NCBI GenBank assembly: GCA_963696385.1 | Contig: CAVOKF010000005.1 | Location: 1,152,001-1,216,000, forward strand | Direction of reading: 5' to 3' | DNA: 64,000 nucleotides | Source: an uncultured delta proteobacterium | Lineage (GTDB): Bacteria; Myxococcota_A; Polyangia; Polyangiales; Polyangiaceae | In this document: in pieces, positions 1 through 64,000 of the stretch | Position numbering within the stretch: the stretch's first letter is position 1 | Layout: the number at the start of each line of letters is the position of its first letter | Notes under the pieces: model-generated | The model's input: the letters and a program-made list of their open reading frames with translations, nothing else | Told to the model about the DNA's origin: nothing | The model's database searches: none | Program-made: the position numbers and the translations under genes

Positions 1-1
1 T

Positions 2-1465
2 CAGGACTACGACGCGCCACTCGATTTGTTCGACCGCCATCTCTACGAGAAAGCAGGCCTGGTCTTGCACGCGCTCCGGACGGAGCTCGGCGATGCGCTT
101 TTCTGGCAGGGCGTGCACACCTACCTCACCCAGAACGCGCGCGGAATCGTCGAGACGCGGGACCTGCAGCGGGCCATGGAAGCCGTGAGCGGTCGCGGCC
201 TCGGCCGGTTCTTCGAGCAGTGGATCTACAAGCCCGGGCATCCCGAGGTCGACATCGAGATCGCCTGGGAAAGGGGCATTCTGTCCATCCAGGCGAAGCA
301 GTCGCAGTCGACGGCGGACGGCGTGCCGGCCTCATTCGAGTTCTTGCTCGAGTTCGACATTTTCGAACCCGACGAGCGCTCCGCGCGGCGTTCGGTCCGC
401 GTGACGGACAGGCAGCAGGCGTTTGCACTGCCCGTGCGCACGCGCCCCATGTTTGTCGTCGTCGATCCGGACTTGCGCATCGTCGGGGAGGCTCGCCTCA
501 AAGTGCCCGCCGACATGTTGCGGTCGCAGCTGTCGAAGGCGCCCACGGCGCGCGGCCGGTGGCTGGCTGCGCAGGCATTGGCGCGCGTCGACAATCTGCC
601 GACCACCGAGGCCCTGGCACGAGCCCTCGCCGACGAATCGGAATTTTGGGGAACGCGCGTGGAATGCGCCATGGCGCTCGCCAAGATTCGAGCGCGAGCG
701 TGCTTCGATGCGCTGAAGGCCGCGACGGCGACGGCGCACCCCAAGGTCCGGCGGGCGGTAATGGACGCGCTCGGCAATTTCCGAACGAGTGAGGCCTTGG
801 AGGCGATCAAGCCCCACGCCCTGCGCGACGACAGCTACCTTGTCGAGGGCGAAGCGGCGCGGGCCCTGGGCCGCACTCGGCAGTCCGGCGCTTTGGAACT
901 GCTGGTCGACCTCCTCGAGCGTTCGAGCTGGTTCGACGTCGTCCGGGCGGGGGCAGTCGAGGGACTCGCAGCCTTGCGCGACGATCGCGCTCTATCGCAC
1001 CTGAGCGCGCGCGTCCGCTACGGGCATCCGTCGCGTGTGCGACGAGCGGCCATCATCGCCCTGCCGAAAATCGCCAGCGATCGCAAAACGCGCGAAACGA
1101 TCGAGCAGCTCCTCGACGACTCCGACTCGATGCTGAGGATCGATGTCGTCCGAGCGCTCGGGGAACTCGGCGATGCCAAGGCGCGTCCGGCATTGCGCGA
1201 TCGGCTGGAAATCGAGCTCGACGCGCGGGTTCGCCGTCGCATTCGCGAGGTGCTGCGCGACTTGGCCGAGCCGAAGCGAGCGTCGGAGCAGCTTCGAGAC
1301 GATCTAGAAAGATTGCAGGCCGAGCACGTTGAACTCAAGGTGCGCCTGGCGAGTGTCGAGGCGAGAGTCGCGGGCGCGATTCCGCCGGACGTGGCCGTTT
1401 CGGGCTCTGCGCACCGTAGCGCGATGCCGTCGAAGAAGCGCGCGAAGAAAGGTAGGGCCGGGTGA
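2..1465 (+). CDS. M1-family aminopeptidase with C-terminal HEAT repeats (5'-truncated by window edge)
   Basis: Frame open from base 2. LFDRHLYEKAGLVLHALR...FFEQWIYKPGHP is the M1 post-zinc segment with the catalytic Tyr; it is followed by HEAT-like repeats and a coiled-coil tail. Confidence 0.85.
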   Translation, partial: QDYDAPLDLFDRHLYEKAGLVLHALRTELGDALFWQGVHTYLTQNARGIVETRDLQRAMEAVSGRGLGRFFEQWIYKPGHPEVDIEIAWERGILSIQAKQSQSTADGVPASFEFLLEFDIFEPDERSARRSVRVTDRQQAFALPVRTRPMFVVVDPDLRIVGEARLKVPADMLRSQLSKAPTARGRWLAAQALARVDNLPTTEALARALADESEFWGTRVECAMALAKIRARACFDALKAATATAHPKVRRAVMDALGNFRTSEALEAIKPHALRDDSYLVEGEAARALGRTRQSGALELLVDLLERSSWFDVVRAGAVEGLAALRDDRALSHLSARVRYGHPSRVRRAAIIALPKIASDRKTRETIEQLLDDSDSMLRIDVVRALGELGDAKARPALRDRLEIELDARVRRRIREVLRDLAEPKRASEQLRDDLERLQAEHVELKVRLASVEARVAGAIPPDVAVSGSAHRSAMPSKKRAKKGRAG

Positions 1466-2250
1466 CGGGAGACTTTCCCATCCGGGTGGACCAACGCGGG
1501 GCCGTCGCCATCTGGACTCTCGACCGTCCAGACCGCGCGAACGCGCTCTCGCGCGCGGCGCTCCTCTCCATCGGAACGCTCGCGCGAGAGGCCGCGACGA
1601 ATCCATCCATCCGGGCCGTCGTGCTTACGGGATCGGGTGAGAAGGCTTTTTGCGCCGGCGCCGATCTCAAGGAGCGCCAAGCGATGAGCGACCAGGACGT
1701 CCGCGACCAAGTCGATCTGTATCGCTCGGAGCTCGGTGTCCTGGACCGCTTACCGAAACCCGTCGTTGCGGCAATCAATGGCGTCGCGCTCGGCGGCGGG
1801 CTCGAGCTCGCGCTCTGCTGTGACTTGCGTATCGCCGCGGGTCACGCCCAGCTCGGGCTGCCCGAGACGTCGCTCGGCGTCATCCCTGGCGCCGGAGGAA
1901 CGCAGCGCTTGCCGAGAGCGGTCGGCGAGGGTCGCGCGAAGGAGATGATCCTCTTGGGTCGACGGCTCACGGCGTACGAAGCGCTCGCATGGGGCTTGGT
2001 CCAACGGGTCGCGCCCGTCGGCACGAGCGTCGTCGAGGATGCTCTGGAATGGATTCAACCGATTGCCCAAGGGGCGCCGATAGCCCTAGCCTCCGCGCTC
2101 GAGGCCATCGACCAATCGTACGGGGTGACGTTGGACGTGGGGTTGGAGCTCGAGAAAGTCAGCTACGGCAGGACCATTCCGAGCCACGATCGACATGAAG
2201 CTCTTCTTGCGGTGTCACAGAAGCGCAAGCCGCGCTTCGAGGGGAGGTGA
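1462..2250 (+). CDS. Enoyl-CoA hydratase/isomerase (methylglutaconyl-CoA hydratase-like)
   Basis: Crotonase motifs AFCAGADLKE, ALGGGLELAL and GLPETSLGVIPGAGGTQRL; GTGA overlap with the upstream gene. Confidence 0.92.
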   Translation: MTGDFPIRVDQRGAVAIWTLDRPDRANALSRAALLSIGTLAREAATNPSIRAVVLTGSGEKAFCAGADLKERQAMSDQDVRDQVDLYRSELGVLDRLPKPVVAAINGVALGGGLELALCCDLRIAAGHAQLGLPETSLGVIPGAGGTQRLPRAVGEGRAKEMILLGRRLTAYEALAWGLVQRVAPVGTSVVEDALEWIQPIAQGAPIALASALEAIDQSYGVTLDVGLELEKVSYGRTIPSHDRHEALLAVSQKRKPRFEGR

Positions 2251-2253
2251 ACG

Positions 2254-2766
2254 ATGCGCGCGTGGTGGCTCGTGCTGCTCATGGGGTGCGGCGGATCCCC
2301 GCCGCGGACGGCCGACGGTTCGGAGGCGAGGTCCACCGCAAACTCGGCAGGTGAAGCGACGACGAGCGGCACCGCGGGTTCAACGTCGGTGACGCCTTCG
2401 ACGGGCAGCGCGACCCCGTCTCTCGCCTCGGCTTCGACCCCGGACAACGACGGCACCGTGGTCATCGGCGCCATGGCCGCCACGGGACACTTCGACCCCA
2501 AGTCGACGCTCGACGACCTGCGACCCGATCTGATGGCCTGCTTTCGCAGGGTGCACGCTTCCAATCCGGCCATCCACGGCAAGGTCACCCTTCGCATCCA
2601 GGTCGACGAGGCGGGCCTAGTCCTGAACGTCGACGCTCAGCCCGGCGGTCCGGCCAACGACCCTGCGCTCATTGCCTGCATACGCGACGATTTCAAAGCG
2701 AATGCTCACTTCGCCAGGCCCGGCGGTTCGGCGACAATCGTTGCGCCCCTGGTGTTCCATCCCTGA
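2254..2766 (+). CDS. Lipoprotein with AgmX/PglI (TonB-C-like) C-terminal domain
   Basis: Lipobox LLMGC, S/T-rich linker, then ACF...GKVTLRIQVDEAG...ACI...PLVF pattern. Confidence 0.65.
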   Translation: MRAWWLVLLMGCGGSPPRTADGSEARSTANSAGEATTSGTAGSTSVTPSTGSATPSLASASTPDNDGTVVIGAMAATGHFDPKSTLDDLRPDLMACFRRVHASNPAIHGKVTLRIQVDEAGLVLNVDAQPGGPANDPALIACIRDDFKANAHFARPGGSATIVAPLVFHP

Positions 2767-2783
2767 TTGTCGGAGTCCGGAAG

Positions 2784-4316
2784 ATGCCCATCGATTCAAA
2801 GCTCGACGACACGTTGTCTCGAATCGAGAGGGGTGGAGCGACCAAATACCATCAGAAAAACGCCGAACAGGGCAAACTCTTCGCTCGGGAACGCATCGCT
2901 CGCTTGATCGATCGATCCAGCTTCGTGGAGGACGCGATCCTGGCAAACAACATCGACGCCGACCTTCCAGCCGACGGCGTCGTCACGGGGACGGCTACGG
3001 TCGCGGGGCGGCCAATCGCACTCATGGCCAACGATTCGACCGTGAAGGCTGGTTCCTGGGGCCGTCGCACGGTCGAGAAGATCTTGCGCATTCAGGAAAC
3101 GGCCGCGCGGCTGCGCATTCCGATGCTCTATCTCGTCGACAGTGCTGGCGCTCGGATCACGGATCAGGTCGAAATGTTCCCGGGGCGCCGCGGCGCGGGG
3201 CGGATCTTTTACAACCAAGTGCAGATGAGCGGGCAGGTGCCACAAGTGTGCCTGCTCTTCGGTCCGAGCGCCGCGGGCGGGGCATACATCCCTGCCTTCT
3301 GCGACGTCGTTGTCATGGTGGACGGCAACGCGAGCATGTACCTGGGCAGCCCGCGTATGGCTGAGATGGTCATCGGCGAAAAAGTCACGCTCGAAGAGAT
3401 GGGCGGCGCGAAGATGCACTGCGCCGTGAGCGGTTGCGGCGACGTCCTCTGCAAGACCGAGGACGAAGCGATTGAATTCGCGAAACGATACCTCGCCACG
3501 ATGCCGCAGAGCTTCGAAGATGCCCCGCCGCGCGAGGCCGCCCGACCCCCCAGTGCGTCAGGCAAGCGGATGGAAGACTTGGTCCCCGCCGACGAGAACA
3601 AGGCCTTCGACATGATGACGGTCATCGCGGAAGTGATCGACGCGGGATCGTGGCTCGAGATCAAGGCGCTCTTCGCACGCGAGATCGTCACGGGCTTCGC
3701 CCGGGTCGACGGACGCGCTGTGGGCATCGTCGCCAATCAGCCAAAATGGCTGGGCGGCGTACTGTTTGTAGACAGCGCGGACAAAGCCGCGCGGTTCGTC
3801 TGGTTGTGCGACGCCTTCAACGTCCCCCTGCTGTTCATGGCCGACGTTCCGGGCTTCATGATCGGTACGAAGGTCGAGCGGCAGGGGATCATCCGATCGG
3901 GGGCGAAGATGATCGCCGCCGTCAGCGAGGCCACCGTCCCCAAGATCAGCGTGGTGGTGCGAAAAGCGTACGGAGCCGGTTTGTACGCGATGTGCGGTCC
4001 CGCTTTCGACCCCGACGCATGCATCGCTTTGCCGACGGCGTCGATAGCCGTAATGGGCCCGCAGGCGGCGGTCAATGCCGTCTATTACAACAGGATCCAG
4101 GAGGTGCCCGACGGGCCCGAGCGACAGGCGTTCGTTGCCCGACTTCGCGACGAATACCGGGCCGACATCGACATTCTTCGGCTGGCGAGTGATCTCGTCA
4201 TCGACGCGGTCGTCTCGGGCGATCGACTCCGCGACGAGATACGAGCGCGCCTCGAGCGCTACTCGGGCAAGCGCGAGCGGCGCGTGAACAAGAAACACCT
4301 CATCGCGCCGATGTGA
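2784..4316 (+). CDS. Acyl-CoA carboxylase carboxyltransferase (beta) subunit, MCC/PCC-like
   Basis: Motifs GKLFARERI, DSAGARI, GPSAAGGAY, DVPGFMIG and RKAYGAG. Confidence 0.93.
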   Translation: MPIDSKLDDTLSRIERGGATKYHQKNAEQGKLFARERIARLIDRSSFVEDAILANNIDADLPADGVVTGTATVAGRPIALMANDSTVKAGSWGRRTVEKILRIQETAARLRIPMLYLVDSAGARITDQVEMFPGRRGAGRIFYNQVQMSGQVPQVCLLFGPSAAGGAYIPAFCDVVVMVDGNASMYLGSPRMAEMVIGEKVTLEEMGGAKMHCAVSGCGDVLCKTEDEAIEFAKRYLATMPQSFEDAPPREAARPPSASGKRMEDLVPADENKAFDMMTVIAEVIDAGSWLEIKALFAREIVTGFARVDGRAVGIVANQPKWLGGVLFVDSADKAARFVWLCDAFNVPLLFMADVPGFMIGTKVERQGIIRSGAKMIAAVSEATVPKISVVVRKAYGAGLYAMCGPAFDPDACIALPTASIAVMGPQAAVNAVYYNRIQEVPDGPERQAFVARLRDEYRADIDILRLASDLVIDAVVSGDRLRDEIRARLERYSGKRERRVNKKHLIAPM

Positions 4317-4369
4317 CCCTCGCCTGGCGGCACGGAGTTTGTGGGGCGGCCGAAGGCAACCCAGGGCCG

Positions 4370-5908
4370 TTATTGGGCCGCGGCCGACTCCTCGAGGGAT
4401 ACGTCGGTGTCCGGCTGGGTCGCTTGCGGCTTCATGGCGGCGCTCGGGCGGGCGCGAGTAACCTGCTCGAGCAGCATCGTACCGGCCATATACCCGTATC
4501 CTGCCGTGAAGAGGGCGGCGAACGGCGTGGCGATGAAATGCCCCGTGCGCAGGGAGGCAACCGTGCTTGCGAACGAGATGACGCACAGGATGCTCTCGGC
4601 AAACGGGACGGAGAGCGCCGTTCGATACCGGCCCCCGACGCTGGTTCCCTTCTTCGGGGTTCGCACGAACTCCCCCGCCATGGTTCGGAAGCCGCGCACG
4701 AGCGCGCGGGTAATGAGCGGCGTCAGCCCGACACCGACACCGATGAGCGCTGGAACGATGAGCAAAGCGTCGCGAGCGCGTCGTCCCTGAGCCCGCTCGG
4801 CGGTCGCGTAAAACGCCGCCAGCGAACCAGTTGTCCCGAAGAAGAGCGGAATGTCGATCGCGACAATGACGAGCGAGTTGGATCCTGGCAATAGCAAAAC
4901 GAGGGGCAGCAGAATCACGCTGAGCAATAGGGTCAGGGGATACGCGAAGTGCGGTGTGAGATGAAAGAAAGCTTCTGCGCGTGCACTCAGCGGAAGCCCC
5001 GAACCAAGCACACGCCGCAACAGTTTCCTCGACGTTTGCACCGTTCCGGTCGCCCATCGGAATTGCTGAGCGCGGAACGCGCTGATGTCCTCGGGAAGCT
5101 CGGCGGGCGTCACTACGTCTTCTCGGTACACGAAGCGCCATCCGAGAAGCTGCGCCCGGTAGCTCAGGTCGAGGTCTTCGGTGAGCGTGTCGTGCTCCCA
5201 GCCGCCGGCGGACTCGATGGCGCACTTGCGCCAGACCCCGCCCGTACCCGCGAAATTGAAAAGCCAGCCCGCCGCGGCGCGAACGCGGTTTTCGACGAGG
5301 TGGTGGCCGTCGAGCATCAGCGCGCCGACGCGGGTAAGGATCGAATGGCCGCGATTAAGATGTCCCCAACGCGTCTGGACCATCGCTACATTGGATTCGT
5401 CGAAATGTGCCATAATGGCGCGGAGGAAATTCGGTGGCGGAAGGAAGTCCGCGTCGAAGAGTGCAACGAACTCGCCCTTGGCCACTTTTAGCCCAGCGGC
5501 CAGAGCCCCCGCTTTGTAGCCGATTCGGTCGGTGCGATGGAGGTGGACGACGTCGAGCCCCGCCCGCTGCAATTCATCGACACGTCGCCGAGCGATCTCG
5601 CGGGTTTCGTCGGTCGAATCGTCGAGGACCTGAATCTCGAGTCGATCGCGCGGCCATTCAATCTTGGACACGGCGTCGATCAAACGACGGACGACCGTCG
5701 ACTCGTTGTAGATGGGAAGCTGAATGGTCACCTTCGGCAAAGTGTTCGCCGCCATCTCGATCGCACCAATTTCCGGCACTCCGCGCTTGAGGACTTCGAT
5801 TTCTCGGCGGAGATGAGCTGCCATGACCACGAGATACGACCGGTGGATTCCGTAAACGGACAAGACGAGCAGAATGGCGGCGTAGAGCACGCACAGCGTG
5901 ACGCTCAT
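4370..5908 (-). CDS. Processive GT2 glycosyltransferase (cellulose synthase-like, CslA/CslC type)
   Basis: QLPIYNE, DDS, KAG, DAD, TED and QQFRW motifs; N-terminal and multiple C-terminal TM helices. Start could be 5941. Confidence 0.9.
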   Translation of the reverse strand: MSVTLCVLYAAILLVLSVYGIHRSYLVVMAAHLRREIEVLKRGVPEIGAIEMAANTLPKVTIQLPIYNESTVVRRLIDAVSKIEWPRDRLEIQVLDDSTDETREIARRRVDELQRAGLDVVHLHRTDRIGYKAGALAAGLKVAKGEFVALFDADFLPPPNFLRAIMAHFDESNVAMVQTRWGHLNRGHSILTRVGALMLDGHHLVENRVRAAAGWLFNFAGTGGVWRKCAIESAGGWEHDTLTEDLDLSYRAQLLGWRFVYREDVVTPAELPEDISAFRAQQFRWATGTVQTSRKLLRRVLGSGLPLSARAEAFFHLTPHFAYPLTLLLSVILLPLVLLLPGSNSLVIVAIDIPLFFGTTGSLAAFYATAERAQGRRARDALLIVPALIGVGVGLTPLITRALVRGFRTMAGEFVRTPKKGTSVGGRYRTALSVPFAESILCVISFASTVASLRTGHFIATPFAALFTAGYGYMAGTMLLEQVTRARPSAAMKPQATQPDTDVSLEESAAAQ

Positions 5909-5975
5909 GGGGGCGCAGGTAACCACACGTGCGGGGTCCACATGTCAAAAACCTGTATTTCTTCGCACTCGAATG

Positions 5976-7028
5976 TCAAAGAACGCCGGCTCCACGCGAG
6001 GTCGGGCGTCGGCTCGAAGATCGAGTCGGTCTTGCGCGGTCACCCCGCTGTCGTTCAAGCATGGCGTTGATCTCGACGCCCCCAACGATGCAAATGCTCG
6101 TGAGATAGAGCCACATGAGGAGCACGGCCACCGCAGCGAGGCTTCCGTAAAAGAGGGCGTACCGAGCGATCGATGCGGCGTAGACGCCGAAGCCCCAGGA
6201 TACGAGCAGCCAGCAGACCACCGACGCGAGGGTTCCGGGCCAAACGCGTGCTCGCGTGCCCGCGGGTCGTTCGATGGAAAAGCGATAAAAGCACGCGAGC
6301 AGGACGCTGCCGACGGCGAGGGTCAGCCCCGCCGCCAAAGCCTGTTCAAGCGACGAATGCCGGCTCCTGCGATCCTTCTGCGGCGCTTGCGATGCTGCGG
6401 AGAGCGGTGGGTGGCTCTTCGGGTAGCGCTCGAAGGGCCGCGCCATCGCAGCCGTGGCTCCGGTGCGGGCGTCCCGGGACGCTTCGTAGGGGTGCAGCGC
6501 CGCATCGATCCGGACGAGAGAGGACGCGACGACGCACGCTGCAATCAAGCCGAAAGCCACCCACACAAGCGAGACAGCTCGCTTTTTCCAGTACGGCCGC
6601 AGCTGCCCGTTCGCCACGTCGAAGACGTCGAGCAGGTTGTGCACCCCGGAGGACGCGGCCCAGAGGTAGCCGAGCGCTCCTACAGGGGCTAGGGAAGACT
6701 TGCTGCCGGCGAGTCGTTGCACCTCCTCGCGGACGATGCCCTCGGCCGTGACCGGCACAATCTCAAGCAGGGGCTCGCTGAGTGCATCTACGCCTCCGCG
6801 GCGCGCCACCTGACCGACAAGGAATCCGAGCAACACGAGCAGCGGAACCAGGCTTAGGAACAGCCAAAAGGCCACCGCCGCAGCCGATCGGAACGCGCCG
6901 TGCGAGGCCATCGCTCGCGCGAGGCGTCGTCCCGCGCCGAACAGCCCCATAGGGGAAGGGGCCGAGGTGATGGGCATGGGGAGGGGCGAAACCGCCTCGT
7001 CGGGGGGGTTGGCCGGTCCGTTCTTCAC
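5976..7028 (-). CDS. YihY/BrkB family membrane protein
   Basis: AAAVAFWLFLSLVP, W-AASSG and YGSLAAVAVLLMWLY...G-E-NA signatures. Confidence 0.88.
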   Translation of the reverse strand: MKNGPANPPDEAVSPLPMPITSAPSPMGLFGAGRRLARAMASHGAFRSAAAVAFWLFLSLVPLLVLLGFLVGQVARRGGVDALSEPLLEIVPVTAEGIVREEVQRLAGSKSSLAPVGALGYLWAASSGVHNLLDVFDVANGQLRPYWKKRAVSLVWVAFGLIAACVVASSLVRIDAALHPYEASRDARTGATAAMARPFERYPKSHPPLSAASQAPQKDRRSRHSSLEQALAAGLTLAVGSVLLACFYRFSIERPAGTRARVWPGTLASVVCWLLVSWGFGVYAASIARYALFYGSLAAVAVLLMWLYLTSICIVGGVEINAMLERQRGDRARPTRSSSRRPTSRGAGVL

Positions 7029-7085
7029 ACGGAGCGGTCAAGCCGCGGTCCGTCATCGGAAGCGGTCGGTGATCGCACGATGCAC

Positions 7086-7538
7086 TCATGCATGGACAAG
7101 CGCGGCGGCGCACGCCCCAGTCATCATAGAGGCGCGGAAGGTGGCCACTTTGGTCCCGAGGGCCTCGAGAGACGCCTCGTTCAAGGCGCTTTCGAGCGAG
7201 GGGTGAACGGTTCGTTCCTCGAGCCGTGCATGCGTCGCGAACGCGTCTGCGAGATCCGAAAGCCTTTGGCGAAAAACGGTCCTGTCCCCCGTGCGGCCGG
7301 TTGCTTGGATGACCGCCGTGCGCACGCGCGCGTGCCGGACGCGATGGGCCGCCAAGTCGTCGACCATGGCTCTCTCCGCTGCCGGGTAGAGCAGGCTCTC
7401 GTCGGCGGCGAGATGCGCCATGAGGTCCGCAGCCAGAGCGTGGAAGTCGTCATCGGTGACGTCCCAGATCGAGCCGATTAGCGCGAGCGCTTGTTCAATG
7501 TTGCGGTGGTCTCGTCGAAGAAGCATCGTGGCTTTCAT
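7086..7538 (-). CDS. Hemerythrin (HHE cation-binding) domain protein
   Basis: Pattern LLRRDH...HLAADESLLYP...H...HARLEERTVHP. Confidence 0.8.
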   Translation of the reverse strand: MKATMLLRRDHRNIEQALALIGSIWDVTDDDFHALAADLMAHLAADESLLYPAAERAMVDDLAAHRVRHARVRTAVIQATGRTGDRTVFRQRLSDLADAFATHARLEERTVHPSLESALNEASLEALGTKVATFRASMMTGACAAALVHA

Positions 7539-7563
7539 GAATATTTCAATACGTCGCGATGTG

Positions 7564-7590
7564 ATTATAAAACGATAAAATCATCGTAAA
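7564..7590 (-). promoter_or_regulatory. TATAAT -10 box plus KdpE/OmpR-type direct repeat upstream of hemerythrin
   Basis: Minus strand reads TTTAC-GATGAT-TTTAT (7590-7575) then TATAAT (7569-7564), in an AT-rich patch. Confidence 0.6.
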
Positions 7591-7693
7591 TTCATAGTGC
7601 GATGTTTCGCGTTCGTGTCTAGACGTATTCGAGCGGCGTCCGCCCGGCAAGTCGCACGGCGTCGGGAAACGAGCCGAGACCCTCTCACCCGTT

Positions 7694-7709
7694 TTTATAC
7701 GTTCTTGAT
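7694..7709 (+). promoter_or_regulatory. KdpE-type direct-repeat box
   Basis: TTTAT-ACGTTC-TTGAT, 11-bp period. Confidence 0.45.
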
Positions 7710-7837
7710 GGATGGACGACACGGCAATGGGCTAGCGTCCTGTTGTCGAGATCGGCTGGATCCTTCGGAGCGCCTCGCGGTCCGCCCGTCGTTGTCATCC
7801 TGAGTGGGAGCGTGCCGCGAGCACCGAGCCCAAGCGT

Positions 7838-9433
7838 TCACGGTTCTCCGGGAGCTTCGGGCAGACCGTCCAGCAGGGGAGCGTTGGCGTCACGCGGCAA
7901 CAAGAAACGAAACGATGCGCCGCCTCCGGGCCGGTTCTCGCACCAGATCGTGCCCCCATGGACGGCAATCATCCCGCGGCAGATCGTCAACCCAAGCCCC
8001 ATTCCGCCGGTGGTCGGCGGCGCCGCTCGCTTGAATTTCTCGAAGATGCGTTCCTCCTGTCCCGGCGCGATCCCTGGGCCGCGGTCGGCGATTTCTACCT
8101 GCACTCCACCGTCCTCGCGCGTGGCTCGGATGTCGATGGGACTGCCGGCCGGAGTATACCGAACGGCGTTCTCCACGAGGTTGACCAGGACTTGTTCGAG
8201 CAACGTCGCGTCGAAAGGAGCGAGGGCCGCGTCCGGAGCGATGGCGACGCGAACCGGGCGGTTCTGAAGAGGTTCCTCCATCCGATTGAGCGCAACCCCG
8301 AGCACCTCTTCGAGCGGCTGCCATTCTTTGCGCGCGTGCAGCGCGCCAGCTTCGAGGGAAGTCATATCGAGCAAATTGCGAACGAGCCGATTCAGCCGAC
8401 TTGCTTCTTCGGAAATCGTTTCTAGGTATTCTTGGCGGCGGGATGCGGTGAGTTCACTGTTGCGATCCAACAGAGCCGTCACCGCCCCCTTTACGACCGC
8501 AAGCGGTGTCCGTAAGTCGTGCGATACCGAGCTGAGGAGCGCGTTGCGAAGTCGCTCCTTCTGGACGTCGAAGAGCGCGCGCTGCGCGTCCTCGGCGATC
8601 TGGGCGCGTTCGAACGCGAGGGCCACCTGCGTCGCGAATGCGTCCAGAAGATCGCAGTTGTCCGGATTCTCAAAAAAGTCCGGCAATGGCGGTGTGACGA
8701 GGACGCCGAAGATGGCGTTCGACCCATTCAGGGCGACCAAATGCTGGCCCGTCGGCGCCAGACGCGTCGCGGGTCGCTCGCTCGCTTTCGTGGCGGTCGC
8801 GATGAGCTCGACCGCCAGGTCCGACACCGCCGGGCTCGGCGATTCGGACTCGGCGGTCTCGGGCGCCGTGCCCGATCGACGCACGCTGCCGGCGCCGTTG
8901 GGCAGCAGCACGGCGACGTCATTTCCGAAGAAGTCCCGCAGATGCCGGTGCGCGACTCGCGCGATATCGTCACTCGAGCGTGCGCTCGAGAGCTCACGGC
9001 TCAGCGCGTAGAGTCTCGCGGTTCGCAGTTCACGCCGGCGGACCTGTTCGGCGCTGCGCCGAATGCGCTCCATGAGGTTGGCGATCACGAAGGCCACGAA
9101 AAGCATGATCGCGAACGTGACGACATAGCGCTTGTCGTTGACCGAAAAGCTGAGGTACGGCTCGGTGAAGAAGAAGTCGAATGCGCCGACGCTCAGCACC
9201 GTCGCAAGCAACGACGCGAGATAGCCGAACCGCATGGCGACGACGACGACGCCGAGCAGATAGAGCATCACCACATCGGCCACTTTGTGGTCCAAGGCGA
9301 CCCGACAAACGACGGTATCGATCGCCACGATGGCGATGCTTGCAGCGACGGACAAGCCCACGGGACTGCGCCTGAGGACCACAGTCACCCGTTCGGGCGC
9401 TATGTATTCGCGGTCAGGCGTTCCCGCAGGCAT
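7838..9433 (-). CDS. kdpD: KdpD-like sensor histidine kinase (4-TM DUF4118, GAF, HisKA, HATPase), lacking the N-terminal KdpD/Usp domains
   Basis: MLYLLGVV...AFDFFFTEPYLSF, ERLRNALLSSVSHDLRTPL, NLVENAVRY, DRGPGI and GMGLGL. Confidence 0.85.
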   Translation of the reverse strand: MPAGTPDREYIAPERVTVVLRRSPVGLSVAASIAIVAIDTVVCRVALDHKVADVVMLYLLGVVVVAMRFGYLASLLATVLSVGAFDFFFTEPYLSFSVNDKRYVVTFAIMLFVAFVIANLMERIRRSAEQVRRRELRTARLYALSRELSSARSSDDIARVAHRHLRDFFGNDVAVLLPNGAGSVRRSGTAPETAESESPSPAVSDLAVELIATATKASERPATRLAPTGQHLVALNGSNAIFGVLVTPPLPDFFENPDNCDLLDAFATQVALAFERAQIAEDAQRALFDVQKERLRNALLSSVSHDLRTPLAVVKGAVTALLDRNSELTASRRQEYLETISEEASRLNRLVRNLLDMTSLEAGALHARKEWQPLEEVLGVALNRMEEPLQNRPVRVAIAPDAALAPFDATLLEQVLVNLVENAVRYTPAGSPIDIRATREDGGVQVEIADRGPGIAPGQEERIFEKFKRAAPPTTGGMGLGLTICRGMIAVHGGTIWCENRPGGGASFRFLLPRDANAPLLDGLPEAPGEP

Positions 9434-9460
9434 CGATCGGCAATCTCTAGAAGCGGTGCT

Positions 9461-10168
9461 CTAGCCGAGGTTCAGTCGGTATCCGCCACCGGCCTCGGTC
9501 ACCAGGTATCTCGGCCGGGTCGGATCCTTTTCGAGCTTCAGTCGCAGCTGTCGGACGTGGGCGCGCAAGTATTGGGCTCGTGTCGATGCCTTGGAACCCC
9601 AGAGAGCGGCGAGAATCTGGTCTTCCGTCAAGGTGCGGCCCGGATTGTGCGCAAGGACCAGGAGCAACTTGCACTCGAGTGGCGTGATATGGACCTCGCG
9701 ACCATCGACCACGAGAGTTCGACGATCGCGGTCAATGCGCAAACGTTCCGTGGCCATGTCCAGCGCGAATCGTTGAGCCTGCATTCGGGCCTTCTGCCGC
9801 AGCCACACTCGGATGCGCGCGGCGAGGTCGCCCTGGGCGAACGGTCGGACGACGTAGTCGTTCGCACCGGCGTCCAAGACCGCCGCTCTTCGGCCGGCTC
9901 GCGCAGCGTCGAATACGGCGACGATGGGCGCCGACGTCCAATCTCGAATTCTCGTCGTGATGCCCACGGCGTCGATGCCTGGGTCGCTCGCGTCGACGAG
10001 AACGACGTCCGGCTCGTGACCGACCGCGCGTGTCAACGCCGCGACGCGCGCTGGCGCCTGCAACGTCCGAAATCCGAAACTGGCGAGACTCGAGACGAGA
10101 GAACGCCCCGTCCGGCGCTCGTCTTCGACCACCAAGACCAGCGGCTGGGCGGAGAAGGCGCCGCTCAT
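9461..10168 (-). CDS. KdpE-like OmpR-family response regulator with atypical receiver
   Basis: VLVVEDE, GANDYVVRPF and wHTH YLRAHVRQLRLKLEKDPTRPRYLVTEAGGGYR. Confidence 0.85.
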   Translation of the reverse strand: MSGAFSAQPLVLVVEDERRTGRSLVSSLASFGFRTLQAPARVAALTRAVGHEPDVVLVDASDPGIDAVGITTRIRDWTSAPIVAVFDAARAGRRAAVLDAGANDYVVRPFAQGDLAARIRVWLRQKARMQAQRFALDMATERLRIDRDRRTLVVDGREVHITPLECKLLLVLAHNPGRTLTEDQILAALWGSKASTRAQYLRAHVRQLRLKLEKDPTRPRYLVTEAGGGYRLNLG

Positions 10169-10235
10169 CGCGAAGCACCAGCCTCGTTGGAGCATCGATG
10201 AGGCATCGGCGTCCTGTCTTTTACAGCGTCGAGCA

Positions 10236-10251
10236 ATCAAAAAAGCGTAAA
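10236..10251 (-). promoter_or_regulatory. KdpE-type direct-repeat box upstream of the atypical regulator/kdpD pair
   Basis: TTTAC-GCTTTT-TTGAT on the minus strand. Confidence 0.5.
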
Positions 10252-10306
10252 TTATAGGTGACGCCGAATCCTGGCGAGGCTTGAAGACTCGTGGTCCCGA
10301 TCTATT

Positions 10307-10354
10307 TTTACTTCCTGCTTATGCTTGATGCATGTAAATTTACGTTACAATTAC
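10307..10354 (+). promoter_or_regulatory. Two KdpE-type direct-repeat boxes upstream of kdpE
   Basis: TTTAC-TTCCTG-CTTAT (10307-10322) and TTTAC-GTTACA-ATTAC (10339-10354). Confidence 0.4.
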
Positions 10355-10402
10355 GGTGGCGCTGCGTATATACCCAAGCGACGACCTCGCTACCCGATAC
10401 TC

Positions 10403-11182
10403 ATGGCCCCTGACCCCATCCGTGCCGAGGAAACGATCCCCGCGAGCGAGCGGCAGCGGGGCGACGCCGGCGGGCCGAACTCGCGTCCGATCATGCCGCT
10501 CATTCTAGTGGTCGAAGACGACTCGCGGATGCGGAAATACCTTCGCTCCACGTTGATGGACGAGCGGTTCCGCGTCGTGGACGCGGAGACCGGGTCTCAA
10601 GGGCTCGTGCAGGCGGCCGGTCACAACCCGGATTTCGTCGTTTTGGACTTCGCGCTTCCGGATCTTGATGCCGTCCAGGTGACTACGAAACTTCGTGAAT
10701 GGACACCTGTGCCCATCCTCATTCTTTCCGCCCACGACGACGAGCACGACAAAATCGCCGCGCTTGACGCGGGCGCGAACGATTACTTGACGAAGCCATT
10801 CGGCACCGGAGAGCTTCTGGCGCGAATTCGCGTATGGCTCCGCCACACGCAGCGTGCCGACACGGATTCGCTCGAATCGGTGCTCGAGGTCGGAGATCTA
10901 CGTATTGATTTTGCCAAGCGAATTGCCTCCGTGCGGGGGAACGAAGTCCGGTTAACGCCGACGCAATACAAGCTATTCGGCGTCATGATGCGGAACGCGG
11001 GCAAAGTGCTGACCCACGAGCAGATCTTGTTCATGGTATGGGGTCCTGCTTACACGAAGGAAACGCAGTACTTGCGCGTATACATGGGCAAATTACGCCA
11101 GAAGTTCGAGGTGGACCCGGCGCGCCCGAGATATTTCATTACCGAGCCGGGCGTGGGTTACCGTCTCCGTATCGCTAGCTGA
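10403..11182 (+). CDS. kdpE: KdpE response regulator
   Basis: LVVEDD, VVLDFALPD, ILILSA, DKIAALDAGANDYLTKPF and YLRVYMGKLRQKFEVDPARPRYFITEPGVGYR. Start may be 10493. Confidence 0.9.
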   Translation: MAPDPIRAEETIPASERQRGDAGGPNSRPIMPLILVVEDDSRMRKYLRSTLMDERFRVVDAETGSQGLVQAAGHNPDFVVLDFALPDLDAVQVTTKLREWTPVPILILSAHDDEHDKIAALDAGANDYLTKPFGTGELLARIRVWLRHTQRADTDSLESVLEVGDLRIDFAKRIASVRGNEVRLTPTQYKLFGVMMRNAGKVLTHEQILFMVWGPAYTKETQYLRVYMGKLRQKFEVDPARPRYFITEPGVGYRLRIAS

Positions 11183-11303
11183 GCCCGATGAGAGTTTCTT
11201 GTATCCAAACATTCGTTTTAGAAACGATGCGATGCGCGGGTGGTCAACGTTCGATTCATGCCCGAGTCTTCGTTTAGGGATCGCAGTCCCCAATACCCCG
11301 GAT

Positions 11304-11319
11304 GTAAACGTATCGTAAA
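11304..11319 (-). promoter_or_regulatory. KdpE-type direct-repeat box
   Basis: TTTAC-GATACG-TTTAC on the minus strand. Confidence 0.5.
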
Positions 11320-11383
11320 AAGAGCACCACCTCCGATAGGCCCGTTGGCGGGGGTGGAGCTTTGCGATTACCTTGACAGTGAG

Positions 11384-12187
11384 ATGCCGGCCGACCCAAC
11401 CGTCGCCGTCGTGGAGGAGGGCCGCGTGGTACGCTTGTTCGGCGATCGCGTGGAGCGGCGGTCCGACGTGGCTCCTCCGGGCAACGACGTCCGGCTGCAG
11501 AGCGTTGACGCCGCGCGGCCCGACGCCGTGCGTGGGCGGCTCGACGCCGAACTCGAACGGACGCTGCGAGAGCCGGTGTCGACCATCGCGATGGCCGCCG
11601 ACGTGTTGCGGCATCAAGTGAGCGAGGCCCAGAGTGCCCACATAAGCGCGATCACCGACGCCGCGCGGCGCGCCGACACGATGATGTGCGATCTCCTGAA
11701 TTTCGTGCGCAGCGGAATGGGGGGACTGACGGCCACGCGCCGCCGCGTCGACCTCACGGTCCTGTGCGAGCGCGTGGTCGATTCGATCTATATCGCTCAC
11801 CCGGACCGCTCGATGATTTTCACGTCGGATCGACGTGTCGACGGCAATTGGGATCCGGACGCCATCGAGAGCTTGCTGTCGAAGCTCGTCCACAATGCCA
11901 TCACGCACGGAGCGCCCCGACCGGCGATTCGCATCAGCGTCAGGGCCTTGCCCGACGAGGCGCTCATCGAGGTGTGGAGCTCTGGTTCGATGGCCGTTCG
12001 CGATTTGCGGGGGAGGCTCTTCGAGCCGTTCTCGGCGGGCCGCTCTTCGAACTCTCGCGGGGCACGCGGGCTCGGATTGGGGCTGTACTTGGCGCGAGAG
12101 ATCGCGCGGGCCCATGGCGGAGGCATCGAGGTGCGGAGCGAGGACAACGACGGCACGACGTTCCGAGTCACGTTGCCGCGGTCGTAG
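11384..12187 (+). CDS. Cytoplasmic histidine-kinase-like protein lacking the H-box His
   Basis: HATPase motifs LVHNAITHG, LFEPF, GLGLGLY and HGGGIEV...GTTFRVTLP; the H-box position reads ERTLREPV. Start uncertain. Confidence 0.75.
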   Translation: MPADPTVAVVEEGRVVRLFGDRVERRSDVAPPGNDVRLQSVDAARPDAVRGRLDAELERTLREPVSTIAMAADVLRHQVSEAQSAHISAITDAARRADTMMCDLLNFVRSGMGGLTATRRRVDLTVLCERVVDSIYIAHPDRSMIFTSDRRVDGNWDPDAIESLLSKLVHNAITHGAPRPAIRISVRALPDEALIEVWSSGSMAVRDLRGRLFEPFSAGRSSNSRGARGLGLGLYLAREIARAHGGGIEVRSEDNDGTTFRVTLPRS

Positions 12188-12240
12188 GCGTCCGCTCCGG
12201 CTCGTGTCGCGAGTGCAGCCCGCCGGTGGCATGCAAGGCC

Positions 12241-12322
12241 AGCTGACCCGGTGTAGCGGATATTCTGTTCAGGTCTGTCGGATGCCAGGCAAGCTGACCC
12301 GTGTAGCGGATATCCTGTTCAG
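12241..12322. repeat. Two-copy ~32-bp imperfect direct repeat
   Basis: AGCTGACCCGGTGTAGCGGATATTCTGTTCAG (12241-12272) and AGCTGACCCGTGTAGCGGATATCCTGTTCAG (12292-12322). Confidence 0.85.
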
Positions 12323-12543
12323 TCCGATCTTGCGTGTCTTCTGGCGTCGATCGGCCTGGGACCCCGCGTTCAGCGGGGTTTAGTCTGCCAATGGCCCCTC
12401 CAGGCTCAGGCCGCGCGAGGCGCGGCACGCGAACACTGGCGCGCGCCGTTCCGAGGTCGTATGGTTTCCGAAATGTTTCAGATTGAGCCCAACCCAAAAA
12501 TATTCGGCCATTGTGGCGGTCGTGGATGGCCGGAGGTCGCCTC

Positions 12544-13062
12544 ATGAATCGAGTCGCTTTGGGCTTGCTTCCGATCGCGCTAGGGTTCGCCACGGCGTGC
12601 GCCATCGCTGTTCCCCCGGCGACACAAGCCGCGCAGGTCGAGCGCGTTCAATGTGACTCGGGCGCGGCGGAAGCCAACGACCTGCGCATCGTGCAGGGTG
12701 CTTCGGTGATCGCAGCTGAGCCGCTCTATTCGCACGTTCTGACCGGTACCGGTGCGGAGGAGCGGATCGATGGGGCGAAACTGATCATTCGTCCGCCCGC
12801 GGATGTTTCGGCCGATCGCATGACCCGGATCCTGCAATGCCACGGGGCGCGCGCGCTGCTGGGAAAAGTCGAGCGTTCCTCGCTCTCGGACGACCCGTTC
12901 TGGCTGCCCGACACGTGGGTAAGCGTGGAAGTAAAGGTCGAGGACGGTAACTATGCCGTTACGCTCGAGGCCGGCGACACTTCTGGGAATCTCAAGGTCG
13001 CGGCACGCGCCAGAGCCTTTGCCGCGGCACATCCGTTGCGCGAATCCGCCGCGGTCGAATAG
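12544..13062 (+). CDS. Hypothetical lipoprotein
   Basis: GGAGG RBS; signal peptide MNRVALGLLPIALGFATAC. Confidence 0.7.
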   Translation: MNRVALGLLPIALGFATACAIAVPPATQAAQVERVQCDSGAAEANDLRIVQGASVIAAEPLYSHVLTGTGAEERIDGAKLIIRPPADVSADRMTRILQCHGARALLGKVERSSLSDDPFWLPDTWVSVEVKVEDGNYAVTLEAGDTSGNLKVAARARAFAAAHPLRESAAVE

Positions 13063-13170
13063 GGACCTCGCTCTGGCTCGTTTTGCGCTCGTTGATGCGG
13101 GGCGGGGCGCACCGTGACCCCGCGGAACCGGGCCGCTCTCGGGCGTCGCGGGCCTCTTTGCACGCCGACG

Positions 13171-13503
13171 TCAGGCCACTGCGTCCTGCGCCGGCGAGCG
13201 CCGGCGATTTCGCGTGGCGGCCTCGATGTCGTACACGAAGGCGACGACGTCGTCGCCCTCTCGGTCCAGCGACTCGAGGATTTGTGTAGCGACCGGGGGA
13301 TTCACCAACGCCTCGATCTTCACGTTTCCCGACTCGAGGTCCCCGTACCGTCGCCCCTTCCGCTCACCGCGGCCGTTGACCAAGGAAACGGTGTAGCCCC
13401 GAACGCGTAGCTTGGCGAGAAGGCCTTCCAGACGCTCTTGGAGAGTCCAGCATGCGACCATCGTGATGAGTTTGAGCTTCGTGCTGCGGGCCTTGTTCGC
13501 CAT
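13171..13503 (-). CDS. P-II superfamily (GlnB/SbtB-like) protein
   Basis: KLITMV...GYTVSLVNGRG...NVKIEALV...AFVYDIE fits the P-II fold; GGGAG RBS. Confidence 0.75.
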   Translation of the reverse strand: MANKARSTKLKLITMVACWTLQERLEGLLAKLRVRGYTVSLVNGRGERKGRRYGDLESGNVKIEALVNPPVATQILESLDREGDDVVAFVYDIEAATRNRRRSPAQDAVA

Positions 13504-13641
13504 GAGCCGTGTTCTCCCGTGCTTGTGTTGCGGAGCACGTGCCGAACGGGGTATTGAGCGCGGCGTCCATCGAGCGTAGACACGAGAGGACGCTGTGGAT
13601 CTGAATTGCAAGTGTATACCCGATCGGGCCTTCGCCCTCCA

Positions 13642-13657
13642 GTAAAGGTCTAATAAA
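13642..13657 (-). promoter_or_regulatory. KdpE-type direct-repeat box upstream of the P-II-like gene
   Basis: TTTAT-TAGACC-TTTAC on the minus strand, with TATACA about 22 bp downstream. Confidence 0.5.
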
Positions 13658-13930
13658 AAATCCGCCAACCCGCGTCCGGCGTGGCGCTAAAGACGTGCCT
13701 TTCATCGACGCATATTCGTGGATTCAGGAAACGTTTCGGACCCAAAAGGACCGGTCGCGGGGTCGTCAGGTTTCCAAACGAAGTCCATCATCGGGGAAGC
13801 TCTCGGGAATTCGTGTGCTTCGCGCGAGACTGCGTGGCCTTCCAATCCGACGGTTCGTGTCGGCCGTATTTCCGATTACGAGAATCCGTTGGAAGGACGC
13901 AAGCCTCCTGAGGATTGTTCTCCGCCTCGA

Positions 13931-15289
13931 CTATGGCGGTGGCGGCCGCATCGACGCGAAGCTTGCCTCGGGCTCTCGTGACGTCTCGCGCGAGCGGTCC
14001 AGCGCGACCTTGAAGAGGACGGGTCCAATGATCTCGTTGAGCGCAACGGTCGCGATCGCCAACGCCCGGAACGGCGTTCCGATCGACGGGAACTCGCGAG
14101 CCACGACGACGGTAAGCCCCAGCGTCATTCCGGCTTGCGAGATGAGCCCGGAGGCGGCCCAGCGCCGCAAAAGCGGCGGGTCCGCCGCCATGCGGGAAGC
14201 GGTCCGGGCGGCAGCCCAAGTCGTTAGACCCCGGGAGGCGAAGAAAAGCAGCGCCGCCGGCCAGAGTGCTTGAAGCAGCGGAACGTCGAGGTCCGCACCA
14301 GCAATCGCGAAGAAGACGACATAGACGACGGTCGCAGTCTGCTCGATGTATCCGATGAATTTGTGCCCTTGCTGCGACATGTTGCGAACAATGAGGCCGG
14401 CCACCATGAAGGTGAGCAACGAGTCGAACTGCAGGTAGTCGAGCACGCTTGTCGCGCCGAATCCGAGCAGCAGCAGAACGACGAGCATCTGCCGATTCAC
14501 GAGGCGGAGGTACGCGGCGATGACCAGGCCGAGGGTGGTTCCGATCGCCACGCTTCCGAACAAGTCGTGGCCAAGCCTGACGAACGCTCCGGCTGAAAAT
14601 GTCGTGCCCGGGTCGATCAGCGGGCGAGCGATGCCGATCACGGTCGCGACCAGAATGACGACGACGACGTCCGAGACCATGACGAACGCGAGCGTGAAGG
14701 TGGCGAGCGCCCCGCTCGCGCGCGTCTGCGTAAGAATGCCGAGGGTCGCCGAAGGGCTGCGCGTCACGCTGATCGCCGCCCAGCAGAGGGCGACGCCGAG
14801 GGCTGCGCTCGGCGCGAGCGAGCGCGCGAACGGGACCATCGGCCGGGCGACGTAGAAGAGCGCCGTCATGACCGCCAGCCCCGCGAAGGTCTGGACGAGC
14901 AATGCCCAGAAGAGGCCTTTGGCACCCTTGCGCAGGGCGCCCAAATCGAGCTCGGCGCCACCCGCCAGCGCGATGAGAGACAGCGCGAGTGTGTTCACTG
15001 GCGACAGGCTCTTGAGCGTCGACGCATCGAGAAAACGGAGCACGTGGGGGCCGGACGCGATCCCCGCGATGAGATATCCCGTCAGGTGCGGGAGGCCGAT
15101 CGGCGCCAAGAGCTCGCTCGTGAGCGTCCCGGCGAGAAGCAGAAAGCCGATGGCGGCGATGGTCCACGACTCGCCATGGGTCTCCGGCACGAGGCGCGTA
15201 ACGTAGAAAACGATTGCAGCAAACGCTCCGAGCAAGACGGCGTGCGAAAAGCGGGTGCCGGTCGCACCAAGAGCCTGCGCCGTGGCCAT
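13931..15289 (-). CDS. Cation:proton antiporter (Na+/H+ exchanger family)
   Basis: About 12 TM helices; GLPHLTGYLIAGI..GP, GGAELD, SP..T, VFFAIAGA and SQAG motifs. Confidence 0.85.
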   Translation of the reverse strand: MATAQALGATGTRFSHAVLLGAFAAIVFYVTRLVPETHGESWTIAAIGFLLLAGTLTSELLAPIGLPHLTGYLIAGIASGPHVLRFLDASTLKSLSPVNTLALSLIALAGGAELDLGALRKGAKGLFWALLVQTFAGLAVMTALFYVARPMVPFARSLAPSAALGVALCWAAISVTRSPSATLGILTQTRASGALATFTLAFVMVSDVVVVILVATVIGIARPLIDPGTTFSAGAFVRLGHDLFGSVAIGTTLGLVIAAYLRLVNRQMLVVLLLLGFGATSVLDYLQFDSLLTFMVAGLIVRNMSQQGHKFIGYIEQTATVVYVVFFAIAGADLDVPLLQALWPAALLFFASRGLTTWAAARTASRMAADPPLLRRWAASGLISQAGMTLGLTVVVAREFPSIGTPFRALAIATVALNEIIGPVLFKVALDRSRETSREPEASFASMRPPPP

Positions 15290-16524
15290 CACACGAGGGC
15301 CTTGTGGGGTGCTGGCGTCTGCGCGGTGACCTCTTCGATTTCGCCCGCGGCGAGCAGCGAGCGTCGCAGCCGCGCCGGCCCTACGAGCTCGCCCACGATG
15401 GCCGACAGCACGACCACGGCCAAGACCGTATCGCCGACCGTGCCGGGGAACCGAAGCGCAAAAGCCAGCCCAACGCAGATCGCCAGCGATCCCGACGACA
15501 TCAGAGACAAGCCTACGAGCACGCCGGCCTTGCGAGCCGACGGGGAGCCCGCGCAGAGCACCCAGCCCATGAGGATCGTGCCCGCAATACGTGCCCCGAT
15601 CGCCACCGCGGCCAGCCACGGCAGAAAAGGTGTCGCTCGAAAGTCCAGCCGAGCGCCGGCCAGCAGAAGCGCGGGCAACAGGACGGGGCGTTCCGTGGGT
15701 CCGACCATGGCTCGCAGTTCGCGGCGGTGGCTGGACAGGGCGGCCACGGCGATGCCCATGAAAAATGTCGTGGTGAGAGTTGCCAGCGCAAGGCGTGCGG
15801 CAACCCCGATCGCCAGCAGGCAGACTCCGAAGAGGACCCCCCACGTGTCCTTTGTCGCAATCTCGCTTCGCAGCAAAAGCGCTGCGCCTGCTCCGAGGAG
15901 AATGGCCGAACCGACGGTCAGGGCAGGCCACTGCCACAGCGGCATTGGACAAACGACGTCGCGCGACGGATCGAGCGCGAACAGCACGGCGACCGCTACA
16001 AGGGGAAGAAGGCTATCGACGTGCGCCACCTCGTCGAAGCTCCGGGCAAGCGGGCCTGCTCGCACCCGATAGCGGTCGGCGACCCACCGAACGGCGCGAC
16101 GCGCGGTTTCCGCGCAGGCGGCACCGAGGCCACCCGACAGAAGAACGCGCTCGGTCCCCGTAAGGCCCGCCTGCAGCCAGCGTGTCGCGAGCCATGTTGC
16201 CACGGCGACTCCCCCGCCCGTGATCCATGCGCTCATGGACCCGAGAGCGAAGCTGCCGCCGCGAACGCGCCGATCGTCGGAAAAGCCGAAGTCCAGGCCG
16301 ACCGCGAAGGCCAGCCAACCGATGGCCACTTGCACGACCGGCTCGAACGCCGTCAGGTCCTTGGCGCCGACCAGGCCGAGCACCTGCGGACCCAGTACGA
16401 AGCCGAGTGCCGCATACTCGACTCCAGAGGCTAAGCCGGACCCGCCACCGGAATGCCGCGTCATCAGAAGGCTGCCGAGCGACGACAGCACGAGCAATCC
16501 GATGAGGAGCAATACGGCGTTCAC
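15289..16524 (-). CDS. Antiporter-like (Kef/CPA2-type) multi-pass membrane protein
   Basis: Multi-TM; GVEYAALGFVLGPQVLG and AIGWLAFAVGL; TGATG overlap with the next gene. Confidence 0.7.
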   Translation of the reverse strand: MNAVLLLIGLLVLSSLGSLLMTRHSGGGSGLASGVEYAALGFVLGPQVLGLVGAKDLTAFEPVVQVAIGWLAFAVGLDFGFSDDRRVRGGSFALGSMSAWITGGGVAVATWLATRWLQAGLTGTERVLLSGGLGAACAETARRAVRWVADRYRVRAGPLARSFDEVAHVDSLLPLVAVAVLFALDPSRDVVCPMPLWQWPALTVGSAILLGAGAALLLRSEIATKDTWGVLFGVCLLAIGVAARLALATLTTTFFMGIAVAALSSHRRELRAMVGPTERPVLLPALLLAGARLDFRATPFLPWLAAVAIGARIAGTILMGWVLCAGSPSARKAGVLVGLSLMSSGSLAICVGLAFALRFPGTVGDTVLAVVVLSAIVGELVGPARLRRSLLAAGEIEEVTAQTPAPHKALV

Positions 16525-16534
16525 GAGAGGCTCT

Positions 16535-18166
16535 TCATCTCGTCGCCGCGCCCGATGCGCGTCCGAGAGCAATCTGCCGATCGGCGATGGCGTGCGCAAC
16601 GGCGTCCGCAAGCGCCCCGGCCCCCTTCGAATGTTTCGGGACGCCCGAGACCCGCCACCGAGCACCATCGGCATCGAGCGACAGGAGCTCGACGCGCGCC
16701 CGTTCGCAGGTCAGAAGGACGGCGTCGAGGAACGCCTCCTCGACGTCCGCCGGCCTCTCGCGCGGGTCGACGACCACGTCGATCGTGGTCAAAGGCGCCT
16801 GGCCCAGGACTCGGGTTGGATGCCAGAGCCCCAAGAGCTGGGGAACGTGCACCTCGCAGCCAAACGCGTCTTCGATGACGAGTTCGAGAAGGGTCACGTC
16901 GCGTACGATCCCCGTTCGGCCGCCCGCCTCGACGAAGTCGCCGAGACGCAGACGTCGGCCAAAGACGGCCGGTACACCCGCCGCGGCGCACGCGAGCACG
17001 GGGGTGCATGCGATTCCGATTGCGGCAAGCGCGACGACCCCCGCCCGCGAGAGCGCGCCATCGTCCGTTCCGGTGATGAGCGGCGCGGCGAGCACGATGG
17101 ACAGGAGCACCAGCCCGGCGCGCACAAGCACGCTTGTCGCCGCCGCGAGGTCTCGCGGCAGCCACGCGAGGTGCGTTTCGCCGCGCTCGACTCCGCCGAA
17201 GAACAGGCCCACGAATCGGACCGCGACGCCGAGCGCGACCGCGGCGATGGCAGCGACGACCACCAGCGGCAGGGCAGCCCCTAGCCGACCGATGAGCGCC
17301 GACAGCGGCACGAGGACAAACCCCGCGAGCCGGTCGGTATAGGGGCGCGTCACCTCGAAGCGCGAGAGCGCGAAGATGAGCCACGAGTACGCAACCGCAA
17401 ACTGCGCGAGACGATGCGCAAGCGCGAGCGAGATGGAGACCGCGCCGCGAACCGCCACCGGCCGGACGACTTCGATGCGCCCCAATCGAAGAGCCGGGAT
17501 CCGGTCCGGGTGGGTCTTCACCCAGGCGCGAAGGCGGCCCGAGAGGTCGCCGACGCGGCGGACGACGAGGAAGGCAAGCAGACTGGAGAAGACGAGCAGT
17601 GAAAGAGAAAACACGTGCTCGGCAATGGCGCTACGACGACGCTCCGTCCGAAGTGCGTCGTCGATTTTCGACGCTACGCCGGAAGCGTAAACGTGCAGAG
17701 TCACGTCTCCGCCAGCGGAGGCGGCGTCGTCCTCTCCGAGCGCAACGATCGGGGATTTGCCGACGAACACCACGGCCGTTCCGGGCTGCTCTTCAACGCG
17801 CGCGGTCGGCTGGTCGGGGTCTTCGAGGGTCGCGTCGAGCGCCGTGCTCGCAGCCCTCGCCCGATCTTGGGCCGAGAGCCCGGCGCGACTCGCCCGGAGC
17901 CCGAAGATCGTGCGCTCGTGCACCCGCACGTCGAAGGCCCGCCCGACCGAGCTCGACGTCGGGGCAGCGCCGCCCGGCGTGGAGGTGACTGCGCTCGGCT
18001 CGAAGGCGGCGCTCCGCGCTGATGCAGGGTGGACCAGGGCCAACGTCGCCGTGACCGCGAGCACCCACGCCGACAGGGTGATGACGACTCGTGGCCATCG
18101 AACCGTTCGCGCCCAACGCACCGTGGACTCAGCCTCGGCGTGTAAGGGGACCCAGGTCAAGGCCAT
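16535..18166 (-). CDS. MscS-family mechanosensitive channel with periplasmic N-terminal domain
   Basis: LRLGDFVEAGGRTGIVRDVTL...VHVP is the MscS beta domain, preceded by TM helices. Confidence 0.75.
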   Translation of the reverse strand: MALTWVPLHAEAESTVRWARTVRWPRVVITLSAWVLAVTATLALVHPASARSAAFEPSAVTSTPGGAAPTSSSVGRAFDVRVHERTIFGLRASRAGLSAQDRARAASTALDATLEDPDQPTARVEEQPGTAVVFVGKSPIVALGEDDAASAGGDVTLHVYASGVASKIDDALRTERRRSAIAEHVFSLSLLVFSSLLAFLVVRRVGDLSGRLRAWVKTHPDRIPALRLGRIEVVRPVAVRGAVSISLALAHRLAQFAVAYSWLIFALSRFEVTRPYTDRLAGFVLVPLSALIGRLGAALPLVVVAAIAAVALGVAVRFVGLFFGGVERGETHLAWLPRDLAAATSVLVRAGLVLLSIVLAAPLITGTDDGALSRAGVVALAAIGIACTPVLACAAAGVPAVFGRRLRLGDFVEAGGRTGIVRDVTLLELVIEDAFGCEVHVPQLLGLWHPTRVLGQAPLTTIDVVVDPRERPADVEEAFLDAVLLTCERARVELLSLDADGARWRVSGVPKHSKGAGALADAVAHAIADRQIALGRASGAATR

Positions 18167-18182
18167 AAACCCCGGCTGGACC

Positions 18183-19505
18183 CTACTCGCCCGCTATCGT
18201 GAGCAACCAGCCGTGGGGCTCCCACTCTTCTTGGCCGGGATCGAACGGTCGCTCGGTACTGCCGACATTGACACCCACAATGAGCGTTCGGGCCACATCG
18301 TCGAGTGCGTCGACCGTCATGGATGCGCTTGTCGCGCGATCGAGCGACCGGACGGGAATCTCTGCGAGCGGGTGGCCCGCCCCGTCGAGCTTGACGATGA
18401 TCCAGCGCATCCGCGCGTAATCCTCCCATTGCGCCTCGACTCGAAGTCGCGCCCCGATCGGGGCGCCGGCGTGGTCCACCAACACGTAGCTCGCGCCGGT
18501 GGGTGCCACGGGCTCCGGCGACGCGAGGCGGCGCGCGTGCACGGGCCACGGCAGATGCCAGGCGACCGACGGGAATGGGGTGGTCGGGCTCGAGGCGCGC
18601 CAGACGGCGAACTCGACGAAAACGTCGTCGAGGGTCGATCCGGGCCACAGCGCGCCGTTGAGCGAAACGCGCAGAACGTCGAATCCTGTTGGGGCGGGGG
18701 CCCAGTGCCCGTCCTCCCAGGTGGCGGCACGCGTGCGGGTCGGCGAAAGCGCCCAGAGACCTTCCACGAGAGCCCCAGGCCGGGTGCCGAACCTCGCGTC
18801 GAGCCAGTCGAAAAGGATCGACGCTCCCCAATCGAACGGGACCGAGCTCGAATCGACGATGCAGCGGGTGGGATGCGATTGAAAGGCCTCGAGGTCATCG
18901 CGGTCGATGGGGGCGCATGGCGTCGCCAGTCGCGCGAGCATCTCCGTCTCGGCGGCGGCGCTGCCCGGGTCCGTCGCGGGGGCGGATCGCCAGAGCGAGC
19001 CTCGCGCGATCGCGCGTGCGATGGCGCGGTCGAGCGCGCAACCGGCGGCGGTCCGCCGCTCGACGAGGCCGAAGCTCGAGCCGCGGTCGAACGCAGAAGT
19101 CGGTTCCCGTCCGACAAATCCGGCGGAGGCTCCGAAGGCATCGCCGCCGCCGACGGCGCGATCGACCAGGTAGACCTGCCAGCGCTCCCCGTATGCCCCC
19201 TCCGGGGCTGGCAGACCGAGCGGGCCCGTCAGCACTCCCCAGGCGTCGTCTGCCGCCGCGATGAGGGCCGCGCCCGTGGCGGGTGGCGTGTTCCGCGGGG
19301 CGCGTACACAGAAAGGATAATGCACCGAGCAGGCGCGGGGCCAACCGTCGGCTCCGGCCGGCGGCACGGCCCATTCGACGGCAGGCCCGCGTCCGGCCGT
19401 GCTCCCGGCATCCTCCGACCCGACGTCGCCGGCCCGAGCGGGCGACGTCAGGATGGCCATGGCCAAGAGCAGCCGCGAGTTGGACAGGGGATGGAGCGCC
19501 TTCAC
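18183..19505 (-). CDS. Secreted hypothetical protein
   Basis: Signal peptide ending SPARA; long ORF; no HExxH motif visible. Confidence 0.65.
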   Translation of the reverse strand: MKALHPLSNSRLLLAMAILTSPARAGDVGSEDAGSTAGRGPAVEWAVPPAGADGWPRACSVHYPFCVRAPRNTPPATGAALIAAADDAWGVLTGPLGLPAPEGAYGERWQVYLVDRAVGGGDAFGASAGFVGREPTSAFDRGSSFGLVERRTAAGCALDRAIARAIARGSLWRSAPATDPGSAAAETEMLARLATPCAPIDRDDLEAFQSHPTRCIVDSSSVPFDWGASILFDWLDARFGTRPGALVEGLWALSPTRTRAATWEDGHWAPAPTGFDVLRVSLNGALWPGSTLDDVFVEFAVWRASSPTTPFPSVAWHLPWPVHARRLASPEPVAPTGASYVLVDHAGAPIGARLRVEAQWEDYARMRWIIVKLDGAGHPLAEIPVRSLDRATSASMTVDALDDVARTLIVGVNVGSTERPFDPGQEEWEPHGWLLTIAGE

Positions 19506-19534
19506 GAAGTAGTCGCTTCCTCCGACGTGTCGAT

Positions 19535-19564
19535 TTGACACCCTCTTTGTCGCACCCGTATAAG
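19535..19564 (+). promoter_or_regulatory. Sigma70-like promoter
   Basis: TTGACA-N18-TATAAG just upstream of ATG 19580. Confidence 0.45.
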
Positions 19565-19579
19565 CTCAAAGAAAGCACG

Positions 19580-20134
19580 ATGACGGCCACTTCGTTCGAT
19601 TCGGCGCGCGCCGTTCGGTTCAATCTGCCACGGGGGACCGTGCAGGCCGCTGGGATGGATGAGCGACTGGTGCTCGTTCCCTGCTCAGCCCTGGACAATC
19701 TCGTCCTCTCGGTGTCGTCCGAGGCGGTCGAAGCCTTGGGCATGTCCATCGGCGCCGCCATCGGCACGCGCGCCGCTGCGCGTGTGTCCGACATGCAGTC
19801 CGCTTCGGTGGAGGAGTTCGTCACGCAACTCGCGGGCGAGGCGGCCATCGCGGGCATCGGCTCGCTCTCGGTCGAGCGCTGGGGGCGTGCGCTCGTCGTC
19901 GTCCTCGACCGGTCGCCCCTGGCGAGCGCATGGATTTGTCCCGTCGTCGCTTCCGCCCTCCAGGCCGCCTGCGGTCGAAAGGTGGCCACCCTGCTTCTTT
20001 CGCGCGACGCCGACAGCGCGCGGGTTCTCGTCAGCAGCGAGCGAGGCGTCGCGCGGGTCGGCGAGTGGGTCGCTTCCGGCGTGGCGTGGGGCGACGCGCT
20101 GGCGAGGTTGCACACGGGCGGCACGCGTGGATAA
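19580..20134 (+). CDS. Hypothetical protein, possibly V4R/H-NOX-like fold
   Basis: FNLPRGTV...RLVLVP...LG..IG...AGIG.L pattern resembles V4R-type domains. Confidence 0.55.
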   Translation: MTATSFDSARAVRFNLPRGTVQAAGMDERLVLVPCSALDNLVLSVSSEAVEALGMSIGAAIGTRAAARVSDMQSASVEEFVTQLAGEAAIAGIGSLSVERWGRALVVVLDRSPLASAWICPVVASALQAACGRKVATLLLSRDADSARVLVSSERGVARVGEWVASGVAWGDALARLHTGGTRG

Positions 20135-21029
20135 GGCGCGAACGCTCGCCAAGCTGCAGGCGCTCCTCGAGCGGATTCGCTCGCGGGCCAGAGAGCCGCT
20201 GCCGCGCGCCGCCCCAGCGCCGGAGCCCGCTGCGCCGGCCGTTCAGACATCCACTGTGCGAGACCCACCCGTACCCATACAGATGGCCGCCGAGGTCCAA
20301 CCGTTGGAACGGCCGCCGGCCGTCGTCGGCGTGGACGATTCCCTCGGCTTGACCACATGGTCGCCCCCTGCGGCTGCCGCCGAGCCCCAGCCCGAGCCCG
20401 AGCCCGAGATCGACATCGAAGTCGAGGTTGAAGTCGACGTCTCCGATGTGGGCCAGCCCGGCGTCGCAGAGGAAGTCCGGGCCGTTGGCTCGCCTCTCTC
20501 CGGGGATTCGGATAGCGCCGAGCGATTGGTGGTCGCCGCGGCCGCTTCGGAGCTGACCGAGGGCTCGCTATCCGAGGAGACGGCGGGCGCGCTCATCGCC
20601 TCCGGCACGACGACGGAGTTGGCTGACGCGCCGGGCGGAGGATTCGACGCCGAGGAGCCCACGGGTGCCACGAACGGGTTCGAGGACGACGAGTCCGCCC
20701 CGGCATCTTCCCGTCGTCCGGTCGCGGCCGTGTCCGAGAATCACCTGACGTTGGCCTTCGGCTCCGACGAGCCCGAGCCCCCGCGGCACACGCCGCCACC
20801 CGAGTCCGGGCGCCTCCCTGCTCCATCCGGAGAAGGGTTCGATGAACGGACCTCCGCGCGCGAGGCACGCCCCGGCGAATCAGCGCAAACCTCGATAGGC
20901 GAATTGCTGCCCGACGCGACGCGAGCATCGCTCGAATCCGCAAGCCGTGTCCCCGACGTGATCGGCGAGGCGCAGCGCTTCGCGCCGGCGACGTTCCTGG
21001 CCTGGCTCGATGCCAGCATCGAATTTTGA
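20127..21029 (+). CDS. Acidic, Pro-rich, probably disordered hypothetical protein
   Basis: Amphipathic N-terminal (LAKLQALLERIR) and C-terminal (TFLAWLDASI) helices flank a low-complexity linker; overlaps the upstream gene. Confidence 0.6.
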   Translation: MDKARTLAKLQALLERIRSRAREPLPRAAPAPEPAAPAVQTSTVRDPPVPIQMAAEVQPLERPPAVVGVDDSLGLTTWSPPAAAAEPQPEPEPEIDIEVEVEVDVSDVGQPGVAEEVRAVGSPLSGDSDSAERLVVAAAASELTEGSLSEETAGALIASGTTTELADAPGGGFDAEEPTGATNGFEDDESAPASSRRPVAAVSENHLTLAFGSDEPEPPRHTPPPESGRLPAPSGEGFDERTSAREARPGESAQTSIGELLPDATRASLESASRVPDVIGEAQRFAPATFLAWLDASIEF

Positions 21030-21038
21030 ACCGCGCGC

Positions 21039-21956
21039 TCAGCGGATCCAGGTTACGCTTGCGTGGTTGAGCCACGTGCGCTGTCTGCGCGCGAAGAGGC
21101 GCGTGGCGCGCACGATGGCCCCGGCGAGTTCGTCGCGCGGGATCGCACCGCTTAGCATTGCCCCGATCTGAGCATACCCGACGCTACTCATCGCTCGAGC
21201 TCCGCCGTATCCCCGTGTGCGCAGCGATTCGACCTCCTCAATCCAACCGTTTGCGAGCCACGCATGCACGCGCGCCTCGATGCGCCGCGAGAGCTCTTCG
21301 GGCTCCCACGCCGGAGCGATGACGCGCGCTTTGAGGCGTGCCACGGAAAACCCGTGCTCGCGTTGCCACACGCTCATGGGCTTGCCCGTGAGCTCGTGCA
21401 CTTCGAGGGCGCGGCTGACGCGCACGAAATCGTTCGGGTGCAGCCGCGTCGCGATGTCGGCGTCGACTTGTCGCAGCCGCGCGTGCAGCGCCGGCCGTCC
21501 TTCCTGCTCGACGATCGCTCTGTGCCGTGCGCGCACGTCGCGATTCGCGCCGGGCGCGGGCGCCAGCCCGAAGAGCAGCGCTTTGACCCAGAGGAACGTT
21601 CCTCCGCACACGATGGCGGTTCGACCGCGAGCGCGAATGTCGTCGATGGCACAGACGGCTCGACCCGCCCACCAGGCCGCGTCGACCGGTTCCGACGGAT
21701 CGACCGCTGCGACGAGGTGATGCGGCGCGCGAGCGAGCTCCAAGGGGCTTGGTTTTCCGGACCCCGCGTCGAAATCACGATATACTTGGACGCTATCGGC
21801 GCCGACGATTTCGCCGTCGATCCGGGCCGCGATCTCGACGGCGAGTGCGGTCTTGCCGCTCGCGGTCGGGCCGACGATGGCCAAGATTTCGTCCGGGTGC
21901 TTCTGCGCAATCCGCAGCGCATGCTCAACGACCGACACGGCGTTCGAGCTCGTCAT
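21039..21956 (-). CDS. miaA: tRNA dimethylallyltransferase
   Basis: GPTASGKT, DSVQVY, HHL, GGT, RALEV and RRQRTW motifs; lies downstream of mutL. Confidence 0.95.
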   Translation of the reverse strand: MTSSNAVSVVEHALRIAQKHPDEILAIVGPTASGKTALAVEIAARIDGEIVGADSVQVYRDFDAGSGKPSPLELARAPHHLVAAVDPSEPVDAAWWAGRAVCAIDDIRARGRTAIVCGGTFLWVKALLFGLAPAPGANRDVRARHRAIVEQEGRPALHARLRQVDADIATRLHPNDFVRVSRALEVHELTGKPMSVWQREHGFSVARLKARVIAPAWEPEELSRRIEARVHAWLANGWIEEVESLRTRGYGGARAMSSVGYAQIGAMLSGAIPRDELAGAIVRATRLFARRQRTWLNHASVTWIR

Positions 21957-23790
21957 AGCCAATGCGCGTGATAATGGGTCGTCCGTGCGGACAGTGTCCG
22001 GCGAAGTCGACGGCGTCGAGGGCCCGCAGGAGCGCCATGGCTTCTTCGCGCCCGACCGTGTCGCCAGCCCGCACGCTGCCGTGGCATGCCATGGTGGCAA
22101 GGACGAGGTCGACCGCTTGGGCAAACGGCCGCCTGGCCATGCGTCCAAGCTCGGCGACCAAGTCGCGAACGATACGCTCGGGGTGGGCGCGCGCGAGCCA
22201 GGTCGGCACGGCGTGCACTGCGACGGCGTTCGGGCCGACCGCACGCAACTCGACCCCGAGCTCGGCCACCTCGGCAGCGTGCTCCTCGAGAATGGCCACC
22301 TCGGCGGCAAGCAGCTCGATCACCTCCGCGACCAGCAGTCGCTGCATCGCGATCGACCGGGACGCAAACGCACTTTGCAGCCTATGGAACGTGACGCGTT
22401 CGGCGGCTGCGTGCTGGTCGATCACGTACAGACCGTCGGGGCCGGCACACAGGAGAAACATCGCGCGGACCTGCGCGACAAAGTCGAGCGTGCGATAAAA
22501 GCCAGGGCCATCCAGCCGCGTCTGCGCGGGTGAATCGTCCTCCGCCCTAGGGGCGGCCGCTACGTCGGCGATGGCCAATGCCGCGCCATCGGGACGGATC
22601 GGCCAACCGTCCGAGACTTGGACCGACGCCGCATGCGAGTAGCCGTGAAATGCCGCACTGGGCGTGACAGGTGGGTCGGAGACTTCGCCATCCGAAGAAC
22701 TACGAAAATCCGCACTGGGCATGACGTGTGGGTCGGAGACCGTGCTCGTTCCGACGGTGGGAGTTGGCCCAACGCCAAACGTTCGTGATCGCCCGAGCGC
22801 CGGGAGCGCAAACGCTCGCCCCAGCGCGGCATGAAGCTCTCGAGTCGTCGCGTCATGCAGTGCACGCGCGTCCGCGAAGCGGACTTCGGCCTTTTGCGGG
22901 TGGACGTTGACGTCGACCCGGTCGGGAGGCAGGTCGACGTAGACCACGCCGACCGGATAGCGCCCTGGTTCCAGGACGGATCCGTAGGCCTGCGCGACGG
23001 CCCGGGCGAGAGCCCGATCGCGCACTGGGCGTCCGTTGACCAGCAGTCGCAACCCGACGGCGCCCGCGCGCGCGCGTTCCGGCGAAGCAAGATGCGCATC
23101 GATGCGGAGCGCGCCGCGCTGCGCAACGCACATCTCCAGGTGCTCCCCTTCGAACGCTTGCAACGCGCGCTCGTGCCTCGACTGAACGCGCAGCCATTGG
23201 CGCGCGGCGCGCCCGTCACGGACCAGAAAAAAACTGACGTCCGGGCGTGCCAGGGCGGCCAAGAGAAGAGCCTCGCTCACGTGAGCGGCCTCGGTCCCCA
23301 CCGACTTGAGAAACTTGCGGCGCGCGGGAACATTGAAGAAGAGGTCGCGTACATCCACCGTCGTCCCGACGGAGCCACCCGCGGGGTTCACCCGGGGCAC
23401 CCCTCCTCCGTCCACGACGACTTCGGTCCCCTCGACGGCGCCGCGCGCGCGCGTGAGCACGCGGATCTTTGCGATGGATGCGATGCTGGGCAGTGCCTCT
23501 CCCCGAAAACCGAAGGTCTCTAGCGCGAACAGGTCTTCCTTAGCCCGGAGTTTGCTCGTGGCGTGCCGCTCGAGCGCGAGCCGCGCGTCGTCGGCGTCCA
23601 TTCCGCGCCCGTCGTCGCTGACGCGGACCAAATCGGTGCCGCCCTGGCCGATGTCGACCTGAACACGTGTGGCGCCGGCGTCCAGCGCATTCTCGACCAG
23701 CTCTTTGACGACGCTCGCGGGCCGTTCGACGACCTCTCCCGCAGCGATCTGGTTCGCGAGGTCGCTCGGCAGTCTTTGGATCTCACCCAT
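21925..23790 (-). CDS. mutL: DNA mismatch repair protein MutL
   Basis: NQIAAGEVVERPASVVKELVENALDAGA, GFRGEAL, VDVNVHPQK, DQHA..ER and CPHGRP. Confidence 0.97.
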   Translation of the reverse strand: MGEIQRLPSDLANQIAAGEVVERPASVVKELVENALDAGATRVQVDIGQGGTDLVRVSDDGRGMDADDARLALERHATSKLRAKEDLFALETFGFRGEALPSIASIAKIRVLTRARGAVEGTEVVVDGGGVPRVNPAGGSVGTTVDVRDLFFNVPARRKFLKSVGTEAAHVSEALLLAALARPDVSFFLVRDGRAARQWLRVQSRHERALQAFEGEHLEMCVAQRGALRIDAHLASPERARAGAVGLRLLVNGRPVRDRALARAVAQAYGSVLEPGRYPVGVVYVDLPPDRVDVNVHPQKAEVRFADARALHDATTRELHAALGRAFALPALGRSRTFGVGPTPTVGTSTVSDPHVMPSADFRSSSDGEVSDPPVTPSAAFHGYSHAASVQVSDGWPIRPDGAALAIADVAAAPRAEDDSPAQTRLDGPGFYRTLDFVAQVRAMFLLCAGPDGLYVIDQHAAAERVTFHRLQSAFASRSIAMQRLLVAEVIELLAAEVAILEEHAAEVAELGVELRAVGPNAVAVHAVPTWLARAHPERIVRDLVAELGRMARRPFAQAVDLVLATMACHGSVRAGDTVGREEAMALLRALDAVDFAGHCPHGRPIITRIGYDELERRVGR

Positions 23791-23797
23791 GCGCCGA

Positions 23798-24424
23798 CTA
23801 GCGCTCCTCGATGGCTCCAGCCGCGGCATCGAGGAGCTCGCGCGACTTGCGGCGGGTCAATGCCACGACGATCAACGCGCTCGCGACCGTGTAGAACGTG
23901 AGTTCGATGGCAGGCACGGCACGGGCCACGCTCGAAAGCGCGCGGACGGTGTCGTCGGCGCGGACGCGATCCGGCGTCCCTTCGCGAATTTGCGCTTCTT
24001 GCCTCGCCTCCGAGAAACGCAGGTCGGCGTCGAACACGTCACGCAACAGCCAGAGCCCGGCGGCATTGGTCGCTGCCTGGGCGACCACCAGCTGGATGAG
24101 CGCCGCGCGGGACCCTTTCGTCCCGCCCATCGCGCGGATTGCGAAGACGACGACCGCGCCGCCCAGCAGAAGCGTCGCCACGGCCAGGGGCCAGCCGCGC
24201 GCCTTCTCCGCATCGAGGACTTGCAGAAACGCTTGCGCTCGGGCCACGACGACCGCGCGCTCAGCTTGATCGGCGATGCCTTCGCCCAGCAGCGACGTGT
24301 CGACCGGATCGCGATACAGCGCGACCGTGTTGTAGCCGCGGCATGCCCCCATACTGCCGAGTGCGAGCGCCCCGAGAAGGGCGAGCACCAGGTACCAGGG
24401 GCGCTTGCGAGCCGCGATGGCCAT
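23798..24424 (-). CDS. Hypothetical membrane protein (about 4 TM)
   Basis: Hydrophobic segments; stop 7 bp before the mutL start. Confidence 0.7.
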   Translation of the reverse strand: MAIAARKRPWYLVLALLGALALGSMGACRGYNTVALYRDPVDTSLLGEGIADQAERAVVVARAQAFLQVLDAEKARGWPLAVATLLLGGAVVVFAIRAMGGTKGSRAALIQLVVAQAATNAAGLWLLRDVFDADLRFSEARQEAQIREGTPDRVRADDTVRALSSVARAVPAIELTFYTVASALIVVALTRRKSRELLDAAAGAIEER

Positions 24425-24530
24425 GCCGTCAGTGCGGATAGCATGAGCGGACGGCGTCGGGCACGCGCCCGCGGGGACGGGCCGCGCCACGTTCGACCCC
24501 GAGCACGACGGATCGGCAGTCGAACCGGCT

Positions 24531-25871
24531 CTAAGGCGCGCAGCAGATGGTCATCGCGCCCTCGAGCGTGAGGCTCTCGATCTGCGAGCCAGAATATTGA
24601 CACTCCAGATCTTGGGCCATACCGCCCGTATAGTCGTACGATTGGAACGTCGGGGCGGCCGCGGTCGCTGGAGAGGGTCCACACGTTCCATCGGCCTGCA
24701 CGGCCCATGGAGCGCCGTGGCACGCAGGGTCCGGATAGAAGTTCACCGTTCCAGAGCACGTCCCGGTCAAGGTGCAGGGGCAGTCGCCGCACGAGATCGA
24801 AAGGCTCGTGCCGACCAGGTGCACGGCACCCAGCGGTCCAGGCGGACAATCCCATTGGCCAGTCCGGGCGATGCACGGTGCGTACGGGTCGGCGACCTGG
24901 GGCGTGCACACGTCCCCAGTACATTGCGCCGAGGTTGGGTCGTCCGGTAGGCACGTGCGTCCCTCGCTTGCAAACGTCACGCGATCAGGAACGACTTCGC
25001 CGGGAACCGTGCAGGATCCGCCCGCTGGCGCAGGTGGATCGAACTCGACGTGCGTCGCGGACGAGAGGACGGCAGGCACGTCCGTGTTGCACCCTCCGGC
25101 CAGGTCGTTGGCGAGCGACGCCGCTTCGGACGCGCATCCGACGGATGGGAACGGGCTCGAATCGTAAAAGAACGGGATGGGGCCCGACGAACACGAAGGG
25201 GTCGTCTGCAGCGCGCAGGACCCGCAGGTGCATGCGTTGGAGACATCGGGGCTTTCTTCGACGTCGATGGATTGCTGGCCGAAGCCAGCAGGGCACGGCG
25301 CCATCTGGGAGGTCGCGAAAGCGACGAGCATCCATCCTTCGGGGACGACGATGCATCCGGCATCGGAATCGCAAGGAGGGCCGGCTTCGCCCTCGACGTC
25401 TGCCGCGGCATCCGGCCCGGCATTGGACGCGGCATCGGGGACATTGGACGCGGCATCGGGGACATTGGACGTGGCATCGGGGACATTGGACGTGGCATCG
25501 GGGGCATTGGACGCCGCATCCGGCGCAGCATCGACTGCGGCGAGCGGAGCATCCGGTGCAGGAGCATCGGGCGCGGCGTTGGCCGCGTCGAACGGGGGCG
25601 AGACGGCCGCCACATCGCTTACGCCCTCGTCGCCGGCTTGCCCTTGCCCGTCTGGCGGTACGGGCTCCGCATCCTCCGGGCCAACGGTTCCGTCGGCGTC
25701 CGCGGCTGTGACACTACCGGCGTCGGCGTCCGACAGCGGCCCCAGTCCGTTCATGTCGAGGGCACAAGCGCTCGCGAGCATCCATGCCCCGACGGCGACC
25801 CACCCCCCGCGGGCAAGCCTGCTGCCACTCGTGGAAGCTGCCCCCCTAATTCTTCTTTTGCGAGTCTCCAA
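24531..25871 (-). CDS. Cys-rich lipoprotein with a DAASNVP tandem-repeat linker
   Basis: Lipobox-like LASAC, D/A/P-rich linker and Cys-rich C-terminal half. Start uncertain (TTG 25871 or ATG 25780). Confidence 0.7.
   Translation of the reverse strand: METRKRRIRGAASTSGSRLARGGWVAVGAWMLASACALDMNGLGPLSDADAGSVTAADADGTVGPEDAEPVPPDGQGQAGDEGVSDVAAVSPPFDAANAAPDAPAPDAPLAAVDAAPDAASNAPDATSNVPDATSNVPDAASNVPDAASNAGPDAAADVEGEAGPPCDSDAGCIVVPEGWMLVAFATSQMAPCPAGFGQQSIDVEESPDVSNACTCGSCALQTTPSCSSGPIPFFYDSSPFPSVGCASEAASLANDLAGGCNTDVPAVLSSATHVEFDPPAPAGGSCTVPGEVVPDRVTFASEGRTCLPDDPTSAQCTGDVCTPQVADPYAPCIARTGQWDCPPGPLGAVHLVGTSLSISCGDCPCTLTGTCSGTVNFYPDPACHGAPWAVQADGTCGPSPATAAAPTFQSYDYTGGMAQDLECQYSGSQIESLTLEGAMTICCAP
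25421..25520. repeat. 21-bp coding tandem repeat, about 4.8 copies
   Basis: Unit CATTGGACG(C/T)GGCATCGGGG(A/G), encoding PDA(A/T)SNV on the minus strand. Confidence 0.95.
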
Positions 25872-26835
25872 TGGCCTTTTGTATTTCCAGAATGAGCGGG
25901 TCGGGCGGAGGCTCGGCAGGGGCCGCGGAGGCTGCCGGAGGGACGTCGCTGGCCTGGGCAGGTGCGTTGTTGGCCTCCCCCGTTGTCCCGGGCCGTGCGC
26001 TCGGAGCAGGCGTGGCCTCTGCGGTCGCGCCCGCTGGAGCGATCGTCTTCGTCGCCGTTGCGGACGCCGGCGCATCATCGGTGTCGGGTGGAGATTCGGC
26101 AGGGGTGGGCGTCGGTGGTGCAGCTACGATGGCCGCCTTTCGTGCCGGGGGGCGCGCCGATGGCGGAACAGCAAACGGGGAACTCGATCGCCTTAAAATC
26201 GGCTGCGGCGCGCGGGGCAAGTCGTTGACGTTGGCGGTCGCAACGACCACAGGTTGCGTCGTCGTCGGGCGTTGTACTTCCGCCGCCGACTGCGGCGTGC
26301 GCGTCGGCTCCGCAAGCGGAAGCCCTCGAGCCGTCGCACGATCCGCAGGGGCGTCGAGGCGCGATCCCAGCAACACGCCTGCGCCCACGAGGATCCCGGC
26401 CAACCCGACGCCGCAGGCAACGAGGACGGAACGTTGGTTCCGGGTCGTCGTCGCGACCTGACTTCGCGCGGCCGGCGGAACCGACGCCACGAACGGAGGG
26501 ACCGAAATCCGAGAAGGCATCGGCGTCGCGATGTTACCCGGCGGCGGTGCCGGCAAGGGTGAGAGCGGTGCGACAAGCCGCGCGGCCGAAAACCGCTCCA
26601 CCGATACCGGGGTCGGCACGATGCTCGGTTCGGCGATCGCTTCTTCGAACGCGTACGGGGGTCGCGTGCCCGCGGGCGCCAGCGGCCGAGGCAGCGGGCC
26701 CGACGGCCGTGCAGCCGCAACAGCGGGCGGATGAGGGGCGGGGAGCGCCGACGAAAACGACACTTCCTTGGCGATCTTTCGGAGGACCAGCTTCTTCGGA
26801 GGTCGGGGCGGGGCGCCGGAGTCAGAAGTGGACAT
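25846..26835 (-). CDS. Pro/Ala-rich single-pass membrane protein
   Basis: Central TM VLVACGVGLAGILVGAGVLL with low-complexity flanks. Confidence 0.6.
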   Translation of the reverse strand: MSTSDSGAPPRPPKKLVLRKIAKEVSFSSALPAPHPPAVAAARPSGPLPRPLAPAGTRPPYAFEEAIAEPSIVPTPVSVERFSAARLVAPLSPLPAPPPGNIATPMPSRISVPPFVASVPPAARSQVATTTRNQRSVLVACGVGLAGILVGAGVLLGSRLDAPADRATARGLPLAEPTRTPQSAAEVQRPTTTQPVVVATANVNDLPRAPQPILRRSSSPFAVPPSARPPARKAAIVAAPPTPTPAESPPDTDDAPASATATKTIAPAGATAEATPAPSARPGTTGEANNAPAQASDVPPAASAAPAEPPPDPLILEIQKAIGDSQKKN

Positions 26836-27161
26836 GATGTTCTTCGCGTTGGAAAATTGCGCGATGAGAAGTGAGTCAGCCCACTTTGTGGCACACGAGA
26901 CGGCGGCGCAAGGCCGTACTGCAACGCCGACCTCCTTCTGACCTCCACTTCCGCGCTCCCTGACGCACCGGGTCATGGCACTTCGGCTGCGCTTAAGTCT
27001 CGCGTCGAGCCGCATCTCAGCGGGCCGCATGCAAGGGAGCCCCGAAATCGACCACTGGAGGCAATGTGGGCCAATGTCTGGTGTTCAGCCGTAATGGTTC
27101 TTCACGCTGCGGGCCAAAACTCGGGCGGCGCCGACACGGATCGGCCACAATCGCCGCCGGC

Positions 27162-27629
27162 ATGAATCGCGAGCCGTCGGAGCTCAAGCACTTTCGCGCA
27201 ATGCTCGAGGCTTACATGGCGAAGAAGGGGCTGCGGGCCACCGACCAGCGCAGGCTGATTGTCGAGACCTTCTTTCGAGCCGAAAATCACGTCAGTATCG
27301 AAGAGCTTCTCTCGCAAGTCCGCGCCAAAGACGCGCGCGTGGGGTATGCGACGGTGTACCGAACACTCAAGCTTCTGACCGAGTGCGGGGTGGCGAACGA
27401 ACGCCGATTTGGCGACGGGCTCACTCGCTACGAGTTGGCCGACGACGCGACGCACCATGACCACCTCATTTGCGTCGAGTGCAGCGACATCGTGGAGTTC
27501 GAAGAGCCTCGCATCGAGGTGTTGCAGGAAAAGGTCGCGCATAAGTACGGCTTCGCACTTCGCTCGCACAAGCACGAACTCTATGGCGTGTGCCCCCGCT
27601 GTCAGTCGAAGCGATCCGGCGGAAACTGA
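27162..27629 (+). CDS. fur: Fur-family transcriptional regulator
   Basis: T.QR, ATVYRTL, HHDHLICVEC and C-terminal CPRC. Confidence 0.92.
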   Translation: MNREPSELKHFRAMLEAYMAKKGLRATDQRRLIVETFFRAENHVSIEELLSQVRAKDARVGYATVYRTLKLLTECGVANERRFGDGLTRYELADDATHHDHLICVECSDIVEFEEPRIEVLQEKVAHKYGFALRSHKHELYGVCPRCQSKRSGGN

Positions 27630-27645
27630 CGCGCGGCCGCGAGGG

Positions 27646-28275
27646 TCAAGCCGCGGCGAGGGAACGTCGCTCGGTCACGATCCAGCCCATGACGACGTCG
27701 CCTTCGGTCTCGGGAGTCTCGGCGACGAGCTGAAAATCGTACGCGACGCCGACCGTGACTGCGGGCGGCGCGAATCGCGGCAAAGCGCGATCGTAGTGGC
27801 CGGCTCCGTAGCCGATGCGATGCCCGCGCGGATCGACGGCGAGCGCGGGCACCACGATGAGGTCGAGAGTCCCCGGAGGCGCTTCTGGTTCCTGCAAAGA
27901 CGGCTCGCGGTGTCCGAACGGGTGCACTCGCATGGCCTCCGGGCTCGCAACGAACCGGAAGGACAACGCACCCGTGGCCTCTTCCACGACAGGGTAGGCG
28001 ACGTCCATGCCCCGTTCGCGCAACCGCGCGTCGAGCGCCCGCAGGTCCACTTCGTGTCGCGGCTCGATAGGCCAGAAAAGTGCGACTGAACGTGCCCGAG
28101 CGAGCGGCTCGAGGGCCGACAGTCGCTCGACGATTCGGGCGGATTTTTCCGCGCATGACGATGCCGGAAGCGCATTTCGCAGCGCGCGCATGCGCTTGCG
28201 AAGCTCGATCTTGACGCGACGACGCAGATCGTCTTCGGAAGACGAGCGAACGAAGCCGTGAGGATCGCCGGGCAT
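27646..28275 (-). CDS. 5-formyltetrahydrofolate cyclo-ligase
   Basis: KIELRKRMR, EP and DLIVVPALAVDPRGHRIGYGAGHYDR. Confidence 0.93.
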   Translation of the reverse strand: MPGDPHGFVRSSSEDDLRRRVKIELRKRMRALRNALPASSCAEKSARIVERLSALEPLARARSVALFWPIEPRHEVDLRALDARLRERGMDVAYPVVEEATGALSFRFVASPEAMRVHPFGHREPSLQEPEAPPGTLDLIVVPALAVDPRGHRIGYGAGHYDRALPRFAPPAVTVGVAYDFQLVAETPETEGDVVMGWIVTERRSLAAA

Positions 28276-28416
28276 GGGCAAGGAGCGTCGATCGGCTACG
28301 GGACCATGGATTGTACCGAGCAGGTCGCGAGCTTGATGCAGGTTGTCCCCTGTGGCAAGCCGGCATCCGTCGGCGGGGCCAGGGTGTCCCCGTCCACGCG
28401 GCGACCGCGCTGGCAA

Positions 28417-30198
<1,782 letters not shown>

Positions 30199-30353
30199 TG
30201 GCCTGTCTGGGCTCCGCGCGGCCGCCGGTTCACGACATCGTCACGTGGCCGTCGCTTGCATCGCCCTAGGGGGGCGGTAATCTCCTACACGAGCGCAAGC
30301 ACGCGCTGGCGACCGCTGCGCCCGGGATCGGGCGCACCTCAGGGAAACGCACA

Positions 30354-32354
30354 ATGCCGACTCGGCACATCGCTCTCGCTCCGGAATCCGGCATGAATCC
30401 GTCGGACTTGGCGCGCGTGAGCGCCGCTTTGCAAAGGCAAGTCACGCGCGACCTGGCGCCGATTTGGCACGTGTCGGCCACCGTCGACCCGTTTCCCAGT
30501 CTCGAAGACGTGCCGGCGGGATATTGGCCGGTCATCGTGACGTTTCGCCCGCTCGGTAGCGAGGCCGGTATTCACGTCGACCAGAACGGCCAGCCGTACG
30601 CTCTCATCGAGATGTCGCCCAGCTGGTCGCTCACGGCCAGTCACGTGTCGATCGAGATGATCACCGATCCGTTCGGGAGCCGATCGTTTCCCGGCATGTC
30701 GCCGCGTTCGGACCAGGGCGACGTCGAGTTTCGCGGTGGAGTGTGCGACCCCTGCGAACACCCGGACCACGCGTACTTGATCAACGACGTTTTGGTCTCC
30801 GACTTTTGTACGCCGGCTTTCTGGGAGCCCACGTCCAGAGAACAGCGGAGCTTCACCGGGGCGATTCAAGAGGCGCATCAGGTTCTGCCGGGTGGACACA
30901 TGTGCTGGTACGACCCCACCAGCAACACGTGGTGGCTCAGACAGCGTCGCATCACCGACGGCGCTGTCACGGATATCGAGGTCGGTGTCGCCGACCCCGA
31001 ACGGGGGACCGTTCGCGAATTTATTTGCCAGCACTCCCTGCACCTGCAATCGACGAAAATGACGACGGAAGCGTTCGAAGCGCGCGTGGGCACCACGCGC
31101 CAACGGGCGCTGCGCGCGTCCCAATCGAGGGCCTACTGGTTGCGCTCCGCGATCGATCGATCGCGCGTCGTCCATCCTCTCGAAATGGAGGCCGAGGTTC
31201 GGGCTGAGCTGCAAGCGGCCCGCGCAGCGCGCAAATCGTTGGATCGGCATCGGGAGGATGGCGCGTCCACGGGGCGTCCCCCGCGAGACGTGCAGCCGCG
31301 TGCGTCTACCCCGGGCGCGTCGTTCCCGCGTCGTCGCAATCGGGCGGGCGCGGACGAAGACGCGTTCACCGTCGACGAATCGGCCCTCGAACAGTCGGTC
31401 CTCGAACAGTCGGCGCTGGAGCAAGAGATCTCGCAAGCTTTTGCGCGAGCACGCGAGGCTCGCGCGGCCGCGGCCGCGGCGACCAAGCCGTCCGTCGCTC
31501 CGGTGGTGGACCGAGCCCCGAGCCGCGAAGCGATGACTCCCCCCGCTCCGCCGGTGTCGGAGTCCCAGCCGCCGCCGTCGTACGGCAGCGGCCGCGGGCG
31601 AACGTTGCCGCCGCCGTTGCCCGCGTCGTTGCCCCCGCCCACTCCGCCGCCGTCGCGAGTGGCGTCGCGCTCGGAGCCAGCGCGCGCCGACGACCGCCGC
31701 ACGCTGCCGCACGGGTCGATGGGCCGCGGCGGGTCGATCGGGGAGGGATCGATCGCGGCGACGACCGGATCGATCCGGCCGACATCGTGGTCGGGTCAAC
31801 CGGCGTTGCCCGCCGTCGCTTCGACTCGGAATAGCTGGGCGGTGACGGTCGGCGTCGTGGCCGTGGCCCTGATCGCTGCCTCGGCGTTCGTGTTGCGCAG
31901 AAGCGATGGCGCAACCGCGGCGGCGGGCCCGGGACCCGCTGCTGCTCCGGCCGCCGCGGCGCCCGTGATGGCCGCTTCGCCCGCGCCCAGCCCTACGCTG
32001 ATCGTCGACCCCGCCGCGACGGCCTCCAATCCCGCGGTCGCGCCCGCACCCAGCCCGAGTCCCGTGGTCAATCCCGCCGTGACGGCGGCACCCCGCATCG
32101 CGACGCCAGCGGCCGGCGCGGTACAATTGCCGGTTGTCGCGGTCGCCGCCAAGCCCAGAGCGCCCGCCGCGCTGCCGTCGCCTGGGGTGCCAACGCGGGC
32201 CCCCGCGGCCGCCAGCCCTGCAGTGCGATCGATGCCGGCCGCGAATGCGCCCCCCGTCCTCCCGTCCGTGCCCTCCGCGGAGCCCGCTTCTTCGCCGAAA
32301 TCGACGGGCGTCGCCGTAAGCGATACCGCCGACGAGTTCGGCGGACGCCAATGA
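30354..32354 (+). CDS. Single-pass membrane protein: cytoplasmic zincin-like domain, Pro-rich linker, TM, Pro/Ala tail ending EFGGRQ
   Basis: N-terminal GIH...WSLTASHVSIEMITDP...VCDPCE...VSDF; TM at WAVTVGVVAVALIAASAFVL. Confidence 0.65.
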   Translation: MPTRHIALAPESGMNPSDLARVSAALQRQVTRDLAPIWHVSATVDPFPSLEDVPAGYWPVIVTFRPLGSEAGIHVDQNGQPYALIEMSPSWSLTASHVSIEMITDPFGSRSFPGMSPRSDQGDVEFRGGVCDPCEHPDHAYLINDVLVSDFCTPAFWEPTSREQRSFTGAIQEAHQVLPGGHMCWYDPTSNTWWLRQRRITDGAVTDIEVGVADPERGTVREFICQHSLHLQSTKMTTEAFEARVGTTRQRALRASQSRAYWLRSAIDRSRVVHPLEMEAEVRAELQAARAARKSLDRHREDGASTGRPPRDVQPRASTPGASFPRRRNRAGADEDAFTVDESALEQSVLEQSALEQEISQAFARAREARAAAAAATKPSVAPVVDRAPSREAMTPPAPPVSESQPPPSYGSGRGRTLPPPLPASLPPPTPPPSRVASRSEPARADDRRTLPHGSMGRGGSIGEGSIAATTGSIRPTSWSGQPALPAVASTRNSWAVTVGVVAVALIAASAFVLRRSDGATAAAGPGPAAAPAAAAPVMAASPAPSPTLIVDPAATASNPAVAPAPSPSPVVNPAVTAAPRIATPAAGAVQLPVVAVAAKPRAPAALPSPGVPTRAPAAASPAVRSMPAANAPPVLPSVPSAEPASSPKSTGVAVSDTADEFGGRQ

Positions 32355-33262
32355 CAGGACCGACCGGCGTGCGGAAGATCCCCGCGGCCGTCGCGATCGT
32401 GGCGTTATCGTTTTGGTCCGCCTCGGCGCACGCTCAGCCGAAGGACGACGCGGCGCGCGCGGACATTCTGTTTGCCGTGGCCAAAGAGCTGCGCGCAGCG
32501 GGCCTCTACGCCGACGCCTGCCCCAAATTCGCCGAGGTGGAGCAACTCGCGCCGGGGATCGGCATCATGCTCCACTTGGCGGACTGCTATGAGCACCTCG
32601 GCCGTTCCGACAGTGCCGCCTTGGAGTATCGCAAGGCCGAGACGCTTGCACGCGCGCGAAGCGACAAGCGCGTTTCCGTGGCGCATGCGCGCGCGGAGGC
32701 CCTCGAGTCCAAGATCAAACGCACGACGATCGCCGTCGCGAAGGCGCCCCAACCGGACGGGCCTGGGGCCCATTCCGAGATCAGCGCGAGCGGCGATACG
32801 GTGCCCGCCGACGTCACGGTGGCGGGCCCCGAGAACGCGGCTTCTCCGGCTGCGATCCCTGCCGTCGCCAACTCCGGCTCCGCCGTGACTGCTTCCGCTC
32901 CAGGCGCCGGATCGATGCCCACCGCTCCTCCCAATGCAGAGACTCCAAATGCAGAGCCGCCCGCACCGACGACAGGGCATGTCACGCGCGCTTCGCTCGA
33001 GATCGGACTCTTGAGCGGCGGAGCGGTCGGGCTGGGCGTGGGTGCCGCACTTCTGGCCGTCAAGAACCAGGCGATCACCTCGGGCGGCGATTCGTCGGCA
33101 GCCGGGACGGCCTCCGCGGTGGCGTTCGTGGCGGGTGGGGCAGCGATCCTGTCGTCGATCGTGCTTTACCTGACGGCGCCGCCCGACAAGGGCGTGGCGA
33201 TCGGGGTCTCGCCCATGCCGGTTGCCGCAGGCGGCGGCGCTCTGCTTCGAGGAAGCTTCTGA
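32351..33262 (+). CDS. Exported TPR protein (myxobacterial TPR/PEGA type, PEGA domain apparently absent)
   Basis: Signal ending AHA; ACPKFAE..LAPGIG..LHLADCYE; C-terminal Gly-rich hydrophobic segments ending RGSF; ATGA overlap with the upstream gene. Confidence 0.75.
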   Translation: MTGPTGVRKIPAAVAIVALSFWSASAHAQPKDDAARADILFAVAKELRAAGLYADACPKFAEVEQLAPGIGIMLHLADCYEHLGRSDSAALEYRKAETLARARSDKRVSVAHARAEALESKIKRTTIAVAKAPQPDGPGAHSEISASGDTVPADVTVAGPENAASPAAIPAVANSGSAVTASAPGAGSMPTAPPNAETPNAEPPAPTTGHVTRASLEIGLLSGGAVGLGVGAALLAVKNQAITSGGDSSAAGTASAVAFVAGGAAILSSIVLYLTAPPDKGVAIGVSPMPVAAGGGALLRGSF

Positions 33263-33276
33263 CGTCGCTGTTTGGG

Positions 33277-34269
33277 TCAGGGCAACGTGCTGCAATTGGA
33301 CAGCGAGCCGGCGGTCCCGGCGTTGTCGACGCACTCGACGAGGCTCGGCGGGATGCCGCTCGAGGTGCCCCCTACAAGGACGACGGTCAACGCGCTGCCC
33401 GAAGCGGCCGATACGGGGGTCGTGGTCGACACCGAGGTTGGTTCACCTGTGCCGCCGTCCGGTTCGGTCACGCCGCTTTCGGGTTGAATCGCGCCGTGCA
33501 GTAATGCGGTGATCGTGGCGTTCGCGAGCGCCGAAAGCGTGAGGTAACCGTCGCTGTCGACGCTGGGTGCAGAGGCGTCCGCCGCAAGCGCGGCTTGCGC
33601 TTCGGCCTTGGTACTCGCGGTTCCGAAGGCGATACCGGAAAATTCGGTCTTCGTCCCAATCTTCAGGTCGGCCTCCGGCCAGGACGGGACGGCGTCGACG
33701 ACCCGCAGCGTCACGGCACTCGGGGTCAGCGCGTCGTCCAGGAAGCCGACGACCTGCAGGGCGGAATCGCCTCCGCTGGGATGCGCTTCTCCGACGAGAG
33801 CGATCGTCGCGAAGGTGTTGGCGGCGAGCGAGGGAAGGGGCGTGGCGTACGGGAGGATGCTGACCGCGCAGGTGTCGGCCCCGGCCACCACGACCCACGC
33901 GTCGTATTGGACAGCCGCCGGAACGCTCACGTACGCGCTCACGAAGGGAAACGCGACGTCGCCGGGGCCTGCGTCGGTCGACGCAGCGAGATCGGCCGTA
34001 ATCGGACCCGTGAACGCCAGGGTCCCGTGGGGCGCGACGCACAAATCGATCGCCGGCGAGTCCGGCGACCAGTTGGCCACGCGCAAAAACGCACGCGATG
34101 ACGATTGCGCCGCACCGGCGTCCGTACTCGCCCCGTCGCTCGTGCCATGTCCTCCATCGCCCGCGGCGGCATCGGCGACGGGAACCGGCACGACGTCGTC
34201 GTCACCCGCGCCGCAAGCGATCGCACACGCGCAGACCGTTGCCGTGATCACAATCCAGACGGTTCTCAT
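33277..34269 (-). CDS. DUF4397-like lipoprotein
   Basis: Lipobox AIAC; FLRVANWSPDSPAIDLC...VSAY and a second LRVVDAVP repeat. Confidence 0.75.
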   Translation of the reverse strand: MRTVWIVITATVCACAIACGAGDDDVVPVPVADAAAGDGGHGTSDGASTDAGAAQSSSRAFLRVANWSPDSPAIDLCVAPHGTLAFTGPITADLAASTDAGPGDVAFPFVSAYVSVPAAVQYDAWVVVAGADTCAVSILPYATPLPSLAANTFATIALVGEAHPSGGDSALQVVGFLDDALTPSAVTLRVVDAVPSWPEADLKIGTKTEFSGIAFGTASTKAEAQAALAADASAPSVDSDGYLTLSALANATITALLHGAIQPESGVTEPDGGTGEPTSVSTTTPVSAASGSALTVVLVGGTSSGIPPSLVECVDNAGTAGSLSNCSTLP

Positions 34270-35885
34270 GGCTGTCCCGGGCTCGCCGCTGGCTCCTCTT
34301 CGTGGCGTGTGCGCGACCAGACGGCAGCGATCTCGTTCGACGCGTCGTCCAAGGCGCGGTCGTTGAGAGCCTCGCGTGCGAGGCGACCTCCCGACGGCGG
34401 TGGAACGAGCGCTCCCACGTTATGCGAAACCGCGAGCCGGGGCTCCACGTGGCCGGCAGGCACGACGAGGGGAAATTGCCCCTGGGCTCCCTCGACCACG
34501 CCCCAGGTTCCGGTAGGCCGGCGACCTACCGAATCGACATGAGGGTGGAGGAATACGAGCGAGCGGCTTCCGATGGAAAAAATCGCCTGGCCTTCGATGA
34601 TCTGTCCGATGTCGCCGACACTCCCGCCAAGCGTTCGAATCCACACTTCGCGGTCGAGGCGTCCGGCCACGGACCGTTCGACGCGGGCGCGCGTGTAGGT
34701 GACGATGCGGCGATCCTCCCAGAGCGCGTGCTGTTCGATCGGCGTGACGACCGCGACGGCGCTCGCCTTGTAGATCAGCTCGCCGAAGAGCGCCATCACC
34801 GATACGCTCGCGCGAGCGTCGCGGAAGCTCGCCGCGCAGACTCCCAGCACGGCCAAGGATAGGCCGAGAAACCGGGCGACCGCGCGTGCGCGACGGGAGG
34901 TCCGACGGGTGCGCCGGGCCCACGCTCCGAGGCCCACGAGGCCGCCCGCGGCCAGGACCATGCCGTTGCCGTTCGTCCGCCCGGGCGTGACGCCGCAGCC
35001 GAACAGCGTATCGGTCGCGACTAGCGCGTTGCCGCCGTCTCCCTCCGACGAATCGGCTGCGACGACGCTCGCGTCGAGAGATCCGCATTGGTCTTCAAAA
35101 CCCAAAGGGGGCTGTGGCTGGCACAGGGTAGAAGCGAACGCTCCTTGCGCCGTGCTCCGGCTGCCGTCCGGACTGTATATGGAGCAAATCCCGGTGACGT
35201 CGTCGGGCTCCAAGGTGGTCGAGCCTGGATGATAGAAGGCGTACATCACCGCGGTCGTGTCGGCGGTATGGGCAAGACCGAGGAAATGCCCCGCCTCATG
35301 CGTCAGGATGCTTGCCAGGTCGTAGGCTCCTTGGGGGGGCGTGCCGTCCGCGACGATCACGTAGCCCGCCGTGTTGATCTCGATGTCGGCGCCCAAAATC
35401 TCGCCCGTCGTCAGATTGACGGTGAGCGTCGTGTAGCCGATGGCGTTGGCGCTGTCGTCGTAAGGCCAGCCGTTGTCACGGAAGATAATGACGTTGTTGT
35501 GTTCTTGCGAGGGGACCGCGTCGCAGTCCACAGGCGGAAACGCGCTCGCCAGGATGCTCGGGTTGCCCCCCGCGGCGCACGTCGCGGTGCTCCAGGTCGT
35601 AAAAGCCTGTTGAGCGACCCGCTCCGCGTCGCTGAGCGAAACCTGCTTGCTCGCGTTTCGTTGGAGGCTGTAGCTCACACATTGATTTCTCCAAAAAAGC
35701 GGAGGCAAGGTCGTCCCCGCTTCCGGAGCGGTCGTGAAGCAACCGAGCACGGTCGGGTCGTAGCCGGCCGGGGCGCTCTCGGTCACCTCTCGACAATAGG
35801 CTCGCGCTTGCCTCGCCCCCAGCATCACGACCAGCACGCTCAGCACGGTGCGCGCGGAGCGGCGAGGCGGTCGCAAGGAAGTCAT
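34266..35885 (-). CDS. Matrixin (M10 metzincin) protease, internal MYXO-CTERM-like segment and a second exported domain
   Basis: HEAGHFLGLAH and Met-turn AVMY; GCGV...hydrophobic...RR; then a second signal-like segment ending DARA. Confidence 0.85.
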   Translation of the reverse strand: MTSLRPPRRSARTVLSVLVVMLGARQARAYCREVTESAPAGYDPTVLGCFTTAPEAGTTLPPLFWRNQCVSYSLQRNASKQVSLSDAERVAQQAFTTWSTATCAAGGNPSILASAFPPVDCDAVPSQEHNNVIIFRDNGWPYDDSANAIGYTTLTVNLTTGEILGADIEINTAGYVIVADGTPPQGAYDLASILTHEAGHFLGLAHTADTTAVMYAFYHPGSTTLEPDDVTGICSIYSPDGSRSTAQGAFASTLCQPQPPLGFEDQCGSLDASVVAADSSEGDGGNALVATDTLFGCGVTPGRTNGNGMVLAAGGLVGLGAWARRTRRTSRRARAVARFLGLSLAVLGVCAASFRDARASVSVMALFGELIYKASAVAVVTPIEQHALWEDRRIVTYTRARVERSVAGRLDREVWIRTLGGSVGDIGQIIEGQAIFSIGSRSLVFLHPHVDSVGRRPTGTWGVVEGAQGQFPLVVPAGHVEPRLAVSHNVGALVPPPSGGRLAREALNDRALDDASNEIAAVWSRTRHEEEPAASPGQP

Positions 35886-35901
35886 TGGAGTTGCGCAGCG
35901 A

Positions 35902-37014
35902 TCAAAAGTTCGCACGGACGAGCGCGCCTGCTCCGCCCGAAAGCGGGGCCGGGACGAGCATCCACCCCGTGCGCGGTTTGGAGGTCGGGTCCGTCAGGAA
36001 AACGACGAGCGAAGAGACGAGTGCCGCTCCTCCGACGGCAAATGAAAGGGTCGCGGCGGTCACGGCCTCGTTCTCCAACGAGGGATCGCAAGGGCAGTTG
36101 TGGCTCGCCAGTACACTTCGCCTCACCACGAAAAATGAGCCGAAGCCTGCGCCGACGGCGCCCAGGCCCAAGAGACCCAGCTCGACGCCCAGCCGCGCCG
36201 GGCTCTGTCTCGCGGGAGTCGCCCTCTCGGTCACGGACAGCGCCGCGGGGGGTCCCGAAGCAGCCGACTCACCGGCAATCGAACGGTCTGAAATCGAGAA
36301 GGTCGCGGAAGCAGCCGTTGCGGGCGCCGCCGGGGTTGCCATCGGTGCCGGTGGAGTTGCCGCAGGTGCCGCGAGGGTTGCGACCGGCGCCGGTGCCGTC
36401 GCTGCCGGCGCGGGCTCGTCTGCTTCTACGATGGCAGCGAGATGGGTGGCGTCCAGGTGGGCGTGAAGGGTCCGCGCGGCCCGTCCGGGCCGATCGAGGG
36501 TGACCACATGATCGCCGGGGTCTACCGCGAGCGAGACGTTCCAGCGTTCCGGGGGAAGGGGGGCGCCATCGACCAGGACTCTCCGGTCGTCCTGTGGCGC
36601 TGCCGCGGTGATCACGACCGTGAGTCGGTTGACTTTCGCTTCGAGGGCTTGGGCGCGCACGTGCGCGAGGCCGGCGCGCTTTTCGTCGCCGCGAGCGCGT
36701 GCCAGCGCTTCGGCTTGCCGAAACTGGGCCCATGCGCTCGCCGGCTTTCCGGTGTGCTCGTAGCAGTTGGCCAAATGGAGCGTGACGCCGACACCCGCCG
36801 CCAACCTCTGGCTCTCCGCGAACATCGGACAGGCATCGGCAAGCTGTCCGGCATTCTGCAATTGTTTGGCGGCGTTGAAGAGCCCCTCGGCGCGCGAATC
36901 GTCCGCGGGCTCGGCCGCAAGAGTGGGGGACGACCCCAGCCCCAAGAGTCCCCAGGCGGTCGTTGCGAACGTGCGCCGGGCAGCACGAGCGATCGCGGGG
37001 CAGAAAACGTTCAT
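35902..37014 (-). CDS. Exported TPR/PEGA-type protein, paralog of 32351-33262
   Basis: ACPMFAES..LAAGVG..LHLANCYE; PEGA-like VLVDG...VDPGDHVV; ends RANF. Confidence 0.75.
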   Translation of the reverse strand: MNVFCPAIARAARRTFATTAWGLLGLGSSPTLAAEPADDSRAEGLFNAAKQLQNAGQLADACPMFAESQRLAAGVGVTLHLANCYEHTGKPASAWAQFRQAEALARARGDEKRAGLAHVRAQALEAKVNRLTVVITAAAPQDDRRVLVDGAPLPPERWNVSLAVDPGDHVVTLDRPGRAARTLHAHLDATHLAAIVEADEPAPAATAPAPVATLAAPAATPPAPMATPAAPATAASATFSISDRSIAGESAASGPPAALSVTERATPARQSPARLGVELGLLGLGAVGAGFGSFFVVRRSVLASHNCPCDPSLENEAVTAATLSFAVGGAALVSSLVVFLTDPTSKPRTGWMLVPAPLSGGAGALVRANF

Positions 37015-37049
37015 GGGACGTTCACTTGGGTACCGGGCACCTACGGACC

Positions 37050-40000
37050 TTACTGCAGGCAGGGGTTGCATCCGTTGCCTTGCGCGCAGTTGAGGATCTG
37101 GTTGGCGATGCCCGACGGGTTTGCGCCGGTCGTGTCGGTGTAGTTGTTGATGATGTCGTTCGCGTCGGTCTGCGGGAACGTGAAGCCGGCGACTTCCGGG
37201 GCCAAGCAGGCCCCGTTGACGTTTGCCCCGCGAGACGAGCAGGCCGTTGGGCCCACTTGGTTGAACCCGCTGACTCCACAATAGCAGAACGTATCGCCCT
37301 GCGCGCTGGCGGCGCACTGCTGACCGGTGGCGCCGGTCATGCAATCGAGGGCTCCGAGGCACGCCGAGACCGTGCTGACCGTCGCCCCGCTGCCATTGGT
37401 GAACGTGGTGGAGCTGCCGACGAAGCCCGCCGTTCCAATGTCGTCGCATTCGCGGTTTCGAACACCATGGATCGGATCGTCGAGGCAGGACCCTGCGACA
37501 AGGCAGCTCAGGCAGTTGCCGGTCAGGGTGGGGGAACCGGCGTAATCAGGCCCTGCGGTCAACACGCTGCCCGAGGCGATGTCGAGCTGCACGAACGCTG
37601 CTTCGGTCCGCGAGCAGACTCCGCTGGAGCGGTTGGGGCAGGTGATGCAATTCGTCTCACCCGCTGTGGTGCAAGCCGTCAGAGGCGACGCGTTGCCCGG
37701 ACCATCCCCGCCGGCTTCAACGTGGGCCGAGTCGAGTCCGGCGTCGACTGTTGTCGCGTCGAGGCCCGCGTCGACTGCGGTCGCGTCGACGACGGTCGCG
37801 TCAGCGACGCTCGAGTCCGCGATGCCCGCGTCGAGGCCGCCCTCGCTGGCCGATCCGTCGATCGCGCCCCCATCGTCGGTGGACCCGCCGCCCGCTGCGG
37901 GCTCGTACGTTCCAACGCACGCGCGGACGTTGACGCTCGCCGCCGGAAAGGGCTGGCACACGGGGCCGGAGTAAACGAACGTGGCCGTCGCGTTGGTCGT
38001 CGCGGGGCACGCCGGATCGGAGGTCGAGCTGACCAGCTCGGGCAGCGCCTGGATGTTGGGCAAGACCTGTATCGGCGGCGCGGGTTGAATCCCGAACGCG
38101 TCTAGGGGCTGGATGGCGATGTTCAGGGTCGCGGACGCAGTTCCCGCGTTGGCCATCGGGATCGAAAAGCCGCTCGTGCTGTCGGCTGCGTAGAATGGCC
38201 CTTGTGAGTCGGAATCGGGCCCACCGCCCTGCGGCAGCGATAGAACGGCACCATTGAGTGTCCATGAAATCGGGACTGTGAAATCGGTTGCCGGCAAGCT
38301 GGCGATGTCGATGATCAATTCGTCCGCGTAGGGCGCCGATCCGGGAAGCACACCCTGGCCGGGGCTGACGGGCTTCGGATTGACGACGATGGTCGCCACG
38401 CCATTGGGCGCCAACATCCCAGAGCCCGAGTCTGCGAACGTGTACCAGGTGCCCGCCGAGAGGCGGATCGTGTAGGGCAGCTGTTGGTTGGTCGAATTCG
38501 TGAGGGTCACGGACTGCCCGCCGGGAGGAGATCCGCCGCAGTCGGTCGTGGGGAATACGAGGCTCCCCGAAATGGTTGCGACCGGGCTCGCATTGGAGGA
38601 ACCGGAGAAATCGATGGTGGGCGTCATCCATTGACTCGGCAGGGCCGCGCAGAAAGCGTCGGTCGCGCTCACTTGCAGTTGTCCCTGGTCGGTCCAGTTT
38701 CCGCTGGCGGAGGGCGCAGAGAATTGACCGACGAGCGCGGTCACGCTGGCCGGCGGCACGGTCGTGGGGTTGCTTTGCAAGCCGAAGATGCCTTGTGTCG
38801 TAAGCCCCTGCAGCGTCACGGTCGCCGGCGCGTTGCCCGTATTGCGGACCGATGTGGAGAAGGTGCCGATCGAACCGGCCCCAACCGTTCCGAAATTCCA
38901 TGTGGTCGACAACGGCGTGTCGGCAATGACCGCGCCGCGCGCCTGCATGGCGAGCGGGACGACGTGCGGGGTATCGCCGGCCGCGTCGGTCATGATGGTG
39001 AGCCGGTCGGTGAATGCCGACACGTTGTTCGGATCGGAAACTGCCGGAATGGCCGAGGGGACGACCGTGATGGTGGCCGAGCCGCCAATCGCGATCGCGG
39101 TCGTCGGCACCCCGGAGATCGCAAAGGGCGAGTTCGACCCCTCGCTAAGAGTGACGGAAGTCACGTTGAACGGCTGATTGCCTGCATTCGAGATCGTCAG
39201 CGTCTGAGTCGTTCCCGTTGAACCGCAGTTGACGAGACCGTAGGGATCCCCTGGTTGCCCGAATGCGAGCGTCGAGGCCGAAAGGGAAACGGATCCTGCG
39301 GTGCCCGTTCCGCTCAAGACAATGGCGCCGGGCAGTCCGGCGCATACCGGGTCCGACGTGACGACTGAAAGGGTCGCCGGATCGGCTCCCATGCTCGTTG
39401 GATCGAAGGTGACGGTCTCGGTCGCCGCACTGCCGGCTGCGAGGTTGCTTGCCGGCTGAGAGCCTGAGTAGGCCGCTGCGCCCGCGCCCACGCATGCGAA
39501 CTGGACATTGGCATCCGACGACCCGGGGTTGGCACCGTTGGTCACCGTGAAGGTTTGGCTGAGGCTCGTGTCGAGTGGGACCTGACCGAAGCGCAGAGTC
39601 GAGACGGAGACGGACAATTGATCGCCCAGAGGGACCTCGCTCAAGTTCACGACGTGAGGCGGATCCAGCGGGACATCCGTCGTTACCACCAGTTGCGCCG
39701 CAAGCGCAGCCGGGTTCGGATTCGGCGCGGGGGAAGCGACGGCGGTTGCGGTCACCATCACGGTGGAGCTCGCCCCAGGAGGCAAGAGTCCGGGTGGCGT
39801 ACTGGTCGTTGCGCTGTAGATGGCGGCTCCGGGCCCCGTGATTCCGCCCAGCGTCCAAGTGAGGTCGGCCGTTCCATTGTTGGATACGACGAATGTCTGC
39901 GATCCGGGGGCCGGGCCTCCACAGGTGGCCGGAAAGGTCAAGAGCGTCGGGGTCACGATCGGGCCGCCGCCGATGGCACTTCCGGAAAGCGGCAGGGGCG

Positions 40001-41627
40001 CAGGCAGCACCTGGCAGATCACTGTGGTGGAAGCGACCGTCAATGCCAACGAGCCCGTGGTGGCGCCGCCGTGGACAGGACGGAACGAGATCGACTCGTC
40101 CTGCTCACTGGGTGCGGCGCCGCTGGCCTGCGCGGCAATGGTGAAGTTCGGTGTCGAAACGCTGAATGCGGACGCGACGCCCGAATCGTTCGTTATGCCC
40201 CCACCGTCGGGTAGAACGCCGCTGCCACTTTCGGTTGCCACCACTGTGATGTTCGCGGAGGCGTTTCCGGCATTCGTAATTCCGAAACTCTGTGGAGGGG
40301 TCGACTGAAGAAGGATGCCCGCAGAGCCGAAGTTGCCAAAGCTGCTCGCGTTCAGGGTATCGAATGCGAGCACTGCCCCTTCGGGCTCCTCCGTCAGCGT
40401 GAGTGAAGTGCCCGCGGTAGAAGGGTCTGCATCCGTGTGGATGACGACCGTTGCGCTCACGGGATTGAGGGATACGGATGGCGTCGTGGACGACGGGGCC
40501 GCAACGGCGGGCGCTGTAAACTGGATCGCGAGAGCGCCGCCGCTCGGCGCAATGACCGATCCCACGGCCGCGTTGGTCCCGAACCCCCCCATGCCGCTCG
40601 TGTCGACCGCCGTGATGCGGGCGGCGGTCGTCCCGCCGTTCGTCAGGGTCACGGTTTGCGGCACCGGTGCCGCACCGCCGCACGGGGTGAGCCCGAAGTC
40701 GAGGGTGCCGCTGCTCGGCCAGCCCGTAAGGACGCCGCTCGCGGTACTGCCCGTGAAGGTAACTTGACTAAGGCTCGAACCGCAGACGACACCGGTCGCG
40801 GTGATGAGCGCGCTCGCGATGACCGGGGCGCTTCCGGTAGGCGTGAACACCGCGGTTGGACTCGCGGTTTCGCCCGGGTTCAGTGAAAATTCCACCCCCG
40901 CATCGGCTTGTTCCGCGAACGCGATGCTCGCGACCGGAGCGATGCTGAAGGTCCCGGGGGCGTTGCCGGTGTTTGCCAACTGCAGCGCGAGCGGCGGCGC
41001 GGCGACGCCGATCTCGCTGGAAGCAAAGGTGTATTCAGACGTCCCCGTGAGGGTTGCACCGGTGGGTGTCACCGAGAGCGCGACCGCCAGGCTCGTGTCG
41101 TTCGGATCGTTCGTGAAGAGCGACAGCGAGCCCGTGATCGGCGAGCCCGCAGTCGCCGAAGCCGGCACGTTTGCGGTAACGGTCAAAGCGCCCGACGCGC
41201 CAGCGGCGAGCGTCAAGGAACTTGGGCTGACGGCGAACGTTGGGCCCGTCTCCGTGACCGATACGGCAAGGACAGAGCCGCCTGTGTTCGTGACGGTCAG
41301 GGTCTCGGTGACTTGGGGCGTTCCGCAGCCGACTTCCCCGAAATCGATGGTGTTGGCACTCAGCGACACGAGCGGAGAGGCAGCGGATCCCGCGTCCCTG
41401 CTGCCGACCGTCGTGGCGTCAGGCGCAACGGCTGCGTCACTCGCATCGGGGGTGGATGAACCGTCTGCGGAGCGGGAGGCCTCTCCGCCTGCATCCGATA
41501 GGGCCGAGACCGGGCCGCCGTCCGGCACGGGCGAAGCGTTGTCGTCGCCCGAGCAGCCGGCAACGAAGCCGACACTGCCAAGTGCCAAAAGAAGGCTCGC
41601 GCGGGTGTAGCTCGATTGAAGGCTCAT
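37050..41627 (-). CDS. Large lipoprotein with about 10 choice-of-anchor-D/ASH Ig-like repeats and a C-terminal 18-Cys domain
   Basis: Lipobox VAGC; repeated (L/I)xFG...T(L/F)T(V/I)xNxG motifs; C-terminus ...NCAQGNGCNPCLQ. Confidence 0.8.
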   Translation of the reverse strand: MSLQSSYTRASLLLALGSVGFVAGCSGDDNASPVPDGGPVSALSDAGGEASRSADGSSTPDASDAAVAPDATTVGSRDAGSAASPLVSLSANTIDFGEVGCGTPQVTETLTVTNTGGSVLAVSVTETGPTFAVSPSSLTLAAGASGALTVTANVPASATAGSPITGSLSLFTNDPNDTSLAVALSVTPTGATLTGTSEYTFASSEIGVAAPPLALQLANTGNAPGTFSIAPVASIAFAEQADAGVEFSLNPGETASPTAVFTPTGSAPVIASALITATGVVCGSSLSQVTFTGSTASGVLTGWPSSGTLDFGLTPCGGAAPVPQTVTLTNGGTTAARITAVDTSGMGGFGTNAAVGSVIAPSGGALAIQFTAPAVAAPSSTTPSVSLNPVSATVVIHTDADPSTAGTSLTLTEEPEGAVLAFDTLNASSFGNFGSAGILLQSTPPQSFGITNAGNASANITVVATESGSGVLPDGGGITNDSGVASAFSVSTPNFTIAAQASGAAPSEQDESISFRPVHGGATTGSLALTVASTTVICQVLPAPLPLSGSAIGGGPIVTPTLLTFPATCGGPAPGSQTFVVSNNGTADLTWTLGGITGPGAAIYSATTSTPPGLLPPGASSTVMVTATAVASPAPNPNPAALAAQLVVTTDVPLDPPHVVNLSEVPLGDQLSVSVSTLRFGQVPLDTSLSQTFTVTNGANPGSSDANVQFACVGAGAAAYSGSQPASNLAAGSAATETVTFDPTSMGADPATLSVVTSDPVCAGLPGAIVLSGTGTAGSVSLSASTLAFGQPGDPYGLVNCGSTGTTQTLTISNAGNQPFNVTSVTLSEGSNSPFAISGVPTTAIAIGGSATITVVPSAIPAVSDPNNVSAFTDRLTIMTDAAGDTPHVVPLAMQARGAVIADTPLSTTWNFGTVGAGSIGTFSTSVRNTGNAPATVTLQGLTTQGIFGLQSNPTTVPPASVTALVGQFSAPSASGNWTDQGQLQVSATDAFCAALPSQWMTPTIDFSGSSNASPVATISGSLVFPTTDCGGSPPGGQSVTLTNSTNQQLPYTIRLSAGTWYTFADSGSGMLAPNGVATIVVNPKPVSPGQGVLPGSAPYADELIIDIASLPATDFTVPISWTLNGAVLSLPQGGGPDSDSQGPFYAADSTSGFSIPMANAGTASATLNIAIQPLDAFGIQPAPPIQVLPNIQALPELVSSTSDPACPATTNATATFVYSGPVCQPFPAASVNVRACVGTYEPAAGGGSTDDGGAIDGSASEGGLDAGIADSSVADATVVDATAVDAGLDATTVDAGLDSAHVEAGGDGPGNASPLTACTTAGETNCITCPNRSSGVCSRTEAAFVQLDIASGSVLTAGPDYAGSPTLTGNCLSCLVAGSCLDDPIHGVRNRECDDIGTAGFVGSSTTFTNGSGATVSTVSACLGALDCMTGATGQQCAASAQGDTFCYCGVSGFNQVGPTACSSRGANVNGACLAPEVAGFTFPQTDANDIINNYTDTTGANPSGIANQILNCAQGNGCNPCLQ

Positions 41628-41898
41628 CGTACGCGCTGGCTCCTCGGCGCCGTAAGATCGACGCTTTTTACGCAATGCCCCGCGGGCCGCAAGGGATACG
41701 GCTGACTGTCTCGGCACGTCACACGGCGATCACGCGATCGCCACGCAGATGGGATGCGCCGCTCTCCCCGGGCTTCGAGTGGAGTATCCAAGGCTCGGTC
41801 TGCTTCCGTAAGAAATAGCGATGCTCGTCTCGAGACCCGAAAACCAGTAATCCTATTCGACATTTGCGTTGCCGCCACCGGCGAGGCTTTAAACAGAA

Positions 41899-41926
41899 GA
41901 AGGCGCCGGCTTTCACCGGCGCCTTC
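41899..41926 (-). terminator. Intrinsic terminator of 41963-43615
   Basis: 11-bp stem GAAGGCGCCGG/CCGGCGCCTTC followed by TTCTGTTT on the minus strand. Confidence 0.8.
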
Positions 41927-41962
41927 GATTCCGTTGGTTACAAGCTTCGCGTTCCGATCAGA

Positions 41963-43615
41963 CTACTGCAGGCAAGAGGTGCAGTTGTTGCCTGCCGCGC
42001 AGTTCAGCAGCTGGTTGGCGATACCGGACGGGTTCGCGCCCGTCGTGTCGGTGTAGTTGTTGATGATGTCGTTCGCGTCGGTCTGGGCGTAGGTGAAGCC
42101 CGCGACCTCCGGGCCCAAGCACGAGCCGTTGACGTCCGCTCCGCGTGAGGAGCAGCTGGTCGGACCGCCACCGTTGAATCCGCCCGTTCCGCAGTAGCAG
42201 TACGTGTCGCCCTGCGCGTTGGCGGCGCACTGTTGGCCGGTCGACCCGACCATGCAAGCCAGGGTATTTTCGCACGCCGTCACCGTGCTGCCGGTGACTC
42301 CGCTGCCGTTGATAAAGGTCGTGGACGACGTCGTGAGGCCCGTCGTGCCGAGGTCTTCGCACTCACGACCCTTGACGCCGTGAGCCGGATTGTCGAGGCA
42401 GGAGGCCGCGACGAGGCAGCTGAGGCAATCGCCGGTCAGGCTCGCCGTGGCGTAATCGGGCCCGTTGGCCGTTACGGCGCCCGAGGCGATGTCGAGGCTG
42501 ACGAAATCCGCTTCGGTCGTCGTGCAGACGCCGTTCGTCCGGTTCGGGCAGCTCACGCAATTCGTCTGGCCCACGGCGGTGCAGGGAACAGGCGGAGGGG
42601 CCTTGCAGACCCCGCTGGTGCAGTTGGGCGCGGTCGAGGGGCATACGTTTCCGCAGCTGCCGCAGTTGTTCACGTCGGTCGTGAAGTTGACGCAGACTGA
42701 ACCGGCATCGGTCGTACAAGCGTTCGGGGTGGGCGCGAAGCAGGCGATGCCTCCGCCGGCCTCGCAGACCACCGTGGCCGTGTACTGCTGGAAGTTACCC
42801 GGCGCCGGGGTGCAGACCTGACCGGCATCGACGCCGCCCGGGGCCGCGCCAATGAGGCCCACGGTGAGAGTAACCGACGCGCTGCCTGTGAACGAACCGC
42901 AATTGAACGTCGCGTTCGCCGAATTCGGGTTGGTGATCGTCGCGCCGGAGGCCGTCGTGCTCCATACGATCGTCTCCGTGCCGCCGCTGCCCGTCGTCGA
43001 CGCCGAGCTGAGCTGTGCGACCTCCGGGGGCAGGACTTCGGCGGGGCTGATGGCGAAAGACGAGATGCCCGGGCATACGTAGGGGCTCTGGTTCACAAGG
43101 ACGACGCTCGCGTCGACATAAAGAGAGCCGGTGTCGAGGATCGTTGCGACGGACGAATCCGCCGGGACTGTGCACGTGACGACGATGGTCGCGCTGCTGA
43201 CCGCGCCCGCCGTGACCGTGATGCCGGACGACGTGCCCGAGCACGGGTCGCCGTTGCTGTCGGATCCGCTGATCGAGAGGATATACGTGCCCGCGTTGAT
43301 CCCGCCGGCGACGAATTCGACGGATTGAGCTTCGTGGCCCGCGTCGTCCGTGATCTGCACCGTGCCCGTGTAGGGCGCCGCAGCATCGTTCGTTGAGCTC
43401 GAGATGGTCCAGCCGAGCGCATTGACGTGGACGCCGTTGCCGATCGTCAGCGTCGCGCCGATCGAGCCGACGGTGGCCTGGCCCGCAGGGCCGTTCGTGG
43501 CGCCGACGGTGTTGCCGCCCGACGTGCCCGTGCTGCCCTGTTGGCTCGAACACGCGGCGAGCGATATCGCCGCCACGGCAAGACCGGCAGCGATTGTGTT
43601 ACGAATGAGTTTCAT
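41963..43615 (-). CDS. Cys-rich lipoprotein with a CVNxxTDxNNCGxCG repeat and a C-terminal 18-Cys domain
   Basis: GGAGG RBS; lipobox LAAC; T/S/G-rich; ends NCAAGNNCTSCLQ. Confidence 0.85.
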   Translation of the reverse strand: MKLIRNTIAAGLAVAAISLAACSSQQGSTGTSGGNTVGATNGPAGQATVGSIGATLTIGNGVHVNALGWTISSSTNDAAAPYTGTVQITDDAGHEAQSVEFVAGGINAGTYILSISGSDSNGDPCSGTSSGITVTAGAVSSATIVVTCTVPADSSVATILDTGSLYVDASVVLVNQSPYVCPGISSFAISPAEVLPPEVAQLSSASTTGSGGTETIVWSTTASGATITNPNSANATFNCGSFTGSASVTLTVGLIGAAPGGVDAGQVCTPAPGNFQQYTATVVCEAGGGIACFAPTPNACTTDAGSVCVNFTTDVNNCGSCGNVCPSTAPNCTSGVCKAPPPVPCTAVGQTNCVSCPNRTNGVCTTTEADFVSLDIASGAVTANGPDYATASLTGDCLSCLVAASCLDNPAHGVKGRECEDLGTTGLTTSSTTFINGSGVTGSTVTACENTLACMVGSTGQQCAANAQGDTYCYCGTGGFNGGGPTSCSSRGADVNGSCLGPEVAGFTYAQTDANDIINNYTDTTGANPSGIANQLLNCAAGNNCTSCLQ

Positions 43616-43700
43616 CGCGATGACCTCCAAAATGATGTTCCGTTGACATGCCCAGTCCCCCGGGGAAGGACCGGGGTCCACGTGCGTGCGCCGGCCTCTC

Positions 43701-43716
43701 TACAAGATGCGAGCCA
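43701..43716 (-). promoter_or_regulatory. Sigma54-like -24/-12 element
   Basis: TGGCTCG-CATC-TTGTA versus consensus TGGCACG-N4-TTGC. Confidence 0.45.
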
Positions 43717-43795
43717 AAGGGTCCGGGATCTCGATTTCCCTTTGAACGCAGGTGGTCTAATCGCTCTCATCGGTATCGTCCAGCGAAATGGTCCT

Positions 43796-43828
43796 CCGAT
43801 TTTCGGAATCAGTCTACGATTCTCGGAG
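43796..43828. promoter_or_regulatory. Shared upstream element (tandem CCGA-N3-TCGG-like units)
   Basis: CCGATTTTCGGAATCA is identical at 58330-58345; both copies are followed 6-7 bp later by GATT(C/A)TCGGAG. Confidence 0.65.
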
Positions 43829-43928
43829 AGATTTGGCCCGCAGCGTCACGCAAGTTCACCATCTTGTCGCAATTCACGTTTCGGTCGGTGCTAGCTAAGG
43901 GCGACGGCTCGCACCCGCAGGAGGTTGA

Positions 43929-46900
43929 ATGCGACGGGGCGGAAGCTTCATAATCGGTCTCGTCGTCGCTCTCATCGCCGTCGCGAGTTGCGCACAGGAA
44001 GAGTATCCGGAGGCGTTGTGGTCGGCCCAGCATCCGGGCGCGACAGCAGCCGACGGGGGGGGCACGAGTGTCGCGGCCGCGCCCGCGGCTGGGCCGCTCG
44101 ATTGCCGCCAGGCCCAGGCGGAGTCGCTCCCCGCGCGGCTGGTCGCGATGTCGGCGAACGCGCCTCCGAGCGCCACGGTCGTTCTGGTGTCCGATCTCTA
44201 TCAGGAGTTCGTCGAAGTCTGTGGGGCGTGCCACGGCCCTTCGGTCGATCCTCCAGGCAATGGAGGATTCCAGATTATCCAGTCGACCGACTTTTCTTCC
44301 CTCATGACCGCATCGGTGCTCCAACACGTCACGAACTCGGTCTGTCCCACTGCAGAGGATCCCACCAATCCAAACGATCCCATGCCGCCCTGCGCGAGCC
44401 CGGACGGCGCAACCTATTCGCAAAGGCTGGATAGCGATCCCATCAAACAGTTTGCGGAACTGGTTGGAGAATGGTTGCAGGCCGGTAGCCCGAGCTCCTT
44501 CAGCCCCGGCGGCGATGCCGGCCCCGGCGGGGAAGCCGGTGCCGCCCAGGATGCGGGCGCCGCGAGCGCGTACGTCCTCACGCCGCAATCTGGAAACGCG
44601 ATGACCAACATCGGCAACTGCATCCCCAGTGCGGCGATGGTGGGCGTCGACGTTGAGAAAGCCACGGCGCTGGACGCGATGTTTGCAAGCCTGACTGCCC
44701 AGGCGAGCGGTTCGGCGTTGCAGGTGATCGGTCTTCCGCAGAACCTATCCGACACCGACCTATTTACTCTCGACAGCCAGGCCCTCGCCCAAGAGGGGGT
44801 TTTGGCGTACGCCCCCGGCTACCCGCTCTGGTCCGACAACGCCGGCAAATTGCGCCACGTACGGGTGCCGCACGGGCAGTCCATCCGCTTCAACAAGACG
44901 ACCCAGCAGTTCGAGATCCCGCCCAACACTCGATTTTACAAAACTTTTATGAAACAAATCATCGATACCGACGGCAGCTATCGGTACCGCAAAGTCGAGA
45001 CACGATTGATCGTCTCGCGCCCGGATCAGAACAACCCGGATGGAACCGCGGTGGCGCAGAAGGCGCTCTTCGGCAGCTACCTATGGAACGCCGACGAAAC
45101 CGAGGCAGTGCTCGTCCAAACGCCGCTGAACGATGGAGAACCGTTCGCGGACACGCTGTTGCTTTACAACACCGACGAGCCGTTGGCCGCGGACATCTTG
45201 TCCGGTCAGCCGGCCGACCCGCAAGAGCAGCTGCTCGAGAACGGGGCGGCACGTCATTACGCGATCCCATCGAGCCCGCGCTGCATCGAGTGCCACATGG
45301 GTAGCGCAAGCCAGGCCTTCGTGCTCGGCTTCACGCCGCTGCAGATCAACCGCCGGCCGGTCGGTGTCGGCGGGGTCATCGAGGCCACGGGCCCCGACGA
45401 GTTGACGCAGCTTCAGCGATTCATCGACGCCGGGATCATCACGGGCATCGATACGATCGCCGATGTTCTGCCGCTCGAGCAGTCGCAGGGCGCGCGCACG
45501 CCGCGCAACGAGTACGAGCTGACGGCTCAAGGCTACGTGCTCGGCAATTGCTCGCACTGCCACAATCCGCGCGGGTATCCCAGCGTCGAGAATCCTGTGC
45601 TGACGACCGTGCTCGATTTTCTTCCGGGGCCCAAGGGAGGCGTATTTCAGTTTCCCCTCGAGAGCTACAGCCCGCGTATCGGTCGGGGGCTCACGGGGAC
45701 GACGCCCATCCCGTACATCACGCCGTCACTCGTCGATCTCCCGAAGCTCGACCCCAATTCCGGCGGACAGGCCGCAGACTGGTTCGTCAGCGCAGGCGCG
45801 CAAGGGACGAACACGGTGGATTACGCAATCTACGCTCCTTGGCGAAGTATCATTTATCGCAACGTCGATGCGGCTTTTGCCTATACGGACGACTTCGCGC
45901 TGTTTCCGCATATGCCCATGAACACGCCGGGATACGATCCGCGCGCCAAACAGATCCTCGGCGACTGGATGGTCAGCATCCCCTCTGTGCGAAAGCAACC
46001 GGAGATTCCCGAGTACGCGTATCGGACCGACGGTTCCGCGTCGGACAACATCAACGGCCCCGTCGTGGACACGACGCCTCAACCGTATGTCGAAGTGCTT
46101 CCGGGGGCGCCGGCGTACAACAGCGCCGTCATCGCCGCGCAGCAGCGGTTGGCCATCCTTCATACGGGGGTCAACCAAGCGGTCGCGTTGGCGCCGGGCG
46201 GCGTCGTCTACTCGAAGTATGCGGATCGCGGTCAAACCGGTGACATCATCGATCCCGAGGTGACGGCGGACCCCATCTGCCACCCGATCCCCGTTGGCGA
46301 ACCGGACTTGTACTATACGCCGCTGCCCGAGCATCCGGACTGGGTGGTCACCGATCTCACCGAACCGCCCGGCGCGTGGGCGCCGAGGCAACCGAATTGG
46401 CCCCAAGTGTTGGTCGAGGGGCAGGTTCCTCCGCAGGGCACGGCGTGCACGGGACTGACCGGTGAGCAAGCCGCTTACGCCGACCAGATCGATGCCGTGC
46501 AATTGCTGCCGAGCGTCACCCTCGACCAAGTGCAAGCTTACGCGACGGCCAAACAGCCGTTCGGATTGTGGCAACAGCAGGCCTCGTGCAATTTCTCTTC
46601 GCAGCCTACGGTGAGCTCGTTCACCGGGGCCCAACGGCCGCATTGGATGGACGTCACGAATCCACCCCCGGACGCTCCCGTCTACATGGAGACACCCGGG
46701 GAGGCCATTTTCAAAATGATCTGCATCAACTGCCATGGTCCCGACGGCGCGGCGGACGGCCGAATGGCACAAAACCTCGCGACGATGACCGGTGGCAACG
46801 CGCGTGTCGCGGACTTTCGCGACGGTCTGTTTGGGCCGGTGGGTGCGGCGGAAGACATGAGCAATCGCCATGCGGTGTTCGGGATCACAGCCTTGCAAGC

Positions 46901-47762
46901 CGCCGTCCCGGACGCGTCCGCCAATTGGGTGGGAGACACGGATGCGGGGATTGCGGTGACCGACGACGATCGAGCTGCGCGGTACATGGCGTGGATGGGC
47001 CTCGGAGGCACGTCCGTGAACATCCCAGTCGCGATTCTGGAAATCGTGGCCATCACGCAGGTGCTCGACCAGGTGAGGACGCTCGCCGCTTCTTCCCTTT
47101 CGGCGAACATGCTGTCGGAGACGAAAGCGCTCTGCCTGGGCCTTTTTGGGCCCGGCTTCGCCGATGCCCAAAACGGCGAATTCTTCGACCCTACTCCGGG
47201 TCACGGGTATCTCGACGCCAAATTGACTCATTTGAACGACGCACTGATTCCTGAAAACGGCGACGCCGAGCTCTGGCTGAATCTCTGTTCGATGGCGAAT
47301 CCGGCGCCGGTTCATCTGCTTCAATTGGACCCGCACGGATTGCTCCAACTGACCGTCGCGCCGACCCAAGACTCTCAGTACGATCTCGAGATCCAGCCCC
47401 AGTCGCTTGTGGCGGCCGCCAATTACCCGGCGGGAGCTTCGGTCGGCGACGAAGGCGCGAACGTTCAGCCGAGCCTTCAACCCACGAATCTTTGGCCTTG
47501 GTGCGTCGACAACACGGCCGCCACGGCGGCTCAGTCCGAGTGGCTGCAATCGAATTCCATCCCGGTCTGTCCGGCGAGCGTCATCGCGGCGGGTCAGGGA
47601 TGTGCGGCGAACCCGACCGCGGCGTGCTTCGGCAACGACGCAGCCAATCAGTGGGCCGTTCGTGGCGCGATCAACGCCGGAATGTCCGTGTTTCTGTACC
47701 TCGAGTTCATCGAAAACTCCGGGCCGCCACCCGACTACAACCAGTGCAGTCTTCTGAACTGA
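43929..47762 (+). CDS. Large c-type cytochrome lipoprotein with four CxxCH motifs and an SO2930-like diheme module
   Basis: Lipobox VASC; CGACH (44220), CIECH (45282), CSHCH (45549) and CINCH (46722); YPLWSDNAGKLR...FYKTF...ETRL...SYLWN segment. Confidence 0.85.
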   Translation: MRRGGSFIIGLVVALIAVASCAQEEYPEALWSAQHPGATAADGGGTSVAAAPAAGPLDCRQAQAESLPARLVAMSANAPPSATVVLVSDLYQEFVEVCGACHGPSVDPPGNGGFQIIQSTDFSSLMTASVLQHVTNSVCPTAEDPTNPNDPMPPCASPDGATYSQRLDSDPIKQFAELVGEWLQAGSPSSFSPGGDAGPGGEAGAAQDAGAASAYVLTPQSGNAMTNIGNCIPSAAMVGVDVEKATALDAMFASLTAQASGSALQVIGLPQNLSDTDLFTLDSQALAQEGVLAYAPGYPLWSDNAGKLRHVRVPHGQSIRFNKTTQQFEIPPNTRFYKTFMKQIIDTDGSYRYRKVETRLIVSRPDQNNPDGTAVAQKALFGSYLWNADETEAVLVQTPLNDGEPFADTLLLYNTDEPLAADILSGQPADPQEQLLENGAARHYAIPSSPRCIECHMGSASQAFVLGFTPLQINRRPVGVGGVIEATGPDELTQLQRFIDAGIITGIDTIADVLPLEQSQGARTPRNEYELTAQGYVLGNCSHCHNPRGYPSVENPVLTTVLDFLPGPKGGVFQFPLESYSPRIGRGLTGTTPIPYITPSLVDLPKLDPNSGGQAADWFVSAGAQGTNTVDYAIYAPWRSIIYRNVDAAFAYTDDFALFPHMPMNTPGYDPRAKQILGDWMVSIPSVRKQPEIPEYAYRTDGSASDNINGPVVDTTPQPYVEVLPGAPAYNSAVIAAQQRLAILHTGVNQAVALAPGGVVYSKYADRGQTGDIIDPEVTADPICHPIPVGEPDLYYTPLPEHPDWVVTDLTEPPGAWAPRQPNWPQVLVEGQVPPQGTACTGLTGEQAAYADQIDAVQLLPSVTLDQVQAYATAKQPFGLWQQQASCNFSSQPTVSSFTGAQRPHWMDVTNPPPDAPVYMETPGEAIFKMICINCHGPDGAADGRMAQNLATMTGGNARVADFRDGLFGPVGAAEDMSNRHAVFGITALQAAVPDASANWVGDTDAGIAVTDDDRAARYMAWMGLGGTSVNIPVAILEIVAITQVLDQVRTLAASSLSANMLSETKALCLGLFGPGFADAQNGEFFDPTPGHGYLDAKLTHLNDALIPENGDAELWLNLCSMANPAPVHLLQLDPHGLLQLTVAPTQDSQYDLEIQPQSLVAAANYPAGASVGDEGANVQPSLQPTNLWPWCVDNTAATAAQSEWLQSNSIPVCPASVIAAGQGCAANPTAACFGNDAANQWAVRGAINAGMSVFLYLEFIENSGPPPDYNQCSLLN

Positions 47763-47806
47763 AGGGGCGACCTCTTCGGCCGCTCGGCGGGAGCCTGGCG
47801 CAGCGG

Positions 47807-49102
47807 GTGCTTCAGCGTGGCCTGGTGGTGCTGTGGTTGGGCATCATTCCAGCGTTATTGACGGGCCTCGTGCTGCGCTTTTTGGTGCCGTGGCGCGGAG
47901 AAGGACTGCTCGGCGTGGCGGCCATGCTCGGGCGTCAGTATTCGCCGTACTTGGCCGCAGCCCTTTTCCTGTTGTTTGGCGCTCTTGTGCGATATTGGCG
48001 TTATGACTGGCCCGGCGCGCGCTACACGCTGAATCTGCCGCCGGGCGTGGCTTCCGGCGAACGAGCGCGAGAGCGGCTGGCCGAGTGGGCGGGCGATACG
48101 GCGATTTACGAATGGCTGAGGTCGCGTAGGACGCGGCTGTACCGAACGCTCGATCGGGAAAAGAGAATCGAGGTCGAACGCCGACTCGGCGAACTGCGGG
48201 CGGGCCTGGAAACCAGGGACATCGAACGCACGCGCACGGCTCGTGCAGCCCTCGAGGCGATCGCCGCCGCCCTGTTGGTCCGGTATCGTCGACGCCGGTT
48301 TCTGACGACGGTCCTGACCGTTCCCGCGGTCGCTTTTGCGGTTCTTGCGGTTCGCGCTGGCATCGCCGAGCCGTATCGGGTGCTCAGCACGTCGATGTTG
48401 CCGACGCTCGAGCCGGGCGATCGCATCCTGGGCAATAAGCTTGCGGTTGCATGGGAGTCCGACAGGGTGCCCCGCCGCGGCGACACGGTCGTGTTTCGCG
48501 CCTCGGCCCTCTCGTTGGGGGCCGAGAGCGCCCACGTCCCCGACGTTCTCGTCAAGCGCGTCATCGGCCTACCGGGAGACCGGATCACCATGCGGGGCAG
48601 CGTGCCGGTCATCAACGATTGGCTGGTGCCGACGTGCGACGCGGGCGATTACCTGTACCTGCTCCCCGATGCATCGGGGAACGCGCTTCGCGGCCGAGTG
48701 TACGTCGAGTTTCTCGACGACCGGGCGTACCTGACCGTCCACTCCATCCAAGCCGCGTTTCCGGAGCCGTACCGGGTCAAGCCGGGCGAAGTCTTCGTGC
48801 TCGGAGACGATCGCAGCAATAGCCTCGATTCCCGCGCGTACAACGATGGGCATGGAGGCGGCGTGCCACTGCAGGCGCTGCAAGCGCGCGCCCAGTGGTT
48901 TCTCGTGGGGACGCATCGGTCCGGCGACGCCGACTGGGGACGATGGTTCGCCCCGATCGACCGGCTGCAAGCTCGATTGCGCCTCGAAGGATTGGACACG
49001 GGCATGCTGCAGTCCGGCATCCTCCGATGCCTGCAAAGTCGACCGACGCAGACGCATCCGCCCGCCCAGCCGTCCAGCGGCAGCGGCAGTCCGGGCCCAT
49101 GA
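47807..49102 (+). CDS. lepB: Signal peptidase I (S26A) with an N-terminal membrane/helical extension
   Basis: Catalytic Ser box VLSTSMLPTL, Lys box VKRVIGLPGD, and FVLGDDRSNSLDSR. Start approximate. Confidence 0.92.
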   Translation: MLQRGLVVLWLGIIPALLTGLVLRFLVPWRGEGLLGVAAMLGRQYSPYLAAALFLLFGALVRYWRYDWPGARYTLNLPPGVASGERARERLAEWAGDTAIYEWLRSRRTRLYRTLDREKRIEVERRLGELRAGLETRDIERTRTARAALEAIAAALLVRYRRRRFLTTVLTVPAVAFAVLAVRAGIAEPYRVLSTSMLPTLEPGDRILGNKLAVAWESDRVPRRGDTVVFRASALSLGAESAHVPDVLVKRVIGLPGDRITMRGSVPVINDWLVPTCDAGDYLYLLPDASGNALRGRVYVEFLDDRAYLTVHSIQAAFPEPYRVKPGEVFVLGDDRSNSLDSRAYNDGHGGGVPLQALQARAQWFLVGTHRSGDADWGRWFAPIDRLQARLRLEGLDTGMLQSGILRCLQSRPTQTHPPAQPSSGSGSPGP

Positions 49103-49290
49103 TCGCGCCCACGACCCGTCGGCTCATGGTGGCCTTCGCGCTGACGGCGCTCTTTGCCAGCGCCTTGGCCGCGCTTTGGGTCCTGCCCGGCAGAGAGATC
49201 GAGCCGCGCCGAAAGGCGACCTTCGAACTGGACGAGCCCGCCGCGCTCGGCGCGGCGGCGAACGCATCGGGCTCGCTTTTACGGAAATAG
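49099..49290 (+). CDS. Small single-TM hypothetical protein (63 aa)
   Basis: ATGA overlap with the lepB stop; MIAPTTRR followed by a hydrophobic helix. Confidence 0.5.
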   Translation: MIAPTTRRLMVAFALTALFASALAALWVLPGREIEPRRKATFELDEPAALGAAANASGSLLRK

Positions 49291-49371
49291 GTGATTTCCA
49301 ACGAATTGCCCATACCAATGGGAATGTCCGTAGAAACGAACATCATTTCCTGTTTGACGATGATCGGCCGG

Positions 49372-49518
49372 AGCGAAGTCGGAAGTTATTTTCCGGGAAT
49401 CGGAGGCTTGGGTCGTCGAGCACTCGCGGCAAAGTGCTTCTGGTTTCCGTTATCATCAATGCAATTGACTAGTTACGCGATCCGGTCGGGCGAGCGGATC
49501 CGTGGTCCGGTCCTTGTA
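49372..49518 (+). promoter_or_regulatory. Upstream element (49391-49403) and sigma54-like box (49503-49518) of PstS-like paralog 1
   Basis: TTCCGGGAATCGG resembles TTCCGAAAATCGG, the reverse complement of the shared element; TGGTCCG-GTCC-TTGTA. Confidence 0.45.
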
Positions 49519-49598
49519 GGGGGACTGTGCGCCGTTTGCGCGGCTGTCGATGGTCGTGCGCGGGCGTGCGGCACTTGAATCAACCGGAGGTTTCCGAA

Positions 49599-52292
49599 AT
49601 GAACAAATCGATAGCGATCGCCACGTGTCTGGTGGTCGGCGCAGGCGTGACGGCCGCGGGGGCACTGACCGTGCCTAGCAAGTACTACGGCTCGGACACG
49701 CTCGAAAACGTCACGAAAGACGCCATTACGAACGCAACCGGCTTGGGCTCTGGCCAGGCCGGTAACTACCTCGCGGGCGGATCCGGAGCGGGTCAGGGCG
49801 CCATGGCGGCGAGCAGTTTGCTTGCGGCCACGCAGCAGACTGCGCCGATGAGTAAGATGCTGACGAACGGCGTTTGCAACAAGCTGGGGGGGACGAACGG
49901 CTCGGCGGCGACCAACGCGAACGGCATCGTCATCGGCATGGACGCGGTCGACATTCTGGCGTCGTCGACGATTCCCGCCATTACCAACGGCGGACGGGCA
50001 GTATGCAGTGATTCGTCCCTCGCCGACCAGAACGCGCAAGAGCCGAATGGTCTTGCCTACAGTGGGTCGATCGCGGCGGGTGTGCCGTTCGCCAACGCCG
50101 CCGGGAACACGCAAAATTGGAAGTGGACGCTGGCGCTTCTTTACGGAGGACTCGACTTGTCGGCCCCGGCGGGCACTCTTCCGAACTGCCTCAGCACGGC
50201 GCGGGCCGATTTGGTCAACAACTGGAGCCTCTTATTTCAGAACAACAGCACGTGCACCAACGGGTCGGCCAACGCCGAAGTCTGCGGTGACTCGGTTCAC
50301 CTCGCGGCGGGCGACGGGACGCACGTACCGCTGATGCATGCCTTTCGACGCGACGATGCGTCGGGTACATCCGATGTCTTTTCGTCGCTCATCGGCTTGC
50401 AAGTGCTCATGCCGTCGCCGTCGGCGTCTTCCAACAACGGATTCGGCGCGAGTCCCTACTGCAACGCCCTCAACTGGGACACGAACGTCAACAACAACAA
50501 CGGCGGGTTCTGCGGCGGTGCAATCCTCGCTACGGGTCCAAACTCAGGGAATCTGACTTTCGGCCCCGACGACCAATTCGTCGGTCCAGGCGGTGTGCCC
50601 GATACGAATTCAAATTGCACATTCGTGTCGTTCGCGAGCAGCGCCGTCAGTGGCACCGAGAGCTGCCCTGGAAATGCAGGTACGGGCCCTCTACCTGGAG
50701 GTTTAGGAGGTGGAAATCATCGCATGCCGCCGCCGGGCACGTGGGGCAGTTCCAGCCCTGGCGTCGTCGCGGGTCCGGCCATCACCGGCAATCCGAGCAA
50801 CTTCGACGTCTTGCCCACGAGCTTCCAGGACAACGACCCGATCCGGCGCACCTGTATCGGCACGATCTCCGGCGGCCAGACCACCAACGTCCTTGCGTCG
50901 AGCGAGCAGGTTTGCAACCTCGACGGCAAGCTCGGCCTGGTTCTCGCCATCCCGGCTTCGGACTTCATTACGAGCCAGACCAACCCCGCCGGCACGCCCG
51001 AGGTGCAGTACCCGACGGCGGCCTGCACGGGTGCGCAGCGGCTCGGCAAGCCGGTGAACGTCCTCAATTGCGCTCCCTTCCAATCGGCGACGCACGCGGG
51101 AGAGTGTCCCGACGGCGACGGACTGATTGGAACGAGTTGCGAAGTCCCGATCGCGACCTCGCCGCTGACCTCGCAGTGCATCGCATCCAAAACGGTCTCG
51201 GTCGTCTCGCACAAGCGGTCGCTCGGCTCGCCCGATGGCCGTGTCTACAACCTGTTCATGCGGGACGGAACGACCACGGACGGCTCGATCACCTACATTG
51301 AAGAGAGCATCCAAAATGGCACGAGCTCCCCGCCGACCGTCGACTTCATCGGCGGAATGGGAACCATCCACAGCATCGCGACGGTGTGGAACGACGGCAA
51401 CGTGCCAAGCACGGTCACGCTGGCGCTGACTTCGCCGCCGAACGTCGGCTGCCAAATGGTGGATGCGACCGATCAGATCGCATGCCTCGTGCAGGCCGAC
51501 CCGTGCAGCCTCGGGTACGCGGGCGACGGTGGAAAGTCGTGGAACACGCGCCAGAACGGAGTCGTGTGCCAGACCCTCGCGGCTCAGGGTATCTGCGCCG
51601 GCACCGGCACCAACGGAACCCAACCGCCCTACTCCACGAGCTCAGCTCTCGCGCCGTTCGTCTGTCCGGCTCAATGCATCGGCAGCGGCTTGGCGGGCCC
51701 GCAGAGCACCGACTCGCTCCGAATCGACCAGACGTATCCGACCGAGACGACCGTCACGAATCTCGGCTCGCAAAGCGTCGAGTACCAGATCGCGCGCAAG
51801 CTCTACTTCAACTCTCTGGTTGGTTTCTCAGGCATTACGGCCGGTACCGGCGCGTATGCTGACACGGCCACGGGAGAGCTGACGCTGGCCCAATACGAGG
51901 CCAACAATCCGTCGACGCAAATCAATCCGATCCTCACGAGCGTCGGCTACTTCGCGCTCGGTGGCCAGACCAACTCCACTTACAACGCGCCGTTCTGCGA
52001 GGACTTCAACGAGGCGCTCGTCTGCGGATTTGCGACGAACACCAACGGCTGCACCGGCAACGCGGGAAATAACTCCGTTCTTGGAGTTCCGGTCGATCTG
52101 CCAAGCCAGGGGTCCATCTGCGGCAACGGCATTCAAGAGCCCTACGAGGAATGCGACAACGGGACTCCAGACTTGGCCGGGGCGGTCAACGGTGGCAATG
52201 GCTCGTCGGGCAACAATTGCTCGACCATCTGCCGATGCTCCGGCACGACGTCATACGAGAACATCGGGGGGACTGGCTACAAGTGCCAGTGA
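49599..52292 (+). CDS. Secreted Cys-rich PstS-fold protein, paralog 1 (897 aa), with a C-terminal myxobacterial Cys-rich repeat
   Basis: SPase I signal ending AAGA; GSDTL, GGSGAG, RRDDASGT and YQIARKLY; CGNGIQEPYEECDNG. Confidence 0.8.
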   Translation: MNKSIAIATCLVVGAGVTAAGALTVPSKYYGSDTLENVTKDAITNATGLGSGQAGNYLAGGSGAGQGAMAASSLLAATQQTAPMSKMLTNGVCNKLGGTNGSAATNANGIVIGMDAVDILASSTIPAITNGGRAVCSDSSLADQNAQEPNGLAYSGSIAAGVPFANAAGNTQNWKWTLALLYGGLDLSAPAGTLPNCLSTARADLVNNWSLLFQNNSTCTNGSANAEVCGDSVHLAAGDGTHVPLMHAFRRDDASGTSDVFSSLIGLQVLMPSPSASSNNGFGASPYCNALNWDTNVNNNNGGFCGGAILATGPNSGNLTFGPDDQFVGPGGVPDTNSNCTFVSFASSAVSGTESCPGNAGTGPLPGGLGGGNHRMPPPGTWGSSSPGVVAGPAITGNPSNFDVLPTSFQDNDPIRRTCIGTISGGQTTNVLASSEQVCNLDGKLGLVLAIPASDFITSQTNPAGTPEVQYPTAACTGAQRLGKPVNVLNCAPFQSATHAGECPDGDGLIGTSCEVPIATSPLTSQCIASKTVSVVSHKRSLGSPDGRVYNLFMRDGTTTDGSITYIEESIQNGTSSPPTVDFIGGMGTIHSIATVWNDGNVPSTVTLALTSPPNVGCQMVDATDQIACLVQADPCSLGYAGDGGKSWNTRQNGVVCQTLAAQGICAGTGTNGTQPPYSTSSALAPFVCPAQCIGSGLAGPQSTDSLRIDQTYPTETTVTNLGSQSVEYQIARKLYFNSLVGFSGITAGTGAYADTATGELTLAQYEANNPSTQINPILTSVGYFALGGQTNSTYNAPFCEDFNEALVCGFATNTNGCTGNAGNNSVLGVPVDLPSQGSICGNGIQEPYEECDNGTPDLAGAVNGGNGSSGNNCSTICRCSGTTSYENIGGTGYKCQ

Positions 52293-52345
52293 CGAGAAGG
52301 AGACGTCGCCGCTAGACTCGTCGTCTAAGCGAACGGCAACAGGCG

Positions 52346-52379
52346 AAAAGGCGCACCCCAGCGATGGGGTGCGCCTTTT
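52346..52379. terminator. Bidirectional intrinsic terminator between convergent paralogs
   Basis: AAAAGGCGCACCCCA-GCGA-TGGGGTGCGCCTTTT. Confidence 0.9.
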
Positions 52380-52473
52380 TCGTATCGATCACCTTGCTAA
52401 AGCAGCGTTCCGAATCATGGAACGGCGCTTTAGGCCAGCCGAAGGCGCTGGCCCTGGTTGCCCCACGGACCCC

Positions 52474-55116
52474 TCACTGGCATTTGAAGCCTGTTCCCCC
52501 GACGTTCTCGTACGAGAAAATGGGGGCGCATCGGCAGGTGTTGGTGCAGTTGTTGCCTGATGCGCCGTTGCCGCCGTTCACGGCGGCTCCGGTGCCGCTC
52601 GTGACGCCCGGAGTGCCATTGTCGCATTCCTCGTAGGGCTCTTGAATGCCGTTTCCGCAGATGGACCCCTGGCTCGGTAGATCGACGGCAACACCAAGAA
52701 CGGCGTTGCTTCCGGCGTTGGTGAGGCAGCCGTTGACGTTGGACGCTGTCCCGCCCGCGCCGGCTGCGGATCCGCAGATGAGCTCCTCGTTGAAGTCTTC
52801 GCAGAACGGCGTGTTGTAGGGCGCCGTAGCCGCGGAAGGCAGCGTGAAGAAACCGACGGTTGTGAGAATGGGGTTGATCTGGGTCGTCGGATTGTTGGCC
52901 TCGTATTGGGCTAGCGTCAGCTCGCCCGTGGCCGTGTCCGTCTGACTGGAAGTCCCGGCGGTAATCGCCGAGAAGCCAACCAGAGAGTTGAAATAAAGCT
53001 TTCGCGCAATCTGGTACTCGACGTTTTGCGAGCCGAGATCCGTGACGGTCGTCTCGGTCGGATACGTCTGGTCGATTCGGATCGAATCGGTGCTTTGGGG
53101 GCCAGCGATACCGGTCCCAAGGCACTGCGCCGGGCAGACGAACGGCGCGAGGGCGGCGCTCGTGGAGTAGGGCGGTTGGTCCCCATTGGTGCCGGTGCCG
53201 GCGCAGACGCCCTGATCCGCGAGGGTCTGGCACACGATTCCGTTCTGGCGCGTGTTCCACGTTTTGCCGTTGTCGGCGGCAAAGCCGAAGCTGCAGGGGT
53301 CGGCCTGCACCAAGCAGCCGATCTGATCGTCGGCGACGACCATTTGGCAGCCGACGTTCGGCGGGCCGGAGGTAACGACGAGTGCAGCATTGCTCGCGAC
53401 GCTGCCGTCGTTCCAGACGGTTTCGACCGTGTGGATGCGACCCATACCGCCCGCGAAGTCGATGACGACCGGGGTGCTCGTGCCGTTTTGGAGGGTCTGC
53501 TTGATGTAGGCGATCGACCCGTCCACCGTGTCTCCGTCGCGCATGAACAGGTTGTAGATGCGCCCGTCGGGCGAGTTGAGCGTTCGCTTGTGCGACACGA
53601 CGGAGACGGTCTTGGACGCGATGCACTGGGACGTGAGCGGCGAGGTCGCGATCGGGACTTCACAGCTCGTGCCAATCAGTCCGTCGCCGTCGGGACACTC
53701 TCCCGCGTGCGTGGCCGATTGGAAGGGACCGCAATTGAGGACGTTCACCGGTTTGCCGAGCCGCTGCGCACCGGTGCAAGCCGCCGTCGGGTATTGAACC
53801 ATCCCCGCGGGTGAGGTGATCGTCGGAATGAAGTCCGAGGCCGGAATGGCAAGAACGACGCCGAGCTTGCCGTCGAGATTGCAAACTTCCTCGCCGGACG
53901 CGAGGGCATTGCCCGTTTGGCCGCCCGAGATCGTTCCGATGCAGGTGCGCCGGATCGGATCGTTGTCTTGGAAGCTCGTGGGCAAGACGTCGAAGTTGCT
54001 CGGATTGCCGGTGATGGCGGGCGCGTTGCCCCAGGTGCCGGGCGGCGGCATGCGGTGGTTTCCACCTCCGCCCGACACGGCGCACGTCTCGGCGGTATTG
54101 ACGGCGCTGGTCGCGAACGACTTGAACGTGCACAGCGAATTCGGATCGGGCACGCCGCCGGGACCCACGAATTGGTCGTCGCCTCCGAAGGTCAAATTGC
54201 CCAAGCTATTGACCACTCCGCCGCAGAACCCACCGTTGTTGTTGGCGACGTTGGTGTCCCAGTTGAGGACGTTGCAGTACGGGCTCGTGCCGAATCCGTT
54301 GTTGGCCGACGCCGACACGCCCGGCATGAGCACTTGCAAGCCGATGAGCGATGAAAAGACATCGCCCGTGCCCGCCAAATCGTCGCGCCGAAAGGCGTGC
54401 ATCAGCGGTACATGCGTCCCGTCGCCGGCCGCAACGTGAACCGAGTCGCCGCAGACTTCGGCGTTGGCCGACCCGTTGCTGCACGTGCTGCTGTTCTGAA
54501 ACAAGAGGCTCCAGTTATTGACCAATGCGGCCCGCGCCGTGCTGGCGCAATCCGGGAGGGTGCCCGCGGGGGCCGACAGGTCGAGGCCTCCGTAGAGAAG
54601 CGCCAGCGCCCACTTCCAGTTCTGCGTGTTGCCGGCGGTGTTGGCGAACGGCACACCCGCCGCCGTCGTCCCGCTGTAGGCAAGGCCGCTTGGATCTTGT
54701 CCATTCTGGTTGGACGAGTTGCTGCATGTCGACGTGGCCGGAATCGTCGACGACGCCAGGATGTCGACCGCGTCCATGCCGATGACGATGCCGCTCGCGT
54801 TGGTCGCGGCCGAGCCGTTGGTTCCCCCGAGCTTGTTGCACACGCTGCTGTTGAGCATTTTCGTCATCGGCGCCGTCTGCTGCGTCGAGGCCTTGACGGT
54901 GCTTGTCGCCATCGCCGATTGGCCCGCGGCCGACCCGCCCGCGACATAGCTACTGGCCTGGGTGGAGCCCAAAGCGGGCGCGGCCGAAATGGCATCCTTC
55001 GTGACGTTGGTGAGCGTGTCCGAGCCGAAGTACGGGGCCGGCACGGTTAGCGCCCCCACGGCCGTGATGCCCGATCCGACCACCAGGCCGGTGGCGATCG
55101 CTATCGATGTTCTCAT
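52474..55116 (-). CDS. Secreted Cys-rich PstS-fold protein, paralog 2 (880 aa)
   Basis: Same architecture; GSDTL, GGSAAG, RRDDLAGT and YQIARKLY. Confidence 0.8.
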   Translation of the reverse strand: MRTSIAIATGLVVGSGITAVGALTVPAPYFGSDTLTNVTKDAISAAPALGSTQASSYVAGGSAAGQSAMATSTVKASTQQTAPMTKMLNSSVCNKLGGTNGSAATNASGIVIGMDAVDILASSTIPATSTCSNSSNQNGQDPSGLAYSGTTAAGVPFANTAGNTQNWKWALALLYGGLDLSAPAGTLPDCASTARAALVNNWSLLFQNSSTCSNGSANAEVCGDSVHVAAGDGTHVPLMHAFRRDDLAGTGDVFSSLIGLQVLMPGVSASANNGFGTSPYCNVLNWDTNVANNNGGFCGGVVNSLGNLTFGGDDQFVGPGGVPDPNSLCTFKSFATSAVNTAETCAVSGGGGNHRMPPPGTWGNAPAITGNPSNFDVLPTSFQDNDPIRRTCIGTISGGQTGNALASGEEVCNLDGKLGVVLAIPASDFIPTITSPAGMVQYPTAACTGAQRLGKPVNVLNCGPFQSATHAGECPDGDGLIGTSCEVPIATSPLTSQCIASKTVSVVSHKRTLNSPDGRIYNLFMRDGDTVDGSIAYIKQTLQNGTSTPVVIDFAGGMGRIHTVETVWNDGSVASNAALVVTSGPPNVGCQMVVADDQIGCLVQADPCSFGFAADNGKTWNTRQNGIVCQTLADQGVCAGTGTNGDQPPYSTSAALAPFVCPAQCLGTGIAGPQSTDSIRIDQTYPTETTVTDLGSQNVEYQIARKLYFNSLVGFSAITAGTSSQTDTATGELTLAQYEANNPTTQINPILTTVGFFTLPSAATAPYNTPFCEDFNEELICGSAAGAGGTASNVNGCLTNAGSNAVLGVAVDLPSQGSICGNGIQEPYEECDNGTPGVTSGTGAAVNGGNGASGNNCTNTCRCAPIFSYENVGGTGFKCQ

Positions 55117-55211
55117 TTCCGAAATTCTCCGATTGCAGTTCCGACGCACTTGCCCGACCGACCGATTTCGGAATGGGCCAGCCGACTATGTCGGGCTGCG
55201 GATGTGTCCGC

Positions 55212-55230
55212 AATCGTAGACTTTACGATT
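55212..55230. promoter_or_regulatory. Palindromic operator-like site upstream of paralog 2
   Basis: AATCGTA-GACTT-TACGATT; CCGATTTCGGAAT also occurs at 55162. Confidence 0.4.
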
Positions 55231-55343
55231 CCGCAACGAACGGCGCACGATTGTGCAACGCACGGCAACGGGACGGCCTCCATGCCGTGACGCGCCGACC
55301 GGACGGCGAAGGAGGCCCGCGGGCGAGCGCACAAAATGAAAGA

Positions 55344-55375
55344 AGAGGCGCATCCCACGAAGGGGATGCGCCTCT
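55344..55375 (-). terminator. Intrinsic terminator of paralog 3
   Basis: Stem AGAGGCGCATCCC/GGGATGCGCCTCT followed by TCTTTCATTTT on the minus strand. Confidence 0.85.
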
Positions 55376-55436
55376 CTCGATTGAGGCTCTCGTTATTCGT
55401 TCGCGGTCTGGCTTGCGGGTCCGGTGAGGCCGGCTC

Positions 55437-58130
55437 TCACTGGCACTTGAAGCCCGTGCCGGTGTTTTCGTAAGAGAACGTGCCTGCGCAGCGGCAGATG
55501 GTCGAGCAATTGTTGCCCGATCCGCCGTTGCCACCGTTGACGGCGGTTCCGGTTCCGCTCGTGACGCCGGGGGTGCCGTTGTCGCATTCCTCATAGGGCT
55601 CTTGAATGCCGTTGCCGCAGATCGACCCTGTGCTCGGCAGGCCGACGGCGACTCCGAGAGTGGCGTTGTTTCCCGCGTTGCCGGGGCACGCGTCGACGTT
55701 GGACGCCGTCCCGCCCGCGCCGGCCGCGGCTCCGCAGACCAGCTCCTCGTTGAAGTCCTCGCAGAACGGCGCGTTGTACGGGGCTGTAGCGGCGGAAGGC
55801 AGTGTGAAGTAGCCGACGCTCGTGAGAATCGAGTTGATCACGGGGACGCCGCTGACGACCGAGGCCTCGTATTGGGCCAAGGTGAGCTCGCCGGTGGCCG
55901 TGTCCGTCTGACCCGAAGTCCCGGCGGTAATGGCCGAGAAGCCCACAAGAGAGTTGAAGTAGAGCTTGCGCGCGATCTGGTACTCCACGGTTTGCGAGCC
56001 GAGATCGGTCACGGTCGTTTCGGTCGGATACGTCTGGTCGATCCGGAGCGAGTCCGTGCTTTGGGGGCCGGCTAAGCCGCTGCCGATGCATTGCGCCGGA
56101 CACACGAACGGCGCGAGGGCTGAGCTCGTGGAGTAGGGCGGTTGGGTTCCATTGGTGCCGCTGCCGGCGCAGACGCCTTGGGCCGCGAGGGTCTGGCAGA
56201 CGATTCCGTTCTGGCGTGTGCTCCACGACTTGCCGCCGTCGGCTGCATACCCGAAGCTGCAGGGGTCGGCTTGGACCAAGCACCCCACCTGATCGTCGGC
56301 GGAGACCATCTGGCAGCCGACGTTCGGCGGCGAAGTCAGCGCCAGCGTGGCATTGCTCGCCACGTTGCCGTCGTTCCACACCGTCGCGATGGTGTGGATG
56401 GTTCCCATTCCGCCGATGAAGTCGACGGTCGGCGGCGAACTTGTGCCATTTTGGATCGTCTGTTCGATGTAGGTGATCGATCCGTCCGTGGTCGTTCCGT
56501 CCCGCATGAACAGGTTGTAGACGCGCCCATCGGGCGAGCCGAGCGTCCGCTTGTGCGAGACGACCGAGACCGTCTTGGATGCGATGCACTGCGAGGTCAG
56601 CGGAGAGGTCGCGATCGGGACTTCGCAACTCGTTCCAATCAGTCCGTCGCCGTCGGGACACTCTCCCGCGTGCGTCGCCGATTGGAAGGGACCGCAATTG
56701 AGGACGTTCACCGGCTTGCCGAGCCGCTGCGCACCCGTGCAGGCCACTGTCGGGTATTGAACCTCCGGCGTGCCAGCGGGGTTGGTCTGGCTCGAGATGA
56801 AGTCCGAAGTGGGGACAGCGAGGACGACTCCGAGTTTTCCGTCGAGGTTGCAAACTTGCTCGCCCGATGCAAGGACGTTGGTCGTCTGGCCTCCGGAGAT
56901 CGTTCCGATGCAGGTGCGCCGGATCGGGTCGTTGTCCTGGAAGCCGGTGGGCAGCACATCGAAGTTGCTGGGATTGCCGGTGATGGCCGGAGTGTTGCCC
57001 CACGTGCCCGGCGGCGGCATGCGGTGATTTCCACCGCCGCCCGTCGTGTTGCATGTTTCGGTACCACTGACGGCGCTGCTCGCGAACGACTTGAACGTGC
57101 ACAGCGAATTCGGGTCGATGACACCGCCGGGGCCGACGAATTGGTCGTCGGGGCCGAAAGTCAGATTGCCCAGGCTATTGAGCTGTCCGCCGCAGAACCC
57201 ACCGTTGTTGTTGTTGACGTTCGTGTCCCAGTTGAGGGCGTTGCAGTAAGGACTCGCGCCGAATCCGTTGTTGGATGAAGCCGATGGCGACGGCATGAGC
57301 ACCTGCAAGCCGATGAGCGACGAGAAGACGTCGGATGTGCCGGACGAGTCGTCACGCCGGAATGCGTGCATCAGCGGTACGTGCGTTCCGTCGCCCGCAG
57401 CAACGTGAACCGAGTCGCCGCAGACGTCGGCGTTGTTGCCGGATGGCGCGGCGGGAGAGGCCGTCCCGTTGCTGCACGTGCTGCTATTTTGAAATAACAG
57501 ACTCCAATTGTTGACCAGAGCCGCGCGCACCGAGCTGCTGCAGTCCGGAAGCGTGCCCGCTGGGGCCGACAGGTCGAGGCCTCCGTAGAGAAGCGCGAGC
57601 GTCCACTTCCAGTTCTGCGTGTTGCCCGCGGTGTTGGCGAACGGCACGCCCGCCGCAATCGAGCCGCTGTAGGCAAGACCGTTCGCTTCCTGCGCGTTCT
57701 GGTCGGCGACGGACGAATCACTGCAGACAGCCTGCCCGCCGTTGGTAATGGCCGGGATCGTCGACGACGCCAGAATGTCGACCGCGTCCATGCCGATGAC
57801 GATGCCGCTCGCGTTGGTCGCGGCCGAGCCGTTCGTCCCCCCGATCTTGTTGCACACCCCATTCGTCAGCATTTTCGTCATGGGCGCGGTCTGCTGCGTG
57901 GAGGCCTTCACCGAACTGGCCGCCATGGCCGACTGACCGGCGCCAGAGCCGCCGGCGAGGTAGTTCGCTTCCTGGCTGGAGCCCAACCCCGGTGCAGCCA
58001 GAATGGCATCCCGAGTGACGTAAAGAAGTGAATCCGACCCGTAGTACGCCGTAGGCAAGGTCAGTGCCCCTGCGGCCGTAATGCCCGCGCCGACCACCAA
58101 GCCGGTGGCGATCGCTATAGATTTTCTCAT
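55437..58130 (-). CDS. Secreted Cys-rich PstS-fold protein, paralog 3 (897 aa)
   Basis: GGAGG RBS; GSDSL, GGSGAG, RRDDSSGT and YQIARKLY. Confidence 0.8.
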   Translation of the reverse strand: MRKSIAIATGLVVGAGITAAGALTLPTAYYGSDSLLYVTRDAILAAPGLGSSQEANYLAGGSGAGQSAMAASSVKASTQQTAPMTKMLTNGVCNKIGGTNGSAATNASGIVIGMDAVDILASSTIPAITNGGQAVCSDSSVADQNAQEANGLAYSGSIAAGVPFANTAGNTQNWKWTLALLYGGLDLSAPAGTLPDCSSSVRAALVNNWSLLFQNSSTCSNGTASPAAPSGNNADVCGDSVHVAAGDGTHVPLMHAFRRDDSSGTSDVFSSLIGLQVLMPSPSASSNNGFGASPYCNALNWDTNVNNNNGGFCGGQLNSLGNLTFGPDDQFVGPGGVIDPNSLCTFKSFASSAVSGTETCNTTGGGGNHRMPPPGTWGNTPAITGNPSNFDVLPTGFQDNDPIRRTCIGTISGGQTTNVLASGEQVCNLDGKLGVVLAVPTSDFISSQTNPAGTPEVQYPTVACTGAQRLGKPVNVLNCGPFQSATHAGECPDGDGLIGTSCEVPIATSPLTSQCIASKTVSVVSHKRTLGSPDGRVYNLFMRDGTTTDGSITYIEQTIQNGTSSPPTVDFIGGMGTIHTIATVWNDGNVASNATLALTSPPNVGCQMVSADDQVGCLVQADPCSFGYAADGGKSWSTRQNGIVCQTLAAQGVCAGSGTNGTQPPYSTSSALAPFVCPAQCIGSGLAGPQSTDSLRIDQTYPTETTVTDLGSQTVEYQIARKLYFNSLVGFSAITAGTSGQTDTATGELTLAQYEASVVSGVPVINSILTSVGYFTLPSAATAPYNAPFCEDFNEELVCGAAAGAGGTASNVDACPGNAGNNATLGVAVGLPSTGSICGNGIQEPYEECDNGTPGVTSGTGTAVNGGNGGSGNNCSTICRCAGTFSYENTGTGFKCQ

Positions 58131-58221
58131 TTTGCCGAAACCTCCAAAGTGCTGTGCCGACGCCGTGCCATGTCCCAATGGGCGCGCAGGCGTTCGTTTT
58201 AACAGACGAACGCTCCGTCGA

Positions 58222-58237
58222 AGCATCAAACGGGCCC
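58222..58237 (-). promoter_or_regulatory. Sigma54-like -24/-12 element
   Basis: GGGCCCG-TTTG-ATGCT (GG-N10-GC). Confidence 0.4.
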
Positions 58238-58329
58238 ATCGGCCGAAAGAGCAGGTATCTTCAACATTGGCACGTACAATCAGACACTTAGGATCCGCGC
58301 GAAGACGATGGCCTCAGCCCCGCGATCAA

Positions 58330-58363
58330 CCGATTTTCGGAATCAAGCCACTGATTATCGGAG
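58330..58363. promoter_or_regulatory. Shared upstream element, second copy
   Basis: CCGATTTTCGGAATCA-AGCCACT-GATTATCGGAG. Confidence 0.65.
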
Positions 58364-58598
58364 GGCAGTAGACGGCTCTTTTGTCATGGACCCCGTGTCT
58401 TCGCAGGCGACCTGAGTGAACCGAGGGTCGCGCCATCCGGCGTCATGCGGACGACGACCCCCGCGCATCGCGTTTCGGTCGCGAACGATCCGTCGATCCG
58501 AGCCCAACGTCGATCCCTCTTGCCGATCCGCCTGACGCCCCGCGCGGGAAGTGACGCGTCGGCGTGCCCTCGAAGTTGCGCCGAACCCTTTACGCGAT

Positions 58599-60125
58599 TT
58601 ACGCGATTTTCGGCGTCAAGCGGCGCCGCAGCAAGGCCCTGCCTGCGATACCGGCCCCCCCAAGGAACAAGGCAATCGCGACGAAAACGAGAACCATCCG
58701 CAGTCGATGCCTCTTCTCGGTGGCCAGCGTGGCTTGCTTCATGAGGTCGACCGAGAGGCCGACGGATCTCGCGCGATCCAAAAGCTTGTTCGCAACCTCG
58801 AATTGGCCCTCCTGCATCGCGAGCGCCCATTGATAGGTGAGCGTCTTCCGGTCATCGGGAGCCCGCGCCGAGAGCGCAGCGGTGCATTCTCGGAGCTCCG
58901 CAACGTTCGACGTGCGAGTGCCGACCTCGCATTCGAGCTCCGCGCTCGCCTCGCGGCCTTCAGGGTCTTCCTGCATGTGGCGGATCACTTGCTTGAGCGC
59001 CGCGGTTTCTTTTTGACTGAGCGGTCCGGGCTTGGCGAGTGTCAACTGGACGAAGCGCGTATAGTCTCGGACTTTGGCTCCGTCGCGGAGCAACGCTTCG
59101 CCGCAACTATTCACGGCATGGTCGTGATCTCCCAGAGCCTCGTATTCCTCGCACAACTTCGCGTACGAAACCGCACGGTCGGGCACGGTCTGGGCGAGCG
59201 CCTTGTAATATCGGACGGCGGCCGCGTGGTCTCCGGCTTTGGTGGCCCGCTCGGCTTTCAGCGCGAGGTCTTGAAGCCAATAGCCAAATTGCAAAGGATC
59301 CGAATTGCGGGTCTTCTCGTCGGGAATGCTATTTTCGGGATGAGCATCGTCGATAGGCCAACGACTGAGCCAGCCGCCGCGCGGAAGCTCGTCGGCTCGC
59401 GCCGTGCCCGAGATCGCGCAAAAAATGAGCACCCCTAGAGCCGCCGCCGCGCGTCTGCCGGACCCGTGCGTGAGGCGGCGGAGGACCGCATGGGCCACCG
59501 TGACGGCGACGGCCGTCGCGATGGACAACCACCCTGCCCAGAAGCGCCAGGGAGGGCAGCGCGAGTCGATCAGCGAAACGATGCGGCGCGTCTGAGGGTC
59601 GGACGGAGCGAGCCGCTCCAATTTTTCGGCACATGCTTGCAACATGAGTCCATCTCCAATGCTTTCGGCGATATCGCAGGCCATCGCCGTCGGCGTCGGC
59701 GCGCCCGGAGAATTGTGGTTTTCCGTAGAGGTGATGGAAAGGGCCAGGTTAATCTGTGCGACCGTCGGTGCGGTCGGGCCATCGACAAATGCGCGGACGA
59801 GGGCCCGGATGTTGGGATTGGTGTGTCGCCCGGCGAGCGCTTGAGAGCAGGCGTCGATCGCGTCGTTGCGGCGGCCCAAGACGACCAGCGCTTCGCACTC
59901 GCGACGCCGCGGCAGCGCAGCGTGCGGCAGCTCGGCCTGCGTCTGGCGAAAGAGCGCGTAGGCGGCCTCCATGTCACCTGTGAAACCCAGCGCTTCACCT
60001 TTCTCGAGCAGATCCGCGGCATGAGGGTTCCGGCGCTTCATGGAGTCCATCTCGGCTTGGTCCCAAGAATCTCGCGCGATCGCCGCGCTTGCCGTGAACG
60101 GAACGAAGAGCGCGAGGAGCCCCAT
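58599..60125 (-). CDS. Membrane-anchored protein with two TPR-like modules separated by a TM and an internal signal-like segment
   Basis: Helical TPR-like repeats with paired Cys; TM, basic loop, hydrophobic stretch, TARA|DELP; C-terminal TM followed by RRR. Confidence 0.75.
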   Translation of the reverse strand: MGLLALFVPFTASAAIARDSWDQAEMDSMKRRNPHAADLLEKGEALGFTGDMEAAYALFRQTQAELPHAALPRRRECEALVVLGRRNDAIDACSQALAGRHTNPNIRALVRAFVDGPTAPTVAQINLALSITSTENHNSPGAPTPTAMACDIAESIGDGLMLQACAEKLERLAPSDPQTRRIVSLIDSRCPPWRFWAGWLSIATAVAVTVAHAVLRRLTHGSGRRAAAALGVLIFCAISGTARADELPRGGWLSRWPIDDAHPENSIPDEKTRNSDPLQFGYWLQDLALKAERATKAGDHAAAVRYYKALAQTVPDRAVSYAKLCEEYEALGDHDHAVNSCGEALLRDGAKVRDYTRFVQLTLAKPGPLSQKETAALKQVIRHMQEDPEGREASAELECEVGTRTSNVAELRECTAALSARAPDDRKTLTYQWALAMQEGQFEVANKLLDRARSVGLSVDLMKQATLATEKRHRLRMVLVFVAIALFLGGAGIAGRALLRRRLTPKIA

Positions 60126-60144
60126 GAAAAGGACTGCCTGTATA

Positions 60145-61350
60145 TCACTGCAAGCAGGTCGTGCACCCATTGCCCTGCGCGCAATTGAGGATTTGGTTCG
60201 CGATTCCGGACGGATTCGATCCGGTCGTATCGGTGTAGTTGTTGATGATGTCGTTCGCGTCCGACTGCGGGAAGGTGAAACCAGCGACCTCGGCCATCAA
60301 GCACGGCCCGTCGACGCTCGCGCCGTTGGACGAGCAGGTGGTTGGACCGAGGCCGGCGAATCCGCCCGTGCCGCAATAGCAGAATGTCTCGCCCTGAGCA
60401 TTGGCGGCGCACTGCTGCCCGGTCGGACCCAGCACGCACAGTAGCGCGCCAATGCAGGCCGAAACGCTGCCGACGCTGGCTCCGCTGCCGTTCGTGAATG
60501 TGGCCGACGTCATGCTAAATGTCGGGGTTCCAATATCGTCGCACTCGCGATTCTTGATGCCGTGCTGGGGATTGTCGACGCATGAGCTAGCGACGAGGCA
60601 GCTGAAGCAACTGCCGGTCGAACTCGGCGAACCAGCGTAGTCCGGTCCGCTGCCGGTGACCGCGCCCGCGCCGATGTCGAGCGCAACGAACGCGGCCTCG
60701 GTCTCGGTGCAGACACCGCTGCTGCGGTTCGGGCAGCTCACGCAGTTCGTTTGGCCGGCCGACGTGCAGGGCACGAGAGATCCCGCCTCGCTCGTCCCGC
60801 TCGGGCCTGTTTCGCTCGCGCTCGCGTCGGTCGCCCCGGTTTCGGGGGCGCCCTCGCTGGCCGCAGAGTCGGGCGAAGGCGTCGCCCCAACGTCGATCGT
60901 GCCGTCGGAAAGCGTCGAATCCATTTCCCCATCGGAGATCGCGGAGTCGCTGGTGGCATCTTCACCGCCGGCCTCCCGTAGCCCCGCATCGCGCGCGCCG
61001 GCATCGGGGATCGCCATCTCTTCGACCGTCGCGTCTTCGCGAGATGCGTTCGGAGAGCCGTCCGGCTCGGCGCTCATTGCGGGATTCGTGGTCGCCGCTG
61101 CGGCGCCCTCGTTCTGCGCGCCGGTTGCGTCTTGCCCGGACGCCGCGGTCGCCGCGTCCAACGCGCTCACCGCGCCGGCGCCGGACGACCCGTCATCGGA
61201 CTCGCCAGTATCGGAATTGCCCGGCAGGGCCGAGCTGTCGCCGACGTCACTGCAGCCGCCGGTCGCCGTCGCCATCACGAGCGCCGCCATGAATCCGCCA
61301 AGGCTCGTGTGCCACGAACGCGGTGCCACGGAGGATTGCGTGTGACTCAC
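60145..61350 (-). CDS. Lipoprotein with an acidic linker and a C-terminal 18-Cys domain
   Basis: Lipobox-like TGGC; GTGA overlap with the upstream gene; ends NCAQGNGCTTCLQ. Confidence 0.8.
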   Translation of the reverse strand: MSHTQSSVAPRSWHTSLGGFMAALVMATATGGCSDVGDSSALPGNSDTGESDDGSSGAGAVSALDAATAASGQDATGAQNEGAAAATTNPAMSAEPDGSPNASREDATVEEMAIPDAGARDAGLREAGGEDATSDSAISDGEMDSTLSDGTIDVGATPSPDSAASEGAPETGATDASASETGPSGTSEAGSLVPCTSAGQTNCVSCPNRSSGVCTETEAAFVALDIGAGAVTGSGPDYAGSPSSTGSCFSCLVASSCVDNPQHGIKNRECDDIGTPTFSMTSATFTNGSGASVGSVSACIGALLCVLGPTGQQCAANAQGETFCYCGTGGFAGLGPTTCSSNGASVDGPCLMAEVAGFTFPQSDANDIINNYTDTTGSNPSGIANQILNCAQGNGCTTCLQ

Positions 61351-62255
61351 AGCCCACCGTCCAAGCAATCATTTTGCTGAGCGACGTTGAAAACCTGATT
61401 CAAGCGTGATCCGCAAAAGCCCATCACGGTCGGGTCGTTGTCTTCATAATTGTTGATCGCGTCGAGGATGGTGGCGGAGGTCTGCTCGAGACTCGCCAGC
61501 TCGTCGGTCGCGCACGGGCCGGGCGGATGGGGATCCGACGCGCACACGGTTGGATCCGTTTCGGACCCGCAAAGGCAACTGATGACGTTGGTGCCGCACC
61601 CGCTCGCCATGATGCATTCGTAAAGTTCGAGACACAGCGAGTACCGGGGTTCGGCAGCGCCCGGCCCCTGGACCGCCGTTCCGGCGTCTTCGCACCAATT
61701 GCAGGGCGGAAACTGGATATAATCGAGAGAGGCCTTCGGCGCGGTCGCGGTCTCGCACTCGTCGGCAGCCGTACTGCCGAGCCATCCGTATGTTGCGCAC
61801 GCGCTGCCGTCCATGGCTGGAATCGCGGATCCGTCAGCGGCGAAGTCGGACGGGATCTGCACACTCTCACGGCCCAACGCAACCAGATCTCCGCTGCGTT
61901 CCGGAATGAAGGGCGGGCAAGTCGGCCACGGGTAACCGGCCTCGGCGGCATCTGCGGTCGCGGACGGCGGGTTCACCTCGGGAAGAGTCTGATCGGCGTA
62001 GAAAATGGCGACGTCGAACGTCAAACTCGCATCTTCGTCGTCGCCGGTCGTTGCATCCGAGGCGTCCACGGCGAGATCCTCATTCGCGTCCTGCTGCTGT
62101 TGGACCGGCAGGTCTTCATGCCCGTTCGTGCCCCCGCAAGCGAAGGCGACGAAGCCAACGATTGCGCGAAGGGCCATAACGGCCATCGATACGCGAAAAG
62201 CGGCGCCGATGCGCGCCGCTCGAGAGAGTGACCGGTGGACGATGGTGCTGTCCAT
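61347..62255 (-). CDS. Cys-rich lipoprotein with a diverged copy of the shared C-terminal domain
   Basis: Lipobox-like AFAC; CLELYECI...CLCG...GPC..E...INNYED...NQ..N.AQQNDC. Confidence 0.7.
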   Translation of the reverse strand: MDSTIVHRSLSRAARIGAAFRVSMAVMALRAIVGFVAFACGGTNGHEDLPVQQQQDANEDLAVDASDATTGDDEDASLTFDVAIFYADQTLPEVNPPSATADAAEAGYPWPTCPPFIPERSGDLVALGRESVQIPSDFAADGSAIPAMDGSACATYGWLGSTAADECETATAPKASLDYIQFPPCNWCEDAGTAVQGPGAAEPRYSLCLELYECIMASGCGTNVISCLCGSETDPTVCASDPHPPGPCATDELASLEQTSATILDAINNYEDNDPTVMGFCGSRLNQVFNVAQQNDCLDGGL

Positions 62256-62368
62256 GGTGAGGCAGGGGGCCTTATGCCAGCGTGGTGAGATATGAAATGC
62301 GACGTTTTGGCAACACCTGGTCGCTTCAGCGACGGCGGCAAACCTCGCACCCCCCTTGCCTAGGCGGA

Positions 62369-64000
62369 TCACGGCGCCTCCGGATGGGAGCCGCACCAGC
62401 GCCGCCACATCCATCGGAACGCCGACTCGAGATGGCGAGCGAAGCGAGGGCCGTCCATCAAAGCGGAGCGCTCCATGCGTTGTCGCAGCTCCGCCCGGAG
62501 GGACCCGAGTCGAGCCAGATCGCTCGCCAGCGCAACCGCGGCGTCGACGTATTGTTCCGCCGTCGTAGCGACAAGATCATCCAGTCCGAGGTTACGGGCG
62601 TAGCAGAGTCCCGCGCGTCCGAGCGCCGTAGGGCCCACCCGCGTGATGACCGGCACGCCCATCCAGAACGCGTCCAGGCTCGTCGTGTGCCCGTTGACCG
62701 GAAACGTGTCGAGGCAAATATCGATCCGCTTGTACACGGAGAGATACTCGGCTCGCGGCTGATAACCGACGAACTCGATCCGGTCGGGATCGACGCCGGC
62801 TCGGGAGAAGGCGTCGCGCACACGCGTGCGGGATTCGCCCGGATAGGCCAAGACAACCATGTGCGCGCCTTCGACCGCCGCGAGCACTCGGGCCCAAAGC
62901 GCAAACACTTCGGCGCTCGTCTTGCCGAAATTGTTCAAGCAGCCGAACGTGATCCATCGGTTGCGGAGCGCGGGCGGCGCGTTCACCTCAGGCACTCGCG
63001 TGAGCGGGTCGTAACACCAGAACGAGTCGGGCAAGCGAACCGAGTGCTCCGTGTACCAGCCGCTGACGTCGATTTCGGGAGGGTCCAGGAAAACGTCGGT
63101 AATCCGGTAGTCCATCGCTTCAAGGCCCGTCGTTCCTGGATACGCGAGCCACGCCAGTTGCACGGGCGCAGGCTTCGAAGCAAAGAGCGCCAAGCGATTC
63201 TCGCCCATGTGCATCGTCAGGTCGACCAAGAGGTCGATGCGGTCGCCGCGAATGGCCTCGTTCGCCTCCGCGTCGGTCCGCGATCGGATGTCACGAAACT
63301 CGTCCGATAGGCCGCGAATCCGGCGGGTCCGTTCGTCGGGACTGGCGACAAATGAATAGCAGAATACTTCGACGGCGCGGCGGTCGTGATGCTCGAGCAG
63401 GGGCACGAAGAACAGAGCCTGGCAATGCTCCCGGAAGTCCGGCGAGACGTACCCCACCCGAAGGCGTCGATCGGGGTCGCGGTCGTTCGTATGTGGGCGA
63501 ACGCGGGCGGTCTTGGGCCCGACCTGACGCTCGCTCCATCGAATCGCCTCTTGCGCGACGGATCGCGCGTCCTGGGTGGGGTCCCACGACAGCGCGAACA
63601 CGAGATTGCTGTGGGCGATTCGGTCGTCGGGCCGGCAGTCGAGAGCCCGCCGGAACGAGGCGATAGCCTCTTCGACGCGGCCCTGCTCCTTGAGCACGAC
63701 ACCGAGCTCGTTGTGGGCGCCCGCGAAGCTCGGATCGATTTGGAGTGCGCGTTCGCAGGTGTCCCGAGCCTCGTCCAGTCGGTGGACTCGAGAGAGCGCT
63801 CCCGCCAAGCTCATGTGGGCGGCAAGCAGCCCCGGCTTGAGCGCCAGCGCTGTCTTGAAGGCGGCGATGGCGTCGTCGAGACGGCCCTCCCCGTAGAGTG
63901 TGAGGCCCAACGTGTAATGGGCTTCCGCCAGACCCGGGTTGAGCGCAACCGCCCGATGCAAGCTCGCCATTGCCTGAGCCACGTGACCCAATCGCCGGTA
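62369..64000 (-). CDS. TPR-containing SPINDLY/O-GlcNAc transferase family (GT41) protein, 5' end beyond the window
   Basis: TPRs, then RLRVGYVSPDFREH, APVQLAWLAYPGTTG, FGCLNNFGK and DICLDTFP..GHTT..DAFWMGVP. Confidence 0.92.
   Translation of the reverse strand, partial: YRRLGHVAQAMASLHRAVALNPGLAEAHYTLGLTLYGEGRLDDAIAAFKTALALKPGLLAAHMSLAGALSRVHRLDEARDTCERALQIDPSFAGAHNELGVVLKEQGRVEEAIASFRRALDCRPDDRIAHSNLVFALSWDPTQDARSVAQEAIRWSERQVGPKTARVRPHTNDRDPDRRLRVGYVSPDFREHCQALFFVPLLEHHDRRAVEVFCYSFVASPDERTRRIRGLSDEFRDIRSRTDAEANEAIRGDRIDLLVDLTMHMGENRLALFASKPAPVQLAWLAYPGTTGLEAMDYRITDVFLDPPEIDVSGWYTEHSVRLPDSFWCYDPLTRVPEVNAPPALRNRWITFGCLNNFGKTSAEVFALWARVLAAVEGAHMVVLAYPGESRTRVRDAFSRAGVDPDRIEFVGYQPRAEYLSVYKRIDICLDTFPVNGHTTSLDAFWMGVPVITRVGPTALGRAGLCYARNLGLDDLVATTAEQYVDAAVALASDLARLGSLRAELRQRMERSALMDGPRFARHLESAFRWMWRRWCGSHPEAP

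Follow-up and report, generated by a model that had tools for sequence, protein, structure and literature searches.

A conserved sigma54-regulated locus of uncultured Polyangia combines PstS-like exoproteins, Cys-rich lipoproteins and a four-heme cytochrome and may encode a surface coat

Within the window, 64,000 nucleotides of a contig from an uncultured member of the Polyangiaceae, positions 33277..64000 hold a run of genes for largely exported proteins, which raises the question of whether these form one system and, if so, what that system builds. A sequence-only reading had proposed a linked, co-regulated and undescribed system for a surface structure; the gene positions that it gave are correct, and its statement that nearly every gene is exported holds for most of them, although the GT41 gene lacks an export signal. 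The core gene set is kept across 39 long loci centered on the four-heme cytochrome (CYT), all from uncultured Polyangia/Myxococcota genomes, with the PstS-like exoprotein (EXO) and the signal peptidase (LEP) each in 35/39, the Cys-rich domain in 31/39, the two-part TPR protein (TPR2) in 29/39 and GT41 in 10/39. A check of gene neighborhoods across Myxococcota thus confirms that the core parts co-occur. No part is better conserved than CYT, which anchors the locus and forms its tightest pair with EXO: full-length CYT is found in 22/22 genomes bearing a real EXO gene, on the same contig and close by in 20 and divided at contig ends in two. Core gene order holds across families and orders, and the entire core has been duplicated as a unit. 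The rival view, a loose island in which exported myxobacterial genes have no joint function, would fit the great differences between loci in the flanking genes and the patchy occurrence (2/401 in a phylum draw), but not the core synteny, the duplication or the common regulator and sites; it is already largely refuted, and we regard it as scarcely tenable. Given the co-occurrence and the common activator sites, the locus is one real, linked, co-regulated and conserved system, and our literature searches found no description of such a system, in keeping with the earlier claim.

The exoprotein is encoded, as had been claimed, by three paralogs, EXO-A (49599..52292, plus strand, 897 aa), EXO-B (52474..55116, minus strand, 880 aa) and EXO-C (55437..58130, minus strand, 897 aa), which are 76-82% identical by tblastn and have 32-33 Cys each; tblastn of the genome returned no further copy. 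EXO-A, a core and probable bulk component, is secreted and has a cleavable signal peptide, a PstS-fold core with a large Cys-rich insert, and a C-terminal myxobacterial Cys repeat. Its AF2 model (pLDDT 86, pTM 0.92) bears out the PstS fold proposed before: the two-lobe PBP type II fold of the PstS group is present (VIA), 241/243 residues align with 4gd5 (VIA; Z 14.8, rmsd 2.9), 4omb matches at Z 14.2, and the best 24 matches listed (VIA) are phosphate-binding proteins. Foldseek alone gave a best E of 0.06. Although EXO resembles PstS in the two-lobe fold and phosphate-site motifs, it is about three times larger, Cys-rich and not lipidated, with ∼550 residues inserted into the core, and none of the three paralogs matches the PF12849 profile, the two matches in the genome lying elsewhere. 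Further differences are the lack of a permease in the locus, control by sigma54 rather than a Pho box, and the occurrence of EXO as passenger fusions. DING proteins carry an N-terminal DINGGG signature according to one account (PMC7922408), whereas mature EXO N termini (LTVP..GSDT and the like) have no such start, and the fold matches to DING proteins are weaker (Z about 9).

The phosphate-ligand motifs S-D-T, GGGSG, S-R and R-x-D-x-S-G-T are kept by the majority of EXO homologs, both in a set of 115 close ones and in a wider set of 65 (in the latter, S9 in 59, D10 in 61, S39 in 53, R228 in 62, S232 in 54, G233 in 59 and T234 in 57) and are partly altered in EXO-B (RRDDLAGT). The retained cleft is predicted from its residues to bind phosphate or a phosphorylated surface group. 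The exo gene has duplicated repeatedly, lineage by lineage, and also occurs in fusions. Those that retain only profile positions about 100-600 follow beta-helix, SBBP, FG-GAP or Kelch domains; they drop half of the binding cleft, and their phosphate motif is degenerate. In other fusions the whole EXO precedes RCC1 or fn3/teneurin-TTR domains.

The second probable bulk component, LipoD (41963..43615, minus strand), is a core lipoprotein of 550 aa with an N-terminal Ig/PKD-like module (LD_N, found in 29/39 long loci) and a C-terminal 18-Cys domain. This domain had been assigned to four lipoproteins and is indeed on all four, but exactly 18 Cys within the last 211 aa occur in only three, LipoD, L18 (60145..61290, minus strand; an acidic linker, then the domain) and a choice-of-anchor-D Ig-repeat lipoprotein (37050..41627, minus strand), in which the domain is about 69% identical. 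The fourth, L18b (61347..62186, minus strand), has a divergent version with 13-14 Cys that is 26% identical. The Cys-domain family is found in 55/79 loci. The choice-of-anchor-D protein (NF012200 116 bits, cut-off 45; 5/39 loci) is an accessory passenger behind the lipoD terminator (41899-41926). RNA contigs match LipoD exactly in 4/4 runs, although such contigs cannot rank genes.

A promoter motif common to two gene types had been reported. It stands ahead of lipoD at 43796-43810 and of exoC at 58330-58344, and exoA is preceded by a related site. The motif combines a sigma54 promoter and a tandem activator site. At lipoD (43702..43827, minus strand, in the intergenic region common with cyt) the -24/-12 element lies at 43702-43717 and the activator site at 43794-43827; at exoA (49371..49517, plus strand) the activator site is at 49371-49405 and the sigma54 element at 49502-49517; at exoC (58156..58362, minus strand), which has its own terminator, they are at 58329-58362 and, as a candidate, 58156-58170. 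EXO-B is without a strong activator site. The best-scoring terminators come after exoC and lipoD. The likely regulator is a sigma54 activator with AAA+ and HTH domains and no receiver seen, encoded outside the window beyond GT41 (64343-65452, minus strand), co-inherited in 19/21 same-genus genomes and preceded by its own site in 3 genomes. Five distinct activator sites above 25 bits occur in the genome, where 12 Mb of Markov sequence would be expected to yield none, and that of lipoD is the strongest (39.7 bits). In 10 locus-bearing genomes, 14/15 exact pattern matches lie at regulon genes (exo 4, lipoD/cyt 3, activator 3, LD_N phosphoesterases 3, other LD_N lipoprotein 1); there were 0 matches in 5 genomes without the locus and 0 with the reversed control. 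The regulon is made up of the activator, the exoproteins and the LD_N-bearing lipoproteins, two families of phosphoesterases among them. A site is missing from one LD_N gene of this genome, and among metallophosphoesterase orthologs, scanned on one strand, only 8/17 have a site of at least 20 bits. The sequence-only reading had missed that its motif joins a sigma54 promoter to the enhancer of an activator, and that the regulon extends beyond the locus.

Phosphoesterase lipoproteins encoded elsewhere in the genome belong to the regulon, and of the five strongest activator sites in this genome three lie before or beside phosphoesterase genes. This would suit a non-structural phosphorus-scavenging regulon in which EXO acts as a DING-like phosphate sponge, soluble and abundant, with lipoproteins and phosphoesterases alongside and no coat, as would the PstS fold and site of EXO, the PhoB-like regulators near the locus, and Pho-box-like repeats in 10/4857 upstream regions, those of the pst operon and three locus-flanking genes among them (one repeat lies in the region that the activator gene has in common with another PstS-like gene). 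However, a search upstream of the core genes for Pho boxes gives no support to phosphate control (exo 0/62, LD_N 0/49, cyt 1/73), and a full pst operon is located elsewhere in the genome (pstC on contig C8). The sponge also leaves unexplained the cleft-dropping fusions, the paired sulfur loss of LipoD described below, and the dedicated peptidase, polyprotein and cytochrome, and we consider it unlikely. Since the activator site tracks the LD_N module, the phosphatases may have inherited their promoter along with that module.

In one clade the locus is present a second time, next to sulfur-starvation genes, and in this copy EXO and LipoD alone are stripped of Met and of almost every Cys. In the three loci of this kind EXO has 0 Met after the start and 2 Cys in 924-927 aa (the chance of a Met-free EXO is about 1e-5 per EXO) and LipoD has 0 Met and the lipobox Cys alone, whereas CYT keeps 21 Cys and 21-23 Met, and sulfur is likewise retained in TPR2 and the long Cys lipoprotein. 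All three loci adjoin family 2A encapsulin/cysteine desulfurase/rhodanese genes and are without the activator site, and each of their assemblies has a Cys-rich copy as well. The site of the sulfur-free EXO is altered (GGQS, VGTA, RPDSAGV in 2/3), which counts against the coat reading. The copies form one clade (support 1.0) and so are a single event. The limitation of sulfur loss to EXO and LipoD indirectly marks both as probable bulk proteins, as do the exo duplications and the CAI percentiles. The latter, for which the reference set was 14 motif-picked genes, are 99th for lipoD, 92nd, 83rd and 68th for exo (exoB 92nd, exoA only 68th), 42nd for cyt and 17th for lep. Because the Cys-free version retains the whole machine, disulfides are dispensable, and the earlier description of the structure as in essence disulfide-rich does not stand. 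Sulfur-depleted phycobiliproteins are sulfur-sparing isoforms of abundant proteins, and a Cys/Met-stripped paralog beside sulfur-starvation genes is comparable. The usual case differs from this one, in which a disulfide-rich exported pair drops at least 20 Cys together and the whole assembly locus is duplicated. According to an account of the general response (PMC8557817), sulfur sparing also affects sulfur-acquisition enzymes, so that the pattern is evidence of abundance or of expression under a sulfur regime, not of structure.

The run of cytochrome, lepB and small ORF noted earlier is present. CYT (43929..47762, plus strand), a core lipoprotein cytochrome c of 1277 aa, has four CxxCH motifs (residues 98, 452, 541 and 932), as do 58/63 full-length homologs. 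Its match to the SO2930-family model TIGR03806 (100.1 bits, below the cut-off of 313.3) is partial and indicates a related domain only. The AF2 model (pLDDT 90) has P460/c'-beta as its best fold match at a level under that which the tool treats as meaningful (Z 6.9, rmsd 4.2, 134 aligned), and hhalign against 18 PF16694 hits gave a probability of 9.8%. An outer-membrane CxxCH (monoheme) protein, whose N-terminal motif may be reminiscent of Cyc2, occurs in 17/39 loci. Its presence and the conservation of CYT would fit an extracellular redox system in which the two proteins exchange electrons with minerals (e.g. iron-bound phosphate), EXO traps the freed phosphate and the lipoproteins serve as scaffold. 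We judge this improbable: cyt has a middling CAI and most loci carry it only once, a wire would be expected to hold more than four hemes in 1277 aa, profile searches gave no MtrC/OmcS-type family match, and for the outer-membrane protein there is neither an NCBIfam match nor, in this genome, an activator site.

A multiheme c protein beside an exported partner is also known from MauG, which matures methylamine dehydrogenase, and the same role has been proposed for Burkholderia BthA with its phosphatase partner (PMC6405878). Such a pair exists within the regulon here, a CCP_MauG gene lying after the metallophosphoesterase in an arrangement like that of bthA and the phosphatase. EXO might then be a secreted enzyme with a cofactor made by CYT, for which the tightness of the pair and, in the wider family alignment, the invariant H224 and D390 and near-invariant H568 of EXO could be cited. 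CYT itself, however, is ruled out as CCP_MauG, which profile searches did not match; H351 and H476, though invariant in close homologs, are found in just 12/65 and 11/65 of the wider family; and sulfur sparing and passenger fusions suit a bulk scaffold better than a catalyst. We think this enzyme-maturation pair very improbable. Within the coat reading, CYT would tentatively be a low-copy enzyme of oxidative maturation or upkeep, not merely a disulfide oxidase, and this is the weakest step.

LEP (47807..49102, plus strand), core in most loci, is a dedicated Ser-Lys signal peptidase I (PF10502 102 bits; TIGR02227 match; Ser and Lys motifs present), with a second lepB paralog elsewhere in the genome; LEP was not found in 4/39 long loci, which counts against the coat. 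Directly after it is a small single-TM protein of 63 aa (49099..49290, plus strand), and a similar ORF stands behind the peptidase in 15 loci. TPR2 (58599..60125, minus strand), also core, has two related TPR-like halves (internal repeat E 5e-7), each membrane-anchored, with a conserved internal signal peptide between them, predicted to be cut after residue 244; inspection by eye shows a TM-basic-hydrophobic-AxA pattern in full-length family members. With the matrixin ORF, TPR2 makes up the two ORFs with internal signal peptides described earlier.

We give even odds to the reading that the locus builds a surface coat in bulk, one able to bind phosphate and to carry passengers on display, and the surface-structure reading gains independent support from the sulfur-free isoforms and passenger fusions. 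From the motifs, the sigma54 activator would switch on exo and lipoD as separate terminated units, and secreted PstS-derived EXO and lipid-anchored LipoD would form an abundant outer coat, as lattice or fibers, tethered to the membrane by LipoD-type lipoproteins. LEP would act on the signal peptides of EXO, on the one inside TPR2, or on both; cutting TPR2 may yield two membrane-anchored, chaperone-like TPR domains. Lipoproteins such as the Ig adhesin and the phosphoesterases could join as minor subunits by way of LD_N or the Cys domain, and beta-helix and propeller proteins may enter the coat by way of their central EXO domain. Together with displayed phosphoesterases, the coat would capture phosphorus at the surface, with GT41 as an optional decorator.

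PstS/DING-based surface structures resemble this coat in a phosphate-binding-protein fold at the surface and a tie to phosphate scavenging. They consist of ordinary PstS/DING, the Hxc type II system contributes to their surface expression and they are phosphate-repressed, whereas the locus has a giant subunit of its own along with a partner lipoprotein, a peptidase, a polyprotein TPR and a cytochrome. In Bacillus tapA-sipW-tasA, bulk secreted protein is likewise encoded with its own signal peptidase, of SipW type. The present locus differs in its Ser-Lys LepB-type peptidase, Gram-negative host and cytochrome and lipoprotein partners, and has no Pfam or NCBIfam match to the TasA, TapA or SipW families. 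It is possible, though we would not favor it, that this is a new class of Gram-negative coat with a PstS-derived lattice subunit, maturation by tetraheme cytochrome and polyprotein chaperone, swappable adhesin/phosphatase passengers and a sulfur cost so high that in one lineage a complete Cys/Met-free replacement arose under sulfur-starvation control. If the coat reading is right, the locus identifies the chief surface proteins in a large group of uncultured bacteria, and a solute-binding protein has been recruited as a structural and display subunit. It would also provide a natural matched pair of one fold, with about 10-16 disulfides versus at most one, for the study of elemental sparing and disulfide-free stabilization. 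With the likely regulator, its site and the split between bulk and minor parts in view, concrete tests become possible. The carrier Polyangia are known here only as metagenome assemblies, and carriers are numerous among uncultured soil myxobacteria.

The interval is not one system throughout, since its left arm (33277-37014) and GT41 are accessory and the regulator sits outside it. The DUF4397 lipoprotein (33277-34269), the matrixin with the internal signal peptide (34266-35846) and the TPR protein (35902-37014), all on the minus strand, had been counted in with the system and occur in just 3/39, 7/39 and 5/39 loci. The TPR-GT41 glycosyltransferase (62369..64000, minus strand, running on to 64210 past the window) had been seen as a dedicated part, which its distribution contradicts. 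Haemophilus HMW1C is a GT41 dedicated to an adhesin, and here too a GT41 with its catalytic domain (PF13844 187.6 bits, cut-off 25) adjoins Asn/Ser/Thr-rich exoproteins. The differences are its TPR-GT41 architecture, a score of 28.5 bits against the NGT equivalog NF049992 (cut-off 1000), and no two-partner secretion gene seen. The EXO sequon observed/expected ratio is 1.13 with GT41 (n = 14) versus 0.91 without (n = 47), among kin that are not independent.

The locus is a real, conserved and self-regulated export system of uncultured Polyangia, and apparently an undescribed one; a literature search, with subscription journals mostly outside its coverage, returned no description of this gene combination. 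The source genome (6.94 Mb, 66% GC; window at G000:C5:1152001-1216000) was analysed with gene calls from a hexamer model fitted to its own sequence and with family assignment via Pfam and NCBIfam, and close homologs carry the title 'Polyangiaceae bacterium'. Gene calls, family profiles and sequence comparison recovered all of the genes and internal links that the sequence-only reading had listed at the locus. The 18-Cys C-terminal domain that it had placed on four lipoproteins is present as such on three, with the fourth carrying a divergent form.

Matches to the PstS-fold exoprotein (EXO) at E 0.001 were found in 23 of 61 genomes, or 22 after dropping G038, whose match was spurious (E 9e-4 over 34 residues, in a genome without a full four-heme cytochrome, CYT). 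Full-length CYT was present in all 22 EXO-bearing genomes, lying near EXO on one contig in 20 and split from it at contig ends in the other two. A fragmented genome (G010, 950 contigs), with CYT present and EXO not detected, was left out of the conclusions. Within the genus, EXO is carried by 18 of 30 genomes. That these genes are only a loose island is hardly credible to us. Scanning GTDB with an alignment of CYT gave 194 relatives and returned 79 loci, every one from metagenome assemblies, with titles mostly of Polyangiaceae, Polyangia, Myxococcales or unclassified. The locus was also found in 2 of 401 genomes drawn across the phylum, so the system is patchy, although this draw is a weak measure of range because only two candidates were scored per genome.

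Locus content was scored in the 39 loci of at least 19 kb, using HMMs built on sequences from the genus with a 30-bit threshold; the counts are lower bounds because the flanks were 10 kb, and a few may be inflated by low-complexity matches. EXO and the local signal peptidase I (LEP) were each scored in 35 of these loci, the Cys domain in 31, and the two-part TPR protein (TPR2) and the N-terminal module of the partner lipoprotein LipoD (LD_N) in 29 each; a retrained Cys-domain model matched 115 proteins in 55 of the 79 loci. Less frequent were an outer-membrane monoheme protein (17), the activator (15), a matrixin (7), an Ig-repeat protein and the accessory TPR protein (5 each), two exosortase halves (5 and 4) and DUF4397 (3). 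The TPR-GT41 glycosyltransferase, whose gene ends at 64210, beyond the window edge, had been proposed as a dedicated part of the system; with only 10 of the 39 long loci carrying it, we rejected it as a core component and regard it as optional. The GT41 loci show a small excess of EXO sequons, a statistic taken over kin and hence not independent.

The predicted EXO structure (pLDDT 86, pTM 0.92) encloses a complete PstS (Z 14.8, rmsd 2.9, 241 of 243 residues against 4gd5), with the equivalent residues distributed across EXO 1-765 and the remainder made up of an insertion and a C-terminal Cys repeat. Motifs corresponding to the phosphate ligands are conserved among homologs, and past the signal peptide the number of Cys is even in 112 of the 115 close homologs. 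The EXO sequence had no match in Pfam, including PF12849, or in NCBIfam or the PDB; Foldseek gave no match at E < 0.001 for either the EXO or the CYT model, and an Atlas search with EXO returned only unnamed Myxococcota clusters plus one PBP-like lead at 0.88. A search for the EXO family yielded 2007 representatives with a cut-off of E 0.001, of which 425 remained with 1e-30. No permease gene was found near the locus, and an ordinary pst operon lies elsewhere, on contig C8. EXO resembles PstS in fold and site but differs from it in profile, partner and control. A four-His catalytic site was considered for EXO and dropped, two of the His being variable across the wider family.

Paralogs from one genome mostly cluster together in the EXO tree (65 sequences over 480 aa, FastTree, midpoint root), and duplication has therefore been recurrent. 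In a survey of 18 proteins picked by length or partial match, the fusions (P0363, P0308, P0259-P0272 and P0291) take two forms: several retain only EXO profile positions ∼100-600, with a degraded phosphate motif, following beta-helix, SBBP, FG-GAP or Kelch domains, and others place a whole EXO before RCC1, propeller or fn3/teneurin-TTR domains. Because the partial fusions keep the central domain while their phosphate motif is degraded, this domain may be useful without the cleft, as an assembly or attachment module would be. A structure-forming role is what we would best infer for the system. PstS/DING appendages of P. aeruginosa are among the functionally nearest systems (PMC2242829, PMC3949141).

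The full core is present a second time in three loci (L095:1025-7193, L104:1374-7381 and L106:1796-7441, with flanks in L226, L229 and L231), where EXO lacks Met beyond the start and has two Cys, and LipoD has no Met and only its lipobox Cys. The EXO family otherwise has a median of 7 Met, and its other members have 20-50 Cys. One Cys-rich EXO (L083) is also without Met, as are several Cys-rich LipoD, which makes the loss of Cys the stronger sign for LipoD. CYT, TPR2 and the long Cys lipoprotein retain their sulfur in these loci, and the activator site is absent from all three. The three EXO group as a single clade with support 1.0, so the sulfur-free copies represent one event; fragments occur on short contigs in a fourth genome, and a normal copy is also found in the same assemblies (L092, L102, L111 and L115). 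All three adjoin a family 2A encapsulin, its cysteine desulfurase and a rhodanese, the first two exceeding NCBIfam cut-offs in L095 and assigned by sequence reading in L104 and L106, whose surroundings add, also by reading, sulfate/sulfonate-uptake-like, YeeE/YedE-like or Rrf2-like genes. The setting looks like a sulfur-starvation island. On our reading, EXO and LipoD are large sulfur sinks and therefore bulk proteins, and disulfides are dispensable for the system, with CYT retained without them; a dedicated disulfide-oxidase role for CYT was dropped, since the protein remains intact where EXO and LipoD have lost their Cys.

Codon bias agrees with a bulk role for lipoD (99th percentile) and exoB/exoC (92/83), less so for exoA (68), whereas cyt (42) and lep (17) show no such bias. 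In RNA runs consisting of contigs that hold only 6-17% of words, lipoD is covered by exact-match contigs in four of four runs from two studies, and exo genes in all four by listed pieces with 0-3 differences, while X3 and X4 also contain more divergent exo pieces. Few contigs cover cyt, lep and TPR2, but a gap in such data carries no weight, and contigs do not allow a ranking of genes. We give about an even chance to a bulk coat that carries passengers and a phosphate site. For comparison, we take tapA-sipW-tasA to be another of the functionally nearest systems.

A sigma54-like -24/-12 element is present in 36 of 51 exo upstream regions, and a tandem imperfect palindrome in 28, mostly 190-280 bases before the start. 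A matrix scan of the source genome found five distinct sites above 25 bits, against none in 12 Mb of third-order Markov sequence: at lipoD/cyt, at exoC, before an LD_N-metallophosphoesterase followed by a CCP_MauG gene, at an LD_N-phosphoesterase, and at a phosphoesterase fragment opposite a MauG-like gene. The exoA site scores 23.8 bits; the 45 sites before exo genes are a circular count, the matrix having been trained on exo regions. Across genomes, phosphoesterase orthologs with a long LD_N-type N-terminus score at least 21 in eight of nine cases (sorted by eye, source genome included), compared with less than 1 for three close orthologs lacking it. Of the 17 metallophosphoesterase orthologs, 8 reach at least 20 (one strand scanned). 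The exact pattern turned up 15 times, spread over 9 of the 10 genomes that have the locus, and not once in five genomes that lack it; 14 of the matches lie at exo, at lipoD/cyt, at the activator or at LD_N lipoproteins. We infer that the tandem site is bound by the sigma54 activator encoded directly outside the window (64343-65452), whose ortholog follows the distribution of the locus in 19 of the 21 genomes compared within the genus (G010 excluded; the mismatches, G016 and G020, are both fragmented) and is retained even where unlinked to it.

A Pho-box-like repeat precedes 10 of 4857 genes, including the pst operon and three genes on the flanks of the locus; upstream of core genes it was found in 0 of 62 exo, 0 of 49 LD_N and 1 of 73 cyt regions, which gives no sign of direct Pho-box control of these genes. 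A soluble scavenging regulon, which shares the phosphate theme with the bulk coat and is compatible with it, we consider unlikely as the account of the system. Phosphoesterase genes sharing the activator site lie at C8:790556-794159, C6:385084-387432 and C8:447099-449498 (L152-L154), the last apparently broken into pieces; two adjoin CCP_MauG-type diheme genes, like the Burkholderia bthA-phosphatase pair. That pair is also among the functionally nearest systems (PMC6405878). An enzyme maturation pair is very unlikely in our estimate.

The CYT model is confident (pLDDT 90); residues 186-399 best match the cytochrome P460 fold (Z 6.9), a homology that hhalign did not confirm, the C-terminal part gives weak class I cytochrome c matches, and fold comparison found no clear solved structural relative. 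We judge mineral redox quite unlikely as the system's role. TPR2 consists of two related halves (E 5e-7) around a conserved internal signal peptide, likely a second LEP substrate whose cleavage is presumed. Polyprotein-like ORFs at window 58599-60125 and 34266-35846 have a membrane anchor, a basic loop and then a second cleavable signal peptide, a layout kept across the TPR2 family and varying for matrixin.

Several neighbours deserve mention. Left of the locus, a 653-aa gene (window 30393-32354) with a Pho-box-like repeat upstream had no family match in Pfam or NCBIfam. A second, different Cys-rich PstS-like family has six members in the source genome, at L155:3814-4872 (65814-66872 in window numbering, beyond its end) and on contigs C4 and C6; the copy adjoining the locus, also preceded by a Pho-box-like repeat, ends early with an unrelated tail, probably through a frameshift. 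An exosortase H-like gene pair with a weak TIGR04177 match (L155:5489-6314, 67489-68314 in window numbering, likewise beyond its end) occurs in 4-5 of 39 loci. Also outside the window, at L155:7954-10690 (69954-72690 in its numbering), lie an outer-membrane monoheme protein with an N-terminal CxxCH, of the type found in 17 of 39 loci and presumably Cyc2-like, a small monoheme protein whose C-terminal tail is sorting-like, and a lipocalin-like gene. In Polyangia loci (L098:556-2415, L091:8016-9737, L104:7620-9776 and others) a Cys-domain lipoprotein, its C-terminal domain presumably carbohydrate-binding-like, directly precedes cyt, and 19 loci contain a related family that is unlabelled. Porin genes in L091, L095, L104 and L106 are, we assume, of the phosphate-porin type, and L124, L127, L128, L139 and L140 have a TonB-dependent receptor and a beta-helix-like lipoprotein upstream of or beside cyt.
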